Virus record (IMG/VR): IMGVR_UViG_3300042559_001081
Coordinates: 1-64,000 of that record
Source of the DNA: an uncultured virus (IMG/VR IMGVR_UViG_3300042559_001081)
Lineage: Duplodnaviria > Heunggongvirae > Uroviricota > Caudoviricetes
Length of the DNA stretch: 64,000 nucleotides
Direction: 5' to 3' (one strand)
The notes under the pieces are model-generated. The model saw nothing but the letters and a program-made list of their open reading frames with translations. It had not been told where the DNA came from and searched no databases. This document shows, piece by piece, positions 1 through 64,000 of the stretch (position 1 is its first letter; each line of letters opens with the position of its first letter). The translations under genes were made by a program, and so were the position numbers.

Positions 1-273
1 AAAATTACACATTCGGTTAACATTTTCGATTTAATTTTAGGAACAAAAATTGAATTGGGTGTGTTATCCGGCGGAAAAATAAGTTTATCAGTTCCAAAGG
101 GAACACAACCCGGAACAGTTATGAGTGTTTCGGGATATGGATTGCCGTGCTATAGAACAGGTATAACTGGTAATTTATATGTTACATTGAAAGGTGTTGT
201 TCCAAAAATTGAAGATAAGAAGTTATTAGAAAGGATTCAAGAATTAAATGATGCAATTAATAAAGGCTCCTAA
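1..273 (+). CDS. dnaJ: DnaJ/CbpA-like co-chaperone, C-terminal part (5' truncated by window edge)
   Basis: Frame open from base 1: ...IFDLILGTKIEL...VPKGTQPGTVMSVSGYGLP...GNLYVTL, typical of the DnaJ C-terminal domain. Confidence 0.8.
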   Translation, partial: KITHSVNIFDLILGTKIELGVLSGGKISLSVPKGTQPGTVMSVSGYGLPCYRTGITGNLYVTLKGVVPKIEDKKLLERIQELNDAINKGS

Positions 274-766
274 CTTAATGTTAGAGGCTCCTGTTAAAAA
301 GTTTGATTACGAATTAATGCATCCAGCACCGCTTGCACTCGACATGATAGACATCATGAATAAAGAAAGTGGGCTTGGGTTAAGTGCAAATCAAGTAGGA
401 TTGAACGCACAAATCTTTGTTATGAAAACTATATTAAATAAAACCCACGGCAATCCGTTGGTAGTTATTAACCCTATAATTACAGGTTTGAGCAAAGAGA
501 TAGAAGAAGGTATAGAAGGCTGCTTGAGCCATCCTGATTTATTCTTGAAGGTTAGGAGACCTATATCCTGTACAGTTGAATTTGACACCTTGACAAATGA
601 CCTTAAAAGTGTTATACATGTAGATACAAAGTTCGATGACATAGATGCCCGCATATTCTTACACGAATATGATCATTTGCACGGCATTCAGTTTACTAAC
701 CGAGTCAGTAAATTGAAACTAACAATGGCAGAAAAACGTCGATTAAAAAGGAAAAAGAATGGTTGA
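248..766 (+). CDS. def: Peptide deformylase
   Basis: Motifs GLGLSANQVG, EGCLS, HEYDHLHG. Confidence 0.95.
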   Translation: MMQLIKAPNLMLEAPVKKFDYELMHPAPLALDMIDIMNKESGLGLSANQVGLNAQIFVMKTILNKTHGNPLVVINPIITGLSKEIEEGIEGCLSHPDLFLKVRRPISCTVEFDTLTNDLKSVIHVDTKFDDIDARIFLHEYDHLHGIQFTNRVSKLKLTMAEKRRLKRKKNG

Positions 767-3017
767 GCCAACTAAACACTTACAATTAGTTTTTGATAAA
801 GCTAACAATGATGCAAAAAAGTTGCAACACGAGTATATTACACTTGAGCATCTTTTGTACGCAATGCTATGTGATGAAAATTTTGAAGGCATTATTACTG
901 GGTACGGTGCAGACCCAGTTCTAATGAAGAAAAATTTAGAAAATTATCTTAAAACTAAGTTAGAAGAAATTAAAGTTACTGATACTAAGTATAAGCCTAA
1001 AAAAACTAGTACAGTTGAAAGAGTGCTTAGTCGTGCGTTTGCACAGGTACTTTTCCAAGGAAGAAATCAAATTGACATCTCTGATGTTTTTATAAGCATC
1101 TTGAGTGAAAAAAGATCACATGCATACTTTATCACTCAGCAAGCTGGCATTGACAAAGATAAATTTGTCATGCACATTAACACAGATGTCGAAGAGTACA
1201 GCGAAGCTACTCAAGAAGTATTTGAAAATCAAGGTATTGCAAGTAAAGCACTAAAAACATTTACTACTGATTTGAATGCTAATGTTAAGGCAAATAAGAT
1301 TGATCCGGTGATTGGTCGAGATGAAGAAATTGAACAAGTTGCATTGGCTCTCGGTCGTCGTACAAAATCTAACGTGCTAATGGTCGGCGATCCGGGTGTT
1401 GGTAAAACTGCAATTGCAGAAGGTCTTGCATGGCGTATTGTTAACAAGCAAGTGCCTAAGTTCTTAGAAGACTATACTGTGTACTCGTTGGACATTGGAA
1501 GTATGCTTGCTGGTTCCAAGTATCGCGGAGACTTTGAAGAACGATTTAAACTTGTGTTGCAAGGCTTAACTACAAAAGGCAACACCATTATGTTTATCGA
1601 CGAAGCACACATGATTTCAGGTGCCGGTGCCGGTAGCGGAAACAGTGCAAACGATCTTGCTAATATGCTAAAACCTGCACTGTCAAAAGGAAATATTAAA
1701 GTAGTTGCATCTACTACTTGGGAAGAATATCGCAAGTATTTCGAAAAAGATCGTGCTCTTATGCGTCGTTTCCAACGTGTAAGTGTTGACGAACCTACGT
1801 CCGAGATGGCAATTGATATTCTTAAAGGAGTTAGAAAATACTACGAAGAGTATCACAAGGTCGAAATTACTGACGCAGCAATTGAAGAAGCTGTTAAGTT
1901 ATCAGTAAAATATCAAGCTGACAAAAAGCTTCCTGATAAAGCGATTGATCTTATCGACGTTGCATGTTCTAGATTTAAAGTTCTAGAACAAGAAGATAAT
2001 AAAGTAGTTGACGTCAAGAATATTCAATTTGAATTGGCAAAGTTAATTAAGATTCCTGAAGAACAAGTTGCTGAAAAAGAAACTGAAAATCTTGCTCACC
2101 TCGAGTCTAATCTTAAAGGAAGTGTATACGGACAAGATTCTGCAATCGAAACTATTGTCGACAAGATTTTAGTAGCACAAGCCGGTCTTAAATCAGAAAA
2201 CAAACCTATTGGGTCGTTTGTGTTTATGGGTCCAACTGGTACAGGTAAGACTGAAACAGCCAAACAACTTGCAAAACATCTCGGAGTAAATCTTGTTAGA
2301 TTTGACATGAGTGAATACCAAGAAAAGCATTCGGTTGCAAAGTTTATCGGTGCACCTCCGGGTTATGTAGGGTTTGAAGACAACGCCGGACAACTTATAG
2401 TTAAGCTACAGGAGAATCCAAATTGCGTTCTTTTGCTTGACGAAATTGAAAAAGCACATCCAGAAGTTAGTGCAGTTTTGTTGCAACTAATGGATAACGG
2501 TAAAGTCACTGGCTCAAACGGCAAAGAAGCAGATGCGAGAAATTGCATACTTATCTTAACTACTAACTTAGGTGCTAAAGAAGCAGAGAAGAACAGTATC
2601 GGATTTGGAGACAGCTTAGAAAGAGATTACGAAGACGGTGAATTAAAGAAATACTTTGCACCAGAATTCCGTAATAGACTTGACGCTATTATTACATTTA
2701 GCAAGCTTGGTAAACCGGTAATGCTCAAGATTGTAGGGAAGTTCTTGTCTGAACTTAGAGATCAGGTTGCTGGAAAAGAAATTAAGATTTCAGTTACCGA
2801 CGAAGCTCTTGACTATCTTGTTGACAAAGGTTTTGATACTAAGATGGGAGCTAGACCGTTGCAACGTGTTATTGACAAAGATATTAAACGTCCACTATCG
2901 AGACTTATGTTGTTCGGAGAGTTAAAGAACGGCGGCAAAGTTAACATCAATTTAAAAAATAATGAGATAACCCTTGAAGTATTTGCAAATGAAGAATCAA
3001 AAATTGCACGAAACTAA
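759..3017 (+). CDS. clpA: ATP-dependent Clp protease ATP-binding subunit ClpA
   Basis: Clp N-domain (HEYITLEHLL), two AAA+ modules (GDPGVGKT, GPTGTGKT), GSKYRGDFEER, FDMSEYQEKH, IGF loop; no ClpB middle domain. Confidence 0.93.
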   Translation: MVEPTKHLQLVFDKANNDAKKLQHEYITLEHLLYAMLCDENFEGIITGYGADPVLMKKNLENYLKTKLEEIKVTDTKYKPKKTSTVERVLSRAFAQVLFQGRNQIDISDVFISILSEKRSHAYFITQQAGIDKDKFVMHINTDVEEYSEATQEVFENQGIASKALKTFTTDLNANVKANKIDPVIGRDEEIEQVALALGRRTKSNVLMVGDPGVGKTAIAEGLAWRIVNKQVPKFLEDYTVYSLDIGSMLAGSKYRGDFEERFKLVLQGLTTKGNTIMFIDEAHMISGAGAGSGNSANDLANMLKPALSKGNIKVVASTTWEEYRKYFEKDRALMRRFQRVSVDEPTSEMAIDILKGVRKYYEEYHKVEITDAAIEEAVKLSVKYQADKKLPDKAIDLIDVACSRFKVLEQEDNKVVDVKNIQFELAKLIKIPEEQVAEKETENLAHLESNLKGSVYGQDSAIETIVDKILVAQAGLKSENKPIGSFVFMGPTGTGKTETAKQLAKHLGVNLVRFDMSEYQEKHSVAKFIGAPPGYVGFEDNAGQLIVKLQENPNCVLLLDEIEKAHPEVSAVLLQLMDNGKVTGSNGKEADARNCILILTTNLGAKEAEKNSIGFGDSLERDYEDGELKKYFAPEFRNRLDAIITFSKLGKPVMLKIVGKFLSELRDQVAGKEIKISVTDEALDYLVDKGFDTKMGARPLQRVIDKDIKRPLSRLMLFGELKNGGKVNINLKNNEITLEVFANEESKIARN

Positions 3018-3684
3018 AAAACTGCATTACGGAAAATATTTGTACAAGATTAGTATCGAAAATCCTCTGACATATATTTTCCGTACACAGAATCAACGTA
3101 GTGGTAAACTCGGCTATGCTAGAACTAAACTAGAAGAGTTTGTCACTAACAAAAAGCCGAAGTCTTTTGTATTAAATACACGATACAGAAAAACAGTAGT
3201 CGAGCCCGAACACATCAAAGATGCACAATCGATTTATAATATACTCAGAATCGAGGAAGATTATATAATAAGATGTGAGCACAAGAAGTTACTCATTTAT
3301 AGCAATTCTGTAGACTTAATCGACAAAATTTCTAATAAAGTAGTAGGTGAAGTCGAAACCTGGAAGCCAGATGATAAAGCATTATCTACTTTAACAGAAC
3401 AAAAAAACGTTATTATAAGTAACAAACCTACCGACTATCCTTACAAAGTTACGTTTGGTAACAAACCTGCAAAGCCTGAATTAGCTGCGTGGATTGCAAA
3501 AAATACCGATAAAGTATTAGCCGGACCTATCTTGATGAAAAATCTCCAATACGGCCTTCGGTGGATACAAGGACAGTACATATTTGCTAGAGACGAAAAC
3601 ATTATTATGTTATTACAAATGATTGTTGGTGATAACATAGCAAGAATTGATAAAATAATCTATAAGGCTAATATAGATAAATAG
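2989..3684 (+). CDS. Hypothetical phage protein
   Basis: Long ORF in the operon; start placed at MKNQKL, overlapping the clpA end. Confidence 0.7.
   Translation: MKNQKLHETKKLHYGKYLYKISIENPLTYIFRTQNQRSGKLGYARTKLEEFVTNKKPKSFVLNTRYRKTVVEPEHIKDAQSIYNILRIEEDYIIRCEHKKLLIYSNSVDLIDKISNKVVGEVETWKPDDKALSTLTEQKNVIISNKPTDYPYKVTFGNKPAKPELAAWIAKNTDKVLAGPILMKNLQYGLRWIQGQYIFARDENIIMLLQMIVGDNIARIDKIIYKANIDK
3676..3683 (+). promoter_or_regulatory. T4-late-like promoter GATAAATA, 5 nt before ATG (leaderless)
   Basis: Resembles T4 late TATAAATA; no SD between motif and ATG 3689. Confidence 0.6.
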
Positions 3685-3688
3685 TTAT

Positions 3689-4054
3689 ATGTCAGTAACT
3701 AGCGAAATTATTTTATCAGTGCAAACTCATCCTGTCGGTAACAGTGAAGAATCTGTTACCGGCAATTCCTTTAAAGGCGACGGATATTACAATAGATCCG
3801 ACGGATTTCATACTGTGCAGTACAGTGTTATTGGATTTGTTGGTACTATCAAGATGCAAGCCACACTGTCTACTAGTCCAGCCGAAGGCGATTGGTTCAC
3901 AGTATCTGATTCAGTTCATACAAGTGCTAACACTAATGCAACTGAAAGTAATGGTTCATTTATTAAAAATTTTACAGGTAACTATGTGTGGGTTAGAGCA
4001 GTCATATCCGGTTGGACTGCTGGCACTGTTTCGTCGATATTGTTAAATCACTAA
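3689..4054 (+). CDS. Hypothetical beta-rich protein, possibly structural
   Basis: G/S/T-rich ORF downstream of late-type promoter. Confidence 0.65.
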   Translation: MSVTSEIILSVQTHPVGNSEESVTGNSFKGDGYYNRSDGFHTVQYSVIGFVGTIKMQATLSTSPAEGDWFTVSDSVHTSANTNATESNGSFIKNFTGNYVWVRAVISGWTAGTVSSILLNH

Positions 4055-4063
4055 GGAAGTATT

Positions 4064-4660
4064 ATGAAAAATTTTATAAGTATAATTTGGGAAGAAGGCA
4101 ACGTAAATAAAGACAAGCTAGTCGAATCTGTAATTAATACTAACAATCTTCCACTAAATGAGAGTAATGTAAAATACATATCCGGCAAAACCGAACAGGG
4201 TGCTAACTTATTACGTATAGCTATTACTAAAAATTTATCAGAAAGCGAATGCGATATACTTGCAGATAAAATTGCAGATAAAGTATTTGAAATGGGCCTA
4301 GATGACTTCGATCTCGAATTTACTACTGAAGATGAAGTAGTGGATGAAGAAACCTACGATGGCGATGAATTCTACGAAGCATACGGAGTTATGTGGTTCA
4401 ACGAAGACGAAATATTAGACGAAGCAGAATATCAAGGACGCAAAGTACCGCTAGGAAAACCTATGCGTGGTGACGTTAAAAAATTTAAAGTGTATGTAAG
4501 AAACCCAAGTGGCAACGTAGTTAAAGTAAACTTCGGCGATCCTAACATGAAAATTAAAAAGTCTAACCCAGCAAGACGCAGAAGTTTCCGTGCAAGACAC
4601 AATTGTGATAATCCTGGACCTAGAACTAAGGCAAGATATTGGAGTTGCAGGGCTTGGTGA
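4064..4660 (+). CDS. Modular protein: acidic N-terminal region plus basic Cys/His C-terminal domain
   Basis: SD AAGGA; acidic linker ending EILDE then AEYQGRKV...FRARHNC...YWSCRAW. Confidence 0.75.
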   Translation: MKNFISIIWEEGNVNKDKLVESVINTNNLPLNESNVKYISGKTEQGANLLRIAITKNLSESECDILADKIADKVFEMGLDDFDLEFTTEDEVVDEETYDGDEFYEAYGVMWFNEDEILDEAEYQGRKVPLGKPMRGDVKKFKVYVRNPSGNVVKVNFGDPNMKIKKSNPARRRSFRARHNCDNPGPRTKARYWSCRAW

Positions 4661-4742
4661 TGCATTACAATACTTTACATTGGAAAAAAAGCATGGGTAA
4701 GCACATTAGTAGAGGAAAACATAAAAACTTCCTAGTCGAACA

Positions 4743-4750
4743 ACTAAGTA
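4743..4750 (+). promoter_or_regulatory. Late-type promoter variant ACTAAGTA
   Basis: Intergenic, upstream of SD AAGGA and ATG 4770. Confidence 0.45.
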
Positions 4751-4769
4751 CATATAAGGATTTGACATA

Positions 4770-5126
4770 ATGGTAAAAATAGTCGAATTTACCGATCTTG
4801 CATTAAATGCACACACCAATGAACCTAATGGAGCACTTCCTTGGGATGTAGTAGAAGATTTGGTTGTGTATATGCGTAACGAGCCAAACTTTTACAGACA
4901 AAAGTTATACCCTACAATGTTAGAAGTTCAAAAAACTGTTAAAAAAGGCGGCAAGTTTAATAAAAGAAAAATGATACCTCTTGTAGACGAAGCTGTTTTG
5001 TCGTATATTAAAAAGTATAACATCAAAAAAACACCAGAAGAATTGCTATCAGATTCTGAAAAAATGGATTGCATTTCTAAAATTTTAGAAGACGAAGTAG
5101 AAAACTTTAAAAAAGGATCTTATTAA
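4770..5126 (+). CDS. Hypothetical protein (MVKIVEF N-terminus)
   Basis: SD AAGGA; TAATG-coupled to next gene. Confidence 0.7.
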   Translation: MVKIVEFTDLALNAHTNEPNGALPWDVVEDLVVYMRNEPNFYRQKLYPTMLEVQKTVKKGGKFNKRKMIPLVDEAVLSYIKKYNIKKTPEELLSDSEKMDCISKILEDEVENFKKGSY

Positions 5127-6643
5127 TGCAACTAAGAGAACTGTTTAATCAAAATAAGACAACAGCAGTTCTTGCATTTGGAAGAATGAATCCAATTACT
5201 ATTGGACATCGCAAATTAGCTGAAACAATAAAAAGTATACCCGGCGACGGTTATATTTTTCTTTCTCATAAACAAAATTCTAAAACCGATCCTTTAAGTT
5301 TTGAAACAAAACTTAAGTTTGCAAAAGAATACTTTCCAGGGATAACTGTTGGTGATTCGTCGGTAAGAACTATTATCGAAGCTATTAAAAAAGTAAATTC
5401 ACTAGGTTACACAAAACTGGTTTATGTAGCAGGTTCGGACAGAGTTAACGAATTTACACAACTACTAAATGCATATAACAATAAAGAATACTTCTTCGAG
5501 AGTATTGAAATAGTTAATGCAGGAGCACGAGATCCTGACGCCGAAGGTGTCGAAGGCATTAGTGCAAGCAAACTTAGAGAAGCTGCTATAAAAAATGATG
5601 TTAAAACATTTCTAGCAGGAACTCCTAACAACAAGTTTTCTTTAGAAATGTTTGAAGCTGTTCGTAAAAATATGACCGATGTTACGTCCGAGCCCAAGCA
5701 TAGCAATGTAAAAAAAAATGATTTAATACCAGCATTGGAAAAATTTCTTCCAATTGCTATGGAAGTATTAAACATTGAAAAACTTCCAAAAATTAAACTA
5801 GAAAAACATATAGAAACAAAAGATCAGCCATCATTTGGCAGATTTGTAAATGACAAAGTTGTTATCCACCTAGGAATTCAAAATCGTCATCCTATAGATA
5901 TTCTAAGAACATTGGCTCATGAACTTGTACATTTTAAACAATTACTAGATGGAAAACTAGACAAAAATAGTGGCATGACAGGAAGCCCTGAAGAAAACGA
6001 AGCACACATTAAAGCAGGCATCGTTATGCGTCTGTTTGACAAAAAATATCCAGAATATTTTAAAGAACCAGCAGTTAATTTTTCAGAATCAAAAGTAATG
6101 TATGTCGAACCGCAGTTCGACGTAGAATGGGATGAGGCAAAAAGATATCCCGAATTTGCTAAGTTAGGATTCGAAGGATGGCTCAACCTTGTTAAAAAAG
6201 GCAAAGCTGTAACTATTAAATCGGCAAAGGGTATAAACAACACCGATGCTAATGAGCCTGATAGTTTTAAATCTTTAGATCAAAACAAACAAAAACGAGC
6301 AATGTCGCAAATACAAAGCGGCAAAGTAGAAATGCCAATAATAGCAGTTTACCCAGATGGTTGGAAAGAGCTTATTGGCGGAAATACTCGTTTAACAGGG
6401 ATGTTAGCAACACAAAGCAAAGCAACTGTTTGGGTCTTTAAAGTTCCTAATGAAATTCTAGATGAAAACTTTGCAGATGGTAAAGTAAAAGGTAAAAGCA
6501 GACCAGGACGTGTAAAACGTGCAGGTGCTAGTTGCAACGGTAGTGTTACAGCACTACGTAAAAGAGCAAAAAACAGTTCAGGTGAAAAAGCGAGGATGTA
6601 TCATTGGTGTGCAAACATGAAGAGTGGACGCAAGAAGAACTAG
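5126..6643 (+). CDS. Multidomain protein: HIGH-type nucleotidyltransferase-like, HExxH zincin-like, ParB-like, basic C-terminal module
   Basis: FGRMNPITIGH and ISASKLR; RTLAHELVH; MPIIAV...LIGGNTRL; NFADGKVKGKSRPG...HWCANMKSG. Confidence 0.75.
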   Translation: MQLRELFNQNKTTAVLAFGRMNPITIGHRKLAETIKSIPGDGYIFLSHKQNSKTDPLSFETKLKFAKEYFPGITVGDSSVRTIIEAIKKVNSLGYTKLVYVAGSDRVNEFTQLLNAYNNKEYFFESIEIVNAGARDPDAEGVEGISASKLREAAIKNDVKTFLAGTPNNKFSLEMFEAVRKNMTDVTSEPKHSNVKKNDLIPALEKFLPIAMEVLNIEKLPKIKLEKHIETKDQPSFGRFVNDKVVIHLGIQNRHPIDILRTLAHELVHFKQLLDGKLDKNSGMTGSPEENEAHIKAGIVMRLFDKKYPEYFKEPAVNFSESKVMYVEPQFDVEWDEAKRYPEFAKLGFEGWLNLVKKGKAVTIKSAKGINNTDANEPDSFKSLDQNKQKRAMSQIQSGKVEMPIIAVYPDGWKELIGGNTRLTGMLATQSKATVWVFKVPNEILDENFADGKVKGKSRPGRVKRAGASCNGSVTALRKRAKNSSGEKARMYHWCANMKSGRKKN

Positions 6644-6762
6644 AGCATTATGTTCGTGTTTTAAAAGAACACGAACTACGTAGGGCAAGTACCGACGAGA
6701 GGAACAAGTATTGGTATGAATATAGAAGATCTAAAGAGATTAGCAGGAATAACAGAATTTAA
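6604..6762 (+). CDS. Possible small overlapping ORF (about 52 aa, ...WTQEELEHYVRVLKEHELRRAS...)
   Basis: Below ORF-track cutoff; bridges the 6643-6716 gap; AGGA upstream of TTG/GTG. Confidence 0.3.
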   Translation: MVCKHEEWTQEELEHYVRVLKEHELRRASTDERNKYWYEYRRSKEISRNNRI

Positions 6763-6943
6763 AGGTTATACACCTTACGAAGGTTCTAACATTTCTGTAA
6801 CCGGGACTGAAAAGCGTCGTATAGAACGAGAAAAAAACATTAAACCTGGAGACAAAGAATGGTTTGAATTGTGGTTTAATCTTCCATACATGACAGGTTC
6901 GCTAAATACAAAGCCGGGCTTTAGAGGACGAAAGAAAAAATGA
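6716..6943 (+). CDS. Small protein, probable internal head protein
   Basis: MNIEDLKRLAGITE N-terminus; basic C-terminus. Confidence 0.7.
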   Translation: MNIEDLKRLAGITEFKGYTPYEGSNISVTGTEKRRIEREKNIKPGDKEWFELWFNLPYMTGSLNTKPGFRGRKKK

Positions 6944-7335
6944 GATTCAAAGATATTATTTCCGAAGCATCCAAGCCAAAAGATTATGGAATTCCAGCTG
7001 CTATAGATCCTGATGTTGAACGATCAATTCCGGGAACTTTTGTTATACCCGAATTAAGAAACACAGATCCCTACATGCAATATCGTATGGGATTAGCACT
7101 TGCAGTTGCACAAGCAACTAAAAGCAGAGAAGTTAAGTTTGATCAAGAAACAGCTTGGGCTGAAAATTTTATTACTACTGCATATGCCGAAGAAGAACAA
7201 GAAACTATTAAACTAGCAGCAAAGTTAATGGGAGTTAGTACAAGGCAAGTTACCAGTACTAAAAGTCAAGAGATCGACAGCGTTAACAAAACAAGTCCAG
7301 TTGCTAAACCAAAACGCAACAAATACGGAGTTTAA
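6940..7335 (+). CDS. Small protein, paralog A (ends NKTSPVAKPKRNKYGV)
   Basis: MRFKDIISEA start; YMQYRMGLALA shared with the next gene. Confidence 0.8.
   Translation: MRFKDIISEASKPKDYGIPAAIDPDVERSIPGTFVIPELRNTDPYMQYRMGLALAVAQATKSREVKFDQETAWAENFITTAYAEEEQETIKLAAKLMGVSTRQVTSTKSQEIDSVNKTSPVAKPKRNKYGV
7285..7322 (+). repeat. 38-bp direct repeat, copy 1
   Basis: aacaaaacaagtccagttgctaaaccaaaacgcaacaa identical to 7673-7710. Confidence 0.95.
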
Positions 7336-7336
7336 C

Positions 7337-7723
7337 ATGAAAGTAAGAGAAATTGTAAGCGAAGCTGCTGGAAGCAAATTATCAAAAAGAGAACAAGAAG
7401 CAACTGTAGGATTGCATACATACGACGATGGCCCAAATCTTGGAGCATTCGGCAGTGACTACGGACAATACAGATTAATGATGGCTCTTGCTTGTTCCGA
7501 CGGAAAGACTCCGCCTGATATAGATGCATTAAGCTGGATCGGGAAGAAGAAAACTGCACACCCTTATACCGATGTTGAAGCAGAAATGCTTAAGCAAGGT
7601 TATAAAGTAATCGGTCTAAAATACGACGACTTAAATAAAGGTGATACAAAAAGCAAAGAGCTTGATAGCACAAACAAAACAAGTCCAGTTGCTAAACCAA
7701 AACGCAACAAGTATGGTGTATAA
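7337..7723 (+). CDS. Small protein, paralog B (ends NKTSPVAKPKRNKYGV)
   Basis: SD GGAG before ATG 7337 (MKVREIVSEA); YGQYRLMMALA. Confidence 0.8.
   Translation: MKVREIVSEAAGSKLSKREQEATVGLHTYDDGPNLGAFGSDYGQYRLMMALACSDGKTPPDIDALSWIGKKKTAHPYTDVEAEMLKQGYKVIGLKYDDLNKGDTKSKELDSTNKTSPVAKPKRNKYGV
7673..7710 (+). repeat. 38-bp direct repeat, copy 2
   Basis: Identical to 7285-7322. Confidence 0.95.
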
Positions 7724-8175
7724 TGAAAATTGAAGACCTATTCGAAGAAAAAGGAACAAAAGCTGAAGCAGGTTATCAGCCCGATCCTAAGAATGGTCAA
7801 AAATGTATTAATTGTACAATGTGGAGAGATCCAAACAAGTGTACAGCAGTTGCAGGTAATATTAGTCCAAACGGTTGGTGCAAATGGTATGCCGGCGGTG
7901 CTTACGGTAAGCGTGGCAAAAAAATCGACGAAGACGGACGTATTGTGAAAGGTGTTAACACTACTATTGACGTAGGTCCGGACGAAATTAAAAAGCAAAG
8001 TGCAAAGTTTGGAAACTCAGTAACAAAAGATGGATTACCTCCATTTTTAAGAACAAACGGTAAGGTAAACGAAGAAGCCAAGTATACTTTGCGTGAATGG
8101 GCAGCAATTCAAGGTGGACATACTTTAGAAGATGAACCAATAAAACCTAAGTTATTTGATTGGAATAAATATTAA
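7723..8175 (+). CDS. Modular protein with HiPIP-like [4Fe-4S] domain
   Basis: YQPDPKNGQKCINCTMW...C.AVAGNISPNGWCKWY matches the HiPIP four-Cys pattern. Confidence 0.75.
   Translation: MKIEDLFEEKGTKAEAGYQPDPKNGQKCINCTMWRDPNKCTAVAGNISPNGWCKWYAGGAYGKRGKKIDEDGRIVKGVNTTIDVGPDEIKKQSAKFGNSVTKDGLPPFLRTNGKVNEEAKYTLREWAAIQGGHTLEDEPIKPKLFDWNKY
8164..8171 (+). promoter_or_regulatory. Late-type promoter AATAAATA, 5 nt before ATG 8177 (leaderless)
   Basis: Same motif-to-ATG spacing as 3676, 43724 and 61805. Confidence 0.55.
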
Positions 8176-8176
8176 T

Positions 8177-8368
8177 ATGCTAATTCGCGAGTTACAAGAT
8201 ACAAAAGTTTTTTCAATATTTGTTGCAACTGTACAAGTTAAACAAAACTTTTATAGTCAATGGATCCCTGTGCAGGTGTCGGCCCGTAACATGCAAGAAG
8301 CAAAACAGCAGATTCTAGCCCAATATGGAAAAGATTCAAAAATTAGCGGATTAAAAAAAGCAAAATGA
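8177..8368 (+). CDS. Small protein (MLIRELQD...)
   Basis: Start re-assigned to ATG 8177; ATGA overlap with next ORF. Confidence 0.7.
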   Translation: MLIRELQDTKVFSIFVATVQVKQNFYSQWIPVQVSARNMQEAKQQILAQYGKDSKISGLKKAK

Positions 8369-8538
8369 AAATTGTAGAGATAACTGAAAAAGCTTTATTA
8401 AAAACTCCATTGGGTAGAGAAAAAATAAAAGCAGACCAAGCTAGAGGAAATGATCCTTGGCCTAAAAAAAGTAAGCCTACACTTGGCCCTACACAAAAAC
8501 ATCCACTGCGTGGAAAATTAGTTGGAGGCGGCTTATAA
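8365..8538 (+). CDS. 57-aa basic protein MKIVEITEK...HPLRGKLVGGGL (not in ORF track)
   Basis: Manually translated; ATGA and TAATG coupling on both sides; shares the N-terminal motif. Confidence 0.75.
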   Translation: MKIVEITEKALLKTPLGREKIKADQARGNDPWPKKSKPTLGPTQKHPLRGKLVGGGL

Positions 8539-8714
8539 TGAAAATACTTGAAATAATTGAGTCTGCATCAGCAGGAGCCACTGGTGCAAGTGGAATAGCA
8601 ACTGTTGTTAATCCATCTAAAAAATCTAAAAAGTCTAAAACATGGAAACCTACTGATAATGCATTAGACATGAAAAATACAAGTTTGTTTGGCACAACTC
8701 TAATAAAACGATAA
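8538..8714 (+). CDS. 58-aa protein MKILEIIESASAGATGASGIA...FGTTLIKR (not in ORF track)
   Basis: Manually translated; TAATG coupling; shares the N-terminal motif. Confidence 0.75.
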   Translation: MKILEIIESASAGATGASGIATVVNPSKKSKKSKTWKPTDNALDMKNTSLFGTTLIKR

Positions 8715-8726
8715 ATATAATAAATA
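8710..8726 (+). promoter_or_regulatory. Tandem late-type motifs GATAAATA / AATAAATA
   Basis: Upstream of SD GGAG and ATG 8741. Confidence 0.5.
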
Positions 8727-8740
8727 TTCCGGAGATTACA

Positions 8741-9256
8741 ATGAGAAATAAAAAGATTAGCGAAGGACTATCAGAGTTAGCAGACACAACAGATCGTGAT
8801 CATGAAATTCAGATGGCTCGTGCAGAATTATATAAAATTGCAGATTATGCTATCCAACTACATAATCTATTAAGAAATATTTCAGAAGAAGAAGGTCTAG
8901 AAGCCTGGCAACAATCAAAAATAACAAAAGCAGCCGATTATGTTGGCTCTGTATTCCATGCACTATCATACGATAAGAAAGTTCAACCTTCAGTCGGATC
9001 ACCTACACCGCCAATGGCATCAAGTCCTGCACAGCTAGGAATGTCAGAATCCGATATCAAAAACTATAAGTCGTTGCTTGAAAAAGCAAAGTCAAGAGCA
9101 CAACAAAAGTTTATGGGCATGGTTTATGCTGCAAAGAAAGGCGAAAAGCCTGCTAGTCCAGAAGTTGCTAAAGTTGCAAAAGGCATGAGTAAGAGTGATG
9201 CAAAAGACTTTGCAAAAACAAAGCACAAAGGTAAACCAGAGCACGTCAAGAAATAA
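8741..9256 (+). CDS. Two-module protein (helical N-module plus Lys-rich C-module), probable internal head protein
   Basis: DHEIQMARAEL...WQQSKITKAADY; LLE then KAKSRAQQKFMGMV...KTKHKGKPEHV. Confidence 0.75.
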   Translation: MRNKKISEGLSELADTTDRDHEIQMARAELYKIADYAIQLHNLLRNISEEEGLEAWQQSKITKAADYVGSVFHALSYDKKVQPSVGSPTPPMASSPAQLGMSESDIKNYKSLLEKAKSRAQQKFMGMVYAAKKGEKPASPEVAKVAKGMSKSDAKDFAKTKHKGKPEHVKK

Positions 9257-9852
9257 TGGAATATGCCGAGAATCTAGTTTGGAAAAATATTGATCCGGAC
9301 CATATGTGGATTCTTGATAAGCTAATACTGTCTAAAAAATTAAATTATACTAGTGGCCCGGTTGGTTTAGACGTACCAAAGCCGGGCCACTATATTGTTA
9401 GACCCTGTGTCAATATGCAAGGCTTAGGGTTAGGAGCACAACGAGTTTGGCTTGAAAAATCTACAAAGCATTTGCCTGTGGGATACTTTTGGTGTGAGTG
9501 GTTCGAAGGCAGACACTTGAGTATAGACTATCATCATGGTAAACAGGTTTTAGCAGTCGAAGGGCATAAACCTGATAACACATTTACACGATGGGATAGT
9601 TGGATTAAAGTTTCTGATAGACTAAAGATGCCCGATGTAATAAAACCTTTTGCTGAAATATACGAATGGATTAACATAGAGTATATCGGAAAGAAATGTA
9701 TAGAAGTACATTTTAGACACAATCAAGATTTTGAAAATAATATAACACATTTTATTCCTGTGTGGGAGGGCGACAGTACTGAGCCACCAGAAGGCTATTC
9801 TTACAAAGTGTATCCGGATGTACACGGAAGAATAGGTGCGTTTGTAAAATAA
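9256..9852 (+). CDS. Hypothetical protein, possibly ATP-grasp-like
   Basis: YIVRPxxNxxGxGxG, FWCEWFEG, NIEYIG...IEVHFR resemble ATP-grasp motifs (fold inferred). Confidence 0.55.
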   Translation: MEYAENLVWKNIDPDHMWILDKLILSKKLNYTSGPVGLDVPKPGHYIVRPCVNMQGLGLGAQRVWLEKSTKHLPVGYFWCEWFEGRHLSIDYHHGKQVLAVEGHKPDNTFTRWDSWIKVSDRLKMPDVIKPFAEIYEWINIEYIGKKCIEVHFRHNQDFENNITHFIPVWEGDSTEPPEGYSYKVYPDVHGRIGAFVK

Positions 9853-9855
9853 AAA

Positions 9856-9884
9856 TTGACTTTTTTGGTATCTTGTATTACATT
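9856..9884 (+). promoter_or_regulatory. Sigma70-type promoter
   Basis: TTGACT-17 nt-TACATT, then SD AAGGAG. Confidence 0.7.
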
Positions 9885-9902
9885 TACATAAAGGAGTACA
9901 CA

Positions 9903-10169
9903 ATGAGTGATAGAGTTTACGGACCAGAAGAAAAAGCTAAATTAGAAAGACTAGTAAAAGAAGGCGTTAGTGTTATGCAAGAAGTTGACGACCTTACTAG
10001 TAGTCTTAAAGACACAATTAAAAGTGTTGCAGAAGAATTAAATATAAAACCTACAATTATTAACAAAGCAATCAAAGTTGCAATGAAGCGTGATTGGAAT
10101 AAACATCAAGACGCATTCGAGGATCTAGAAACCCTTGTTTCTACCTTGGGCTACGACAAAGATGCTTGA
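9903..10169 (+). CDS. dsDNA-binding protein (T4 DsbA/GapR-like)
   Basis: Start after SD AAGGAG; helical LKDTIKSVAEELNIKPTIINKAIK pattern. Confidence 0.65.
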   Translation: MSDRVYGPEEKAKLERLVKEGVSVMQEVDDLTSSLKDTIKSVAEELNIKPTIINKAIKVAMKRDWNKHQDAFEDLETLVSTLGYDKDA

Positions 10170-10395
10170 ACCGATAATACATAAAGATATTTTAGGAAAT
10201 GAAATTAAACTAGGGGATACTGTTGTATACCCTAGTCATAACTCTTTAAAAATAGCAGTTGTAAAAAAAATTAATCCTAAAATGATAAATGTTGTAGCAG
10301 TAGGACGTAGCTGGCCTGACAGAAAGTATTCCACTGATCTGTTGGTTGTTAACGATCCTAAAATTACAATATACATTTTAAAAAATACTAAGTAA
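10162..10395 (+). CDS. Small SH3/KOW-like hypothetical protein
   Basis: KDILGNEIKLGDTVVY...VKKINPKMI. Confidence 0.6.
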   Translation: MLEPIIHKDILGNEIKLGDTVVYPSHNSLKIAVVKKINPKMINVVAVGRSWPDRKYSTDLLVVNDPKITIYILKNTK

Positions 10396-10457
10396 TCTAT
10401 AGAGTCGCTCACTTAAGAGCATGTAGATGGTAAGTTGGCCAAGAAACAACAAAGGAG
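10395..10457 (+). promoter_or_regulatory. Structured 5' leader of DNA polymerase gene (nested hairpin plus H-type pseudoknot abutting SD)
   Basis: ATCTAT/GTAGAT and GCTC/GAGC stems; TGGT/GCCA and GTTG/CAAC interleaved; SD AAGGAG at 10452-10457. Confidence 0.5.
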
Positions 10458-10463
10458 TAATAA

Positions 10464-13130
10464 GTGCCGTACGTTGACGCAATGTTCGATAGAGATAATG
10501 ATATTATCCGATTAGTCGAACGAAAAGATGGTAAAAGAATTTATCAAGAATATCCAGTAAAATATACTTTCTATTACGGTGATCCTAAAGGCAAATATAA
10601 AAGCGTTTATGGTGATCCGCTTAGTAGAATAGTCTGCAAGAATACTAAAGACTATAGAAAAGAACTTGCAATTAACAAAAATAAAACACTATTCGAGTCT
10701 GACATTAATCCTATTTTTCAATGCTTAAGTGAAAATTATGAAAATCAAGATGCACCAAAGTTAAACGTTGCATTTTTTGACATCGAGACCGACTTTGATC
10801 CTGAGAGAGGATTCGCTCCAACAAACGATCCCTTCATGCCAATTACGGCAATTACAGTTCATTTGCAATGGTTAGATGCATTAATTACGCTGGCTGTTCC
10901 TCCAAAAACTCTCACAATGGAACAAGCTAAAGAACTTTGCGTTGAATGGGGTGACTCATGTATACTGTTCGAAAAAGAAGCAGACATGCTTGATACATTT
11001 CTTGACTTAATACAAGACGCTGACATTTTAAGCGGTTGGAACTCAGAAGGGTATGACGTTCCTTATACTGTAAATAGAGTAGCTCGTGTACTAAGTAAGA
11101 ACGACACTAGAAGATTCTGTTTGTGGGATCAACATCCCAAAAAACGAGAATACGAAAAATATGGAAAAACTTCTGAGACATATGATTTTGTAGGCCGTGT
11201 GCATATTGACTCGCTAGAGCTTTATAGAAAATACACATACGAAGAACGTCATAGCTATAGACTTGACGCGATCGGCGAAATGGAGATCGGCGAAAACAAA
11301 ACTGTTTACGAAGGTACGCTAGATCAACTGTATAACAACGACTTTAGAACTTTTATTGAATACAACAGACAAGACGTTGCACTACTCGACAAACTAGATA
11401 AAAAACTTCGTTTTATTGATCTAGCAAATGAAATTGCACATGATAATACAGTTCTATTGCAAACTATTATGGGTGCCGTAGCTGTTACTGAACAAGCTAT
11501 TATTAACGAAGCACACAGACGAGGTATGCAAGTTCCTAACAGACGTGATCACGGCGGTAACACTCAAGCTGCCGGTGCGTATGTTGCATATCCTAAAAAA
11601 GGGTTGCATCAGTGGATTGGTTCTATGGACTTAAACAGTTTGTATCCATCTGTTATTAGAGCGTTGAACATGGCGCCAGAAAGTATCGTTGGGCAATTAA
11701 GACCTGAATATACAGATCAATATATCTACGAACAAATGACGTTGCATAAAAAGAGTTTTGCGGCAGCATGGGAAGGCCTATTTGGTACTTTTGAATATAT
11801 GTGGGTTATGGAACAGCGTAGAGATAAAACAATTACAATCGACTGGGAAGACGGAAGATCGGATGTTTTAAGCGGTGCTGAAATTTATAAATTAATGTTT
11901 GACAGCAACATGCCGTGGATGATTAGTGCCAATGGCACTATATTTACACACGAGTTTGAATCTGTTATTCCTGGATTGTTAGCTCGCTGGTATAAAGAAC
12001 GTAAAGAACTACAAGCAATGCTTAAAAAAGCAAAGGATGCAGGAAACGAAACAGAAATTTCGTTCTGGGATAAGCGACAGCTAGTTAAGAAAATTAACCT
12101 TAATAGTTTATATGGTGCTATTCTAAATCCAGGTTGCAGATTCTTTGATAAAAGAATAGGTCAGTCAACTACACTCACCGGTAGACAGATTGCAAAACAC
12201 ATGGCTGGAAAAGTAAATGAAATAGTTACTGGCGATTATAACCATGTTGGACAAGCTGTAATCTACGGTGATACAGACTCTGTATATTTTAGTGCGTATC
12301 CAACACTTAAAAACGAGATCAATGCAGGAAAAATACCGTGGAGTAAAGAAAACGTTGTTACATTGTATGATCAGATTGCCAACGAAGTAAACAAAACATT
12401 TAGTGATTTTATGGGAAGTGCATTCCATTGCCCAAAAACTCGTGCCGAAGTTATTAAAGCAGGTCGCGAAATTGTAGGCGAAACTGGATTGTTTATTACT
12501 AAGAAACGCTATGCTGTTCTAGTGTATGACGAAGAAGGCAAGCGTAAAGATATCGACGGTAAGCCAGGTAAAATAAAAGCAATGGGTCTTGATCTTAAAC
12601 GCTCCGATACGCCAGTATTCATGCAAGACTTTTTGTATGATCTTTTAACTATGGTATTGCTACAAGAACCTGAAAAAGCAATTCTCGATAGTATTACAAA
12701 ATTTAGAAGAGACTTTAAATCTAGACCTGGTTACGAAAAAGGTTCTCCTAAACGTGCTAATAACATTCAAGCATATCAACGAGAAGAAGCAAAACTCGGA
12801 AGAGCTAACATGCCTGGACATGTTAGGGCAAGTATTAACTGGAATACATTAAAACGCATGAACGGTGATCGATATTCACAAGAGATTGTTGACGGTATGA
12901 AAGTTATTGTTTGCAAGGTAAAACAAAATCCTCTAGGATTTACCAGTGTCGCATATCCAACTGACGAACTGCGTTTACCTCAGTGGTTTAAAGAATTGCC
13001 GTTTGATGATAGTGCAATGGAAGAAGTTATCATTGATAACAAGCTTGATAACCTAATCGGAGTTCTAGATTACGATTTGCAGTCAACAAAGCAAAACACA
13101 ACTTTTAATTCTTTATTTGAATGGGAATAA
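10464..13130 (+). CDS. gp43: Family B DNA polymerase with 3'-5' exonuclease (T4 gp43-like)
   Basis: DIETD, GWNSEGYD, YNRQD exonuclease motifs; DLNSLYPS, KINLNSLYG, YGDTDS, KKRY; GTG start. Confidence 0.97.
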   Translation: MPYVDAMFDRDNDIIRLVERKDGKRIYQEYPVKYTFYYGDPKGKYKSVYGDPLSRIVCKNTKDYRKELAINKNKTLFESDINPIFQCLSENYENQDAPKLNVAFFDIETDFDPERGFAPTNDPFMPITAITVHLQWLDALITLAVPPKTLTMEQAKELCVEWGDSCILFEKEADMLDTFLDLIQDADILSGWNSEGYDVPYTVNRVARVLSKNDTRRFCLWDQHPKKREYEKYGKTSETYDFVGRVHIDSLELYRKYTYEERHSYRLDAIGEMEIGENKTVYEGTLDQLYNNDFRTFIEYNRQDVALLDKLDKKLRFIDLANEIAHDNTVLLQTIMGAVAVTEQAIINEAHRRGMQVPNRRDHGGNTQAAGAYVAYPKKGLHQWIGSMDLNSLYPSVIRALNMAPESIVGQLRPEYTDQYIYEQMTLHKKSFAAAWEGLFGTFEYMWVMEQRRDKTITIDWEDGRSDVLSGAEIYKLMFDSNMPWMISANGTIFTHEFESVIPGLLARWYKERKELQAMLKKAKDAGNETEISFWDKRQLVKKINLNSLYGAILNPGCRFFDKRIGQSTTLTGRQIAKHMAGKVNEIVTGDYNHVGQAVIYGDTDSVYFSAYPTLKNEINAGKIPWSKENVVTLYDQIANEVNKTFSDFMGSAFHCPKTRAEVIKAGREIVGETGLFITKKRYAVLVYDEEGKRKDIDGKPGKIKAMGLDLKRSDTPVFMQDFLYDLLTMVLLQEPEKAILDSITKFRRDFKSRPGYEKGSPKRANNIQAYQREEAKLGRANMPGHVRASINWNTLKRMNGDRYSQEIVDGMKVIVCKVKQNPLGFTSVAYPTDELRLPQWFKELPFDDSAMEEVIIDNKLDNLIGVLDYDLQSTKQNTTFNSLFEWE

Positions 13131-13131
13131 T

Positions 13132-13566
13132 ATGAAAGTAGGTATAGTATTTTCAACATTTGATCTTCTTCATGCCGGGCATATAGGAATGCTGCGTGAA
13201 GCAAAACAACATTGCGATTATCTTATTGTAGGATTACAAACAGATCCTACAATAGATAGGCCTACTACAAAAAATAAACCTGTGCAAACATTGGTAGAAC
13301 GTTATGCACAATTAAATGCTGTTAAGTTTGTTGATGAAATTGTTCCATATCAAACCGAAGAAGACGTGATTGATATATTAGAACTTTTTGAAATTGATAT
13401 AAGATTTTTAGGTGAAGAGTATCGAGAACAAGACTTTACAGGTAAAGACGTATGTCGAAAGCGTGGTATCGAACTACACTTTAATAAACGAGATCATAGA
13501 TTCAGCAGTAGTGGTTTGCGTCGCAGAGTAGCAGAGGCAGAAAAAGATGCACGACAAGGATCTTGA
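13132..13566 (+). CDS. Cytidylyltransferase (TagD/RfaE-II-like)
   Basis: STFDLLHAGH, LIVGLQTD, FSSSGLR. Confidence 0.9.
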   Translation: MKVGIVFSTFDLLHAGHIGMLREAKQHCDYLIVGLQTDPTIDRPTTKNKPVQTLVERYAQLNAVKFVDEIVPYQTEEDVIDILELFEIDIRFLGEEYREQDFTGKDVCRKRGIELHFNKRDHRFSSSGLRRRVAEAEKDARQGS

Positions 13567-13744
13567 GATTTACAACTTAATAGCACGTCTAGAAGAAAAG
13601 ATTAACAATTTAATCAACTCTACTGAAAGACAAGAGCAAGAATTAACTTTGCTTAGAAATGAATTCGAACTTGTTAAAAACGAAGGTTGTTGGCTTTCTA
13701 AACAAAATCCAGATCATGTACACGGAGATTTTAAACATGAATAA
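13547..13744 (+). CDS. Small coiled-coil hypothetical protein
   Basis: Overlapping ORF in the operon, heptad pattern. Confidence 0.55.
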   Translation: MHDKDLEIYNLIARLEEKINNLINSTERQEQELTLLRNEFELVKNEGCWLSKQNPDHVHGDFKHE

Positions 13745-14459
13745 ATTTATCTTTGATGTTGATGGAACATTAACTCCTAGCAGAATGCCAATTGACAAAA
13801 ACTTTGCTGAATACTTTATATCTTTTTGCAATGATAATTCTGTTTATCTAGTTACCGGTTCTGACTATGCTAAAACTCTTGAACAATTAGGAGAAGACAT
13901 TTGTCTTTCTGTAAAAAAAGTATACAATTGTTCCGGAAACGAAGTACGAGAAAAAGAAACATTGGTTAAATCAAGCGATTGGTCTTTATCCAAAAATGCA
14001 AAAGAATGGCTGTTAAATCAACTGTCTCAAAGTTCTTTTCCTTTAAGAACTGGCAATCATATTGAAGAACGTACCGGAACTGTGAATTTTAGCGTTGTTG
14101 GTAGAAATGCAACTTTAAAAGAAAGAATGATGTATGTTCAATACGACCGTATGACTAATGAACGAGAATTGATTGCAACAGATTTTAATCTTACATTTGA
14201 CACATTGGATGCAAAGGTCGGTGGTGAAACAGGAATCGATATCTTTTTAAAAGGACACGACAAACGTCAGATTATTAAAGATTTTAGTAAGCAACATAAA
14301 CTTATCTTTTTTGGAGATAGGATGGATATTAAAGGAAATGATTATCCTTTAAAGAATGAAATTGAAACTAATAACCGAGGTATTTGTTATAACGTTAAAG
14401 ATTGGCAAGATACTTACGAACGGTTAATGTATTTGCAGGAGGCCAAGATAGCAGCATGA
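13737..14459 (+). CDS. HAD IIB hydrolase, phosphomannomutase (PMM1/2)-like
   Basis: FDVDGTLT, LVTGSD, IEERTGTVNFSVVGR, FFGDR..GNDY; SD GGAG before ATG 13737. Confidence 0.85.
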   Translation: MNKFIFDVDGTLTPSRMPIDKNFAEYFISFCNDNSVYLVTGSDYAKTLEQLGEDICLSVKKVYNCSGNEVREKETLVKSSDWSLSKNAKEWLLNQLSQSSFPLRTGNHIEERTGTVNFSVVGRNATLKERMMYVQYDRMTNERELIATDFNLTFDTLDAKVGGETGIDIFLKGHDKRQIIKDFSKQHKLIFFGDRMDIKGNDYPLKNEIETNNRGICYNVKDWQDTYERLMYLQEAKIAA

Positions 14460-15211
14460 TAGTAATTGCAGGATTTGGATTTGTTGGCAAAGCGTATTAC
14501 AACGCTTTTAAATCATATAGAAGCATCGAAATTGTAGACCCTAAGTATAACAACAATAAAATAAAAGACATGGAAAAACTTAGAGGCGTAATAGTTTGTG
14601 TATCAACGCCGCAAGGAGACGACGGAAGTTGTTATATGGATAATGTTTACAATGTTGTCTCTGACGTTCCTGAACATGTTCCTATAATGATAAAAAGTAC
14701 AATTAGTTTAGAGGGATGGGATCAACTAGCAGAAAAATTTCCCAATCATCAAATAACATTTAGCCCAGAGTTTTTACGAGCAGCAACAGCCGATGCTGAT
14801 GTAAAGAATACAACTCATGTCTTTTTAGCAGGAGGAAATACTGATTACTGGAGAGACTTTTATAGTTTTGCCTTTCCTGAAGCTAAAATTACAATATGTT
14901 TGCCACAAGAAGCAATTGCAATTAAATATTTTAGGAATTCATTTTTAGCAACAAAGTGTAGTTTCTTTAATGAAGTATACGATTTTTGTCAAGCTATTGG
15001 GCTAGATTACAACAACGTTCGCTACGGTATTGCAGCAGATTCTAGAATAGGCGATAGTCATACATTTATTGAACCACTTGCACGTGGTTGGGGCGGATAT
15101 TGTTTTCCTAAAGACACTTCTGCTCTTCTAAAAATGGCAGAGAATAATAACGTAAATCTAAATACACTTGATGCGGCAGTTAAATCTAATGATATAATTA
15201 GAAAAAAATAA
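14456..15211 (+). CDS. ugd: UDP-glucose/GDP-mannose dehydrogenase family protein (short form)
   Basis: GFGFVG, VCVSTP, IKSTI, SPEFLR, KYFRNSFLA, GWGGYCFPKD. Confidence 0.85.
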   Translation: MIVIAGFGFVGKAYYNAFKSYRSIEIVDPKYNNNKIKDMEKLRGVIVCVSTPQGDDGSCYMDNVYNVVSDVPEHVPIMIKSTISLEGWDQLAEKFPNHQITFSPEFLRAATADADVKNTTHVFLAGGNTDYWRDFYSFAFPEAKITICLPQEAIAIKYFRNSFLATKCSFFNEVYDFCQAIGLDYNNVRYGIAADSRIGDSHTFIEPLARGWGGYCFPKDTSALLKMAENNNVNLNTLDAAVKSNDIIRKK

Positions 15212-15259
15212 TTGACTTTTAGGCAATATAATATAAAATAAAACAAATTGGAGAAAAAT

Positions 15260-15988
15260 ATGAAAGACATTTTACAAGACATCGTTTCGCACACATATAG
15301 CTTAGGCTTTATTACTACACTTAAAGTTACAGCAGATAATAACACATCAATTGATAGTATGGCAGATGACAGATCTGTTATCATAACCGGAGTTACACAC
15401 AAACCGGTTGCAGAATTTACTGGTGTTTTTGGTATGCCAGATCTCGGCAAACTTGCATATCACTTAAAGAATCCTGAATACAAAGAAAAAGCCAAGATCG
15501 ACGTTAAACAAGAAGATCGTAATGGCGAACTTATTCCAACACACATTCATTTTGAGAATTCTGCAGGAGACTTTCAAAACGATTACAGATTTATGAATCG
15601 TGCAGTTATTGAAGAAAAACTTAAATCAGTTAAGTTTAAGGGAAATAGCTGGGATGTTGAGATAGAGCCATCTATGGCATCAATATCAAGAATGAAATTA
15701 ATGGCCGGTGCCCATTCAGAAGAACTTGTTTTTTATGTTAAAACAGAAAATGGAGATCTTAATTTTTACTTCGGTGATGCAAGTACACACGCTGGTAAGT
15801 TTACATTCCAACATGGAATTACAGGAAAACTTACACATAGCTGGGCGTGGCCTGTTTCGCAAACTATTGCAATTTTAAATCTCGACGGCGACAAAAAGCT
15901 ATCAATTACTGACCAAGGTGCTATGAAAATTACAGTTGATAGCGGTATGGCTAAGTACGATTATATACTTCCGGCACAACAAAAATAA
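15260..15988 (+). CDS. gp45: DNA polymerase sliding clamp (T4 gp45-like)
   Basis: About 242 aa near pol; FGMPDLGKL and C-terminal KYDYILPA resemble phage clamps; SD GGAG. Confidence 0.65.
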   Translation: MKDILQDIVSHTYSLGFITTLKVTADNNTSIDSMADDRSVIITGVTHKPVAEFTGVFGMPDLGKLAYHLKNPEYKEKAKIDVKQEDRNGELIPTHIHFENSAGDFQNDYRFMNRAVIEEKLKSVKFKGNSWDVEIEPSMASISRMKLMAGAHSEELVFYVKTENGDLNFYFGDASTHAGKFTFQHGITGKLTHSWAWPVSQTIAILNLDGDKKLSITDQGAMKITVDSGMAKYDYILPAQQK

Positions 15989-15998
15989 GGAGTTAGCT

Positions 15999-16406
15999 AT
16001 GGATCAGTTTGATATTACTGAATTTGCTAAAATGTTTGACGCAGCACTTGCGTCAGACAACCCAGCAGTTAAAAAAGCACTGCGTAACTTTATGATGGTA
16101 GCTGCCATTGTTCATGCTCAAGAATTAAATGAAGATGAACGACTAATGGGTCCATTCGAGGCATTGCTTAAAAAAGTACAATCTCTTGAGAGCATGGTGC
16201 GAGAATTACAAAACAATCGTACATACAAAGACCAATATAAAGATTATTATAATTCCAATCCAACTTGGGTATATCAACCTACCACAAGCATAAGCACTAC
16301 TAGCGGTACTTCCAGTGACGCTAAAACTTGGAAAGGTACGTACAACGGCCAACCAATCGACCCTTCTGAGATCTATGAGTTATTGAAAGATTTAAAATTT
16401 AAATGA
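15999..16406 (+). CDS. Hypothetical protein
   Basis: SD AAGGAG before MDQFD. Confidence 0.7.
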   Translation: MDQFDITEFAKMFDAALASDNPAVKKALRNFMMVAAIVHAQELNEDERLMGPFEALLKKVQSLESMVRELQNNRTYKDQYKDYYNSNPTWVYQPTTSISTTSGTSSDAKTWKGTYNGQPIDPSEIYELLKDLKFK

Positions 16407-17968
16407 AAACAAATCTAACAGAAACACAAAACGACTACGCTGTATTCTTGCCTAGTATCAGCGGCTTTTACGCTACATTCGTAGGCAAACAACGTTATGG
16501 AGAATATGTAGATCCGACTCGTGTTCCTGAAGGCATTGGTGAAGTAGAAGCATTAAACTTTTTAAACCCAAGCAAAGGAGCCTTCCATTATAAGTGGGCT
16601 CTTTATAGTGCTGGACATGCGGAACTTGATACTGCTAAATTTAGTGAAAAAGAAGATATGCTACGCAACCGTGATAGAAACAACAGTTGGTTGCTAGGAG
16701 ACTCGGGCGGGTTCCAGATTGCTAAAGGACTTTGGGAGGGCGACTGGACTGATCCAAACTGCCCTAAAGCACAAAAGAAACGTGAATTAGTTGTAAACTG
16801 GATGGAAGCATACATGGACTATGGCATGATGCTGGATATTCCAACTTGGACTTTCCAAGATAAGAAAGCTGCAAAAGCAGCCAATATTCACAGTTATCAA
16901 GATGCAGTTGATGCTACTCACATTAACGCAAGATATTACATGGCTAATCGTCGTGGTAACTTTAAAGTGCTGAACGTATTGCAAGGCAGCAATCATGCAG
17001 ATGCCGACAACTGGTATAACGAATTTAAAGATTATTGTGATCCTAAAAAATATCCAGAAACACATTTTAATGGGTGGGCTATGGGTGGCCAGAACATGTG
17101 TGATGTACATTTAATTTTACGTCGACTTGTACACATGATACACGATGGGTTGCTTGAGACTGGCGTTCACGATGTTATGCACTTCTTAGGCACTAGCAAA
17201 TTAGAATGGGCAGTACTGCTTACTGACATTCAACGTGCTGTTAGAAAATATCACAATCCTAACTTTATGATTACATACGACTGTGCAAGTCCATTCCTTG
17301 CTACTGCAAACGGACAGGTGTATCACAGCATTAGAATCGAAGATCGAGGCAAGTGGAGTTATATGATGAGTCCAAGTGCAGACGACAAGAAATATGCTAC
17401 TGATACAAGACCTTTTAAAGATGCCGTTGAACAAGATGGTATATTAGAAGCATTTGAGGATTCGCCTATAAGCAAGCATCTACAAATCAAAGATGTTTGT
17501 ATCTATAAACCAGGAGACCTAAATAAAGTAGGCAACGAAGGCAGAACCAGCTGGGATAGCTTTAGCTATGCACTGCAAATGGGACACAATGTTTGGATGC
17601 ATATCGAAAGTACGCAACGTGCAAATGAAAAATACGATGAAGGATTATTTCCTTACATGTTAATAAATGAAAAGTTTGAAAGAACTACATTTAAAGATCT
17701 TGTAGATGAAATTTTTAGTCTAAAAGATAGAGCCAAGAGTCTTAAATTAATTGACGACAATAGTAGATTTTGGATGCAGGTGATAGGAACTAGACTTAAC
17801 GTTGGTAAAAAAGCTGTCAATGCTCTTACAAATTATCAAAAATTAACTGAAGAGTCACACACAGAAATTACTAGCGAAATGCTCAGCGAAGAAGAATTAG
17901 CTCGTTGGGAGAAGAAAAAAATCAAAACAAAGTCGTATATGCCAAATGATCTATGGGAGAATAGTTAA
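16403..17968 (+). CDS. dpdA: tRNA-guanine transglycosylase-like protein (DpdA-type DNA 7-deazaguanine insertion enzyme)
   Basis: TGT motifs DSGGFQ, MMLDIP, VLQG, GWAMGG, HFLG, TYDCAS; clustered with folE, queE and a QueD-like gene. Confidence 0.8.
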   Translation: MKTNLTETQNDYAVFLPSISGFYATFVGKQRYGEYVDPTRVPEGIGEVEALNFLNPSKGAFHYKWALYSAGHAELDTAKFSEKEDMLRNRDRNNSWLLGDSGGFQIAKGLWEGDWTDPNCPKAQKKRELVVNWMEAYMDYGMMLDIPTWTFQDKKAAKAANIHSYQDAVDATHINARYYMANRRGNFKVLNVLQGSNHADADNWYNEFKDYCDPKKYPETHFNGWAMGGQNMCDVHLILRRLVHMIHDGLLETGVHDVMHFLGTSKLEWAVLLTDIQRAVRKYHNPNFMITYDCASPFLATANGQVYHSIRIEDRGKWSYMMSPSADDKKYATDTRPFKDAVEQDGILEAFEDSPISKHLQIKDVCIYKPGDLNKVGNEGRTSWDSFSYALQMGHNVWMHIESTQRANEKYDEGLFPYMLINEKFERTTFKDLVDEIFSLKDRAKSLKLIDDNSRFWMQVIGTRLNVGKKAVNALTNYQKLTEESHTEITSEMLSEEELARWEKKKIKTKSYMPNDLWENS

Positions 17969-18193
17969 ATGAGTAATTATGAAGATGAAAACGACAAGTT
18001 AAAAGCCCATCTAGAAGAACTAAAAAGAAAACACAAAGATTTAGATACTTACATTAAATCAGAATTTAATAATCAAAATTTAATTCCAGAAGTATATAAA
18101 TTAAAAACACAAAAGCTATGGCTCAAAGATGAGATACACAGAATTGAAAACAAGTTATTAAATTCCGGTAATATTGTAAATGGTACTGTCTGA
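17969..18193 (+). CDS. YdcH/DUF465-like coiled-coil protein
   Basis: LEELKRKHKDLD...LKTQKLWLKDEI. Confidence 0.7.
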   Translation: MSNYEDENDKLKAHLEELKRKHKDLDTYIKSEFNNQNLIPEVYKLKTQKLWLKDEIHRIENKLLNSGNIVNGTV

Positions 18194-18353
18194 AAAAAGT
18201 TTAAAATTAGAAGCATTAGAAATTGCTTTAAAAGATTTAGATCGTATAATAGAAGCATTAAAATCTCAAGAATATCCGCAAGAACAGATAAACGAATACG
18301 TTAAGAAACGCTGGGCTGTTTGGAATGAAATATATCAGGTAAGAAAATTATGA
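18180..18353 (+). CDS. 57-aa hypothetical protein MVLSEKSLKLEALEIAL...IYQVRKL (not in ORF track)
   Basis: Manually translated; fills the gap; ATGA overlap with 18350. Confidence 0.65.
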   Translation: MVLSEKSLKLEALEIALKDLDRIIEALKSQEYPQEQINEYVKKRWAVWNEIYQVRKL

Positions 18354-18880
18354 AAAGAATTTATGAACAGGGAATAGAAGAACAAATACAATACTTTTTT
18401 GGTACTGAAGTAGAACACACTCCTGCATTTGGTAAAAAGACTTTGTTTGTAGTAGGAATAAAAGATCCAGACGAAGTCACAGCAATTGCAAATTCAAATA
18501 GCGTTGATCATATCTATCTAGGTGCAAATCAAAGTTTTTCTATAACAGGTGAGCATGGTACTAACGAAGAAATAGAAGGATGGGAGAAACTAGCTATTAG
18601 CCTTTTAAAACAAGGATTTTGGGTTACGTTAGATTTTGATATACGTTATGTTGAATGGATATTAGAATCTGGCTTTACAGAATACAATCGTTTCATTCCA
18701 ATGATATCTGCAAAGTTGCCTTATATTTCGCAACTTGGTTACAATGCATGTCTAAAATTAGACGATAAAGATTTTGATGCAACAAATCCCGGTGTATGGA
18801 CACACAGAGTACACGATTTGTTAGATAAAGATGTATTTACGGATTGGTCTAAGTATACAACTGATACTATTATTAGTTGA
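18350..18880 (+). CDS. Hypothetical protein in the dpd locus
   Basis: FFGTEVEHTPAFGKKTLFVVG, HIYLGANQSF, DFDATNPGVW. Confidence 0.75.
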   Translation: MKRIYEQGIEEQIQYFFGTEVEHTPAFGKKTLFVVGIKDPDEVTAIANSNSVDHIYLGANQSFSITGEHGTNEEIEGWEKLAISLLKQGFWVTLDFDIRYVEWILESGFTEYNRFIPMISAKLPYISQLGYNACLKLDDKDFDATNPGVWTHRVHDLLDKDVFTDWSKYTTDTIIS

Positions 18881-18903
18881 CAAATGTATACGAGCGTAGT
18901 AGT

Positions 18904-19356
18904 ATGAATTATCAAGAGCATTATTACACTTACATAGCTAGAAAACTAAGAGAAGAGAGAATGAATCAACCATTAAAAAGTATTTGGGTTACCTTCCGAA
19001 AAGAAGGCATACACTTGTATCCTGCCGCAGCAACAGATCCCAAACTTGCAACCGGTGACTGGGACGATGTGTCGTTCCTAGGTGTTCCGCATAGGCACAT
19101 TTTTCACTTTAAAGTTCGTATCGAAGTATTTCACGATGATCGAGATATTGAATTTATTCAATTCAAGCGTTGGCTTGAAAAACTGTACAACGAAGACATT
19201 CTAGAACTTAATCACAAAAGTTGCGAAATGATCAGCGATGACTTGTATCAAGAAATTTCTGCAAGGTATCCGGGCCGCCTTGTCGAAATCGAAGTCTCCG
19301 AAGACGGAGAAAATGGCTCAATAATTTTTTATCCCACTAACAGTAACGCCACTTAA
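18904..19356 (+). CDS. QueD/6-pyruvoyl-tetrahydropterin synthase-like T-fold protein with LxxxHRHxF (DpdL-like); start uncertain (18904 or 18961)
   Basis: EGIH, LGVPHRHIF, RDIEF, KSCEMI, EVSEDGENG. Confidence 0.75.
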   Translation: MNYQEHYYTYIARKLREERMNQPLKSIWVTFRKEGIHLYPAAATDPKLATGDWDDVSFLGVPHRHIFHFKVRIEVFHDDRDIEFIQFKRWLEKLYNEDILELNHKSCEMISDDLYQEISARYPGRLVEIEVSEDGENGSIIFYPTNSNAT

Positions 19357-19368
19357 AGGAGAAATTAC

Positions 19369-19563
19369 ATGGCAATTACTAACCCTACCGTTAACAAAGT
19401 GTTTTCGGACCTTGAAGAGTTTCGTAACTTTTGTCGATTTGAAGGGCATGTGTTTAACGAAGCAGATTTGTATAAGTCTGACGCTAGAGCGTGGCAGGCA
19501 TTTACAAAGCACAGGAATTGGCTTCGTGCAAAGTCAAGAGTAAAGGTAAAGCGTAATGCGTAA
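19369..19563 (+). CDS. Small hypothetical protein
   Basis: SD AAGGAG; VFSDLEEFRNFCRFEGHVFNEADLY. Confidence 0.7.
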   Translation: MAITNPTVNKVFSDLEEFRNFCRFEGHVFNEADLYKSDARAWQAFTKHRNWLRAKSRVKVKRNA

Positions 19564-20719
19564 ACTATTCTATATGGGTTTAGAACCATATGAGGGTAGA
19601 TACACACTTCAGTTAGAAGATTGGAGCCGTAAGGTCTTTGAACGCCGTGGCATTGAGTATATCTCGGTGCCCGGTGTTACCATTGATAACACCAAGTCTA
19701 TCCAAGTTGGTCAAGTGCTTGACGCACATGGACGCTCATTCTTTAGTATGAGCCAAATGATGAATCTTGTACAAATGATGCGTAACGGCGAAGTAACTGG
19801 CGAAGATGTAGTATTCTTTGAAGATATGTTTCAACCCGGTATCGAATCTCTTCCTTACATTATGGATCAGATTCCAGTAGAACAGCGTCCAAAGGTTTGG
19901 GTACGTTGTCTAGCACAAACTGTTGACCCTGACGACTTTGTACACGTTTGGGGTATGAGCAAATGGATGAGTTTGTATGAAGCAATGACTAATGAATTTG
20001 TTACTGGCGTTCTTGCTAGTAATGAAGAAATGGTTGCTAATATGAAAATTGCTAACTGGCGAGCTCCTATTTACAACGTTAGCGGGCTTGCTTTTGGCAA
20101 AGAAGAAGTACAAGGTCGTGTGAAAGATATCAAACCTTGGATTGAACGTGCTAATCGTGTGGTATTTGCTGCACGGTGGGATCAAGAAAAACAACCAGAC
20201 TTTTACATGGATATTGTAGAACAATGTGCAAATCACTATGTAGAATTTGCAGTCTTACAAGGTGGCCCTCTACGTTCAAACAATCCTAAATACATTGAAC
20301 GTGCAAGAGCTTTAGAAGCGGCAGGTAAACTTAAGATCTACGAAAATCTTAAGAAAAACGACTACTACAATATTCTAAACGATAGTCGGGTGATGTTTAA
20401 CTGTGCTTTGCAAGACTGGACTAGTAATACTGTTAGTGAAGCAGATGCACTTGGTTGCAATGTTCTGTTTCCTGCTTATCGCAGTTTTCCAGAAATCTTT
20501 GCAAACGATCATACAAGAATGTATGTTCCGTGGAGTAAAGAAGATGCTATGAACAAATTGTATGCATTGCTAAAAGCACCGCATATGGATATTGGAAAGA
20601 TTAGCGATTGGACCGATGCTACTATTGATCGTTACATTGACATTATGCAAGGTAACGGTGAACAATGGCGTCGTGACACTAATCGCTACAGAGACTTTGT
20701 ATCGGAGAAGAAGTATTGA
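19556..20719 (+). CDS. GT-B glycosyltransferase (family 4-like)
   Basis: VFAARWDQEKQP, VSEADALGCNVLFP. Confidence 0.8.
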   Translation: MRKLFYMGLEPYEGRYTLQLEDWSRKVFERRGIEYISVPGVTIDNTKSIQVGQVLDAHGRSFFSMSQMMNLVQMMRNGEVTGEDVVFFEDMFQPGIESLPYIMDQIPVEQRPKVWVRCLAQTVDPDDFVHVWGMSKWMSLYEAMTNEFVTGVLASNEEMVANMKIANWRAPIYNVSGLAFGKEEVQGRVKDIKPWIERANRVVFAARWDQEKQPDFYMDIVEQCANHYVEFAVLQGGPLRSNNPKYIERARALEAAGKLKIYENLKKNDYYNILNDSRVMFNCALQDWTSNTVSEADALGCNVLFPAYRSFPEIFANDHTRMYVPWSKEDAMNKLYALLKAPHMDIGKISDWTDATIDRYIDIMQGNGEQWRRDTNRYRDFVSEKKY

Positions 20720-21582
20720 AAGTTTTGGTCACAGGAGCAACTGGTTATATTGGAAGCCACGTTTGCAAAATCTTAAAAGAACACGGGCACTATGTAGAGG
20801 CTTGGGATATTAACTTTTGGGGGGAATATAACGACATTTCTGCATACTGTGATCAATTTTATCATTACGATGTAACTAAAAACGTAAAAGGTGAATTTGA
20901 CGCAGTTGTGCATCTTGCTGGAAGAAGTTTAGTCGAACCTAGTATGCGAACTCCTACAGAATATTATTTTACTAATATTCTCGGTACTTCTAACATGCTC
21001 GACTGTGTAAAAACTGGCCACTTTATTTTTGCTAGTACTAGCAGTGCTTGGGAAATGGCATCGCCTTATGCTCGCAGTAAAGTTGCGGCAGAAGATATTA
21101 TTAAAGAAAAAGCTGCCGGTTATACTATTTTTAGATTTTTTAACGTAAGTGGAACAAATGGCATCCATAGACAGCTATGTGCTCCGTCTCATCTCATACA
21201 TGTAGCTGCCTTAGTTGCAGCAGGTAAACGTCCATATATTAACGTTTACGGAACAGACTATTCTACTCGTGATGGTACTTGTATCCGCGATTACGTACAT
21301 GTAGTCGATCTTGCAACCGCTATTGTAAAGGCAGTGGAAACTGGTCCTAAAAACACTCCTTATGAGTGCCTAGGCAGTAATCACGGGTGGACTGTGTTAG
21401 AAGTATTAGATACCATGGAACGTGTAACTGGTATTAATATTAATAGAATTTACGCAGATCGTCGCCCAGGCGATGCAGTTTCTTCAGTTGTTGATAAACT
21501 AAGCGACTTTATTACTTTAGAAAAAACAATCGAAGATATGTGCTTAGACCAGTATAACTTTGAAAGATCACGAAATGGATAA
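20716..21582 (+). CDS. galE: NAD-dependent epimerase (UDP-glucose 4-epimerase-like)
   Basis: VTGATGYIGSH, HLAG, YARSK, FRFFNV, DGTCIRDYVHV, RRPGD. Confidence 0.9.
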   Translation: MKVLVTGATGYIGSHVCKILKEHGHYVEAWDINFWGEYNDISAYCDQFYHYDVTKNVKGEFDAVVHLAGRSLVEPSMRTPTEYYFTNILGTSNMLDCVKTGHFIFASTSSAWEMASPYARSKVAAEDIIKEKAAGYTIFRFFNVSGTNGIHRQLCAPSHLIHVAALVAAGKRPYINVYGTDYSTRDGTCIRDYVHVVDLATAIVKAVETGPKNTPYECLGSNHGWTVLEVLDTMERVTGININRIYADRRPGDAVSSVVDKLSDFITLEKTIEDMCLDQYNFERSRNG

Positions 21583-21904
21583 TGACGAATTTTTAAAACA
21601 GTATGAATTTATATTTTCTAACGAGGACGTTATTAATATTGATTTAAATGATATAACATCAAACACAATTACAGTTTCGACAATTGGCGGAACTGACAAT
21701 GCAGGCCTGGTTATGACCGGCGACGGTTGGCAATGGACAACGCAGTACAACGTAGTGTTTCAAGATATAATGCCAAGCCTGAGTACTTTAAATAGCATGT
21801 GTAAAGAATATCCTGCATTAGAGAAAGCTTATGAAAATTTTAAAACAGTTTACAAAATGGTTGAACAAGACTGGAACGGAAAACAAAAAGACAGCAACGC
21901 TTAA
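21575..21904 (+). CDS. Hypothetical protein (C-terminal EYPALEKAYENF motif)
   Basis: ORF in operon; start approximate. Confidence 0.65.
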   Translation: MDNDEFLKQYEFIFSNEDVINIDLNDITSNTITVSTIGGTDNAGLVMTGDGWQWTTQYNVVFQDIMPSLSTLNSMCKEYPALEKAYENFKTVYKMVEQDWNGKQKDSNA

Positions 21905-22358
21905 AGAAGCATATTCTGGATACAATCCAGAATATGCTTATATGAATCGCAAAAAAACAGAGGCAGAAAAGAAGCGTTTAGAAAAATGGACAAAAGAGCT
22001 AAAAAGTATGAGTACATACAATAGCAATAATACAAATGTTTATAGTGGAGGTGGCTTTGGCGGAACAGGTTACGTGTCTGGTTACACTTTGACAAACAGC
22101 ACTATTACTACTAACACTACAAATTTTTCTGATAGTGCTATTATTATCAATGGCGGACCCAACGGTAGTATGAAGGTTGATGTTCCGTTGATTGTAAATG
22201 GCAGAGACGTTATGAAAGAACTTGACGAAATGCGTGACGCTCTGTTATTATTAAAAAGACACGTAAACATGGAAGAAAAGTATCCGCGGCTAAAAGAATT
22301 AAAAGATGAGTACGAGCAAGCTCTCGAAAAATACCAAACATTTGAGGCATTAAAATGA
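21831..22358 (+). CDS. Hypothetical protein (C-terminal KYPRLKELKDEY motif); start uncertain
   Basis: ORF in operon; ATGA overlap at 3' end. Confidence 0.6.
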   Translation: MKILKQFTKWLNKTGTENKKTATLKEAYSGYNPEYAYMNRKKTEAEKKRLEKWTKELKSMSTYNSNNTNVYSGGGFGGTGYVSGYTLTNSTITTNTTNFSDSAIIINGGPNGSMKVDVPLIVNGRDVMKELDEMRDALLLLKRHVNMEEKYPRLKELKDEYEQALEKYQTFEALK

Positions 22359-22651
22359 TACCGGTACATGTAAACTATCAAATACCATATACTAGCAACG
22401 GGGATGAACGTGCTCACAATGGCGAAGTGCGAGCAATTAATGGACAGTTACAAGTTTACAATGGCTCGTATTTTGTGCCTATACACACTACTGCCTGGGT
22501 TGATAATATTGAACTCGGTACTGTTGTAGAATGGTGTAAGCAGAAAATGCAACAGGAACTGCGTGAACAAGCGTTGGCAGAACGTTTCCCTGCATTTGCT
22601 AAAGCAAAAGAAAACTATGAAATAGTAAAGGCATTAGTTCAACATGAATAA
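22355..22651 (+). CDS. Hypothetical protein (C-terminal RFPAFAKAKENY motif)
   Basis: ORF in operon. Confidence 0.65.
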   Translation: MIPVHVNYQIPYTSNGDERAHNGEVRAINGQLQVYNGSYFVPIHTTAWVDNIELGTVVEWCKQKMQQELREQALAERFPAFAKAKENYEIVKALVQHE

Positions 22652-23210
22652 AACTTATTACAGTTGGCAAGATGTTGAAACTGCCGCAAGTTGCATTATG
22701 CTCAGTATGCAAAAAGATCCCTGGTACCCAGATTGGATTGTAGGATTAAGTCGAGGCGGATTGCCTCTAGCCACTATTCTAAGTAACCGCCTTGGTGTTC
22801 CTATGCAACCTTTAGTTGTTTCTTTACGTGACGGTGAAGCTGGCTGGCAAACTGAAACTAATTGCTGGCTTCCAGAACTTGCTTTCGGTTATGTCGAAGT
22901 AGAAGAACGTGAAATTTATCGCACCCGTTGGGATATTAGCAAACGAAAAAATATCTTAATCGTTGATGACATTAACGATACTGGTGCTACGTTCAATTGG
23001 ATTAAAAAAGATTGGGAATCGAGTGTATTCCCAAATGAACGTGCTGCATGGGATACAGTATGGGACAAAAACGTTCGATTTGCTGTGATGACACAGAATT
23101 GGGGTAGTAGTTTTGAACCAGATTATTGGTGGCACGAAGTAAACAAAGCAGAAAAAGATTGTTGGTTAGTATACCCTTGGGAGAAGGAATCATGGCTAAA
23201 AAGAACATAA
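22644..23210 (+). CDS. Type I phosphoribosyltransferase (purine PRTase-like)
   Basis: IVGLSRGGL, PRPP loop ILIVDDINDTGAT, WLVYPWE. Confidence 0.9.
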   Translation: MNKTYYSWQDVETAASCIMLSMQKDPWYPDWIVGLSRGGLPLATILSNRLGVPMQPLVVSLRDGEAGWQTETNCWLPELAFGYVEVEEREIYRTRWDISKRKNILIVDDINDTGATFNWIKKDWESSVFPNERAAWDTVWDKNVRFAVMTQNWGSSFEPDYWWHEVNKAEKDCWLVYPWEKESWLKRT

Positions 23211-23587
23211 CCGGACCGTGGACTGATGTAGTTATAGATACAAAAACTTACACTGTATTTAAAGATGGTTTTCCTGTCACAGAAGGACATTTGTTGTTTG
23301 TTCCTAAAGAAGAAACAATGGAATGTTTAATGGCTTGCTACAAAGCAGCATATGCATGGGGCTACGGCTGGATTAATGAAGGTTATTGCGACGGCTACAA
23401 CATAGGTCAAAATGTAGGCAAAAGTGCAGGACAAACAGTTGATTGGCCTCACATTCATTTAATCCCAAGAAGAACCGGCGACATGACAGACCCACGAGGC
23501 GGAGTTAGACATGTAATTCCGGAAAGAGGCAATTATAAAAAACACGAATTTGATTGGGACAATCTGTCTCATGGTCAGGCAGCATAA
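23192..23587 (+). CDS. HIT family nucleotide hydrolase
   Basis: DGFPVTEGHLLFVPK, NIGQNVGKSAGQTV, HIHLIPR. Confidence 0.92.
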   Translation: MAKKNITGPWTDVVIDTKTYTVFKDGFPVTEGHLLFVPKEETMECLMACYKAAYAWGYGWINEGYCDGYNIGQNVGKSAGQTVDWPHIHLIPRRTGDMTDPRGGVRHVIPERGNYKKHEFDWDNLSHGQAA

Positions 23588-23599
23588 GGAGATTATACA

Positions 23600-23812
23600 A
23601 TGCAGGAATTAAGAAATACAATGCTTTCAGCTGTTAAGAAACATGCAGAAGCACACATCGAAAAGCACCGTGTTAATATCGAAATTTATCTTCGAAATTC
23701 TGTCGGAGTTGGCGAGCATAGCGATATTATGGATGCAATTGAAAAAGAATTAGCACACATGGCAGAATATGAAGATCATCTTGAAATTCTCGAAAAGTAT
23801 TTCAAGGAATAA
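23600..23812 (+). CDS. Small phage protein
   Basis: SD AAGGAG; NSVGVGEHSDI. Confidence 0.75.
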   Translation: MQELRNTMLSAVKKHAEAHIEKHRVNIEIYLRNSVGVGEHSDIMDAIEKELAHMAEYEDHLEILEKYFKE

Positions 23813-23817
23813 AGTTA

Positions 23818-24600
23818 GTGACAAGTATAAAATTATTTGATGTTTTATCCGAAGATGCTGTTTATAATCTAATTGGACATTGTAAAGAGTGTTGGGATTA
23901 CACCTATCCTAATAGCCAAGCATTAGAAGAAGCATCATACCGTGCCCTTGCCCCTTTTTTTAAAAATTGTCAGCATTTAGGAGCAGCTAATACAATTGTT
24001 GATGTTCTAATAGATTCAAATGCTCTTGATATTAAAGGATGCAAAAAATTAACACATATAGGAAAAACTAATGAGTCATCGAATCACATTAAAAATAGAT
24101 TTGTAGAGAAAATTTTACCAGATGGATCAAAGATTATTTTTAAGATCCCTAACCAAATCGAAACTATGGTTAAACGACCTAAAAGAGATGTAAACAATTG
24201 GTCCGGTGATCCAAAAGGACTTGTAGAGTTGTGTTTAAAAGATTACAACGATTTTGCATGGTCGACTGCAAAATCTGCAGGATGTAAAAATCTATACAGT
24301 CTTGTAGTATTATACGGGGAAAGCAACGGATACAGATCTATTTATGTTACGTTAAAAGAATTCTCAGTTCCACAAATCGAAACAGCTATACAAAATTCTA
24401 AAAAAAAGTATACTGGCTATGATAAAAACGGAAATGAAGTTTGTTTAATAAAAGTAATAAGCACCGGCAGTATTAATATTCACAAATTTTTTGATACATC
24501 TGAAGGAGTATTACATACCTATCCTGTAAAAAATGGTGTACCTAAATTTTTTAATAAATCAGATCTGTTAATAGATGGACCAATAACAAATATTAAATAA
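23818..24600 (+). CDS. Putative PD-(D/E)xK restriction-like endonuclease
   Basis: ALEE helix followed by VDV-x6-LDIKG (D...DxK); AT-rich relative to neighbours; function inferred. Confidence 0.45.
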   Translation: MTSIKLFDVLSEDAVYNLIGHCKECWDYTYPNSQALEEASYRALAPFFKNCQHLGAANTIVDVLIDSNALDIKGCKKLTHIGKTNESSNHIKNRFVEKILPDGSKIIFKIPNQIETMVKRPKRDVNNWSGDPKGLVELCLKDYNDFAWSTAKSAGCKNLYSLVVLYGESNGYRSIYVTLKEFSVPQIETAIQNSKKKYTGYDKNGNEVCLIKVISTGSINIHKFFDTSEGVLHTYPVKNGVPKFFNKSDLLIDGPITNIK

Positions 24601-24631
24601 TTTAAAAAATTACCAAATACTTTAATAAACC

Positions 24632-24660
24632 TTGACAAAAAATCTAAATAATTGTATACT
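24632..24660 (+). promoter_or_regulatory. Sigma70 promoter for folE with an embedded late-type CTAAATA
   Basis: TTGACA-17 nt-TATACT; CTAAATA at 24644-24650. Confidence 0.8.
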
Positions 24661-24704
24661 TATAAAGATAGGACATCCTCGTCCTTGATAACTCGGAGAA
24701 AGAA

Positions 24705-25391
24705 TTGAAAACTAGTAAAAAAATTAAACAACGCATCGAAGAAGCAGGTGCAAGATATTGGGCAGGTGACAATATCAGTGAATATATCAAAGAAGGCGAA
24801 TTAAACGAACTGATCGACGAACTTACAGAAAAGTTCGAAGATGTTCTCGATAGCCTTGTTATCGATCGTAAGAACGATCCAAACAGCATGGACACCGGCA
24901 GACGTCTTGCAAAAATGTATGTCAAAGAACTTATGGCAGGTCGTTACTACCCAATGCCCAACGCAACGGCATTTCCGAATCATACTAATGAACCGTATAA
25001 AGGTATGTTGGTTGTTCGTAGCGAACTAACAAGCATGTGCAGTCATCATCACCAGCCTGTTAAAGGTGTAGCATATATCGGTATTATTGCTGCCGATACG
25101 CTGATTGGCTTGAGCAAGTATACACGTATTGCACAATGGTGTGCTCGTCGTGGAACACTGCAAGAAGAACTTGCAATGGATATTGCTCGTGAAATTAAAT
25201 CAGCAACTGGTTCAAAAGACGTTGCTGTTTATATTCAGGCTACTCACGGCTGTTGTGAGAATAGAGGCATTATGGCACACTCAAGCCTAACACAAACAAC
25301 TGTTCTCGAAGGTGTATTCAAAAGCGATCAAAGTGTTAAAAAAGAATTCTTTGACAACATTAAACTACAACAGGAGTTTGCACCAAGATGA
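24705..25391 (+). CDS. folE: GTP cyclohydrolase I
   Basis: SMCSHHHQP, GLSKYTR, LQEEL, HGCCENRG; TTG start after GGAG. Confidence 0.95.
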   Translation: MKTSKKIKQRIEEAGARYWAGDNISEYIKEGELNELIDELTEKFEDVLDSLVIDRKNDPNSMDTGRRLAKMYVKELMAGRYYPMPNATAFPNHTNEPYKGMLVVRSELTSMCSHHHQPVKGVAYIGIIAADTLIGLSKYTRIAQWCARRGTLQEELAMDIAREIKSATGSKDVAVYIQATHGCCENRGIMAHSSLTQTTVLEGVFKSDQSVKKEFFDNIKLQQEFAPR

Positions 25392-25678
25392 AATTTTTGA
25401 AAAGACTTGTAGCTAAATGGGTACAAGAAGCACAAGAAGAACGCTACAGTAACGGTAAAGGCGGAATATTAATTGCAAAAGACGTTGATAGCAACACTGT
25501 TAACGACGAGCCTATTCTAAACTTTAGAATTTACAGTGCTCAAAACGGTAAGATTATCGAGTTTCATAGATATGATAGAAAGACCGACCGAAGCGATAAA
25601 TCTGTTTACATTGTTGAAAAAGACAAAGACTTGTCCGAGTATGTGAATAAGTGCCTAAGCTTGGAGTTGCTGCGATGA
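25388..25678 (+). CDS. Hypothetical protein
   Basis: ATGA-coupled to folE and queE. Confidence 0.7.
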   Translation: MKFLKRLVAKWVQEAQEERYSNGKGGILIAKDVDSNTVNDEPILNFRIYSAQNGKIIEFHRYDRKTDRSDKSVYIVEKDKDLSEYVNKCLSLELLR

Positions 25679-26550
25679 TGAAACTACGTTATAGCGAAGC
25701 ATTTTATTCAGTGCAAGGCGAAGGCCAGTACGTAGGAGTACCTAGTGTATTCCTACGTACTTTCGGTTGTAACTTTCGTTGTCAAAACTTTGGACTACCT
25801 CGTGGCACACCCAAAGGACGTTATAACCCAGAAGTTGCTAAACTTATCGAAGACGGCGTTCACGAAACTGTAGAAAAGTTTGAAGATTTGCCGCTGGTAT
25901 TTACAGGCTGTGACACTTATGCAAGTATCTACCCTGAGTTTAGACATCTTGTTATGGATAAGACTATCGACGAAGTAGTAGATCATTTGCTAAGTATTAC
26001 TCCAGAAGGTAAATGGACTATGGATAATGGACAGGATGTTCACCTTATCCTCACAGGCGGCGAACCGTTACTTGCTTGGCAACGTCTATATATCGAATTA
26101 TTCGAACATCCAAGAATGGCGGATCTAAAAAATGTTACATTTGAAACAAATACTACACAGTGGTTGCACGATGAGTTTAGAGAATACTTGGGAACTCGTG
26201 CAAGATTTAGAACAACGTTTAGTTGTAGTCCAAAGTTATCCGTTTCGGGAGAGTCTTGGACTGATGCTATTAAGCCTAGCGTTGCTCGTCAGTACTACGA
26301 TATCCCTGGTGTTGATCTTTATCTTAAGTTTGTTGTGGCTGATGACGTGGATGTTGAGGAAGTTGGCAGAGCCGTTGATGCTTATCGCAGCGAAGGTGTT
26401 GAGTGTCCCGTTTATCTCATGCCGATGGGCGGGCGTACAGAAGGCTATAACCTCACTGTTCAAGAAGTTGCAAAACTTGCTATGGCAAAAGGATGGCGGT
26501 TCACCCCAAGACTCCACATTAGTCTATTCGGAAATGCCTGGGGAACTTGA
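25675..26550 (+). CDS. queE: 7-carboxy-7-deazaguanine synthase (radical SAM) with CX3CX42C cluster motif
   Basis: EAFYSVQGEG, VFLRTFGCNFRC...GCDT, LTGGEP, FETN, SPKL, PRLHI. Confidence 0.92.
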   Translation: MMKLRYSEAFYSVQGEGQYVGVPSVFLRTFGCNFRCQNFGLPRGTPKGRYNPEVAKLIEDGVHETVEKFEDLPLVFTGCDTYASIYPEFRHLVMDKTIDEVVDHLLSITPEGKWTMDNGQDVHLILTGGEPLLAWQRLYIELFEHPRMADLKNVTFETNTTQWLHDEFREYLGTRARFRTTFSCSPKLSVSGESWTDAIKPSVARQYYDIPGVDLYLKFVVADDVDVEEVGRAVDAYRSEGVECPVYLMPMGGRTEGYNLTVQEVAKLAMAKGWRFTPRLHISLFGNAWGT

Positions 26551-26616
26551 TAAAACCTCCAAATACTTTAGAGGCATACACACAGAAGAACAATTTAATA
26601 ATCTAAGGAAAGATTT

Positions 26617-27711
26617 ATGAACTATATTTTTACTAGCGAAAGTGTTAGCGACGGACACCCGGATAAGATTGCAGACCAAATTTCTGACGCACTAGTCGAT
26701 GCTGGATTAAAAGCAGGCGACACTACTACTCGTGTTGCAATCGAGACACTTGTAACTACCAACCACGTTACGTTGGCGGGCGAAGTAAAGAACTTTAATG
26801 TAAGCAAGGACGAAGTAAAAGAAATTGTATGCAATAAAGTTAAAGAGATTGGCTACGAACAGGATGGGTTTCATTGGGATAAACTAAAAATTTACAATGA
26901 AATCCATAGCCAAAGTGCTGATATTGCACTAGGTACAGATACATTCGGTGCAGGCGATCAAGGCATTATGTTTGGTTATGCATGTAATCATACAGATAGT
27001 TACATGCCGGCACCCATTCATTATGCTCATAAAATTTTGCATGAACTCAAAGACCTGCGTAAAACCAACAATATACTCGGGCCCGATGCTAAATCACAAG
27101 TTAGTGTAGAATATAATGGTGCAAGACGTGAGGGTATTATTAAACGTATTGACCAAATTGTTATTAGCACACAACATACAGAAGGTAATGTTAACGAAGC
27201 TCGTGAACTTGCTAAACAAGCTGCATACAATGTATTAGGAGATTTAATTGACGAAAATACAGTATGGCATCTCAATCCTACTGGCAATTTTGTTATCGGT
27301 GGACCCGACGGTGACGCCGGTGTTACTGGACGAAAGATTATCGTTGATACTTATGGCGGCTTTGCTCCTCATGGCGGCGGCGCCTTTAGTGGCAAGGATC
27401 CAACGAAAGTGGATAGAAGTGCAGCGTACATGGCACGATGGTTAGCTAAAAACGTTGTAGCAGACGAAATGGCAGACTGGTGTAATATTCAACTATCATA
27501 TGCTATCGGTGTTAAACAACCTACTAGTATTCTTATTGATAGTAATGGCCATAATCGCAGTATCGAACAGTTTATTCGTAACGAAATTGATTTAAGTCCA
27601 AAAGGTATTATTGATAGATTTGATTTGTTTAACTTTCATAAGTATAGTGAAAATTGTGTATATGGACATTTTGGAGACAAAGATGTGCCGTGGGAAAGAA
27701 TCGGATGGTAA
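26617..27711 (+). CDS. metK: S-adenosylmethionine synthetase
   Basis: FTSESVSDGHPDK, GAGDQG, GGGAFSGKDPTKVDRS. Confidence 0.97.
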   Translation: MNYIFTSESVSDGHPDKIADQISDALVDAGLKAGDTTTRVAIETLVTTNHVTLAGEVKNFNVSKDEVKEIVCNKVKEIGYEQDGFHWDKLKIYNEIHSQSADIALGTDTFGAGDQGIMFGYACNHTDSYMPAPIHYAHKILHELKDLRKTNNILGPDAKSQVSVEYNGARREGIIKRIDQIVISTQHTEGNVNEARELAKQAAYNVLGDLIDENTVWHLNPTGNFVIGGPDGDAGVTGRKIIVDTYGGFAPHGGGAFSGKDPTKVDRSAAYMARWLAKNVVADEMADWCNIQLSYAIGVKQPTSILIDSNGHNRSIEQFIRNEIDLSPKGIIDRFDLFNFHKYSENCVYGHFGDKDVPWERIGW

Positions 27712-27803
27712 TGAAGAAATGTCTTAAAAGAATTACTGGCATAGAATCCGAAGAGCAAGCACTAGAGGCTAGCCGTAAACAGCTCGGAGAAGCTAATCTG
27801 TGA
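27711..27803 (+). pseudogene. 30-aa stub resembling the N-terminus of the 27995 gene
   Basis: MKKCLKRITGIESEEQALEA vs MIKNWLRKITGIDEIKAEAEA. Confidence 0.5.
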
Positions 27804-27967
27804 GTCCAAATATTAAGTTAGATGTACAACTAGACGATATGATAAAGGTGATAAAAGAAGAGGCAATAAATTTAAAAAATGCCGGAGATCATCACCGTTC
27901 ATACATCTTAAAAGAAGCAGCCAATTTCTTAACTGTACAAAAAAGAAATGGTGTTAAAAATATCTAA
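27800..27967 (+). CDS. 55-aa hypothetical protein (GTG start; not in ORF track)
   Basis: GTGA overlap with the stub; SD GGAG; MSPNIKLDVQLDDMIKVIKEEA... Confidence 0.5.
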   Translation: MSPNIKLDVQLDDMIKVIKEEAINLKNAGDHHRSYILKEAANFLTVQKRNGVKNI

Positions 27968-27994
27968 TCTACTAAAAAATTTAAAAGGGATACA

Positions 27995-28426
27995 ATGATA
28001 AAGAACTGGCTTAGAAAAATTACAGGTATTGACGAAATTAAAGCTGAAGCAGAAGCAGCTAAGGCCGATCTTGTTATGCTTGTTGAGCAAAAGAAAAAAC
28101 TAGAAGAAGAATCAGAACTTGCAAAACTCTCTCCTAAAGATCGTGCTACAAGAAAAGAAGAACCATACATATCTGTTATAGATACTAAAATAAATCCAGA
28201 AAACATTCGTAATGGTTTTTTTGAATTGGATTGGAATGAGTATTTTATTAAAGATCTGATAATGAATGGGTATGGAACTGAAGCCGATCCTGAAGAAGAA
28301 ATTGTAGATAGATGGTTTCGTGATATAGTATATCAAATGCTTTCTGATGAAGGGCTTGACACGCAACGCGGTTCCGGCTATATTAACGTAGTTCCAATCG
28401 CTAAAGGCAAATCAGAGGTATCATGA
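27995..28426 (+). CDS. Hypothetical phage protein
   Basis: NIRNGFFELDWNEYF, EEIVDRWF; coupled to the RNase H gene. Confidence 0.75.
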   Translation: MIKNWLRKITGIDEIKAEAEAAKADLVMLVEQKKKLEEESELAKLSPKDRATRKEEPYISVIDTKINPENIRNGFFELDWNEYFIKDLIMNGYGTEADPEEEIVDRWFRDIVYQMLSDEGLDTQRGSGYINVVPIAKGKSEVS

Positions 28427-29421
28427 GCACTTACGTTTTAGTAGACACAGCAAATACTTTTTTTCGAGCACGTCATGTTGTTAAAGGCGATGTCGATACT
28501 AAAGTTGGCATGGCTCTACACATTACCCTTAACAGCATTAAAAAAGCGTGGCTCGACTTTAAAGCCGACCACGTTGTTTTTTGTCTTGAGGGCCGCAGCT
28601 GGCGTAAAGATTTTTATCAACCATACAAACGCAATCGTCAAGAAACTCGAAATGCAATGAGTCCGCGTGAAGCCGAGGAAGATCGTGTGTTTTGGGAAAT
28701 CTTTGATGAGTTTAAAGATTTTGTTACTAACAAAACAAATTGCACAGTGATCCAGAATCCCATTCTTGAAGCTGATGACTTGATTGCTGGATGGATTCAA
28801 AGTCATCCTAACGATCATCATATCATTATTTCAACTGACAGTGACTTTGCACAGTTGGTTACACATAATGTAAAACAATATAATGGCGTTCAAAATACTT
28901 TGATTACACACGAAGGGTATTTTGACGACAAAGGCAAACCAATTAAAGATAAAAAAACAAACGAAATTAAAACTGCTCCTAACCCAGAGTGGATGTTGTT
29001 TGAAAAGTGTATGCGTGGCGACACATCAGACAATGTATTTGCAGCATATCCTGGTGTAAGAACAAAAGGCACAAAAAACAAAGTCGGTCTTACTGAAGCA
29101 TTTGCTGACAAAAAGACTAAAGGCTTTTCGTGGAATAATCTTATGCTACAGCGTTGGGTAGATCACAACAATGTTGAACACCGTGTTATTGATGATTATC
29201 AGCGTAATGTTACACTTTGCGATCTAACTGCACAACCCCTTCATATCAGAGATGAAATTAATAAAACTATTGCTAATGTTATTCCAAAAGATGTTACTCA
29301 AGTTGGAATGAAACTTATGAAATTTTGTGCCAAGTGGGATATGAAAAGAATTGCTGATCAAGCTATTGCATTTAGCGAACCTTTAAATGCAAAATATCCT
29401 AAACAGAAAGAACTACAATGA
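28423..29421 (+). CDS. rnh: T4 RNase H-like 5'-3' exonuclease/flap endonuclease
   Basis: LVDTAN, SWRKDFYQPYKRNR, EADD, STDSDF, GDTSDN. Confidence 0.9.
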   Translation: MSTYVLVDTANTFFRARHVVKGDVDTKVGMALHITLNSIKKAWLDFKADHVVFCLEGRSWRKDFYQPYKRNRQETRNAMSPREAEEDRVFWEIFDEFKDFVTNKTNCTVIQNPILEADDLIAGWIQSHPNDHHIIISTDSDFAQLVTHNVKQYNGVQNTLITHEGYFDDKGKPIKDKKTNEIKTAPNPEWMLFEKCMRGDTSDNVFAAYPGVRTKGTKNKVGLTEAFADKKTKGFSWNNLMLQRWVDHNNVEHRVIDDYQRNVTLCDLTAQPLHIRDEINKTIANVIPKDVTQVGMKLMKFCAKWDMKRIADQAIAFSEPLNAKYPKQKELQ

Positions 29422-29900
29422 AACATCATATTATTGCAAAAGAAATACTGCATGATAAATTTTGGATAGTCGAAGATGAAGGTGTTAGAGTCGGAACGTT
29501 AACCAAAGACGAAAACTCTTTTATATTGTCAAGCAAGGGTGCTATCAGCTTTTACAAAGATGAAAAGCAACTTAAAAAGAAATTTGGAAAAAACTTTCTA
29601 ACAGCTAAGATTACAACGCCTGTATCAAAAAGTGTCGAACACTCTGTACAAGGATATCCTACTAGAGGAGTACCGTATAACAGCATGTTTGATATTTCTC
29701 GAAAGCTTCCGCTTTTTACTAAGAGCGAAAAGTCAAAAAGTGTTTATTGTGCAGGCTATTATCTCATTAAATTTAATGTTAACTGGCTTAAAAGTTTTTG
29801 TCCAAAGCTAATTACTATAGAAAGGAACCAATACATGGGTCCTTATAAAACAGATATAGAAATGAAAGCTGCATTAAGTAATGTCGATAGAACCAATTAA
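29418..29900 (+). CDS. Hypothetical protein
   Basis: ATGA-coupled ORF. Confidence 0.7.
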   Translation: MKHHIIAKEILHDKFWIVEDEGVRVGTLTKDENSFILSSKGAISFYKDEKQLKKKFGKNFLTAKITTPVSKSVEHSVQGYPTRGVPYNSMFDISRKLPLFTKSEKSKSVYCAGYYLIKFNVNWLKSFCPKLITIERNQYMGPYKTDIEMKAALSNVDRTN

Positions 29901-30123
29901 TACAACACCAATAACACAATTTATACAACAAGTTAAAGGTGCCGATTCAAGTAATTCTAAAGATATTAGACTAGACATAGCTACTGCAAAGTCTCTTGCG
30001 TTTACCCTAGGAATTGTAATGGGTAGATTAAATGGCGATTTAGAAAAATTTGTAAAAGAAAACTCGGGTGGAGGTAACGAAAATATAGTTATTTCCATGG
30101 ACGGCGGTAGCAATTGGAACTGA
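29881..30123 (+). CDS. Hypothetical protein
   Basis: Overlapping ORF in the operon. Confidence 0.65.
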   Translation: MSIEPINTTPITQFIQQVKGADSSNSKDIRLDIATAKSLAFTLGIVMGRLNGDLEKFVKENSGGGNENIVISMDGGSNWN

Positions 30124-30129
30124 ATCTGT

Positions 30130-30137
30130 CATAAATA
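30130..30137 (+). promoter_or_regulatory. Late-type promoter CATAAATA
   Basis: Intergenic, upstream of SD GGAG and ATG 30162. Confidence 0.55.
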
Positions 30138-30161
30138 TACGTATATAATACGGAGTATTCC

Positions 30162-30452
30162 ATGAGTAGACCAAAGCCAAGTATATTGCTAGAATTTATA
30201 AACAGTAGAACATACAAGTGTGAGCAAATTTTAAATGCTGATGCAGTGTGGGCAGTATTTTATAAAGGAAAGCCCTTTAATCTAAAAAGTTCAAATTCGT
30301 TAACTAGTTACCCCGGCCCGAAATATAAAAAAACAAGTTTTTCAAATCCTGGACATGCACATAACTTATCAAAAAAGTTAAACAGCATGTTTAAAACTAC
30401 AGACTTTTCCGTGTATAAACTTACAAGCGGCGAAGAAGTTGACGATGAATAA
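30162..30452 (+). CDS. Hypothetical phage protein (MSRPKP...GPKYKKTSFSNPGHA)
   Basis: SD GGAG. Confidence 0.75.
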   Translation: MSRPKPSILLEFINSRTYKCEQILNADAVWAVFYKGKPFNLKSSNSLTSYPGPKYKKTSFSNPGHAHNLSKKLNSMFKTTDFSVYKLTSGEEVDDE

Positions 30453-30843
30453 AAATATATATACAAAAATTTTTTTACAACAATTAGGAAAATCTGTTTC
30501 AGAAGCAGCTATTGCAGAAGCTTTACCTCTGTGGTGGCAAAACACGAGAGATAAAAAAGAAGGCGGGCTCGGGTTAACCGAAACTGGTTTTAATACTGTC
30601 AAAGAAATAGGTATCGAGTTTTACGAAATACCGTTTCCGTTAGATATGCCACTTACTGCACAAGTTATGATATATCTTGATCGATACATAGACAGTCCAT
30701 ATTACTTAACTAAGAAAAGTGTTTTTGTTACAAATGAAAAAAAGGCTGTAGAACTAACACTGTTTAGTGGCGACATCAGAAAGTATGGACTTGCAAAAGC
30801 AATGAGGCGTCCTAGCGAAGATCAGGATGAACATAATTTATAA
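30445..30843 (+). CDS. Hypothetical protein
   Basis: ORF in operon; start 30439 or 30445. Confidence 0.7.
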   Translation: MNKNIYTKIFLQQLGKSVSEAAIAEALPLWWQNTRDKKEGGLGLTETGFNTVKEIGIEFYEIPFPLDMPLTAQVMIYLDRYIDSPYYLTKKSVFVTNEKKAVELTLFSGDIRKYGLAKAMRRPSEDQDEHNL

Positions 30844-31510
30844 TGAAGAAGAAAAAATTCTTATTTGTGCATTAGCACGTTGCGGAACAAACTTTCTTGC
30901 AGATATTGCTCCACATATCAATTATAAAGTTTTAGATGATTATCATCAAATAAAGAATTTTTCTGAATATACTATTGTTAAGATTGTTCGAGAACCAATG
31001 AACAGATTTGTTAGTTGGTGGTATTCTTTTAAAGCAAATCTTTCTAAAACAGAAGATCACCCCCGTGATTGGACCGAAGAAGAAACTAACAACTGGATTG
31101 AAAAATTTAAAGACGAAATGCACTACGACGAACATACCGGATTACAAAGCATTTTATATTTTCAAAATCCTGATTTAAATCATAACAACTTGTTTATAAA
31201 ACTAGAAGATATAGACATTTTCTTAGGATTTTCTGTTGAAAAATATCGATTAAATCGATATGTCGAAGACATGTATAATAATATCCCAATAATGAACAGG
31301 CTTATTAAAACTGTAAAAAGATTTTATAAAAGAGATCTAGAGTGGTATAATAATTTAGATACTAGGATACCGGGAAATTTTCGTTTAAAGTTTTTTTCTG
31401 TCTTGACAAAATTAGACATGGGTGTTATTGATAGAACTCATCCAATGACTATCGACCTCGGCACAATTAAAAACGATTTGGAAATTGATGTCGATTTTGG
31501 TAAATTTTAG
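30827..31510 (+). CDS. Sulfotransferase-like protein
   Basis: ARCGTNF (5'-PSB-like), IVREPMNRFVSWW (3'-PB-like), DEHTGLQ. Confidence 0.6.
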   Translation: MNIIYNEEEKILICALARCGTNFLADIAPHINYKVLDDYHQIKNFSEYTIVKIVREPMNRFVSWWYSFKANLSKTEDHPRDWTEEETNNWIEKFKDEMHYDEHTGLQSILYFQNPDLNHNNLFIKLEDIDIFLGFSVEKYRLNRYVEDMYNNIPIMNRLIKTVKRFYKRDLEWYNNLDTRIPGNFRLKFFSVLTKLDMGVIDRTHPMTIDLGTIKNDLEIDVDFGKF

Positions 31511-31513
31511 TAG

Positions 31514-31560
31514 TTGACTTCACGAGTGTTTTGCATTATGTTACGTATATAGGCACTGAA
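31514..31560 (+). promoter_or_regulatory. Sigma70 promoter plus shared leader TATAGGCACTGAA (copy 1)
   Basis: TTGACT-17-TATGTT; 13-mer at 31548-31560. Confidence 0.7.
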
Positions 31561-31579
31561 CAACACGAAAGGATACAGT

Positions 31580-32662
31580 ATGTCTGACAATACTCGCACC
31601 GTTAGCCCGAACAAGGCTAAGACTGGCATTAAACATGCATTGCTTAAAAAACGTCCAATTTTCCTGTGGGGTCCTCCTGGTATTGGAAAATCCGACGTAG
31701 TTCACCAGATTGGTGAACTTATTGACGCTCACGTTATTGACGTCCGCTTGTCGCTTTGGGAACCTACTGACATCAAAGGTATTCCGTACTTTGATTCCAA
31801 TGAAAGCAAAATGGTTTGGGCACCGCCGAGCGAACTTCCGGACGAAGCTCTTGCTGCAAAACACAAAAATATCATTTTGTTCCTTGACGAAATGAACAGT
31901 GCTGCACCTGCTGTGCAAGCTGCTGCGTATCAGCTGATTCTTAACCGTAAAGTTGGCACTTATCGACTGCCCGACAACGTTATGATTGTTGCTGCCGGTA
32001 ACCGTGAAGCTGACAAAGGTGTTACTTATCGTATGCCGGCGCCGCTTGCTAACCGCTTTGTTCACCTCGAAATGCAGGTTAACTTCGACGACTGGTTCCA
32101 GTGGGCAGTTGACAACAAAATTCACAAAGATGTAGTTGGTTTCCTTAACTTCTCAAAGAAGGACCTCTACGACTTTGATCCTAAATCGCCAAGCCGTTCT
32201 TTTGCAACTCCGCGTTCGTGGTCGTTTGTTAGCGAACTGCTTTCCGATAATCTTGACGACGGTACTACCACTGACCTGGTTGCAGGTGCAGTTGGTGAAG
32301 GACTTGCCGTTAAGTTCATGGCTCACCGCAAGGTTGCTGCTAGTATGCCTGACCCAACTGACATTCTTGCCGGTAAGGTCAAAGAGATGAAGACTAAAGA
32401 AATCAGTGCCATGTATTCCTTGACAGTCTCGCTCTGCTACGAGCTCAAAGATGCATCCGACAAAGGCGATAAGAAGTTTGACGATAAAGTCAACAACTTC
32501 CTTCGGTTTGCGATGGATAATTTCGACACTGAACTTGTTGTAATGGGCATTAAACTTGCTCTTACTCAGTATCAACTGCCGATCGATCCTGATGCTGTTG
32601 AATGCTTTGACGAGTTCCACAATCGCTACGGCAAATACATTAAAGCAGCTCAGTCTGCTTAA
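31580..32662 (+). CDS. MoxR/dynein-related AAA+ ATPase
   Basis: WGPPGIGKS, LFLDEMN, AAGNR, PLANRF, TPRSW. Confidence 0.9.
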   Translation: MSDNTRTVSPNKAKTGIKHALLKKRPIFLWGPPGIGKSDVVHQIGELIDAHVIDVRLSLWEPTDIKGIPYFDSNESKMVWAPPSELPDEALAAKHKNIILFLDEMNSAAPAVQAAAYQLILNRKVGTYRLPDNVMIVAAGNREADKGVTYRMPAPLANRFVHLEMQVNFDDWFQWAVDNKIHKDVVGFLNFSKKDLYDFDPKSPSRSFATPRSWSFVSELLSDNLDDGTTTDLVAGAVGEGLAVKFMAHRKVAASMPDPTDILAGKVKEMKTKEISAMYSLTVSLCYELKDASDKGDKKFDDKVNNFLRFAMDNFDTELVVMGIKLALTQYQLPIDPDAVECFDEFHNRYGKYIKAAQSA

Positions 32663-32672
32663 GGTGAGAAAT

Positions 32673-32704
32673 AAAGTGGGCGGGTTGAACTCCGCCCACT
32701 TTTT
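32673..32704 (+). terminator. Intrinsic terminator
   Basis: AAAGTGGGCGG...CCGCCCACTTT stem followed by a T-run. Confidence 0.85.
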
Positions 32705-32715
32705 CTATCCACTGG

Positions 32716-32761
32716 TTGACATCTAACGTAAATACTGTTACATTACAGTATAGGCACTGAA
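32716..32761 (+). promoter_or_regulatory. Sigma70 extended -10 promoter plus shared leader TATAGGCACTGAA (copy 2)
   Basis: TTGACA-17-TACATT with TG; 13-mer at 32749-32761. Confidence 0.75.
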
Positions 32762-32774
32762 CACGAGGTATACT

Positions 32775-34061
32775 ATGTCTGTTAAACAAACTGCGTCCAA
32801 GACTAAAAAAAACTGGAAGCCTAATCCGAATCTTACAGAAGCAGAACTTAAAAAAATGCGAGAAGATGTTCTCGATCGCATTATTGTTGCTCGAGTTGGA
32901 TTGCTCTTGCGCCATCCGTTCTTTGGTAATATGGCCACTCGACTTCGTATCGAGCCAGCCGATGACTGGCTTCCTACTGCGGCAACTGACGGGCGTCATC
33001 TTTACTTTAACACTCAGTTCTTTAATGCTATGGACAATAAAGAAATTGAGTTTGTTATTGCACACGAAATTCTTCACTGTGTATACGATCACCTTACTCG
33101 TCGTGAAAGCAGAGATCCTAAACTTTACAACATCGCAGCAGACTACGTTGTAAACAACTTGCTGGTCCGTGACCGAATTGGTGCTAAACCCAAGGTTGTT
33201 GATTGTTTCCAAGATTTTAAATATGACAAGTGGACTTCAGAAGAAGTTTACGACGATCTATTTAAGAACGCTAAGAAGATCGATCTTGATTCGCTCGGCG
33301 AATTGCTCGATGAGCATATTGACTGGAACGACGAGGATGATAGCGACAACGACGGCGACAAAGAGGGTAAGGGCGGCAGACCGCGTTTGAGTAAAGAAGA
33401 TTTGCGTCAGATTCGTGACGAAATCAAAGAAGCAATGATTCAAGCTGCCCAAAGTGCTGGTGCTGGTAACGTTCCTGGAGAAATTCAGCGAATGATTAAA
33501 GAGCTAACAGAGCCAAAAATGAATTGGCGTCAACTGTTGCGTCAGCAAATCCAGAGCACTATTCGTAATGACTACACTTTTGCTCGACCGTCTCGCAAAG
33601 GTTGGCATACCGGTGCTGTATTGCCAGGTATGAACTTCGACCAACAAATTGACATTTGTGTGTCTATTGACATGTCAGGTTCTATTAGCAACGAACAAGG
33701 ATCCGACTTCCTTGGCGAGATCAAAGGTATTATGGAAGAATTTAAAAGCTATAATATCAAGGTTTGGTGTTTCGATACTAAGGTTTACAACGAAGATGAC
33801 TTTAGTGCAGACAACGGCAAAGACATCAGCGAATATCAGGTTGTTGGCGGTGGCGGCACCGACTTTGAATGCAACTGGGCATACATGAAGAAACATGATA
33901 TTCAGCCTAAAAAGTTTATCATGTTTACTGATGGATATCCGTTTGGTAGCTGGGGTGATGAATCCTATTGCGATACAATCTTCATTATCCACAGCAATCA
34001 TAATAAAAATCTCGAAGCACCGTTCGGCATTACTGCCCACTACGAGAAAGCAAATGGCTAA
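32775..34061 (+). CDS. Metallopeptidase-like plus VWA domain protein (DUF2201-like), MoxR partner
   Basis: TAATDG, AHEILH, MIDAS DMSGS, GGGTDF, FTDG. Confidence 0.88.
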   Translation: MSVKQTASKTKKNWKPNPNLTEAELKKMREDVLDRIIVARVGLLLRHPFFGNMATRLRIEPADDWLPTAATDGRHLYFNTQFFNAMDNKEIEFVIAHEILHCVYDHLTRRESRDPKLYNIAADYVVNNLLVRDRIGAKPKVVDCFQDFKYDKWTSEEVYDDLFKNAKKIDLDSLGELLDEHIDWNDEDDSDNDGDKEGKGGRPRLSKEDLRQIRDEIKEAMIQAAQSAGAGNVPGEIQRMIKELTEPKMNWRQLLRQQIQSTIRNDYTFARPSRKGWHTGAVLPGMNFDQQIDICVSIDMSGSISNEQGSDFLGEIKGIMEEFKSYNIKVWCFDTKVYNEDDFSADNGKDISEYQVVGGGGTDFECNWAYMKKHDIQPKKFIMFTDGYPFGSWGDESYCDTIFIIHSNHNKNLEAPFGITAHYEKANG

Positions 34062-34338
34062 AAAAGAAAGTGTTAATCCACTTAATGTTTTAGATGCAAG
34101 GAGGGTAGATTTCTGCCCTCCTTATTTTGAATCAACAACTATTGCACCAACTTATAACTTAGCAAAAGCGTTGGATGAGTGGATATACGAAAACTTATCC
34201 GGTAGATACTACATCGGATCTGCTGTTGATCTAGAAAGTTCTAGACCTTTTAAATCTAAGATTAAAATAGGATTTGAAAATCCTACAGAAATGAGTTTTT
34301 TCATGTTGGCTTGTCCAATTCTGAAATACAACAAATAA
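34054..34338 (+). CDS. Hypothetical protein
   Basis: Start re-assigned to MAKKESVNPLN, overlapping the previous stop. Confidence 0.7.
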   Translation: MAKKESVNPLNVLDARRVDFCPPYFESTTIAPTYNLAKALDEWIYENLSGRYYIGSAVDLESSRPFKSKIKIGFENPTEMSFFMLACPILKYNK

Positions 34339-34373
34339 TTTAAAAATATATAATATACAAGGAGAAATACAAA

Positions 34374-34613
34374 ATGTCTACACAAAAACCAGAAACCAAC
34401 CCTACCGATCTAAACATCCAAGATCTTGCAACTATGAAAAGTATCATCGAAATTGCAAGCGAACGCAGTGCATTTAAGCCTGCTGAGATGGCTGCGGTTG
34501 GTATTGTTTATAACAAACTCGACATGTTTTTAAAAGCTGTTGAAGAACAACAAAAGCAAGCACAAGCTGCCGCTGCACAAGCGACACCTGCTGCTACCGA
34601 GGAAAGCGAATAA
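34374..34613 (+). CDS. Hypothetical protein
   Basis: SD AAGGAG. Confidence 0.75.
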   Translation: MSTQKPETNPTDLNIQDLATMKSIIEIASERSAFKPAEMAAVGIVYNKLDMFLKAVEEQQKQAQAAAAQATPAATEESE

Positions 34614-35224
34614 TGGCTAATTTAAAACATGTAGGACGTTTAAAAAACAACAAAAAAAGAACGATTGTAGCCTACAGAACCTTGCCTGGAGATCCGTACA
34701 GTTGTTTGGTTGTTCTTACGGAATCTTTGCCAGCTGATGAACACGATGTGTTAATTAAGTTGGTAGAATCGCCTGCTGGGCAACAAGCAAATGAGCTTGC
34801 CGAAGCAATGGCAAGGTCGTATCTACCGGATGGCAGAAACATGCTTGCTGGATTTCATGCCACCGGTAAATTAAAAAAATTACGCACAGTTGATGTTGAA
34901 ATGACTCCTGATACAAAAAGTGTAGTCGGGCTAGATCAGCTAAATGAACTCATTGCAACTCAGCGTGGTATTGCAATCGAGGATCTTGCTATAAAGCCTA
35001 CTAATCAGGCACCGGCTGCTAAACCAGAGAAAGTATCCGAAGCGGTTCAAGAGTTTGAACAAATTCCCGACAACAATCAACATGTAGTTCTTACAGACGA
35101 AGAACGTGCTACACAACTTAGGGGTCAAGCCGACAGGTTGTATAAGGAAGCTAAACGTTTGAGAGATGAGGCTGAAGAAATTTCCCCGACTAAGAAAAAG
35201 GCAAGCTCTAAAGAAAGTGTCTAA
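34613..35224 (+). CDS. Hypothetical phage protein
   Basis: TAATG-coupled; MANLKHVGR. Confidence 0.75.
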   Translation: MANLKHVGRLKNNKKRTIVAYRTLPGDPYSCLVVLTESLPADEHDVLIKLVESPAGQQANELAEAMARSYLPDGRNMLAGFHATGKLKKLRTVDVEMTPDTKSVVGLDQLNELIATQRGIAIEDLAIKPTNQAPAAKPEKVSEAVQEFEQIPDNNQHVVLTDEERATQLRGQADRLYKEAKRLRDEAEEISPTKKKASSKESV

Positions 35225-35534
35225 GAAAAAAATAACACATACTGAGCATAGCGAAGAGCATTGGCAGGAAATATTTGACTCTATTGACATGGAGTATCTT
35301 CCTTTAGAATACATTAATCGTATTGTTATTACATTTCAAGACGGTGCTGTTTGGGATATTGATATCGACGACAGTAGAAAAAAACAACCTATCGAATACA
35401 TAGAAGATCAACTTGATCAACTATTTGAAGAATACGATACAAAAATTGAAACTATAGACTTTAGATTAGATTTAGAACGTGTTAAAAACGACCTAAGTAA
35501 AAGAGTATATAGATTTCTCAAATTGAATAAGTGA
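35217..35534 (+). CDS. Hypothetical acidic protein (GTG start)
   Basis: HWQEIFDSIDMEYLPLEYI. Confidence 0.65.
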   Translation: MSKKKITHTEHSEEHWQEIFDSIDMEYLPLEYINRIVITFQDGAVWDIDIDDSRKKQPIEYIEDQLDQLFEEYDTKIETIDFRLDLERVKNDLSKRVYRFLKLNK

Positions 35535-35537
35535 TTC

Positions 35538-35584
35538 ATCCCCTAGTGTGATAAATATATATAATTAATATCACACTAGGGGAT
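35538..35584 (+). promoter_or_regulatory. 16-bp perfect inverted repeat enclosing a late promoter and sequestering the SD of the fibre gene
   Basis: ATCCCCTAGTGTGATA / TATCACACTAGGGGAT; GATAAATA at 35550-35557; AGGGGA in right arm; ATG 35592. Confidence 0.8.
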
Positions 35585-35591
35585 TTCTAAT

Positions 35592-37037
35592 ATGACATTG
35601 CGACTAAGACGCGGAACTGATCTTGCAAGACAATCTATCGTTTTTCAGGAAGGCGAGCTCGTTTACATAACCGACACAAAAGACTTGTACGCCGGGGACG
35701 GTACCACTGTAGGTGGTATAAAAGTATCTAACATTGGGTCGCCTAGTAGTCTAACACAAAATTTAAATCTTAACGGTTATAGTATTCAAGGTAGTGGTAC
35801 AATAAGTGCTACTTCGTTTGTTGGTGACGGTTCTGGACTAACTGGCATAGACATCGGTGTACAGTCGGGACAAGAATATGATATTAGCATACGCGGTGCT
35901 GTTAGAGGATATGACAGTACTGTATTAGTAGATCCGGCTAGTAACACAATATTCGGCAACTTTTTTGGGGATGGAACAAATTTAGTAAATGTTCCCGGTA
36001 CTATTGTGCCAAGTGGTGAATATACTATAAACGTTACAGGATACATTAGAGCATTTGATAACGATATTCTTGTTGATGCAGAAACAAAAACTATGTATGG
36101 CGATTTTATAGGAACTCATCAGGGATCGCTAAGAGCCGAAGATAGTACACTGTTAATCGATTCAAATTCTAGTTCTTTCTTTGGAACATTTATCGGAGAC
36201 GGAAGTCTCTTATCAAATATATCATTAACTCAAATAGCCGAAGTTGGAATAGTTAATCCAACTTTTAATGATGTACTATTTTATGACGGAAGTAGTTGGG
36301 TTAATTTATCGGCTTCTGACATAGGAATTTCTGAAGGCGGTAATTATAAAATTAGTGTTGTAGGTCTTGACAGCACAATTATAGTTGATGCTACAACAGG
36401 AACGGTAACAGCTGATCGAACAAATACTTCTAGAATTTTTCACAGTAGTGGCGATGTTCTTATTGTAACTTCCGCTGAGAGCGGTGAATCTACTGTTCTA
36501 ATGACTGATTCCGTTGATAACACATCAGAACTTCGTTTACGTAGAACATCCAACTCGGCTATTACCGATGACATGGTTTACGGAAAACTTACTTTTGAAA
36601 AGACTGAGAATTTCCTTACTACTACATCCGCTATTATCGGGGCTGACAACCTCGGGCTGTTTTTCTCGTACAATTCTAACGGAGTAGATTTTGACGAATC
36701 TACATATATAACATACTCGTTTGAAAATAAGCTTGGTATAGGAACCTTTAGTCCTACTGAGCGTCTAGATGTTCGTGGAAATGCAGTAGTTACAGGAACT
36801 GTTACTGCTGCATCATTTAACGGTTCGGTTGTGGCAGACGACAGCACTACTATAATTGATGCAATTAACGGATCAATTGTTGCAAGTAATTATGTAATGT
36901 TTGGTCGGTTAACTACTTCTGAACGCGATGCCCTATTTCCAGAAAATGGAATGGTTATTTATAACACCACAGCAAATAGATTTCAGGGCTATCAAAACAA
37001 TTCTTGGATCAATATCGACGACGGCACAAGTGCGTAA
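35592..37037 (+). CDS. Tail fibre/virion fibre-like protein (Mtd-N-like N-terminus, internal repeats)
   Basis: LRLRRGT...EGELVYITDTKDLYAGDG; GDGSxL and DSTxxxD repeats; LTTSERDAL..NGMVIYNTT C-terminus. Confidence 0.75.
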   Translation: MTLRLRRGTDLARQSIVFQEGELVYITDTKDLYAGDGTTVGGIKVSNIGSPSSLTQNLNLNGYSIQGSGTISATSFVGDGSGLTGIDIGVQSGQEYDISIRGAVRGYDSTVLVDPASNTIFGNFFGDGTNLVNVPGTIVPSGEYTINVTGYIRAFDNDILVDAETKTMYGDFIGTHQGSLRAEDSTLLIDSNSSSFFGTFIGDGSLLSNISLTQIAEVGIVNPTFNDVLFYDGSSWVNLSASDIGISEGGNYKISVVGLDSTIIVDATTGTVTADRTNTSRIFHSSGDVLIVTSAESGESTVLMTDSVDNTSELRLRRTSNSAITDDMVYGKLTFEKTENFLTTTSAIIGADNLGLFFSYNSNGVDFDESTYITYSFENKLGIGTFSPTERLDVRGNAVVTGTVTAASFNGSVVADDSTTIIDAINGSIVASNYVMFGRLTTSERDALFPENGMVIYNTTANRFQGYQNNSWINIDDGTSA

Positions 37038-37042
37038 TACTA

Positions 37043-37075
37043 ATTACTTTACAAGAGAATCTCTTGTAAAGTAAT
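37043..37075. repeat. 33-bp palindrome (16-bp arms, 1-nt centre) at the island boundary
   Basis: ATTACTTTACAAGAGA-A-TCTCTTGTAAAGTAAT. Confidence 0.9.
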
Positions 37076-37103
37076 GTTTACTCAATAAGCTTAAAGTTGT
37101 AAA

Positions 37104-37673
37104 ATGAAAATTAAGAATGTAATAATTCACGGAAAAATTTCCGACCCGTCCTACTTTGATAAAATGATGTCGCTGCTATCTGCAGATGAAAGTAAGAGAA
37201 ATGAAAATTATACATATGAAAATATGGATTTTAAAAATCATTTAACTTATGACTTGCTGCTTACCGACGACGACGAAATCATTTGTTTTAGCGGACTTTA
37301 TTCTAGACCCGGTTGGGGTGAACGCATTTATAGAAGTTCCAACAGAACTTACGTAAATCCTAAATTTAGAAATAATGCATACAACTTTTATAATCCAATG
37401 TACATTGTTCCTCATCAGGTAACTAAGTTTCAATCACACATAGATATTGTTTTTAGTTCTAGAGAGCATTATAAATCAGAATTTTTTTTTAAAAAAGCAA
37501 AGACTGTGGTTGACTTTTACAAAGATTGGGATATAATGGATAATATGATAAAAGTTGTGCCCACGTCAACTAAAAAATCTGCATATCAAAAAGTTATAGT
37601 AAAATCTTTTACTGGTGCTAAATTGCCATTTGCATCTATAACAAAAGATGAATGGAATATGTTGCCCGATTAA
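37104..37673 (+). CDS. Hypothetical protein, possibly GNAT-like
   Basis: IICFSGLY...RTYVNPKFR resembles the GNAT beta4/acyl-CoA loop (weak). Confidence 0.5.
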   Translation: MKIKNVIIHGKISDPSYFDKMMSLLSADESKRNENYTYENMDFKNHLTYDLLLTDDDEIICFSGLYSRPGWGERIYRSSNRTYVNPKFRNNAYNFYNPMYIVPHQVTKFQSHIDIVFSSREHYKSEFFFKKAKTVVDFYKDWDIMDNMIKVVPTSTKKSAYQKVIVKSFTGAKLPFASITKDEWNMLPD

Positions 37674-37761
37674 GCTGTGTTTTAAATTTTATAAAACAAC
37701 TGCCCAATCAAGTAATAGATAAACATAGAAAATTATGTAAGTTGAAAGAAATTAAAAAATA

Positions 37762-39033
37762 ATGGGTAGATTATACATAAACGATGTAGAAAAATTTATT
37801 TTACAAAAACTAAAAAAACCAGATATAACACACCCAGCAATTTATGTTAATCCAGGAATAGTAGACTTATCCACTATTCCTTATAAAATTTATAATAAGG
37901 ATCAAGATTTCTTATTACTTAAAAACGATGTAAGTAACATTTCTATAAAAGTAGAAGTTAACAACAAAATACATGATTTTTATATTATAAATAAACAATT
38001 TGTTAGCACAAATACTTGTAAGTTTTCTAAAGATTCTAATTTATCATTTGGATACGGTTTAACTGCTTTACCTAATTTGCCTTTGCTTCCTTTTATAGAA
38101 AAGTTTAAAATTCCTAAAGACATTGAAGTTATGTCATGGTGGGATGAATGTGTAAACAGTGCAAAACATATAAAAGAAAGATATAAAGATATCTTTCTTT
38201 GTTTAAGTGGAGGATTAGATTCTGAACTTATGGCTCTTGCATTTATCGATGCTAATGTTAAATTTACGGCATTTTCTTTAGTTTATAAGCATAAAGATAA
38301 AATATTAAACGAACACGATATTAAACACGCTGTTGATTTATGTAAAAAATATAACATAAAACTTGTTACCAAAGATGTGAATATTCTAGAAGATCTATAT
38401 AACAACAGACATAGAGAATATTTTATAAACGGAGTTTATGAAACTTATTTTATTCTGCCATATCTTTATACTCAACAACTTATGATCGAACACATAAACA
38501 AGTTAGGCGGCGTTCCGATCATGGCCTCAGATCAGGTCGAAATGAAACTGAATAAAGATGGCGAAGTATGCATCGGAGACTGTTCTTATTCTATAGGCCT
38601 TTCTGCTCCTACGTGGGCACACTTGACTAACAACACATGCATTTATGATTTTTTTATGTATAGTCCAGAGCAAATATATGCATTTTTAAAACTAGAAGAT
38701 GTGCAATCAACCAAGACAGTCGATTATAATTTTAAAAGAAAAGTTAGTATGATGCATGGATCTCAAAAATTAAAATTTTATGAGAAAATAACAGGCTACG
38801 AATACATCAAGGAATCACTATTAATATACTATAAAAAAGAAATGCACGAAATTACATTTAACACAATCGAAGATATTGACTGGACTAAAAAACCAATGGC
38901 ACAGTTTATACATCCAATAAAAGATATAATTTCTGAAAATGAATTTAACAACTGGCAAATTATTAGAACAACATCAAATGACTTTTTAGCAAGAGGATTT
39001 AAAGAAAATGACCCACTATACTACGACATATAA
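37762..39033 (+). CDS. PP-loop ATPase, asparagine synthase C-domain-like
   Basis: LCLSGGLDSELM; no N-terminal Cys glutaminase domain seen. Confidence 0.65.
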   Translation: MGRLYINDVEKFILQKLKKPDITHPAIYVNPGIVDLSTIPYKIYNKDQDFLLLKNDVSNISIKVEVNNKIHDFYIINKQFVSTNTCKFSKDSNLSFGYGLTALPNLPLLPFIEKFKIPKDIEVMSWWDECVNSAKHIKERYKDIFLCLSGGLDSELMALAFIDANVKFTAFSLVYKHKDKILNEHDIKHAVDLCKKYNIKLVTKDVNILEDLYNNRHREYFINGVYETYFILPYLYTQQLMIEHINKLGGVPIMASDQVEMKLNKDGEVCIGDCSYSIGLSAPTWAHLTNNTCIYDFFMYSPEQIYAFLKLEDVQSTKTVDYNFKRKVSMMHGSQKLKFYEKITGYEYIKESLLIYYKKEMHEITFNTIEDIDWTKKPMAQFIHPIKDIISENEFNNWQIIRTTSNDFLARGFKENDPLYYDI

Positions 39034-40357
39034 AAATTTTAAAAAAATAATTATCCTCGGTGCAGGTAGCATTTCTAATGCACTGTTACCGTTAATATAC
39101 AAACACATCGAAAATCCTAATGTTACAATTATTTCTGAAGATAACCGAAATAGTGACATCACTGAACAATACAATCTTACTAGAATTTTAAAAAAAATTG
39201 AGAAAGATTCTTACAAAGAGCTTCTGTCAAATTATACATCCGACGGTGATCTAGTAATTAACTTAACAGTCGACGTGTCTTCACAAGATTTAATCGATTA
39301 TTGCATGTTAAACAATTTAAATTATATAGATACATGTATTCAACCGTGGCCAGGATTTTTTGACAACTCTTCGATGTCAGACAGTGAAAGATCAAATTAT
39401 GGATTAAGAAACAAACTAATCAGTACAAAAAACGATAGAAAAAATAAATCTACAGCTATTGTATCGCACGGTGCTAATCCCGGGTTAGTAAACCACATAG
39501 TTAAAGACGGAATTTTAAGAATATCAAAAATTCTTGGATACGAAGATACACCCACAAATAAAATTGAATGGGCAGAGCTTTCTAAAAAAATAGGACTTAA
39601 AACAATACACGTATCTGAGAGAGATTCGCAATTTGACTTATCCGAAAAAAAGAAAAACGAATTCGTGAATACTTGGAGCGTTGATGGTTTTATTGCCGAG
39701 GGAATATTGCCTGCAGAACTCGGTTGGGGTACACACGAACTAGAAATGCCATCGCAAGGCTGCAACCACGAATACGGAACAAAGTCATCCATTTTCTTAA
39801 AAACTCCCGGATGTTCTACAAAAGTAAAAACATGGACGCCAAGTCATAAAAGTATCGTAGGCTATTTAATAACACATCAGGAATCTATGTCAATTGCAGA
39901 ATTTTTAACAACTGATCACTATAGACCGACTGTGCATTATGCATATTGTCCGTGTGATGTAGCATCCGAAAGTCTTGAAGAATTAGTTAAAAGAAACTTA
40001 AAAGGTCAAGATAATGCAAGAATAATGACAGACTCTCTAGTCGGCGGTATGGACGAGTTAGGAGTTTTGTTTATGGGAGATTTTGGTGCATACTGGCTAG
40101 GAAGTCAACTAAGCATCGACGAAACTAGATCATTGATTAGTCATAATAATGCAACTAGTCTACAAGTAGTTGCACCGTTGTTTGCTGCAATGCTCTGGGT
40201 TAACGAGAACACACATTGCGGATTACTAGAACCTGATGATTTGCCCTATGACTTTATTTTAGACAAGTCGATGCCGTATCTCGGTAAGTATGTATTTGTA
40301 AAATCAGACTTTACTGTGAAAGATTGGCAATTTGTAAATTTTCTAGTAAGTGAGTAA
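39008..40357 (+). CDS. hss: Homospermidine synthase
   Basis: GAGSI, YIDTCIQPW, HGANPGLV, FVNTWSVDGF, PAELGWGTHE, YRPTVHYAY, NATSLQV. Confidence 0.92.
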   Translation: MTHYTTTYKNFKKIIILGAGSISNALLPLIYKHIENPNVTIISEDNRNSDITEQYNLTRILKKIEKDSYKELLSNYTSDGDLVINLTVDVSSQDLIDYCMLNNLNYIDTCIQPWPGFFDNSSMSDSERSNYGLRNKLISTKNDRKNKSTAIVSHGANPGLVNHIVKDGILRISKILGYEDTPTNKIEWAELSKKIGLKTIHVSERDSQFDLSEKKKNEFVNTWSVDGFIAEGILPAELGWGTHELEMPSQGCNHEYGTKSSIFLKTPGCSTKVKTWTPSHKSIVGYLITHQESMSIAEFLTTDHYRPTVHYAYCPCDVASESLEELVKRNLKGQDNARIMTDSLVGGMDELGVLFMGDFGAYWLGSQLSIDETRSLISHNNATSLQVVAPLFAAMLWVNENTHCGLLEPDDLPYDFILDKSMPYLGKYVFVKSDFTVKDWQFVNFLVSE

Positions 40358-40371
40358 TCACTTACTAGAAA
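40340..40371. terminator. 14-bp inverted repeat formed by the ends of two convergent genes
   Basis: TTTCTAGTAAGTGA-GTAA-TCACTTACTAGAAA. Confidence 0.55.
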
Positions 40372-40939
40372 TAATTGTTGCAACTAAATGTATTCTTTCT
40401 TTTGTACTAGCATTAAACGCTGTATGCTTTTTCTGAGTTTCTGTATACCACCATTTATTTTTTTCTAAGTGACACACTTGATCTTCTATTACCATTAAGC
40501 ATCCTTCTTGAGTTTGCATAGGATAATGAACTCTTACATTATGGTCAACATGCCACGACAAGCATGTTTTTGGTCTTGATTTCATTATTCTAACTCTGCC
40601 CAAGACAAACATACTGTCTAATGCGTTATATGCAGTTTCAAAAAGTGTTCCATGAAATCTTGTGCATAGGTGTTTAAAATCTTCTTCTTTTAAAGGATTT
40701 TCTCGTACAACAGGATTAGTTGGAATTCCTGATTTAATATCTATCCCTGCTTTGTCCCAATCTAAATCTAAACTACCAACTCCGTGATGTATATTGTCCG
40801 GTTGATCGTCTGTAGTATTTAAACAGATTTGGTTTGGTTCTCTTGGAGAAAAATTAATAATATTCATATCTAATAATCTGTTATACTCTTCTATTAAATT
40901 AAGTATAGGCAATCCAGATATTTCGCGAAAGTTTTCCAT
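40358..40939 (-). CDS. Fe(II)/2OG oxygenase, aspartyl/asparaginyl beta-hydroxylase-like
   Basis: RVRIM, WHVD, HTAFN, RIHLV. Confidence 0.7.
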   Translation of the reverse strand: MENFREISGLPILNLIEEYNRLLDMNIINFSPREPNQICLNTTDDQPDNIHHGVGSLDLDWDKAGIDIKSGIPTNPVVRENPLKEEDFKHLCTRFHGTLFETAYNALDSMFVLGRVRIMKSRPKTCLSWHVDHNVRVHYPMQTQEGCLMVIEDQVCHLEKNKWWYTETQKKHTAFNASTKERIHLVATIISSK

Positions 40940-40952
40940 TTTTTCCTTTTTA

Positions 40953-41483
40953 TTACTTTGGCAATATTGTCATTGATGTCAATCTATAACTACGAGTCAT
41001 ATTCACAGAATCTATAATAAATTGTGCAGCATCATTAGTATTTATAAAGCTAGATGGATTGACCATACTTAAAATCCGTTCAGTGCCTATATAACCAAAT
41101 CTAAACATAGTAACCTTGCACGGTTTGTTCATATTAGCTAACTGCTCGTTGGCTTTTTCTAAGCTTGCTTTTTGTGCTGAATATTCGTGAGGATGGCGTT
41201 TGATTCCATCTGTAGTATTACTACCAATGTTTATAATAATTTTGTCAAGTTCTGCCCATCTATCCCACAATTCATATAGTAACTGTGTTTGAGCATATCC
41301 ATCATGTGCATTATTAATAAACACATCGCAATGTATAGATTTGTCGATAATGCACTGTCTACTTAACGGATCTGTTATATCATATCCGGTTGATGTACTA
41401 AATCCTACAACTTTGTCATTGCCTACTAAATTAACAATTGCTTTTCCTAAACCATTAGTATGACCTGTTATTGCAATATTCAT
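40953..41483 (-). CDS. Short-chain dehydrogenase/reductase
   Basis: ITGHTNGLG, FINNA, INIGS, YSAQK. Confidence 0.88.
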   Translation of the reverse strand: MNIAITGHTNGLGKAIVNLVGNDKVVGFSTSTGYDITDPLSRQCIIDKSIHCDVFINNAHDGYAQTQLLYELWDRWAELDKIIINIGSNTTDGIKRHPHEYSAQKASLEKANEQLANMNKPCKVTMFRFGYIGTERILSMVNPSSFINTNDAAQFIIDSVNMTRSYRLTSMTILPK

Positions 41484-41500
41484 AATTTTATAATTTCCTT

Positions 41501-42553
41501 TTATTTTTTTAATACATCCGATAACTCTGGGATATACTTATCTATACTTTTTTTCAATATAAGATCTTGGTACTTTGTTTTTTCCACTAACATCTTATTA
41601 AGTTTGTAATTATATTTGTAATCTTTTATAAAACTAGAATTGTAATTGTTTTTATGTTTTTCTATATATTCCGGTGGCAATGAGTTTAGCGTAAATTCTA
41701 CAGGATCTTTTATAAGAACAGGATTATGTTCTAAATTAAACTCTTTACTAAAATTATTTAATTGTTCTATATTATGAAAATTATATGCCTGCACTACTGT
41801 ATGAATGTATCTCATACTTTTCTTGTTGTTGTTTTTAAAAAAATCTTCCCATTTTTCTAAATTTTTAACTACCGAGTCCCATTTACATCCATCACGTATA
41901 AATTCGTTAACTCTTTCAGTGCCGTCTATACTGTACCCAACAAAAATTTCATCTGCATTAAGTAGTTGTGTTTCGAACTTTTCTGGTGATACAGTCAGAT
42001 TTGTGTTAATGTAAAATTTTATTTTATTATCACTATGATTTTTAATAAAATTAAAAATGTTTTCTATTTCATCTGTAAGTAATGGCTCTCCACCAAGGTA
42101 TTTTATTGTATTAACCTGTGTTCCAGTAATGCTTTTTAATAATTTTTCTATATTATAGGAAACTACTCCAGCAGTTTTTAAATTATCTTCAGTTTTCTTC
42201 CAAAGACTGCTATGTTTCGGATCGCACATGCGACACCGGCTATTGCATTTATTGCTTACCGCAATTTCTAACATATCAAAGACATTTATGTCAGACTGAC
42301 AATAAAAACTATAGCTATCTCTAACAGAATGCATCCCTAGCATTTCTGTTTTCTTACACGATAAGCACCCTTTGTCCCATGAATCTCCTTCCATATTTTT
42401 TCTTATAGAAGCAATATAATCCGAATTTAAAAATTCTAAAGGTGTTAAATCATCTACTGTGTACGGACTTGTTTCAGGATATTCGCAGCAAGGTCTATAT
42501 TTTCCACTAATTTCTACACATACTTGATTATATAACGCTTTACATAAGGGCAT
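41501..42553 (-). CDS. Radical SAM protein, family A (N-terminal twitch-like Cys module)
   Basis: CNSRCRMC, LGGEP; N-terminal C..PCC..CLSC. Confidence 0.9.
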   Translation of the reverse strand: MPLCKALYNQVCVEISGKYRPCCEYPETSPYTVDDLTPLEFLNSDYIASIRKNMEGDSWDKGCLSCKKTEMLGMHSVRDSYSFYCQSDINVFDMLEIAVSNKCNSRCRMCDPKHSSLWKKTEDNLKTAGVVSYNIEKLLKSITGTQVNTIKYLGGEPLLTDEIENIFNFIKNHSDNKIKFYINTNLTVSPEKFETQLLNADEIFVGYSIDGTERVNEFIRDGCKWDSVVKNLEKWEDFFKNNNKKSMRYIHTVVQAYNFHNIEQLNNFSKEFNLEHNPVLIKDPVEFTLNSLPPEYIEKHKNNYNSSFIKDYKYNYKLNKMLVEKTKYQDLILKKSIDKYIPELSDVLKK

Positions 42554-43671
42554 TATAATTCTTTCTTAAACTTTGGAATTTTACTATCTGCACTGCTTAC
42601 ACAACTAGATGTTATGCACGGCATAGGTTTGTCAAACAATTTAAATCCTGTTTCGATATTACCCAACGGAACATCGTGGCATGAATACGAACGTTTAACC
42701 GATCCATCCGGCTCTCTAATAATTATGCCCTGGTATCCTGCATTGCAACTCCAACCTTTAAAGTTATTGAAGTTAAACGCATTAAATCGTTCGGCCTGAT
42801 CCATATACCATTTTTCGCCTTTAGAGTCGGTAAACTCTACTTGCATGTGCCACGGCACAGTAGCATCATTACGTCCTATTGTGTAGTCAGGAAGTTCAAA
42901 TGTCGGAGTCGGTCTGTTTGCCCAGATACGTTTGTTTTCTGTATATGCTCGTTGTGGCATTCCGTTCCACAGTCTCTTAAGCATATCAGGAGTATAACCA
43001 TCTACTACCCTGCTAGCAGTAGGATCACTTTGTGGCTTGAGTGTAACGTTAATTCCCTGTTCGTGGAAGAATAAAGCATTTTCCCAATCCTTTTCGAACC
43101 ATTCTGGAACCATAACCATATTGATTGTAATTTGTATATCATATTCTTGACACAGGATTAACTTGTCTGCAAAATCCTGCATCTTTTCCTTTGTGTCTAA
43201 ATGTTCTGTATGCAAGCTAGCAGTAATACTTGCACGATGAAAGGGCTTAGAATATTCTACGTATTGTTCAAACCATTTCATTGGCCTTGAACAATTTGAT
43301 GTCATATGAATGGAAGTGTAATTAGTATTAGAAACATCATCAGCAAGATATTTGAGAATATCCAAATACCCAGGGTGAAAAGTAGGCTCGCCACCAGATA
43401 AACTAAAATGAAAGCTATTAAAACCGTTATCACGTGCTTGACGTTTTATTTCGTCGATTGTTTTGAGACATAGCTCTGTAGGTCGATGATCTTTTGTGTT
43501 GGATCTTGCGTACGGCCAACAATAGCTGCATCTGTAGTTGCAGAATCTTCCAAGGAGCCAAGATACAGTAAATAAGTCTCTATATAAGAGTGTCCGTTGG
43601 CCGACTTGGACAATGTCGTCAAACGGGATTTTGGTAAAGTCATAATTGCTCCATTTTAAATCTTCGGTCAT
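42553..43671 (-). CDS. Radical SAM protein, family C
   Basis: CNYRCSYC, SGGEPT; C-terminal GWSCNAG...SC...PCITSSC. Confidence 0.9.
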   Translation of the reverse strand: MTEDLKWSNYDFTKIPFDDIVQVGQRTLLYRDLFTVSWLLGRFCNYRCSYCWPYARSNTKDHRPTELCLKTIDEIKRQARDNGFNSFHFSLSGGEPTFHPGYLDILKYLADDVSNTNYTSIHMTSNCSRPMKWFEQYVEYSKPFHRASITASLHTEHLDTKEKMQDFADKLILCQEYDIQITINMVMVPEWFEKDWENALFFHEQGINVTLKPQSDPTASRVVDGYTPDMLKRLWNGMPQRAYTENKRIWANRPTPTFELPDYTIGRNDATVPWHMQVEFTDSKGEKWYMDQAERFNAFNFNNFKGWSCNAGYQGIIIREPDGSVKRSYSCHDVPLGNIETGFKLFDKPMPCITSSCVSSADSKIPKFKKEL

Positions 43672-43677
43672 ATTTTT

Positions 43678-43705
43678 AGTATAACACCTTTCTCGTATTT
43701 GTCAA
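43678..43705 (-). promoter_or_regulatory. Sigma70 extended -10 promoter, 6 nt before ATG 43671
   Basis: Minus strand TTGACA-16-TATACT with TG; TTAAATA also at 43715-43721. Confidence 0.55.
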
Positions 43706-43723
43706 TTATGTTTATATTTAACA

Positions 43724-43731
43724 GATAAGTA
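43724..43731 (+). promoter_or_regulatory. Late-type promoter GATAAGTA, 5 nt before ATG (leaderless)
   Basis: No SD; same spacing as the other three sites. Confidence 0.6.
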
Positions 43732-43736
43732 TTAGC

Positions 43737-44699
43737 ATGATTTATGACGAGCTCACTCATTTTAAAAACTATGTATTTGTAGATTGGGATATAAGTAGTC
43801 GCTGCAATTACAATTGCTATTACTGCACACCCGAGTCACATGACGGAAAAATAAATTTTCCCGATATAACTGTTGCAAAAAAAGTAGTCGAAAAAATAGA
43901 GAAAGAATACAGTTCTTGTAAAGAATTTGCAGTGTATAATCTTTTAGGTGGAGAACCTACTATATGGAATGATTTGCCAGAATTTAGCAAATATATCAAA
44001 TCTATTAACAACAAAAATATATTACAATTGTTGACAAACGGCAATAGAACACTAAGATGGTGGGAAAATTCTGCACCATACATAGATAAAATTATTGTTA
44101 GTGTGCATGTTGCACAAACCGATATTGTTAAATTAGTAGAAAAGTTTAACAAGCTAGCAGATAAAATCTATATAGACTTTCAATTTGCAATGGATGTTGC
44201 AGTGTTTGATCAAGCCGTTGAAGATTATTATTATGCTTATAACAACCTGCATGAAAATATTTGTTTATATTCTAAGCCTTTACGGAAAGTGTTAAATAAC
44301 ACCGAATTGATGCCATATACAGAATTGCAAATTGAAACTATTAAAAAGTTACCATCTAAATGGAGCAGATCTATCGAAATATTCGAAACTCCTATGGTTA
44401 AAAAGCTTAACGGAACAGTTGTAGACCCTGCTGTTAATATTGGTAAATTAGTTTTATCAAAAGAAAACAACTGGTACGGATGGGCTTGTTGGATTGGCAT
44501 AGATACTATTACTATTAATCGATACGGAAATGTTAAAATAGGTTCTGGTTGCAACCCCGACCTAGTGCTCGGTAATATAAATTCTTTAGATTTTAAATTT
44601 CCACTGATTCCTGTCAAGTGTAAATATACTACTTGTGGATGTTTTGCTGATATATCTACAACAAAAAAATTAAACTACACAGGACCTATGATTCTTTAA
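43737..44699 (+). CDS. Radical SAM protein, family C
   Basis: CNYNCYYC, LGGEPT; C-terminal GWACWIG...GC...CKYTTCGC. Confidence 0.9.
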   Translation: MIYDELTHFKNYVFVDWDISSRCNYNCYYCTPESHDGKINFPDITVAKKVVEKIEKEYSSCKEFAVYNLLGGEPTIWNDLPEFSKYIKSINNKNILQLLTNGNRTLRWWENSAPYIDKIIVSVHVAQTDIVKLVEKFNKLADKIYIDFQFAMDVAVFDQAVEDYYYAYNNLHENICLYSKPLRKVLNNTELMPYTELQIETIKKLPSKWSRSIEIFETPMVKKLNGTVVDPAVNIGKLVLSKENNWYGWACWIGIDTITINRYGNVKIGSGCNPDLVLGNINSLDFKFPLIPVKCKYTTCGCFADISTTKKLNYTGPMIL

Positions 44700-46174
44700 T
44701 ATAGCTTATTAAATTTTTCTAAATGTGCATTTACGATTTTTTCCATATGTGAATTTTTGCCATATACTTCGTTTATTAAATTCCATATTTCCGATATTCT
44801 CTTCTTTCTGACTTCCGGAGAATTGTCTTTATACTTCCAATTAAGAGAACTATTATAATATTCTAAATCGTCCTTTATAGTCTCATAAATTATAGAATCC
44901 TTATCTAATATCAATGTATTTCCGAATCCAAAATGAATTAGTGGAGTTTGCGAGTAATCGCCGACCTTTGTATCAAGATATCCTATCTCTTTTAATTTTC
45001 TAATAGTGTCTAATGTTATCTTGTGATCTTCATCTGTTTCAGTTGGATATCCAACTATCATTAGCAAACTGTGTTGTATTCTATTTTTTTGAAGTTGTTC
45101 AAGGCAAAACCACATATCTTCATCTTTGATCTTTTTACCCATATGAAATCTAACACTTTCACTAAAGCTTTCTAGTCCAACATCAAGTCCGTGACATCCG
45201 CTATCTTTCATTAACTGAAAATCCTCTGCTGTACACTGTGATTGAGGTCGCATAATCCATTGACTGCTCCAAGTAAAACCAGGGTCTGTTTTTCTATATT
45301 CTTTTAATAAATTTAGTAATTCTCTAAATGTTTTCATACTTCCGTTTATTAAGCTATCGGTAAAATGAAAATCTGTTCGGTTCCAGAGTTTACGAATTTC
45401 TACTATCTCAGTAAAAATACTTTTAGCAGATCTAAATTTATACTTCGGCCAAAGTCGATGTATATCGCAAAATGTACAATTTTTAACACACCCTCTACTT
45501 CCAGTTATGTAAACAGTTTTTCCGTTTTTAAACCTGTTAGGATATAAAGTCCATTCTATATCGCTATAGTCAGGTATTAGTACAGTTGACAAATCTTCAA
45601 CTTGGTGTGCTTCGTCTGAGTTAATTCCAGGAGCAGACACATTACCTTTTAATAATTCAACTAAAGAAAATTCTGCATCTCCGTGTATAAAAAAATCAAT
45701 CAAACCTCTATTGAGCGGATACTGAGCTCGATAACCACGAACGTCGGCGCCGCCCCAAATAATCTTTGTGTTAGGTAAGTATTTTTTTATTAACATAGAA
45801 AAGTAAATTGCAAAAGTTCTACTATACTCAGTTAGCAAACTCATGCCTACAAATCTTGGTTTTAATTTTTTTAAATCGTTAATAACACTATTTGTCCAAT
45901 TTTTATATTTTTTAAGAAAAATTTTATGTTCTTTTTCTAAAGAATAATCCCACTCGGTTACAAATATTTTATCATCATTTTTAAAGAAATACTTTTCTTT
46001 TTCCTCATCGGACATTATATTATACAATTGTATATTTAGGTCTATTATTTTGCATGAAAATCCTTCTGCAGAAAGATGACTTTTAAGAATTGCCGGACCT
46101 ACTGTAGGAGCATATGGATCTATTTTTGGTATTACTAATATTGCTATATCTACCATTTTATATATCTTTTCCAT
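44696..46174 (-). CDS. B12-binding radical SAM protein (class B methyltransferase-like)
   Basis: GPAILKS, IIWGG, GDAE, GSRGCVKNCTFC, DSLING, GLESFS, VGYPTET. Confidence 0.9.
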   Translation of the reverse strand: MEKIYKMVDIAILVIPKIDPYAPTVGPAILKSHLSAEGFSCKIIDLNIQLYNIMSDEEKEKYFFKNDDKIFVTEWDYSLEKEHKIFLKKYKNWTNSVINDLKKLKPRFVGMSLLTEYSRTFAIYFSMLIKKYLPNTKIIWGGADVRGYRAQYPLNRGLIDFFIHGDAEFSLVELLKGNVSAPGINSDEAHQVEDLSTVLIPDYSDIEWTLYPNRFKNGKTVYITGSRGCVKNCTFCDIHRLWPKYKFRSAKSIFTEIVEIRKLWNRTDFHFTDSLINGSMKTFRELLNLLKEYRKTDPGFTWSSQWIMRPQSQCTAEDFQLMKDSGCHGLDVGLESFSESVRFHMGKKIKDEDMWFCLEQLQKNRIQHSLLMIVGYPTETDEDHKITLDTIRKLKEIGYLDTKVGDYSQTPLIHFGFGNTLILDKDSIIYETIKDDLEYYNSSLNWKYKDNSPEVRKKRISEIWNLINEVYGKNSHMEKIVNAHLEKFNKLY

Positions 46175-46781
46175 TATTTAATAAGCTATGATACCACCCG
46201 TTTGGTCGGAGACACCCTCTTCTATTTGTATAGTCTATATTATGTAAATCTAAAAATTGTTTTATTTGTAAACATAATTCGTTGTATTTGTCTTGATTAT
46301 TTGCAAAAAATAAAAATCCCTTGTATAATAATACAGGATATAGTTCTTTGTTATTTATGCACACACTAATGTCAACAGTTCGTGTTAGTTCTGCACCGAA
46401 CCCACATATTGCCATACAAGTTTTTTTAAATTGTTTGTTTAAAAAATATGTTTTGTAATCTATGTTATAGGCATCAGTAAATAAAAAATCAAGAGAATTG
46501 CTATTAAGATTAGAAGTTCCATCTCCTATGTCTATAGTCAGATTCGGTATTTTTTGTTTCCACGACTCGTATAAAACTAATAATCTTTCTTTTTCTACTT
46601 GTTGCTGAGAATCTTGAAAGTTTTCATAAAAGCTTAACGTGTTAAGAAATTTTGCTTTATTTAAAAAACAACTGCATATATCTTGCCCATCGTATATTCC
46701 AATCATTGCTGAATTTTTAAACAATTCTGATTTGGATTCGATTAAATTTGCTATTAAATTATATTTTATTGTTGGTATCAT
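46158..46781 (-). CDS. Hypothetical protein, possibly class I methyltransferase-like; start uncertain
   Basis: MIGIYDG, IDIGDG, LDFLFTDA (weak). Confidence 0.45.
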   Translation of the reverse strand: MIPTIKYNLIANLIESKSELFKNSAMIGIYDGQDICSCFLNKAKFLNTLSFYENFQDSQQQVEKERLLVLYESWKQKIPNLTIDIGDGTSNLNSNSLDFLFTDAYNIDYKTYFLNKQFKKTCMAICGFGAELTRTVDISVCINNKELYPVLLYKGFLFFANNQDKYNELCLQIKQFLDLHNIDYTNRRGCLRPNGWYHSLLNNGKDI

Positions 46782-46792
46782 TTTAAAGTTTT

Positions 46793-47902
46793 TTATAAAT
46801 TTACTTTCATGTTTTGTTCTTGTTCTCGTTTTACAATGCCACATGTTTTAATGCACCTAGGTATTACATTATCATCACCCCAAGATTTTTCTAACTCTTC
46901 AGAAAAGAATTTATGCAATAATATTTCTGCCCATGATTTATCTTTCAAAGACAACTCTGTAAGAGGATATTTTAATTCGGCTTCTGAAAATTTTCTAAAA
47001 GATTCGTTGTCATCACTTATATAACAACACGGAAATACTTCTAGTCTGCTATTTACATATATCTTTTTTGCTTCTTGATATATGCAAGATATTTTCCATT
47101 TGGAGAGTTTTTCAACCGGATTGTAATTTCCTGTGGTAAATTCAGTTACTGATAGTTGGTTGTTTAGTGATTCCATAATTTCATCATGAGAATGTGTACT
47201 TTTAGATCTAACTATAGATTTCATAGTGTCATGACTAGGATGTCGCAAATCTTTTTGAATAGGAGGTTCGAGATAGTGTGTAATTTCTTTTTTAGAATTC
47301 ATAACAGGAAAAGGATCAAAGTTATCAAACCGCGGAGTTCGACGTATTCTAAAATCGTTAACACCAATTTCGGATGCTATATTTTTACATTTTTCAATCT
47401 CATGTTCGTTATGCTTAAATGCTAAAAAGTCCCATCGTACTTTTACAGAACCTTTGCAGCATATTTTCATATGAGAAAGTATTTTATTAATATGAGTATT
47501 TTGTCTGTACAAATGGTTAGTTTCTATACCATCAACCCCGAAAGTTATTCTATCATTTTTATCTAAAATTTCTACTAATTTTTCCCACCAGCTATCTGTT
47601 TTGAGACTTCCATTTGTAAATATTTCAATGTTTAGATTTCTGCTTTTAGCTTTATATATTGCTTCAAATAAATATCTCGAAGCAATAGGATCACCGTGTG
47701 TTCCGCAAAAATAAACACGTTTTAGATTTGGCAACTCTTCGGAAAATACTTTGTCTATGTCCTCTAACGACCACTCCGTTAATCCAAGTCCTGGTCGGTC
47801 TACGGATCCAAATATATTTCTATTACACATAGGACAGGATGCGTTACATTTGTTTGTAATCTCTACATGCATCTCTTCTATTGTGTCAGTTCTTAAAAAC
47901 AT
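46793..47902 (-). CDS. Radical SAM protein, family B (C-terminal twitch/SPASM-like)
   Basis: CNASCPMC, CGTHGDP; ISC...FPCC...CIKTC. Confidence 0.9.
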   Translation of the reverse strand: MFLRTDTIEEMHVEITNKCNASCPMCNRNIFGSVDRPGLGLTEWSLEDIDKVFSEELPNLKRVYFCGTHGDPIASRYLFEAIYKAKSRNLNIEIFTNGSLKTDSWWEKLVEILDKNDRITFGVDGIETNHLYRQNTHINKILSHMKICCKGSVKVRWDFLAFKHNEHEIEKCKNIASEIGVNDFRIRRTPRFDNFDPFPVMNSKKEITHYLEPPIQKDLRHPSHDTMKSIVRSKSTHSHDEIMESLNNQLSVTEFTTGNYNPVEKLSKWKISCIYQEAKKIYVNSRLEVFPCCYISDDNESFRKFSEAELKYPLTELSLKDKSWAEILLHKFFSEELEKSWGDDNVIPRCIKTCGIVKREQEQNMKVNL

Positions 47903-47915
47903 GTTTTTTAAATCC

Positions 47916-47938
47916 TATAAATATATGCATGTATTTAA
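47916..47938. promoter_or_regulatory. Opposed late-type promoters between divergent genes
   Basis: TATAAATA on + at 47916-47923; TTAAATA on - at 47932-47938. Confidence 0.55.
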
Positions 47939-47965
47939 CTTTAACAGAGAGATAAAGATTTATAT

Positions 47966-49480
47966 ATGACTGATATAGTCTTTCTTACTTTACCAAGATT
48001 AGAACTTAGAGCACCGATAACTGCTCCTGCATTGTTAAAATCGATGGTTGAAAAGCATGGATATACTGCATTTTGCTATGATTTAAATCTAGATTTGTGG
48101 CACAGTATAGATGCATCTACCTACGGACATGTTTGGTTTGACACTGATCTAACATTTAGATACGAAGACAAGTTTAAAGATTTTTGGAATTCGCATATCT
48201 TGCCGTGTGTACCAAGATGGATTGAAACTATTAAATCTAAAAATACATCGTGGGTTGGGATTACTATTTTTAGTCAAAGAAGTAAGTGGATTAGTATTGC
48301 AATATGCGAATTATTACGTAAAGAATTGCCTGAAGTAAAGATTGTAGCAGGTGGTCCTTTTTGCGAATTTACCGGGCCGCTGCTATATGAAAAAAATCTA
48401 GTTGATGCTTATGTAGTTGGCGAAGGCGAACTTGCTATTTTAGATATCCTTAGAGGAAATTTTTCAAATCCTGGAATAAATGGCAATGATCCTGTACAAA
48501 TTGAAGATTTAGATACTATTCCTATTCCGGATTATAGTGATTTTCCAATGGAATTATATCCAAAAACTTGGTATGATCCAAGAATAAAAGATCACGACAA
48601 ATTAGGAACAGAATTTGTATACATCACTGGCAGTAGAGGATGTGTAAGAAAGTGTACATTTTGTGATATACAAAGTGTTTGGCCAAAGTTTAGATTTAGA
48701 AGTGGTATTAGTATAGCAACAGAAATGTTAGAACAAAATCAAAAATACGGAAGTAAAAGATTCTTGTTTACTGACAGCTTGCTAAATGGAAGTGTTAAAC
48801 AGTTAAAGGATATATGCACAACTCTTATAAAAAATAAAAAATCAGGGCGTATGACTCATGTAAATTGGCAGGGACAGTTTATTGCACGTCCAGAACATCA
48901 AATGTCAGAAGAAGTTTATTCATTAATGTACGAAGCGGGCCTTAGATTTGTAAGCATCGGAGTCGAAAGTGGTAGCGAAAAAGTTCGAAACGATATGAAA
49001 AAAATGTTCGACGATTCTGCTATGGACTTTACATTTAACATGTGTGCAAAGTATAAAATAGAAATGGCCTGGTTATTGCTTGTGGGGTATCCGACTGAAA
49101 CAGAGGAAGAGTTTCAAAAAACACTTACTATGCTAGAAAAGTACCAATGGATTAACCAACAAGGGCTAATACGTAGCATTGCGTTAGGTCCAACGTTAGA
49201 TATAGTTCCAGGATCGCCACTTTACAAAAATCAAGAAAAATTAGGAATTACTTGGGACTCAAACAATCATTGGGTATATAAAGATAATACTCGAGAGATT
49301 AGAATTAAGAGATGGCTTAGATTAAAAGAAAAATGCATAGAGCTCGGATATCCAGTCGTAGAAAAAGCAACAGATCATCTTTTAGCCGAATTAGAAAAGA
49401 TAACTGCACAAAAAAGTCAAGTAAACCATATTTACGATCATTATAATGAATTATCTGGAGCAATGGGGCCTAGCGTATAA
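47966..49480 (+). CDS. B12-binding radical SAM protein (class B methyltransferase-like)
   Basis: APALLKS, IVAGGP, VGEGE, GSRGCVRKCTFC, DSLLNG, GVESGS, VGYPTET. Confidence 0.92.
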   Translation: MTDIVFLTLPRLELRAPITAPALLKSMVEKHGYTAFCYDLNLDLWHSIDASTYGHVWFDTDLTFRYEDKFKDFWNSHILPCVPRWIETIKSKNTSWVGITIFSQRSKWISIAICELLRKELPEVKIVAGGPFCEFTGPLLYEKNLVDAYVVGEGELAILDILRGNFSNPGINGNDPVQIEDLDTIPIPDYSDFPMELYPKTWYDPRIKDHDKLGTEFVYITGSRGCVRKCTFCDIQSVWPKFRFRSGISIATEMLEQNQKYGSKRFLFTDSLLNGSVKQLKDICTTLIKNKKSGRMTHVNWQGQFIARPEHQMSEEVYSLMYEAGLRFVSIGVESGSEKVRNDMKKMFDDSAMDFTFNMCAKYKIEMAWLLLVGYPTETEEEFQKTLTMLEKYQWINQQGLIRSIALGPTLDIVPGSPLYKNQEKLGITWDSNNHWVYKDNTREIRIKRWLRLKEKCIELGYPVVEKATDHLLAELEKITAQKSQVNHIYDHYNELSGAMGPSV

Positions 49481-49488
49481 GGAAAAAC

Positions 49489-50199
49489 ATGGAAGATTAT
49501 ATTGTACTTAAAAATGTGTTAACTCCCGAAGATATAAAAAATCTAAATGACATAAAAAGTCTGCTAAAGGACGATCCAGAATCTCATAGACCAAGAGCAT
49601 CAAACGGAAAAAGACACAATAATGTATATAACATAACTGACAAAACAGTATACACATTGGATCAGATTACCAAATGGCTCGATAACTATATGCCTTGGGA
49701 TAAAGAAATTTATGAATACTGGGGAGTAAATTTTTACGACTTGCAAAATCCGTATGCATTACACAGTGACGGAAACGATACTAGACGGGCGTTTTATCAA
49801 GGAATTATTCCACTTTCAGTAGAACCGAGCGACAAAGATGCATATACTATAATTTTTGATCAAACAGCAGATACCAACACTGAATGGATTTCGTCTGTGT
49901 ATAATAAACCGGATGATTACGAACCGTTTTATAATAAGGGTATTCGAGATCCTAGTTACTTCGGAGGCTGGTCAGACGAATATAAAATAGACGACGAAGT
50001 AGGATACAAACACTGGGGTAAAAAATGGAATACCACATTTAAAGAGGCCTACAAAGGTTTTAGCATAAAATATGAATATAAGTGGGAAGTTGGAGACATT
50101 TTCTTTTTTGATAGTAAGTTTACTCACTGTGCAACTGAATTAGCAGAAAAAGAAATAAATCAAAAAACAGGCTTGCTTTTTTGTTTAAATAGGAAATAA
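49489..50199 (+). CDS. Fe(II)/2OG dioxygenase-like protein
   Basis: ALHSD...WEVGDIFFFDSKFTHC. Confidence 0.55.
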   Translation: MEDYIVLKNVLTPEDIKNLNDIKSLLKDDPESHRPRASNGKRHNNVYNITDKTVYTLDQITKWLDNYMPWDKEIYEYWGVNFYDLQNPYALHSDGNDTRRAFYQGIIPLSVEPSDKDAYTIIFDQTADTNTEWISSVYNKPDDYEPFYNKGIRDPSYFGGWSDEYKIDDEVGYKHWGKKWNTTFKEAYKGFSIKYEYKWEVGDIFFFDSKFTHCATELAEKEINQKTGLLFCLNRK

Positions 50200-50200
50200 A

Positions 50201-51007
50201 ATGCGTGTAGAAGAACTTAACAGATACTTTTCAACTGCTGTACCGTTTGCAAGTGTTGAAGATGTCGAAATAAAACAATATTATTATACAGACTTAGATA
50301 AAATAGAAATTGCTGTTCCAAGAAACGGTGCACCAATGGGAATGTTTTTGTCAGGCGGCCCTGATAGTGCCCTTACAGCCTACTTGTTAGTAAAAACAAT
50401 TAAAGAATTTGGATTTAACAACCCTGTTTATCCTATAACTACTGAATTTCTTGCAAGGCCTTACAATATAAAATACGCTTGGGGAGTGTTAAGAAAAATA
50501 GAAGAACTATTAGATTTTAAATTTGAACAGCATCTTATTTTTCCTATGCCTAACCATGCACTACCAATTAGTGACGAAGATAAAAAAGTAATCATGTCAT
50601 TTAATATACAAGAATACCATGATAGATACAATCTAAGTTGTATTGTAAATGGACTAACTGCAAATCCACCTATATCTGAAGTCGGAGATACAAAATACGG
50701 CGATAGTTCTAAAGAGCGTGACGAAGCAGAAGTTATTTTAAAAAAATTAAAAAGCAAGCGTGTGCAATATCCATTCTTATTTTCTAATAAAAGAGTAGTT
50801 TCATATTTTTATAATCATTTTGACTTGCTCGAAACCCTTTTCCCTATCACTCGTTCGTGTGAAGCTGAGATGCACGAAACCGAATATTTTACAAAAGATT
50901 GCTTTCAAGTAAGACGAGAAGAAAGATATTGCTGGTGGTGCAGAGAAAGACAATGGGGATTTGAAAAATACAGACCTGACGATTTTGTAAATAGGTTTAA
51001 AGGATAA
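50201..51007 (+). CDS. QueC-like PP-loop ATPase, paralog 1
   Basis: SGGPDS, TANPP, TRSCE, CWWCRERQWG. Confidence 0.75.
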   Translation: MRVEELNRYFSTAVPFASVEDVEIKQYYYTDLDKIEIAVPRNGAPMGMFLSGGPDSALTAYLLVKTIKEFGFNNPVYPITTEFLARPYNIKYAWGVLRKIEELLDFKFEQHLIFPMPNHALPISDEDKKVIMSFNIQEYHDRYNLSCIVNGLTANPPISEVGDTKYGDSSKERDEAEVILKKLKSKRVQYPFLFSNKRVVSYFYNHFDLLETLFPITRSCEAEMHETEYFTKDCFQVRREERYCWWCRERQWGFEKYRPDDFVNRFKG

Positions 51008-51015
51008 GATTAATC

Positions 51016-51771
51016 ATGAAACCAAAACACCCAAATGTCGAATTTGAGGAAATGTGGGAAGTATCTGATGGCAGTGCAACTATAATTCCTATGAATAGTA
51101 AATGGAAAGCAATAGGCGTTCAAGTATCAGGAGGTTTAGACAGTGCTGTTCTCCTGTACTTAACTGTCAAAACAATACAAAAACATAATCTAGATGTAAA
51201 AGTTGTTCCTATTAGTTTAGAAATTTACAATAAAGCAAAGAATTTAGAGAGTTCTAGAGCAGTAATACAAAAAGTTAAAGACATTACAGGATTTAAAAAC
51301 TGGGGAGAATCGGTAGAAGCTATTGGAAAACCTTCTCAAGCAGAATTTATCGGAAAAAACAGTTTTTTTAGTTCTGTTATTAATACACTATTTTTAAAAA
51401 AAGCAATAGATTTTGAAATTAACGGAGTGACTAAAAACCCTCCTTTAGAAGTGTGTAAAGATTTTAAATTTAACGAATACAGAGAATTTGCAAGAGACAA
51501 TCCGCGAACTATATACAACGGAATGCGAAATGCTAGTCCACACGCTTTTGTAGATAAAAAAGGAATAGTAGAACATTATATCAATCATAATCTAGTTGAT
51601 GAAATAATTCCGCTAACGCTCTCTTGTGATGAAAAATTAGATATAATAATAAAAAATGATTGGCCAATTCCTTGTGGCACCTGTTGGTGGTGCAGAGAAA
51701 GAAGATGGGGCCTCGAATCTCACAATCTTGATTATCAAAAATATAGTCCGTTAAATGCATATACCAAGTAA
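51016..51771 (+). CDS. QueC-like PP-loop ATPase, paralog 2
   Basis: SGGLDS, TKNPP, TLSCD, CGTCWWCRERRWG. Confidence 0.78.
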   Translation: MKPKHPNVEFEEMWEVSDGSATIIPMNSKWKAIGVQVSGGLDSAVLLYLTVKTIQKHNLDVKVVPISLEIYNKAKNLESSRAVIQKVKDITGFKNWGESVEAIGKPSQAEFIGKNSFFSSVINTLFLKKAIDFEINGVTKNPPLEVCKDFKFNEYREFARDNPRTIYNGMRNASPHAFVDKKGIVEHYINHNLVDEIIPLTLSCDEKLDIIIKNDWPIPCGTCWWCRERRWGLESHNLDYQKYSPLNAYTK

Positions 51772-52939
51772 AACTTTTTGCAGCATGGCTTGGAACCATC
51801 AGTTTATCGATCCTACAGGACGAGTTAAGCCGTGTTGCAGATTTGCAGAAAAATTTAGACCAGTAGAAAACAATCTTAACAATAAAACATTGAGTGAAGT
51901 GTTTTATGGCGAGTGGATGACTGATATTCGACAAAAAATGCTAGCCGGAGACACTGTGCCGGGCTGCATTAGATGCTATCAAGAAGAAGCAGCCGGTAAA
52001 AAAAGTCTGCGAGAACGTTACCACGAAAACAAAGATCTTCCTATAGACGAGCTAGTTAATCTAACAAATCCAACTATTCGTTGGATAGAGCTTGCTATTA
52101 GCAACGATTGTAATCTTGCATGTAGGATGTGCGACAGTCGTTATGCGTGGAAATGGTTTAAAGAAGAAAAAGAGATGTACGGGTCCACTCTTAACACTGT
52201 TGAACACAGCAAAAGTGACATATCAAACATCTTTCCATTTATAAACGATCTAGTACATATAAAATTTACAGGCGGAGAACCATTATTAACAAAAGATCAA
52301 TGGCTATTAGTTGATAAAATGCTTGAGGAAAGAGACTGTAGTGACATTTTATTAAATTATTCAACTAATTGTACAATAATGCCAAAAGACAGTTGGGTTG
52401 AAAAATGGAAAAAATTTAAACAAGTTGAATTTGCATTAAGTTTTGATAGTGCAAATCCTGCAGAATCTGAATATATACGTTGGCCTGCAAAATTTGAAAC
52501 AACCGAAGCAGTTACAAAAAGATTTTTAGAACTTAAAAAAGAACATGGATTTCATGTATTTTTAAGAAGTACTATAAGTTTATTGAATGTTTGGTACATG
52601 CCAGAAAGTATGCAATGGTGGCACGACAACGATCCTTCGTCAGTTAAAATAATGAATCCTACACACTTGACATATCCCGAAAACTTATCTGTTACAGTAT
52701 TACCACAGCATATTAAAGAAAGAATCACTTTAAAATTTGTTGATTATCAAAAAAATTGTAATATTAAAAAGATAAATGAAAGTTTAGAATACATCAAAAA
52801 TTACATGAATAGCAAGGATGACAGTCATTTACTTCCGAGTTTAAAATCATATATAACTCAGACCGATGCTTATAGAAATCAAGATTTTTTTAAAAACTAT
52901 CCTCAATTTTCAGATATATTTGAACAATTGTGTGTTTGA
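51755..52939 (+). CDS. Radical SAM protein, family A
   Basis: FCSMAW..PCC..CIRC; CNLACRMC, TGGEP. Confidence 0.92.
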   Translation: MHIPSKTFCSMAWNHQFIDPTGRVKPCCRFAEKFRPVENNLNNKTLSEVFYGEWMTDIRQKMLAGDTVPGCIRCYQEEAAGKKSLRERYHENKDLPIDELVNLTNPTIRWIELAISNDCNLACRMCDSRYAWKWFKEEKEMYGSTLNTVEHSKSDISNIFPFINDLVHIKFTGGEPLLTKDQWLLVDKMLEERDCSDILLNYSTNCTIMPKDSWVEKWKKFKQVEFALSFDSANPAESEYIRWPAKFETTEAVTKRFLELKKEHGFHVFLRSTISLLNVWYMPESMQWWHDNDPSSVKIMNPTHLTYPENLSVTVLPQHIKERITLKFVDYQKNCNIKKINESLEYIKNYMNSKDDSHLLPSLKSYITQTDAYRNQDFFKNYPQFSDIFEQLCV

Positions 52940-54012
52940 TATTGTTTATACATATAAGAATCTTTTTTGCAATTTATTATGCAACTAGTACAAACATTAT
53001 CAGATTTCCATGTTTCTTTGATCTTTTTAAAAATTTTAACTTGATCTAATATCCTATCTATCGGATTTAATATTACATTGTTAAAAAAATAATCCTTTCT
53101 TATAGAATCTTTAAAAATTTCAACTATACTATCATATAGTATATTTTGTTTATAGTCTTGTTCGAATCCTATTGCAGTATGACAACACGGCCAAAGTCTC
53201 TGATCGTACGATAAAAACACACTGTTTTCATTTAAAGCATTACAAGATATTTTTCCTTTTCTCACTATCTTAGGACTTTCTAAACTATTTGCATACCCAA
53301 CATCGGCACCATAATATTTGTGCCATTTTTTATCAAAGTGTTTAGTATCTCGTACAATGTCGTTATTTTTAATATTATATGGTTCTAAAAAGTATGAATG
53401 TTCTAAATTTTTATCTACTACTGATAATTTTTTTTCTTTAAATCTTGTTGATTCTCTTGTAGCAAATTCGGTAAACTTGAGGTCAAATGCTAGTTTTTTG
53501 CATTCATCTATTTGATGTGCATTGTGTTTAAAAAGAGTCATCTCCCATCTAGCTATACCACCAGATTCAATGTATGCTTTTGCATTTTGTATAACTCGCG
53601 AAAAAGAAGTATTTCTTCTATACAAATGATGGGTATCTTCTAATCCATCAATACCAAATCTTACTTCAACATTTGGCTGTTCGCCTAACCATTTCCAAAA
53701 TTCTAATGATTGTGCTCCGCCGTTTGTATGTATATTGATTTTAAAATTTAATTCAACAAATACTTCTATTATCGATTTTGGATTAGTGTGCATTACAATA
53801 TCTCCAAAATTTCCATTTATTAGTACCGTTTCGATGTCTTTAAAGAAAGGATGAGCTAATGTATTTTTTAAGTCAACTGCATTCCACTCTGAAATATTTA
53901 AGCGTGGATAAGTTTCTAGACTAGTTTCAAACGTCCTAGGACATTGCGGACATCTTGCATTACACGCACTAGTCGGTTCAAAATGAAGCATAGTTATAGG
54001 TGATGAATACAT
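52903..54012 (-). CDS. Radical SAM protein, family B
   Basis: CNARCPQC, NGNFGD; ISC...WPCC...CIINC. Confidence 0.9.
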   Translation of the reverse strand: MYSSPITMLHFEPTSACNARCPQCPRTFETSLETYPRLNISEWNAVDLKNTLAHPFFKDIETVLINGNFGDIVMHTNPKSIIEVFVELNFKINIHTNGGAQSLEFWKWLGEQPNVEVRFGIDGLEDTHHLYRRNTSFSRVIQNAKAYIESGGIARWEMTLFKHNAHQIDECKKLAFDLKFTEFATRESTRFKEKKLSVVDKNLEHSYFLEPYNIKNNDIVRDTKHFDKKWHKYYGADVGYANSLESPKIVRKGKISCNALNENSVFLSYDQRLWPCCHTAIGFEQDYKQNILYDSIVEIFKDSIRKDYFFNNVILNPIDRILDQVKIFKKIKETWKSDNVCTSCIINCKKDSYMYKQYQTHNCSNISEN

Positions 54013-54014
54013 GT

Positions 54015-55238
54015 TTACTCCTCGTAATATTCGTAGTATTTTAATTTTTCGTTAATATAGTCTTGTAATAATGGGTTTACATCTTTTAGTGACAGTTTTC
54101 TTACTTTGCTAAAATACTCAATTGCTTCACTAAATTGTTTAATTCTACGTAATGTTATATCTGAGCCGATTGTATTATATACTACTTGCAAATTTTCAAT
54201 AATTTCTTCGTAGTTATCAAATCGATTTCTAAATTTATTTACAATTTTTATAGATCTTTTAACATACTTTTTAAATCTGTCGTCAAGAAATCCTACTGTT
54301 ATACCCGGAGTGTAAACAATATTGGCTTTTACATCAATTTTAATTTTGTATTTCATAGTAATATAAATTAAAAAATTAAAATAGTCAGGCAACATTGTTA
54401 TAGATATTGGATTTATTGCCATGTTTGTACTCATTAAATATCCTGTATTTGCCCACTTTTTAAAATTTTCAACAAATCTATCGTAAGAGCATCCATATCT
54501 AATATATTCAAAATTTTGTCCAACACTTTCAGCACTGATAGATATTAAGTAATTTAAATTTGGATATTTTTGTTTGTAAAAACTCATTTTTTCTAAACAC
54601 TTATCCATTATCTTAGGAGGAGTATTTGCATTTGTTTGTATAGTTAATAAGAGATATGTATTCGGATCTGTATTTTTATAAAAACTCTCAATGGTCAAAT
54701 CCAACAGTTCTTTTTTGTTTATACTCATTAGTAAAGGCTCTCCTCCTAAGAGTATTATTTCGTAATAGTCATCTTCTTTTTTATTTTTAGCAACTTCGGA
54801 AATATAATTAAAAACATAGTCAGCATATTTTTTAGGAGTATGTTTATTTTTTATTTCTCTGTCAGCCCACGTTGGCGGCTCAACACTTGTATTTAATATT
54901 TCTTGTTCCCATTTACTACTGTAAATTCTACTACAATAGACACAAGCAGAATCACAGGTATTGTCAAAGTAAAGTTCAATTTGATATTTGTTCGGTCGTT
55001 TTTCGTAATGTTCGTTGCCGTGCATTCTCCACGATTTATTTTTAGAAAACTCAGCTTTCCAACAAGTATTACAAGAATTATTTTTTATACCATTTTGCAA
55101 ATCTGTTTTTATTTTTTCAAGGTCGTCTGTAAACATTTCTGCACCAGGATGCATTTTACAACAAAGACATACTGTATTTTCTAACGGTCTGAATACTATT
55201 TCATGAGAACTTCTTTTACATCCAAGATTATCTTGCAT
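54015..55238 (-). CDS. Radical SAM protein, family A (divergent)
   Basis: GC..LCC..CNTC; CDSACVYC, LGGEP. Confidence 0.88.
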   Translation of the reverse strand: MQDNLGCKRSSHEIVFRPLENTVCLCCKMHPGAEMFTDDLEKIKTDLQNGIKNNSCNTCWKAEFSKNKSWRMHGNEHYEKRPNKYQIELYFDNTCDSACVYCSRIYSSKWEQEILNTSVEPPTWADREIKNKHTPKKYADYVFNYISEVAKNKKEDDYYEIILLGGEPLLMSINKKELLDLTIESFYKNTDPNTYLLLTIQTNANTPPKIMDKCLEKMSFYKQKYPNLNYLISISAESVGQNFEYIRYGCSYDRFVENFKKWANTGYLMSTNMAINPISITMLPDYFNFLIYITMKYKIKIDVKANIVYTPGITVGFLDDRFKKYVKRSIKIVNKFRNRFDNYEEIIENLQVVYNTIGSDITLRRIKQFSEAIEYFSKVRKLSLKDVNPLLQDYINEKLKYYEYYEE

Positions 55239-56448
55239 TTTGTTTTACCTTAGTTGCCCAATTTGCTAATTCTGGATTATAATCATAAATGTTAAATCCT
55301 CTTAGAGAATTAATATAATCGATCCATCGCAATGCATGAGAATTGTCTTCATCAGTTGCCGAATATTTTAAAGTCTTTAATCTTTCTGTTCTTTCAAAAA
55401 TTATAGGATTTTTTAAATATTCTGTATTGTTAAAAAAATCATTTACTAATCTATCTATGTCGTTTTGTGGAACGATACTATATGCAGAATACTTTGGAAG
55501 AAAAACATAGTAATAAGCAAATACATCTACTAATCCTGTTTTTAACAACTCGTTTGCTGATTCCTTAAGAGTCCATAATGTATAGAGTGAAACTGTACTA
55601 CTTGCTATAACTCTTTTTCCTGTTCTTCTTAAATATGTTTCCATATTTTCAAGTGTTTGTTCATAAGGAGTACTACGTATCCATTCGTAGATTTTTCCTG
55701 TGCCGTCAAGACTTGCAGTAACTAATAATTCAACATTGGGATTTTTATTTAACTTTTCTAAAATGTCCCAAATTTCTTCTGTAATTACTGCCCAATTAGA
55801 AACAATTAAAATACGCATTTCGTATTTTTTATCTACAATTTCTTTTAAAACTCTTATATTTCTTGGATCTGCAAAGGGCTCGCCCCCTTTAATAAGTAAA
55901 AACTTAATCGACGGTAACACTTCTAAAATCTTTTTCATGTCGTCGTCGGTGGCCTGGAAAGCCTTTGTATGTAAGTTTGATAATCCAGAATTTTCTCTAA
56001 ATTCTAAACCTTCTTTTTTTGCACGTTTATCTAGTCCTATCCATTTACTGCTATAGATACTTCCGCACATAGCACAGCTTTGATTACATAAGTTACTTGG
56101 AGTATACTCTAGTGATAAAATTTGCTTTCTCGAAGAATTAAAATTTTCATCCGACCAAGGAAGATTAACATAATGATCGTTGTCTATATGGGCAGGAATT
56201 CCATTTTCTCTATTGTCTTTGCAAGCTACACATGCACTTGGCCATTCACCTTTTTTAAATTTATTACGAATGCCATTTATTATGTCATTGTTGTAATAGT
56301 CAGTTAATGATGCTACCTCGCTAATATATGACCCGTGTTTTTTGCCAACTGTGCATAATTTTAAATCTCCCAATGGACCAATGTTAAGTTGGCTCCACGG
56401 GGCTTTACACATCATCGGTCTACGAGATTGATATTCTTTATCAGACAT
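55228..56448 (-). CDS. Radical SAM protein, family A
   Basis: CKAPW..LCT..CVAC; CNQSCAMC, KGGEP; start moved to MSDKEY after SD GGGGA. Confidence 0.9.
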   Translation of the reverse strand: MSDKEYQSRRPMMCKAPWSQLNIGPLGDLKLCTVGKKHGSYISEVASLTDYYNNDIINGIRNKFKKGEWPSACVACKDNRENGIPAHIDNDHYVNLPWSDENFNSSRKQILSLEYTPSNLCNQSCAMCGSIYSSKWIGLDKRAKKEGLEFRENSGLSNLHTKAFQATDDDMKKILEVLPSIKFLLIKGGEPFADPRNIRVLKEIVDKKYEMRILIVSNWAVITEEIWDILEKLNKNPNVELLVTASLDGTGKIYEWIRSTPYEQTLENMETYLRRTGKRVIASSTVSLYTLWTLKESANELLKTGLVDVFAYYYVFLPKYSAYSIVPQNDIDRLVNDFFNNTEYLKNPIIFERTERLKTLKYSATDEDNSHALRWIDYINSLRGFNIYDYNPELANWATKVKQNAR

Positions 56449-57322
56449 TATATCCCCTTGCGTCAAATCTATTATCAACTAGCATTCTTAAAGGAGTTCT
56501 AACACTTACAAAAGTTCCATTATGAGATGCAATATTTATAGAATCAGTTTCTTCTAATTTAAAATCTTTGCAAACTTTTGTATATTCTTTATTATAATTT
56601 TTCCACCAAAAGTCCGAGCCAAACCTGTCTATCATATTACACCCAATCCACATGTCGCTTACGTTATTATATCCAAAGTTATTCATAATATTTATAGGAC
56701 CATCGATTTGTTCTTTACTGTATCGAACACCAATTCTTTGAGATCCCATCGAAAAGGCTTTACTTAGGCTAATTGAAAACGTCTTGATAGCAGAATGTGA
56801 CAAATCTATATCAATGTTTTTACACTGTCCTAGCCATGCTGCATCTATGTGAACGTCGATAGAGTTTTTGTAACAAAAGTCTAAGAGTCGATCTATGTCG
56901 GGTATATTCCCTGCTGTTTTAACAGAAGGATAAGAAATAACTAGAACTGATCCTGACGGTATTGCAGAATAATGTGTTACTTTTAAAATTTTTGGATTTA
57001 ATCTCCAATGATATGCATACTCGCCTTCGAATATTACTAACTTATTACTGTATCTGTAATGCAGTTCGTCTATTTGCTGTGAAACACCTAATATAGCATC
57101 AGTAAATTTAAAAGACTCTAAATTTTTAATATTATTTAATTTAGAATTTTTAATCCAAGCTGTAACTTTTTCTATAAAGTATTTTGTATATTGATTGCTA
57201 TCTGTTGGATATTCTTTCATATCTAGAGAATCTCGAAACCCAATAATTTTACCAACTAACATAGGAGGAATTCTAGATGTTAAAAACTTTTCTACACTTA
57301 AGTTATTATAATCCATATACAT
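56441..57322 (-). CDS. PLP-dependent enzyme (fold I aminotransferase/decarboxylase-like)
   Basis: HIDAAW, SLSKAF, RIG. Confidence 0.75.
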   Translation of the reverse strand: MYMDYNNLSVEKFLTSRIPPMLVGKIIGFRDSLDMKEYPTDSNQYTKYFIEKVTAWIKNSKLNNIKNLESFKFTDAILGVSQQIDELHYRYSNKLVIFEGEYAYHWRLNPKILKVTHYSAIPSGSVLVISYPSVKTAGNIPDIDRLLDFCYKNSIDVHIDAAWLGQCKNIDIDLSHSAIKTFSISLSKAFSMGSQRIGVRYSKEQIDGPINIMNNFGYNNVSDMWIGCNMIDRFGSDFWWKNYNKEYTKVCKDFKLEETDSINIASHNGTFVSVRTPLRMLVDNRFDARGYNV

Positions 57323-58673
57323 CGCCTTTTAACAATGCCCATGTTTTTTCGCATACATCTTTTAGTTTTTCTTTTCTTGACTTATCTAATGTATTTGTAT
57401 AATACCAAAACTTTTCTAAATCTTTAGAATGATCTTCTGAGTTCATAAATTTTATATATTGATCTAATATCTTACAAAAATACTTAAAGTTTTCCGATTT
57501 TTCTTTTTCGGTTAAATCTAGCAACGAAATCTCTGCTTTAGCTTCAATCTTTTTTTGTTCAAAGTAATTTTCTATCCACTGCTTACTTTCTTTTGGAAAT
57601 ATTTGAATATTTAAGAACTTTGGATTATGTAAAGGATGCGGACTTATTACCGGCTTGTGTTGCACCTCAACATTAATTCTTTTAAATTTTTGTTTGATTT
57701 TCCAAAGCATCATATCAGGCAAGTGAACTAGATTATATGCTTGTATAGTAGCAGCCCACCATATTTTAAAATCTCCTTCAGCAGCGTCTAATTTTCGCAT
57801 ATTTTCTTCTATCTTGTGCCATTTGCTAGGATTTCTTATATAATCGTTTATTGGTCCTACAGCATCAACACTCATTCCAATTTGTATACGTTCAAAATGC
57901 TTCCAAATATTCCAAGCACGTTCTGGAATATTAGTAATATTTGTATTGTATTCTATCACAATAGATTTAGATCTTCCGGCATCTATGCACTTTTGTAAAA
58001 ACTCGTAATGTTGGTCTATTAATAAAGGTTCCCCTCCAACGATGTATAATCGTTCTATTGTAGGAATTTCTTGTTCCATTTCCTTCCAAAAAGCAGGCTT
58101 TTCGTACCAAGAATAGATATCAACTTCGGGTTTATGCTTTCCGTTTGCTGTTTTTATTAATTTTACAGTTTGCCCGCTATCTTTATATTGATTTCCCCAA
58201 AGCAATACGTTGTCATCGTACCACTGACTGCTATCTGTAGGCCCACACATTCTACATTTTAAATTGCAAAGATTTCCAAAACGAAGATCCATGTATTTTA
58301 TAGGATTTTCTTCTAAATCAATTGATCCATCTTGCTTCGTTTTTGATATGGCATCTTCTTTATTAATTACATGAGCCCATATATCTCTTTCCCAACTAGC
58401 TCTACTTTCCATTCCTGATTCTGCTTCACGTTTACATCTAATGCATGATTCGTGATATTCATTATTTAACATAGCTAATCTAACTTCTTTCATTAGATTG
58501 CTGTTTCTAAATCCGTGTATAGTTTCAGTTGATAGGTTGTAATTCGATCCTGTTTCTGTTTTTACTAATCCCTGATTAATACTAACATTTGCATTACAAC
58601 ATATTCTTACATCGCCGTTATTTCTTACATTTAAACTCATCCACGGCAGTGGACAAAATGCGTTATTTTCCAT
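57306..58673 (-). CDS. Radical SAM protein, family A
   Basis: FCPLPW..ICC..CIRC; CNLKCRMC, VGGEP. Confidence 0.92.
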   Translation of the reverse strand: MENNAFCPLPWMSLNVRNNGDVRICCNANVSINQGLVKTETGSNYNLSTETIHGFRNSNLMKEVRLAMLNNEYHESCIRCKREAESGMESRASWERDIWAHVINKEDAISKTKQDGSIDLEENPIKYMDLRFGNLCNLKCRMCGPTDSSQWYDDNVLLWGNQYKDSGQTVKLIKTANGKHKPEVDIYSWYEKPAFWKEMEQEIPTIERLYIVGGEPLLIDQHYEFLQKCIDAGRSKSIVIEYNTNITNIPERAWNIWKHFERIQIGMSVDAVGPINDYIRNPSKWHKIEENMRKLDAAEGDFKIWWAATIQAYNLVHLPDMMLWKIKQKFKRINVEVQHKPVISPHPLHNPKFLNIQIFPKESKQWIENYFEQKKIEAKAEISLLDLTEKEKSENFKYFCKILDQYIKFMNSEDHSKDLEKFWYYTNTLDKSRKEKLKDVCEKTWALLKGDVYGL

Positions 58674-58687
58674 TTATAAATCCTATA

Positions 58688-59737
58688 TTAAGAAAGTTGC
58701 TTATCGTTTTTATTTTTTCCATGTCCGCTACTAAACTCAAATTTTTTGCCACAAGTTCTACCGCATGTATATATTCTTTTAAATGTATCGTCTTGATTAT
58801 TCCAGGAATTGTGTAAATATGAATTAAAAAAGTCATGTTTTAGTACATCCCAACCGTGTATTCTCATATCATTAAAACTTTCCCCATAAAGATTTTTTAT
58901 ATGATCAAAGCTAGGTTGTTGTTTGTTTTTATGATGGAAGTAACTTGGGGCCCCAAGCCAACAACACGGCCAAAGTTTCATCGTCATATCAACAAAAACA
59001 GTTTTATCAATTTTATATTTACAGCTAATCGGTGTTGTTAAAACATAATTTTCAAAATCTTTAATTGAATCTTTATCTTTCTTGTTATGATTAGTAGGAG
59101 TATCCTCAACAACGTTGCCTTTTTTTGTAACAGTATTTTTTTGATCTTGATCTGCAAAACGAGCAGTATATTTAACTGTGAATTTTTTAAATCCAAGACT
59201 GTTTGCTAAGTTTTGTGCTTGTTCAATTTGATGATAGTTGTGTTGAAACTCTATAAATGCCCATTCTGCATGGCCCCCGGCCGAAATAAATGCTTCTGCA
59301 TTTTTAATTATTTTATTAAAATCACTACCAACTCTGTATAATTGATTTGTGTCTTCTAATCCGTCAATACTAAAAATAATTGACAACTTTTCTGCTGACT
59401 TTTTGGCTAATTCTGCCCACCATTCTGGCTTACGCATACTTCCATTTGTTGCAATTCTTACATGCTTTACATTTTTTGTTAAGCAATATTCATGAGCTGC
59501 GTCAAAGGTAGGACTTGCAATCACATCGCCGTAATTTCCGCAATGAAAGATTGTTACCTGATTCTCTTTGAAAGGTTGCAAAATTATCTCATAGTCTGAT
59601 ACAGTTAGATCAGTTATTGGCATGCTAGGATTTAATGTATTGTTAAACATCCTAGCACATTGAGGACATGCACAATTACATCTACTTGTATGATCTATTT
59701 GTATTTTTTGAATTTCTTCTAAATTTAAATAGTTCAC
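58688..59737 (-). CDS. Radical SAM protein, family B
   Basis: CNCACPQC, CGNYGD; ISC...WPCC...CGRTC. Confidence 0.9.
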   Translation of the reverse strand: MNYLNLEEIQKIQIDHTSRCNCACPQCARMFNNTLNPSMPITDLTVSDYEIILQPFKENQVTIFHCGNYGDVIASPTFDAAHEYCLTKNVKHVRIATNGSMRKPEWWAELAKKSAEKLSIIFSIDGLEDTNQLYRVGSDFNKIIKNAEAFISAGGHAEWAFIEFQHNYHQIEQAQNLANSLGFKKFTVKYTARFADQDQKNTVTKKGNVVEDTPTNHNKKDKDSIKDFENYVLTTPISCKYKIDKTVFVDMTMKLWPCCWLGAPSYFHHKNKQQPSFDHIKNLYGESFNDMRIHGWDVLKHDFFNSYLHNSWNNQDDTFKRIYTCGRTCGKKFEFSSGHGKNKNDKQLS

Positions 59738-60387
59738 AGTCTATCAAATCCCCATCGACGTTCAGCACAAAACCAGCAATTACCACAATGTTTTTCAAAG
59801 TTGTCAGTGTATTTCTCACAACTTCTAGTCATAGGAAATAATGTATCAAAGACATTAAAATAACGGTACAATTCTGCTACATCTCTTTTATTAAAGTTAA
59901 TCAATGGATGACATGCCGTTCCTTCGTAGATGTTTTTTAGTCTTTCTCTGTCTGGTGGATCAGTCCATCCTCGCCAATATACACTTCTCGGTATTGCGTT
60001 TTTTGGAGGATTTTGTGTTATTCCAGCAAAATGAAATTGAATTTTATTGTTTTTATATAAGTTATTAGTTAATAGTTGTTGTGTTTTAATATAATTTTCA
60101 TCTTCTGGCAAAGGGCTATATGCTGTCTCGTGTTCCAAAAAAATATCGCCAAACTCTTTTTTATAAAACTCGACTATTTTTTTAGCAAACTGAATTTGAA
60201 AAGCTTTGCCTTCTTGATCAACAGTTATTGGAACAATTTTTAAGTCAGGCCTTTCTTCAACTACATATTTAGATAGTATGTATCCTGTAATTGCACTATC
60301 TGCACCCCCTGAGATTTTTAATCCCACAGATGAAACATTATTAAAAACTACAATATTTAGATTGTGTTTGCTATGAGGAATTATCAT
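59734..60387 (-). CDS. QueC-like PP-loop ATPase, paralog 3
   Basis: SGGADS, TQNPP, TRSCE, CGNCWFCAERRWG. Confidence 0.8.
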   Translation of the reverse strand: MIIPHSKHNLNIVVFNNVSSVGLKISGGADSAITGYILSKYVVEERPDLKIVPITVDQEGKAFQIQFAKKIVEFYKKEFGDIFLEHETAYSPLPEDENYIKTQQLLTNNLYKNNKIQFHFAGITQNPPKNAIPRSVYWRGWTDPPDRERLKNIYEGTACHPLINFNKRDVAELYRYFNVFDTLFPMTRSCEKYTDNFEKHCGNCWFCAERRWGFDRL

Positions 60388-61799
60388 TGTAAAATCTCGG
60401 TAAAGATAGGAAAAACTTTTAAAAATTTATCTTCCCATTGTCGTTGTTTGTTAATAAGAGATATGTATTCTTTTGTTTCTGGTAATCTTTCCGACCAATC
60501 TTCACTGTTCATAAAATTTATAATACCTTTGAATCTTTTAATTCCGTAAGGATTTTCTAAAAACTGTTCTTTAGAAATGTTGTTTTCTTTTACTCCAGTA
60601 AACTGTTGCCAATTGTCTTCTATCCATGGATAAAAATCGTTTTCGTATTTGTCTGTAATTTGTTTTTTAACATTTTTCGGCAATACTTTTACATTTAATT
60701 GAGGAGGCCAGTACGCAAAGTGCATGTTTATGCCGCCGGCTCCTAGTGGCCAAGAATTTATCTTTTTAAAACCTTGTTGAGTTTTCCATTTTACAAACTC
60801 CGGTATATAAGCAATATTAAGAGCCATTATAGTAGTTGCCGTTGTTACTTCAACTTGAGGTGCAGTATTGTCTAGTTTCCAAAACACTTCTTCCTGGTGT
60901 TGCCACTGACTAGGATATCGAATATAATCATTGTGTTCTCCGTGTGCATCTATACTATAATGAAATCTAACACGTTTAAACTCTGCCCATAGATCAAATA
61001 AATCACTACGCCATTCAACTGCATTGCTATTGTAACGTAACTCTATATTCTTTGCATACCCACGTCTAATGCATTCTTCTAATAGATCATAATGTTCATC
61101 TATAATAAGACTTTCGCCTCCGGCAAAGTATAGTTGATACATATGAGGAATTTGTTCAAACAAGTCTTGCCAGAATTTTGGATTATTTTTATGCCAATTA
61201 TAGCTAGCACCGTGTACTCTGCCTTTATTTTCCCACTGACTAGTACCTTTTAATCTTTCATTTGTTATTTGAGGGTACAAAGAATTCCATTCTTTTACCC
61301 AGCCGCTCGAATCGTGAGGACTACACATTACACAAGCAAGCTGACACTTTGTACCCATACGCAAGTCAATATACCGTATTTTCGGGGGTATAGAACCGTC
61401 AGCGGCAGTTTCATTAACTAATTCTTGTAGGTCAAAGCGGCTTGCCCAATAATCGGTTTCCCAATTTCTTTTACTAAGATGTCCAGCTTCTTCTTCTTTG
61501 TAACACTTTAGACAACTAGCAGGCTTTTCGCCACGAAGCATCATCTTACGAACATTACGCATATATCCGCTGTTCCATGCTTCTTCTAGGCTAGTATGAT
61601 TAAAATTAGCAGGAACGCCCGAGTCGTTCTTTACGACTCCAACTTCGCCACCACCGATTTTGTTACTGCTGTCTGGATCTTGAACACTGCTGGCGTTACT
61701 TGTGCAACATGTTCGCATTTTTCCATCCGGTCTACTTGATAAGTGTAGCCACGGCAATGCACAAAAGGTAGGCGAAATATGATTGTATTTTTCTGACAT
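60384..61799 (-). CDS. Radical SAM protein, family A
   Basis: FCALPW..TCC..CLKC; CQLACVMC, AGGES. Confidence 0.92.
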   Translation of the reverse strand: MSEKYNHISPTFCALPWLHLSSRPDGKMRTCCTSNASSVQDPDSSNKIGGGEVGVVKNDSGVPANFNHTSLEEAWNSGYMRNVRKMMLRGEKPASCLKCYKEEEAGHLSKRNWETDYWASRFDLQELVNETAADGSIPPKIRYIDLRMGTKCQLACVMCSPHDSSGWVKEWNSLYPQITNERLKGTSQWENKGRVHGASYNWHKNNPKFWQDLFEQIPHMYQLYFAGGESLIIDEHYDLLEECIRRGYAKNIELRYNSNAVEWRSDLFDLWAEFKRVRFHYSIDAHGEHNDYIRYPSQWQHQEEVFWKLDNTAPQVEVTTATTIMALNIAYIPEFVKWKTQQGFKKINSWPLGAGGINMHFAYWPPQLNVKVLPKNVKKQITDKYENDFYPWIEDNWQQFTGVKENNISKEQFLENPYGIKRFKGIINFMNSEDWSERLPETKEYISLINKQRQWEDKFLKVFPIFTEILQ

Positions 61800-61804
61800 G
61801 TTAA

Positions 61805-61812
61805 TACTTATT
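61805..61812 (-). promoter_or_regulatory. Late-type promoter AATAAGTA, 5 nt before ATG 61799 (leaderless)
   Basis: Minus strand AATAAGTA-TTAAC-ATG; no SD. Confidence 0.55.
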
Positions 61813-62887
61813 TAAACTGTTCTGCAAAAGGATCAAACTCGATACCACATTTCATAGCACAAACTTTTAATTTTCCATTTTCGTAACTGTTTTCATGCCA
61901 CGACGCTTCTATAAGATCAAAAATTTCTGTAGAAAATACACGTTCTAAACCATGTATCTTAGCATTTATTGCATCTTTGCCGCCGGCAAAATTAATAAAT
62001 TGCCATATTTGTTCTTGTTTAGGATCTTTTTGCCACCATTTGTACATTCGACCAGCAGTCCAACAACAAGGCATTGCTATCCCTTCTGCTGTAATAAACA
62101 AACTGCCTTCGTCTTTTACCTTGCATCTGATAGGAGTTTGTTGATAGTAAGCATCCATGCTTCCGTATTTTATTTCTAACAATGTTTGCTTCTTTAATGC
62201 ATTGTTTACATATTTGTCATCGGGCTTTTTAAGTTCGGTTGTTTGATTACCTTTTCGATCAATTGCTTGGTGTGATTCTTTTTTCTTGCTATCTTGCGTA
62301 ATAAATCTACCAGTTTTTTTAGCAACAAACTTTTCAAAGCCTAATTCCTTTGACAACGCTTCTGCGTCTTCGACCTGATGTTGGTTATGTTCAAATATTA
62401 AAAAATCCCAACGTGCTCTGCCGCCGGCTGCAATAAATGCTCGCATACTACGTTCGACTATATTCCAGTTAACACCTTGACGATACAAATGATTTGTATC
62501 ACCGAGTCCGTCTACACTAAAAATAACAGTACCTGCTCTTCCAAGTATAGTTGCAAGTTCTTGCCACCATTCGGGATCACGGGCGCCAGCATTTGTATTC
62601 ATGCTTAACCACATCTTAGGATTATTTTGTCTAAAATAGCGAAATATTTCTAGTGTGTCTCGAGCAACAATTGGATCTCCTAAATTACCGCACATATACA
62701 TGGTGTTTAGCTGTGCTATAAATTCCGGTGTGAATATTTTTTTACAATCATCGAGTGTTAGTTCACTTAAATCTATATGAGGATTTAGTGCTCCGCCGTT
62801 TTGATTACGGTCACACATAGGGCAACTAGCTTGACAGTTTTGTGTTACTTCTAAGTGTATGGTTTTTATATCTTTATATTCATACAT
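61808..62887 (-). CDS. Radical SAM protein, family B
   Basis: CQASCPMC, CGNLGDP; IRC...MPCC...CAMKC. Confidence 0.92.
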   Translation of the reverse strand: MYEYKDIKTIHLEVTQNCQASCPMCDRNQNGGALNPHIDLSELTLDDCKKIFTPEFIAQLNTMYMCGNLGDPIVARDTLEIFRYFRQNNPKMWLSMNTNAGARDPEWWQELATILGRAGTVIFSVDGLGDTNHLYRQGVNWNIVERSMRAFIAAGGRARWDFLIFEHNQHQVEDAEALSKELGFEKFVAKKTGRFITQDSKKKESHQAIDRKGNQTTELKKPDDKYVNNALKKQTLLEIKYGSMDAYYQQTPIRCKVKDEGSLFITAEGIAMPCCWTAGRMYKWWQKDPKQEQIWQFINFAGGKDAINAKIHGLERVFSTEIFDLIEASWHENSYENGKLKVCAMKCGIEFDPFAEQFK

Positions 62888-63107
62888 CGTATATTAACTC
62901 TACATCCTTTCCTGGACCTATTTTACTAGGAAGATCACCGTATTGCTCTATGTACCATTTAATTACAGCTATATACCAATTTTGACTATTATGATGTGCC
63001 TGTTTATTAAATTGAAAAATATTATTATTAGTTGCTTGTATTGTGCTTAACGCACGGGCACTTTCTTTTTGTAAATCTCTTAAACTTAACTTTGTTAAAT
63101 CATTCAT
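62880..63107 (-). CDS. Small hypothetical protein in the island
   Basis: Overlaps both neighbours; SD GGAG absent but ATGA-coupled. Confidence 0.65.
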   Translation of the reverse strand: MNDLTKLSLRDLQKESARALSTIQATNNNIFQFNKQAHHNSQNWYIAVIKWYIEQYGDLPSKIGPGKDVELIYDV

Positions 63108-63787
63108 TCTAATTCTAACATCCCATTAATGTTTTTAATGCCTTCGCTTGAAAAATTAAACATTCTTTCATTAAAAATTTCTTGTAGTTTGTCTTTATTT
63201 AAAACGTTTATTATTTTATATGGAGTTTTTCCAGGTTCGAATGTAGGACGTGGCGGAGAATCTTCAAATGGTAAATTTAATTTTTTATAATCAGTATAAC
63301 TATCAAAAGAAAGATCTTCAAAATAAATTATGTCGTTATGAATGTTATTTTTTTTTAATTCAGCAAACTTTGTCCAAAGATCAATTTTTCTTTCTAAAAC
63401 TTCTGTAAATTGATACTCGTCTATACTAATAGTTGTTTTTTCGTAAGGAAAATCGTTAAAATTTTGTAATTTATTAGCTACAACATGACTAAATGTATTT
63501 TGAAACAGATCTTTTCTTAAAAGAAAGATTTTATACCAAATGTTGTTATTTAAAAAAAATTTAATAGTCTTAGGTCTCTTAATCTCATATATTTGATTTA
63601 AGTGAGTTTTTAATATAACATTTTTATGTAACAAACAGGTTTTAATTATACCTTTTACATACGTGTCTGGCTGTTCAGTCATAAAGGGTTCTGTAAGAAA
63701 AAACGTATTCCTATAAAAATAACGATAGATGGTTCTAGCAAAATAACTACTTCCTGTTCTTGTACTAGATATTATAAGTATTTTCAT
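63104..63787 (-). CDS. Sulfotransferase (Stf0-like)
   Basis: SSTRTGSSYF, LTEPF, LLRKDL...SH, IYFEDL. Confidence 0.7.
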   Translation of the reverse strand: MKILIISSTRTGSSYFARTIYRYFYRNTFFLTEPFMTEQPDTYVKGIIKTCLLHKNVILKTHLNQIYEIKRPKTIKFFLNNNIWYKIFLLRKDLFQNTFSHVVANKLQNFNDFPYEKTTISIDEYQFTEVLERKIDLWTKFAELKKNNIHNDIIYFEDLSFDSYTDYKKLNLPFEDSPPRPTFEPGKTPYKIINVLNKDKLQEIFNERMFNFSSEGIKNINGMLELE

Positions 63788-64000
63788 TATTTTATTCCAA
63801 TTTTCATAAATCTTGTATACTTAGGTAAAACTAATTCACCCTTAAAAAGTGTATTAGTCATAGGTGCTTTTTTATCAAACTCGTCTAAATCTGTTGAACA
63901 ATTAACATGTTCTGCAACTTCAAAATAATTATTTCCTTGTAAAATTACTAATTTTCCTGTTGGAATTTTTTCATACCAATCTTTAAAATTTTCTATATGC
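63787..64000 (-). CDS. Class I SAM methyltransferase-like protein, C-terminal part (truncated by window edge)
   Basis: Manual translation HIENFKDWYEKIPTGKLVILQGNNYF..HVNC...YTRFMKIGIK; TAATG-coupled to the sulfotransferase. Confidence 0.55.
   Translation of the reverse strand, partial: HIENFKDWYEKIPTGKLVILQGNNYFEVAEHVNCSTDLDEFDKKAPMTNTLFKGELVLPKYTRFMKIGIK

Follow-up and report, generated by a model that had tools for sequence, protein, structure and literature searches.

A phage-encoded island of radical SAM and glycosyltransferase-like enzymes, predicted to build and edit an unusual sugar structure

An uncultured freshwater jumbo phage of the T4 type, similar to Rak2 and GAP32, carries a 52-kb island of soluble enzymes that encodes 17 radical SAM (rSAM) enzymes and eight glycosyltransferase-like proteins. 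Its most likely role is to assemble an unusual sugar structure and modify it chemically; that it is a soluble cytoplasmic pathway, in which assembly of the sugar structure is followed by radical editing, we give about an even chance. The phage-encoded tailoring island proposed in the first-pass annotation is real and is bounded by tail-fibre genes on both sides: it begins at 37104, after a fibre-like gene, continues beyond the window (the entire 64,000-nucleotide stretch analyzed here) and reaches ~89.7 kb of the contig (89695), where it adjoins a second group of fibres (89724-95091; matches to Collar, Peptidase_G2 and tail-fibre PHROGs). The features within the window are as follows.

35592..37037, plus strand: fibre-like structural gene, left flank (Chlorovirus glycoprotein repeat, 27.9 bits, cut-off 27; Mtd_N, E 6.6e-5)
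37104..37673, plus: 189-aa ORF of no family, opening the left (plus-strand) module
37762..39033, plus: PP-loop ATPase, 423 aa (ATP_bind_3, NAD_synthase and QueC, E 1e-4 to 1e-3, residues 139-226)
39008..40357, plus: homospermidine synthase (E 1.2e-106 to 2ph5; 13 further solved homospermidine synthases matched)
40358..40939, minus: Asp/Asn beta-hydroxylase (AspH)-like cupin, Fe/2OG type (PF05118, E 5e-10)
40953..41483, minus: short SDR-like protein, weak match (adh_short, E 0.004)
41501..42553, minus: family A rSAM, N-terminal twitch (NF033640, 200 bits, cut-off 170; CxxxCxxC at residue 103)
42553..43671, minus: family D rSAM, core gene (PF04055, 58.5 bits)
43678..43705, minus: sigma-70-type promoter-like site (TTGACA, 16-nt spacer, TATACT with TG; 11/12)
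43737..44699, plus: family D rSAM paralogue (PF04055, 37.4 bits; 24% identity to 42553)
44696..46174, minus: family C rSAM, methyltransferase-like (B12-binding and Radical_SAM domains)
46158..46844, minus: 228-aa ORF of no family, 8 Cys, between 44696 and 46793
46793..47902, minus: family B rSAM (PF04055, 37.7 bits; paralogue of 61808 and 58688)
47916..47923, plus: TATAAATA, T4-late-type promoter-like motif upstream of 47966 (consensus match only)
47966..49480, plus: family C rSAM (B12-binding and Radical_SAM domains; 33% identity to 44696)
49489..50199, plus: 236-aa ORF of no family, after 47966
50201..51007 and 51016..51771, plus: two QueC-like PP-loop ATPase paralogues (QueC, PP-loop and NAD_synthase matches for 51016)
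51755..52939, plus: family A rSAM, N-twitch (NF033640, 304 bits; SPASM-type match, residues 9-74)
52903..54012, minus: family B rSAM (PF04055, 25.1 bits, below cut-off; CxxxCxxC at residue 17; paralogue of 58688)
54015..55238, minus: family A-like rSAM (NF033640, 132.6 bits, below the cut-off of 170; PF04055, 34.7 bits)
55228..56478, minus: family A rSAM, N-twitch (NF033640, 195 bits)
56441..57322, minus: PLP-enzyme-like protein, motif only (SxSK lysine motif and Asp, alignment A7)
57306..58673, minus: family A rSAM, N-twitch, core gene (NF033640, 368 bits)
58688..59737, minus: family B rSAM (PF04055, 28.7 bits; 33% identity to 61808)
59734..60387, minus: QueC-like PP-loop ATPase (QueC, E 1.5e-6; phrog_1550, QueC-like)
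60384..61799, minus: family A rSAM, most conserved core gene (NF033640, 414 bits)
61808..62887, minus: family B rSAM, core gene, partner of s75 (79/80 viral loci, median 70% identity)
62880..63107, minus: s75, phage-specific 75-aa accessory protein or domain (66/80 viral loci)
63104..63787, minus: 227-aa ORF of no family (blank in Pfam and PHROGs; in 3/80 loci, so not conserved)
63787..64000, minus: class-I methyltransferase-like core gene, C-terminal part (whole gene 63787-64635 on the contig)

As previously annotated, the window contains 14 rSAM genes in four paralogue families: CxxxCxxC is present in 14 ORFs between 41501 and 62887, all of which match PF04055 with E <= 4e-4. Nine pass the Pfam cut-off; among those below it, 57306 and 60384 are strong NF033640 members, and 52903, 58688 and 61808 have a paralogue, 46793, above the cut-off. 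Comparison among the rSAMs recovers family A of the N-terminal-twitch type (41501, 51755, 54015, 55228, 57306, 60384), family B (46793, 52903, 58688, 61808), the B12-binding family C (44696, 47966) and family D (42553, 43737); the 17 rSAMs of the whole island comprise eight N-terminal-twitch proteins of NF033640 (an uncharacterised family), four short family B proteins, three B12-dependent enzymes and two of family D. The SPASM-type match of 51755 is N-terminal of the rSAM domain.

The conserved core consists of a GT-A-like gene, the methyltransferase-like gene, rSAMs 60384 and 57306 (family A), 61808 (B) and 42553 (D), and the PLP-like gene. The 60384 protein has homologues in 225 viral stretches and 2116 relatives in the database at E <= 1e-10, the best 120 of these 2116 being 68-88% identical, and 42553 shows a median identity of 81.5% across the 11 viral loci with a match of at least 45%. 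Core rSAM paralogues are 70-88% identical across phages versus only 20-35% to one another, i.e., they persist as separate orthologous groups, which argues for fixed, distinct steps and against the combinatorial system envisaged earlier, even though the accessory gene set does vary from phage to phage.

The remaining tailoring enzymes are a mixed group. Three PP-loop ATPases are QueC-like, as annotated (50201 is 29% identical to both 51016 and 59734); the larger 37762 protein also belongs to this class, but its alleged AsnB likeness is not borne out, its NCBIfam matches being weak and TilS/MnmA/LarE-like. Of the two Fe/2OG-like oxygenases annotated, only one was recovered in the stated range (40358, AspH-like); a second such gene (71271-72011) lies beyond the window. 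The annotated SDR comes down to the weak match of 40953. For the PLP enzyme, the SxSK/Asp motif was read by eye, but there is no significant family match for 56441, its aminotransferase and Pyridoxal_deC matches being insignificant. Similarly, the methyltransferase-like gene, present in 77/80 viral loci at any identity and crossing the window edge, has conserved GxG-like and acidic motifs (read by eye in alignment A2) and no match in the Pfam search; in the nearest named Atlas cluster (score 0.95), 21% of proteins carry Methyltransf_31, only a lead to a putative methyltransferase identity. Both assignments thus remain tentative, as by-eye motifs and this Atlas lead suggest them. The only sulfotransferase match (30827-31510) is outside the island and below the cut-off, and no GNAT-like ORF was found in the island range. 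Searches of Pfam, NCBIfam and PHROGs assigned no family to the 37104, 46158 and 49489 ORFs.

A carbohydrate substrate is supported by eight glycosyltransferase-like genes, NDP-sugar enzymes and the lack of membrane proteins, in line with the glycan decoration considered in the first-pass annotation. The glycosyltransferase-like genes comprise two of the GT-A-like G type, two similar to GT8/glycogenin and four GT-B-like E paralogues. The model of G (84124; pLDDT 84.7) aligns over residues 20-172 with GT-A enzymes (Z 8-10), and the protein has a conserved VDGDN (DxD) motif. All 19 PDB profile matches of the 85641/86473 family fall on glycogenins (GT8), the best at E 3e-5. Confidence in the E-family model is low (pLDDT only 62.9); among the Foldseek matches listed, all are named GT-B glycosyltransferases or pseudo-glycosyltransferases (best E ~1e-4), with two exceptions, Legionella SidI and the accessory secretion protein Asp1. 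The island also encodes an NDP-sugar dehydrogenase (73260) and an epimerase/dehydratase (79669). No membrane proteins were detected among the genes from 37104 to 89695; four proteins have a single borderline hydrophobic segment each, which we take as buried strands.

The region at 13-27 kb had been read as a separate DNA-modification locus. Instead, it holds mostly NDP-sugar genes (a cytidylyltransferase-like gene, PMM, a truncated UGDH, GT1 and an epimerase, all but the UGDH noted at 13-21 kb), along with FolE, a QueE-like gene and the SAM synthetase MetK (26617). That the island itself serves hypermodification of DNA bases is disfavoured because a 93%-complete twin record lacks TGT/DpdA and a ThyA-like hydroxymethylase.

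The s75 protein further links the rSAMs to sugar nucleotides. Its stop overlaps the 61808 start by 8 nt, and the methyltransferase-like gene precedes s75 in 46/63 cases, mostly with a 14-nt overlap, as a translationally coupled pair. Among the longer s75 homologues, 17/22 are fused to an rSAM and two to UGDH-like domains. For example, P0122 combines an N-terminal s75 (residues 2-74, 71% identical) with a B-type rSAM (residues 76-436, 63% identical to 61808), whereas in P0143, s75 is C-terminal to a UGDH-like (NDP-sugar-dehydrogenase-like) protein. These fusions indicate that s75 is an accessory domain of enzymes, rule it out as a precursor peptide and tie the B rSAM to NDP-sugar metabolism.

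We therefore favour sugar editing. Enzyme families and folds, conservation, gene fusions and the Bdellovibrionota counterpart are observations, whereas the class of substrate, the individual reactions and the acceptor are inferred. Sugar-acting twitch or B12 rSAMs with which this reading would agree include BtrN, HygY, NeoN, BlsE, AprD4 and GenK. The glycosyltransferase-like proteins would draw on nucleotide sugars, some of them made by the NDP-sugar dehydrogenase, epimerases and phosphomannomutase that the phage itself encodes, and the 17 rSAMs would then alter individual sugar positions together with the PLP-like enzyme, the QueC-like PP-loop amidotransferase-type ATPases, the methyltransferase-like protein and the Fe/2OG-type oxygenases. 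The chemistry expected would start with oxidation of sugars to the keto form; amination, epimerisation, decarboxylation or deoxygenation, C-methylation and amidine-type amidation would come next. The phage SAM synthetase would meet the SAM demand, and s75 would act as a docking or accessory domain. The most likely acceptor would be a structural phage protein encoded beside the island, either the fibres or the products of 87726 and 88778, two small Ser/Thr/Gly-rich late-promoter proteins. Fibre genes next to the enzyme genes, both in this phage and in the cultured Ralstonia phage RsoM2USA, favour this reading. In one related locus (L032), a gene 31% identical to the 35592 fibre gene adjoins the core; such adjacency does not show that fibres are the target.

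Several observations run against the sugar reading. The classical substrates of AspH-like and P4H-like oxygenases are proteins, which they hydroxylate, and the best below-cut-off matches of the B12 rSAMs include RiPP C-methyltransferases (for 44696, the NCBIfam subfamilies ranked highest are PhpK-type and RiPP C-methyltransferase, neither match coming near its cut-off). None of the rSAMs here reaches the cut-off of a characterised sugar-acting family, with BlsE, AprD4 and viperin far below, and the sole relative of the N-twitch profile by sequence among solved structures is SkfB (E 0.0075). The homospermidine synthase, confirmed by E ~1e-106 to solved enzymes, was not found in any of 80 related viral loci, each searched to 10 kb from the core. 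The gene is thus only a putative member of the rSAM pathway, and the part of the island around it is at odds with sugar editing.

The argument for late expression is weak. Of three late-type promoters annotated in the island, the one at 47916 matches TATAAATA and is the only exact copy in intergenic island DNA within the window, but those at 43724, where the sequence differs, and 61805 have no match in the window motif scan; across the window, six copies were found versus 10.6 expected, i.e., no enrichment. Near-perfect sigma-70-type sites, by contrast, precede rSAM 42553 (the 43678..43705 site, in a 65-bp divergent intergenic region; consensus match only) and rSAM 67193 (12/12 matches), against late timing. 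A search for RNA sequencing runs containing this DNA found none. An ATAAATA motif is located 41 nt upstream of the 35592 fibre gene, within a 13-bp inverted repeat.

Searches of the literature found no characterised system with this architecture, in agreement with the first-pass annotation; a paper on a cultured Aeromonas phage describes eight rSAM genes inside a structural cluster. The Bdellovibrionota counterpart of the core, s75 and the Ralstonia phage mini-module are new here. Predatory Bdellovibrio-like bacteria have the island core in common with this phage: 65/71 non-phage genome loci with the core are in Bdellovibrionota chromosomes, where it is embedded among GT2 enzymes, in support of the sugar reading, and single loci add AsnB, carbamoyltransferase, AT3-SGNH, PMT_2 GT-C, a SIS domain or methyltransferases. 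Family D rSAMs are found in 49/71 bacterial loci, and homologues of the methyltransferase-like, PLP-like (56441) and SDR-like (40953) proteins in 29, 14 and 6, respectively; AspH-like domains are also present in Bdellovibrionota clusters. Identities to Bdellovibrionota proteins are 52-61% for 60384 and, in the loci shown, 58-66% for 42553 and 39-44% for 57306. Among genome loci, s75 occurs only in four phage-like MAG contigs, and an examination of 37 large proteins placed a fibre-like S74 protein next to the Bdellovibrionota cluster in only three loci, which counts against our reading. The cultured Ralstonia phage RsoM2USA carries a mini-module that keeps the order of fibre, 87318-like gene, two GT8-like genes, G, A-type rSAM, G' and methyltransferase-like gene.

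The window comprises the first 64 kb of a 138,699-bp IMG/VR virus contig with a CheckV completeness of 39%. A twin record (330,024 bp, rated 93% complete) carries a gene 100% identical to the radical SAM (rSAM) gene that starts at 60384, with neighbors within 10 kb that are 99–100% identical. The phage encodes a T4-type gene set that includes a gp23-like major head protein, portal, prohead protease, baseplate wedge and hub proteins, a gp55-like late sigma factor, gp46/47-like nuclease subunits and a family-B DNA polymerase. The head protein is 66–72% identical to those of Vibrio phage 2.275.O, Sinorhizobium phage Phosso, Pseudomonas phage PA5oct and the GAP32, CBB and BF phages, and we therefore regard the virus as a Rak2/GAP32-like jumbo myovirus. 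At the DNA level, a megablast search with positions 1–25000 and 37104–62000 against 50,697 phage records yielded no match to cultured phages. The stretch 54001–64000 is present (at least half of the sampled words) in 12 metagenome runs of lake water or rivers, drawn from many studies, of which four may be the source sample, and the phage is therefore a widespread freshwater one. Elsewhere on the plus strand of the window, a peptide deformylase gene is followed by a 752-aa Lon/ATP-dependent protease-like gene (248–3017), and a MoxR-like ATPase gene adjoins that of a DUF2201 metallopeptidase/VWA protein (31580–34061).

The enzyme island extends from 37.1 kb to about 89.7 kb of the contig, beyond the window edge; it is about 52 kb in size, i.e., ~15% of a genome of about 330–350 kb. 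Nearly every gene from 120.8 kb down to 52.9 kb lies on the minus strand. On the right, the island ends at three tail-fiber genes (89724–95091; Collar, Peptidase_G2 and tail-fiber PHROGs), followed by an ORF of 4603 residues and then by baseplate genes. Beyond the window, the island includes genes for an NDP-sugar dehydrogenase (73260), an epimerase/dehydratase (79669) and a P4H-type 2OG oxygenase (71271), together with many family-less ORFs. No membrane-protein-like genes were detected across 37104–89695. For the unassigned island ORFs, Pfam searches at E ≤ 1 gave faint matches only, such as an arginine deiminase-like one for 69607 (E 0.015) and a GDSL-like one for 68762 (E 0.14).

The giant ORF (contig 95726–109537, minus strand), located between the tail fibers and a baseplate wedge gene, contains a CBM5/12 carbohydrate-binding module and an FG-GAP repeat, and so may be a giant fiber or adhesin. 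ORF361 of Ralstonia phage RsoM2USA (2541 aa) is its weak homolog.

The first-pass annotation reported 14 rSAM ORFs within 41501–62887, falling into four paralog families. All 14 indeed contain the CxxxCxxC motif and match PF04055 at E ≤ 4e-4 (9 of them over the cut-off), and the four families were reproduced by all-against-all BLAST.

Paralog families of the rSAM genes in the window, by gene start coordinate
Family A, N-terminal twitch: 41501, 51755, 54015, 55228, 57306, 60384
Family B: 46793, 52903, 58688, 61808
Family C, B12-binding: 44696, 47966
Family D: 42553, 43737

The rSAM total for the whole island is 17, each with a CxxxCxxC motif, with 67193 and 82751 (family A) and 76485 (B12 type) encoded beyond the window. 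The NF033640 cut-off (170 bits) is passed by 41501, 51755, 55228, 57306, 60384, 67193 and 82751 at 195–414 bits, and 54015 scores 133 bits, under that cut-off. All eight family A copies keep four N-terminal cysteines, the CxxxCxxC motif and a GGE motif. The invariant cysteines (C13, C31, C96 and C99 in 60384 numbering) lie N-terminal of the rSAM core, SPASM-type Pfam matches cover residues 7–100 in 51755, 57306 and 60384, and the four residues are predicted to be auxiliary-cluster ligands. None of 14 control genomes encodes an NF033640 member over the cut-off, and no characterized member of this family was found in the literature searched. The combination of the B12-binding domain PF02310 with PF04055 is present in 44696, 47966 and 76485. 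The last of these scores 242 bits to the KedN5 subfamily, for which the cut-off is 700, and the B12 rSAMs reach no characterized subfamily cut-off. The rSAM paralogs are mutually only 20–35% identical. The proposal that they form a combinatorial system does not agree with these data: the paralogs are old and individually conserved, which points to distinct steps.

Next to the 17 rSAM genes, there are genes for three sets of glycosyltransferase (GT)-like proteins. The G proteins (84124 and the C-terminal part of 64616) were modeled by AlphaFold with a pLDDT of 84.7, and residues 20–172 match GT-A enzymes with Z of 8–10, the nucleotidyltransferases IspD and MobA being matched at a similar score. 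Because G also conserves D81/D83 within a VDGDN motif (DxD), the G proteins are predicted to be glycosyltransferases of the GT-A fold. For the 85641/86473 profile, 19 of 19 PDB matches are glycogenins (GT8; E 3e-5 to 1e-3, N-terminal 90 positions only), and this family conserves an LDTDxLV motif. The four E family proteins (72025, 74432, 78407 and 80628) have a common (S/T)EK motif. Their model is weak (pLDDT 62.9, below 50 in the N-terminal half), but nearly all listed Foldseek matches are GT-B enzymes or pseudo-glycosyltransferases (E ~1e-4, probability 1.00); in the Atlas, the family is assigned to GT10 at only 0.79. Given these GT-A-like, GT8-like and GT-B-like assignments, eight GT-like genes accompany the 17 rSAM genes. 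The product of 63787 looks like a class-I methyltransferase (MT-like), by our reading of its motif and an Atlas lead. PDB sequence-profile searches with G, MT-like, the 87726/88778 family and D42553 returned nothing usable.

The other enzymes named in the first-pass annotation fared unevenly. We could confirm the three QueC-like PP-loop paralogs, the AspH-like cupin and the larger PP-loop protein (37762), and the assignment of the homospermidine synthase is firm (E 1e-106). The PLP enzyme (56441) shows a motif in our alignment, by our own reading, but only insignificant database matches, and the SDR has a marginal match only. Two Fe/2OG oxygenases had been listed for the window part of the island; the AspH-like cupin is one of them, whereas the gene for the other is located past the window edge. 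The only sulfotransferase-like match (30827) is outside the island, and no GNAT-like ORF was found in the window part of it. A separate region at 13–27 kb, previously taken for a DNA-modification locus, begins with a second block of sugar-nucleotide genes.

Features of the region left of the island
13117–21582, plus strand: sugar-nucleotide block (cytidylyltransferase-like, phosphomannomutase, truncated UGDH, GT1 glycosyltransferase, epimerase/dehydratase)
24705–26550, plus strand: GTP cyclohydrolase I (FolE) and a QueE-like gene, of the 7-deazaguanine precursor type
26617–27711, plus strand: full-length S-adenosylmethionine synthetase (three MetK domains, E 1e-31 to 1e-56)

The truncated UGDH (an NDP-sugar dehydrogenase type) in this block has 269 aa and consists of the N-terminal and central domains only. 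The phage SAM synthetase plausibly supplies SAM to the 17 rSAMs and the methyltransferases.

In the best-supported reading, the enzymes of the island are soluble and form a pathway that first assembles a sugar structure and then edits it by radical chemistry; the acceptor would most probably be a neighboring structural protein. The same enzyme classes could be seen as a route to hypermodified phage DNA, e.g., with glycosylated or aminated bases, given that known thymidine and cytosine hypermodifications involve phage GTs, rSAMs and PLP enzymes, and that FolE and a QueE-like protein are encoded in the phage. However, the 93%-complete twin lacks both TGT/DpdA and a ThyA-like hydroxymethylase (no match to PF01702 or PF00303 at E ≤ 0.01, a search that divergent forms could escape), which makes base hypermodification unlikely. 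Furthermore, the island is tied to fiber genes rather than to replication genes, and bacteria carry the same core on their chromosomes, surrounded by GT2 and envelope-type genes. Taken together, we consider DNA hypermodification highly improbable.

The rSAM 60384 and several of its neighbors are widely conserved. This protein has 2116 database relatives at E ≤ 1e-10, the best 120 of which are 68–88% identical to it, and it matches 225 viral stretches. In 80 viral loci with 10-kb flanks, the recurring neighbors are B61808 (79 loci), the MT-like gene (77, at any identity), G, often a UGDH gene, and s75, a 75-residue protein encoded at 62880–63107. The other A, B, D and PP-loop genes vary between phages. 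The core (G, MT-like, A60384, B61808, D42553, A57306 and 56441) is kept at 70–88% identity across hundreds of environmental contigs, and this conservation, together with the share of the genome that the island occupies, points to a major contribution to fitness, with host recognition or the evasion of host or grazer recognition as possible functions.

Profile searches assigned no family to s75, which is encoded in 66 of the 80 viral loci (64 at an identity of at least 45%). In 46 of 63 cases, its gene comes after the MT-like gene, the two usually sharing a constant overlap of 14 nt, and in the studied phage its stop overlaps the start of B61808 by 8 nt. Longer forms of s75 comprise 22 proteins, of which 17 are fused to an rSAM and 2 are UGDH-like proteins with a C-terminal s75. 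One fusion of each type was checked in detail: in P0122, s75 (71% identity) is directly followed by an ortholog of 61808 (63% identity), and in the UGDH-like protein P0143, s75 occupies residues 250–323. These fusions suggest that s75 is an accessory or docking domain of enzymes and, judging from the domain arrangements, it is s75 that ties the B-type rSAM to nucleotide-sugar metabolism. A role of s75 as a precursor peptide was considered as well and is rejected, because s75 also exists as part of rSAM B and UGDH-like fusion proteins.

In the UGDH-like proteins P0142 and P0143 (323 aa), the C-terminal UDP-binding domain is apparently replaced by s75; such proteins are encoded in 29 contigs, including Tara and NCBI records.

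The status of s75 bears directly on the possibility that the island performs RiPP-like tailoring of side chains (epimerization, C-methylation, hydroxylation or cross-linking) in the fiber or other virion proteins or peptides. The below-cut-off NCBIfam matches of the A, B and C rSAMs include StsB, PapB, YhhB and the RiPP C-methyltransferase TIGR03975; genes for an AspH-like protein and a P4H/YhhC-like 2OG oxygenase are present, the island is flanked by fiber genes, and the peptide S-glycosyltransferases SunS and ThuS are among the top Foldseek matches of G. However, the peptide-maturase matches are all generic to the rSAM core and far under the cut-offs, whereas a carbohydrate substrate is indicated by the eight GT-like genes, the NDP-sugar enzymes and the abundance of GT2 in the bacterial counterparts. 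No RRE, Nif11 or NHLP families were identified in 63 island and flank proteins, and a PqqD-like domain, a leader peptidase and a repeated precursor gene were not found either. Given that an RRE and a precursor are lacking and that s75, the sole small ORF that is conserved, belongs to enzymes as judged from its fusions, RiPP-like tailoring is disfavored, and we regard it as quite unlikely.

The sugar-editing pathway that we favor gains from a comparison with bacteria. An alignment of 60384 orthologs was used to scan one genome per prokaryote species and retrieved 76 loci, five of which are phage-like contigs in MAGs. Of the 71 others, 65 belong to Bdellovibrionota, several of them on Mb-size chromosomes and one from an isolate. 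The bacterial clusters encode orthologs of A60384 (52–61% identity) and homologs of B61808 (43–48%), D42553 (58–66%) and A57306 (39–44%). Three or more island-type rSAMs are found in 54 of the 71 loci. Of all 71, family B is represented in 51 and family D in 49, whereas 29 have an MT-like gene, 22 have G and 14 a 56441-like gene. The neighbors include many Pfam GT2 enzymes and QueC-like PP-loop proteins and, in single loci, AsnB, carbamoyltransferase, an AT3-SGNH acyltransferase, a PMT_2 GT-C, a SIS domain, methyltransferases, GNATs and AspH-like fusions. Compared with the phage island, the bacterial clusters have Pfam GT2 enzymes in place of the E family and lack s75, which among the 76 loci occurs only in four of the phage-like MAG contigs; conversely, the membrane enzymes (AT3-SGNH and PMT_2) of the single bacterial loci are absent from the phage island. 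The GT2-rich bacterial counterpart provides independent support for a glycoconjugate pathway.

In a quick tree, the phage clade is nested inside Bdellovibrionota. Reciprocal monophyly was, however, not rejected in an AU test (p 0.63), the constrained tree even scoring higher, and accordingly we claim no donor; the tree was thinned by leaving out two of every three phage orthologs, and it treated phage-like MAG contigs as phage.

In three Bdellovibrio-type loci, a large Peptidase_S74 protein (endosialidase chaperone, phage-fiber type) is encoded within 10 kb of the cluster, in a check that covered 37 large proteins and 84 proteins of 7 loci. With only 3 loci, we take this fiber link in bacteria as a lead and not as support.

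Peptidase_S74 proteins near bacterial clusters, by locus and position
L123, 17257–21324
L127, 17311–19866
L151, 1998–5306

The presence of the same core in predatory bacteria also fits a different product, namely a diffusible small molecule, aminoglycoside-like or a pseudo-oligosaccharide, that would be made during infection or Bdellovibrionota predation and attached to no virion part. The enzymes all look soluble, and neither an acceptor protein nor a lipid-carrier enzyme was found in the island. The enzyme mix mirrors aminoglycoside pathways, with twitch-type rSAMs, a PLP-like enzyme, B12 rSAM methylases (76485), GT-B-like enzymes with the pseudo-glycosyltransferase VldE among their fold matches, an NDP-sugar dehydrogenase and an epimerase, and AcrB-type pumps adjoin the bacterial cluster in 2 loci. 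However, two pump neighbors among 71 loci may be due to chance, the phage island encodes no recognizable cyclitol synthase, exporter or self-resistance gene, and eight GT-like genes suggest a larger glycan than is usual for such metabolites. Nor would a free metabolite explain why phages from freshwater, the sea and, in the case of the Ralstonia phage, soil all keep this position between fiber genes. We therefore view a diffusible product as unlikely.

The promoters bear on when such a product could be made. The late-type promoters previously placed inside the island are borne out in part: there is an exact site at 47916, the only TATAAATA site in an island intergenic region within the window, but this motif is not enriched in the window, where 6 copies were found against 10.6 expected. 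The shorter ATAAATA precedes 35592, 87726, 88778 and 89724. Sigma-70-type consensus sites are located before 42553 (11/12, with TG), 67193 (12/12) and 87318, the position of the 67193 site being as follows.

Promoter-like site before an island rSAM gene
68738–68765, minus strand: sigma-70 promoter-like, 12/12 (TTGACA, 16-nt spacer, TATAAT), in the 42-bp gap before the rSAM gene 67193–68719

From this predicted promoter, the host polymerase could transcribe part of the island early and, given the mixture of late-type and sigma-70-type sites, the island may be transcribed both early and late. No RNA run is listed among the runs matching 54001–64000, the matching DNA coming from lake and river metagenomes.

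A perfect 13-bp inverted repeat, CCCCTAGTGTGAT ... ATCACACTAGGGG (window 35535–35591), encloses in its loop the ATAAATA that precedes the fiber-like gene 35592, and a 14-bp hairpin lies between convergent genes at 40340–40371.

Early expression, which the consensus sigma-70-type promoters would allow, is compatible with remodeling of the host surface (LPS, capsule or glycoprotein) during infection, so as to block superinfection or to alter the adsorption of progeny. The envelope-type enzymes of the bacterial counterparts (AT3-SGNH acyltransferase, PMT_2 GT-C and many GT2) also fit such a role. Nevertheless, membrane proteins, flippases, polymerases and polyprenyl-phosphate transferases are all missing from the phage island, and the phage looks strictly lytic and T4-like, whereas surface conversion is best known from temperate phages. 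Surface remodeling thus appears very unlikely.

Returning to the pathway of sugar assembly and radical editing, a more specific scheme can be outlined, which in its entirety we hold to be rather unlikely. An ancient kit common to jumbo phages and predatory Bdellovibrionota would write rare sugars by radical editing after assembly rather than through dedicated nucleotide-sugar pathways. Ordinary sugars would first be transferred to the acceptor; the N-terminal-twitch rSAMs and their partner rSAMs would then convert these sugars in place to amino, deoxy, epimerized, C-methylated or amidino sugars. In the phage, s75 would dock the enzymes to each other or to the acceptor, and the product would decorate the structures by which the phage, or the predator, meets the surface of its prey.

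If the general reading of sugar assembly and radical editing is right, the island would be the largest radical SAM set in one viral pathway known to us. It would also be the earliest sign of viruses using oxygen-independent radical chemistry to edit sugars, and it would provide a function for the uncharacterized NF033640 family with its circularly permuted auxiliary-cluster domain. Because the Bdellovibrionota core belongs to culturable organisms and RsoM2USA carries a minimal module with one rSAM, a search for the product is feasible in both, and the question is directly testable.

In the literature searched, which covered sources other than subscription journals, no paper describing or explaining such an island was found. 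A related gene order in a cultured phage is that of RsoM2USA ORFs 347–355, which encode, in this order, a fiber, an 87318-like protein, two GT8-like proteins, G (45% identity), an A-type rSAM (35% to 82751), a second G-like protein, G' (43%), and an MT-like protein (29%). Unlike the island, this module contains only one rSAM, and s75, B and A60384 are missing from it; the searched text of the RsoM2USA paper makes no mention of it, with 0 occurrences of "radical". For Aeromonas phage vB_AerVM_332-Vera, a 2025 paper reports eight rSAM genes within the structural cluster with tail-fiber genes and calls this "highly unusual"; a search of the phage collection for this phage yielded no match, and its likeness to the island is one of rSAM content.

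Among better understood viral systems, the glycosylation machineries of chloroviruses (PBCV-1 A64R and the capsid glycans) and of mycobacteriophage virions resemble the island in that soluble GT-A and GT-B enzymes (GT-A-like and putative GT-B ones in the island) are encoded next to structural genes. The fold matches of the GT-like proteins include PBCV-1 A64R and a chlorovirus NY2A GT, and the flanking gene 35592 contains a chlorovirus glycoprotein repeat. To our knowledge, the chlorovirus and mycobacteriophage systems include no radical SAM enzymes, whereas in the island, a candidate glycosylation system, the rSAMs (17) outnumber the GT-like genes (8).

Radical SAM tailoring of sugars is established in aminoglycoside and nucleoside antibiotic pathways, with BtrN, HygY, NeoN, AprD4, BlsE and GenK. 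By analogy with these pathways, the island combines twitch or B12 rSAMs with aminotransferase-like enzymes, putative GT-B enzymes, an NDP-sugar dehydrogenase and an epimerase. The matches of the island rSAMs to BlsE, AprD4 and KedN5-type methylases are weak, all being far under the family cut-offs, and a cyclitol- or scaffold-forming enzyme was not recognized in the island. Furthermore, the twitch domain of the island enzymes is N-terminal, not C-terminal, and their genes reside in a phage, next to fibers. NF033640 itself is a catalogued family; the island contains eight anciently diverged copies of it in one operon-like block.
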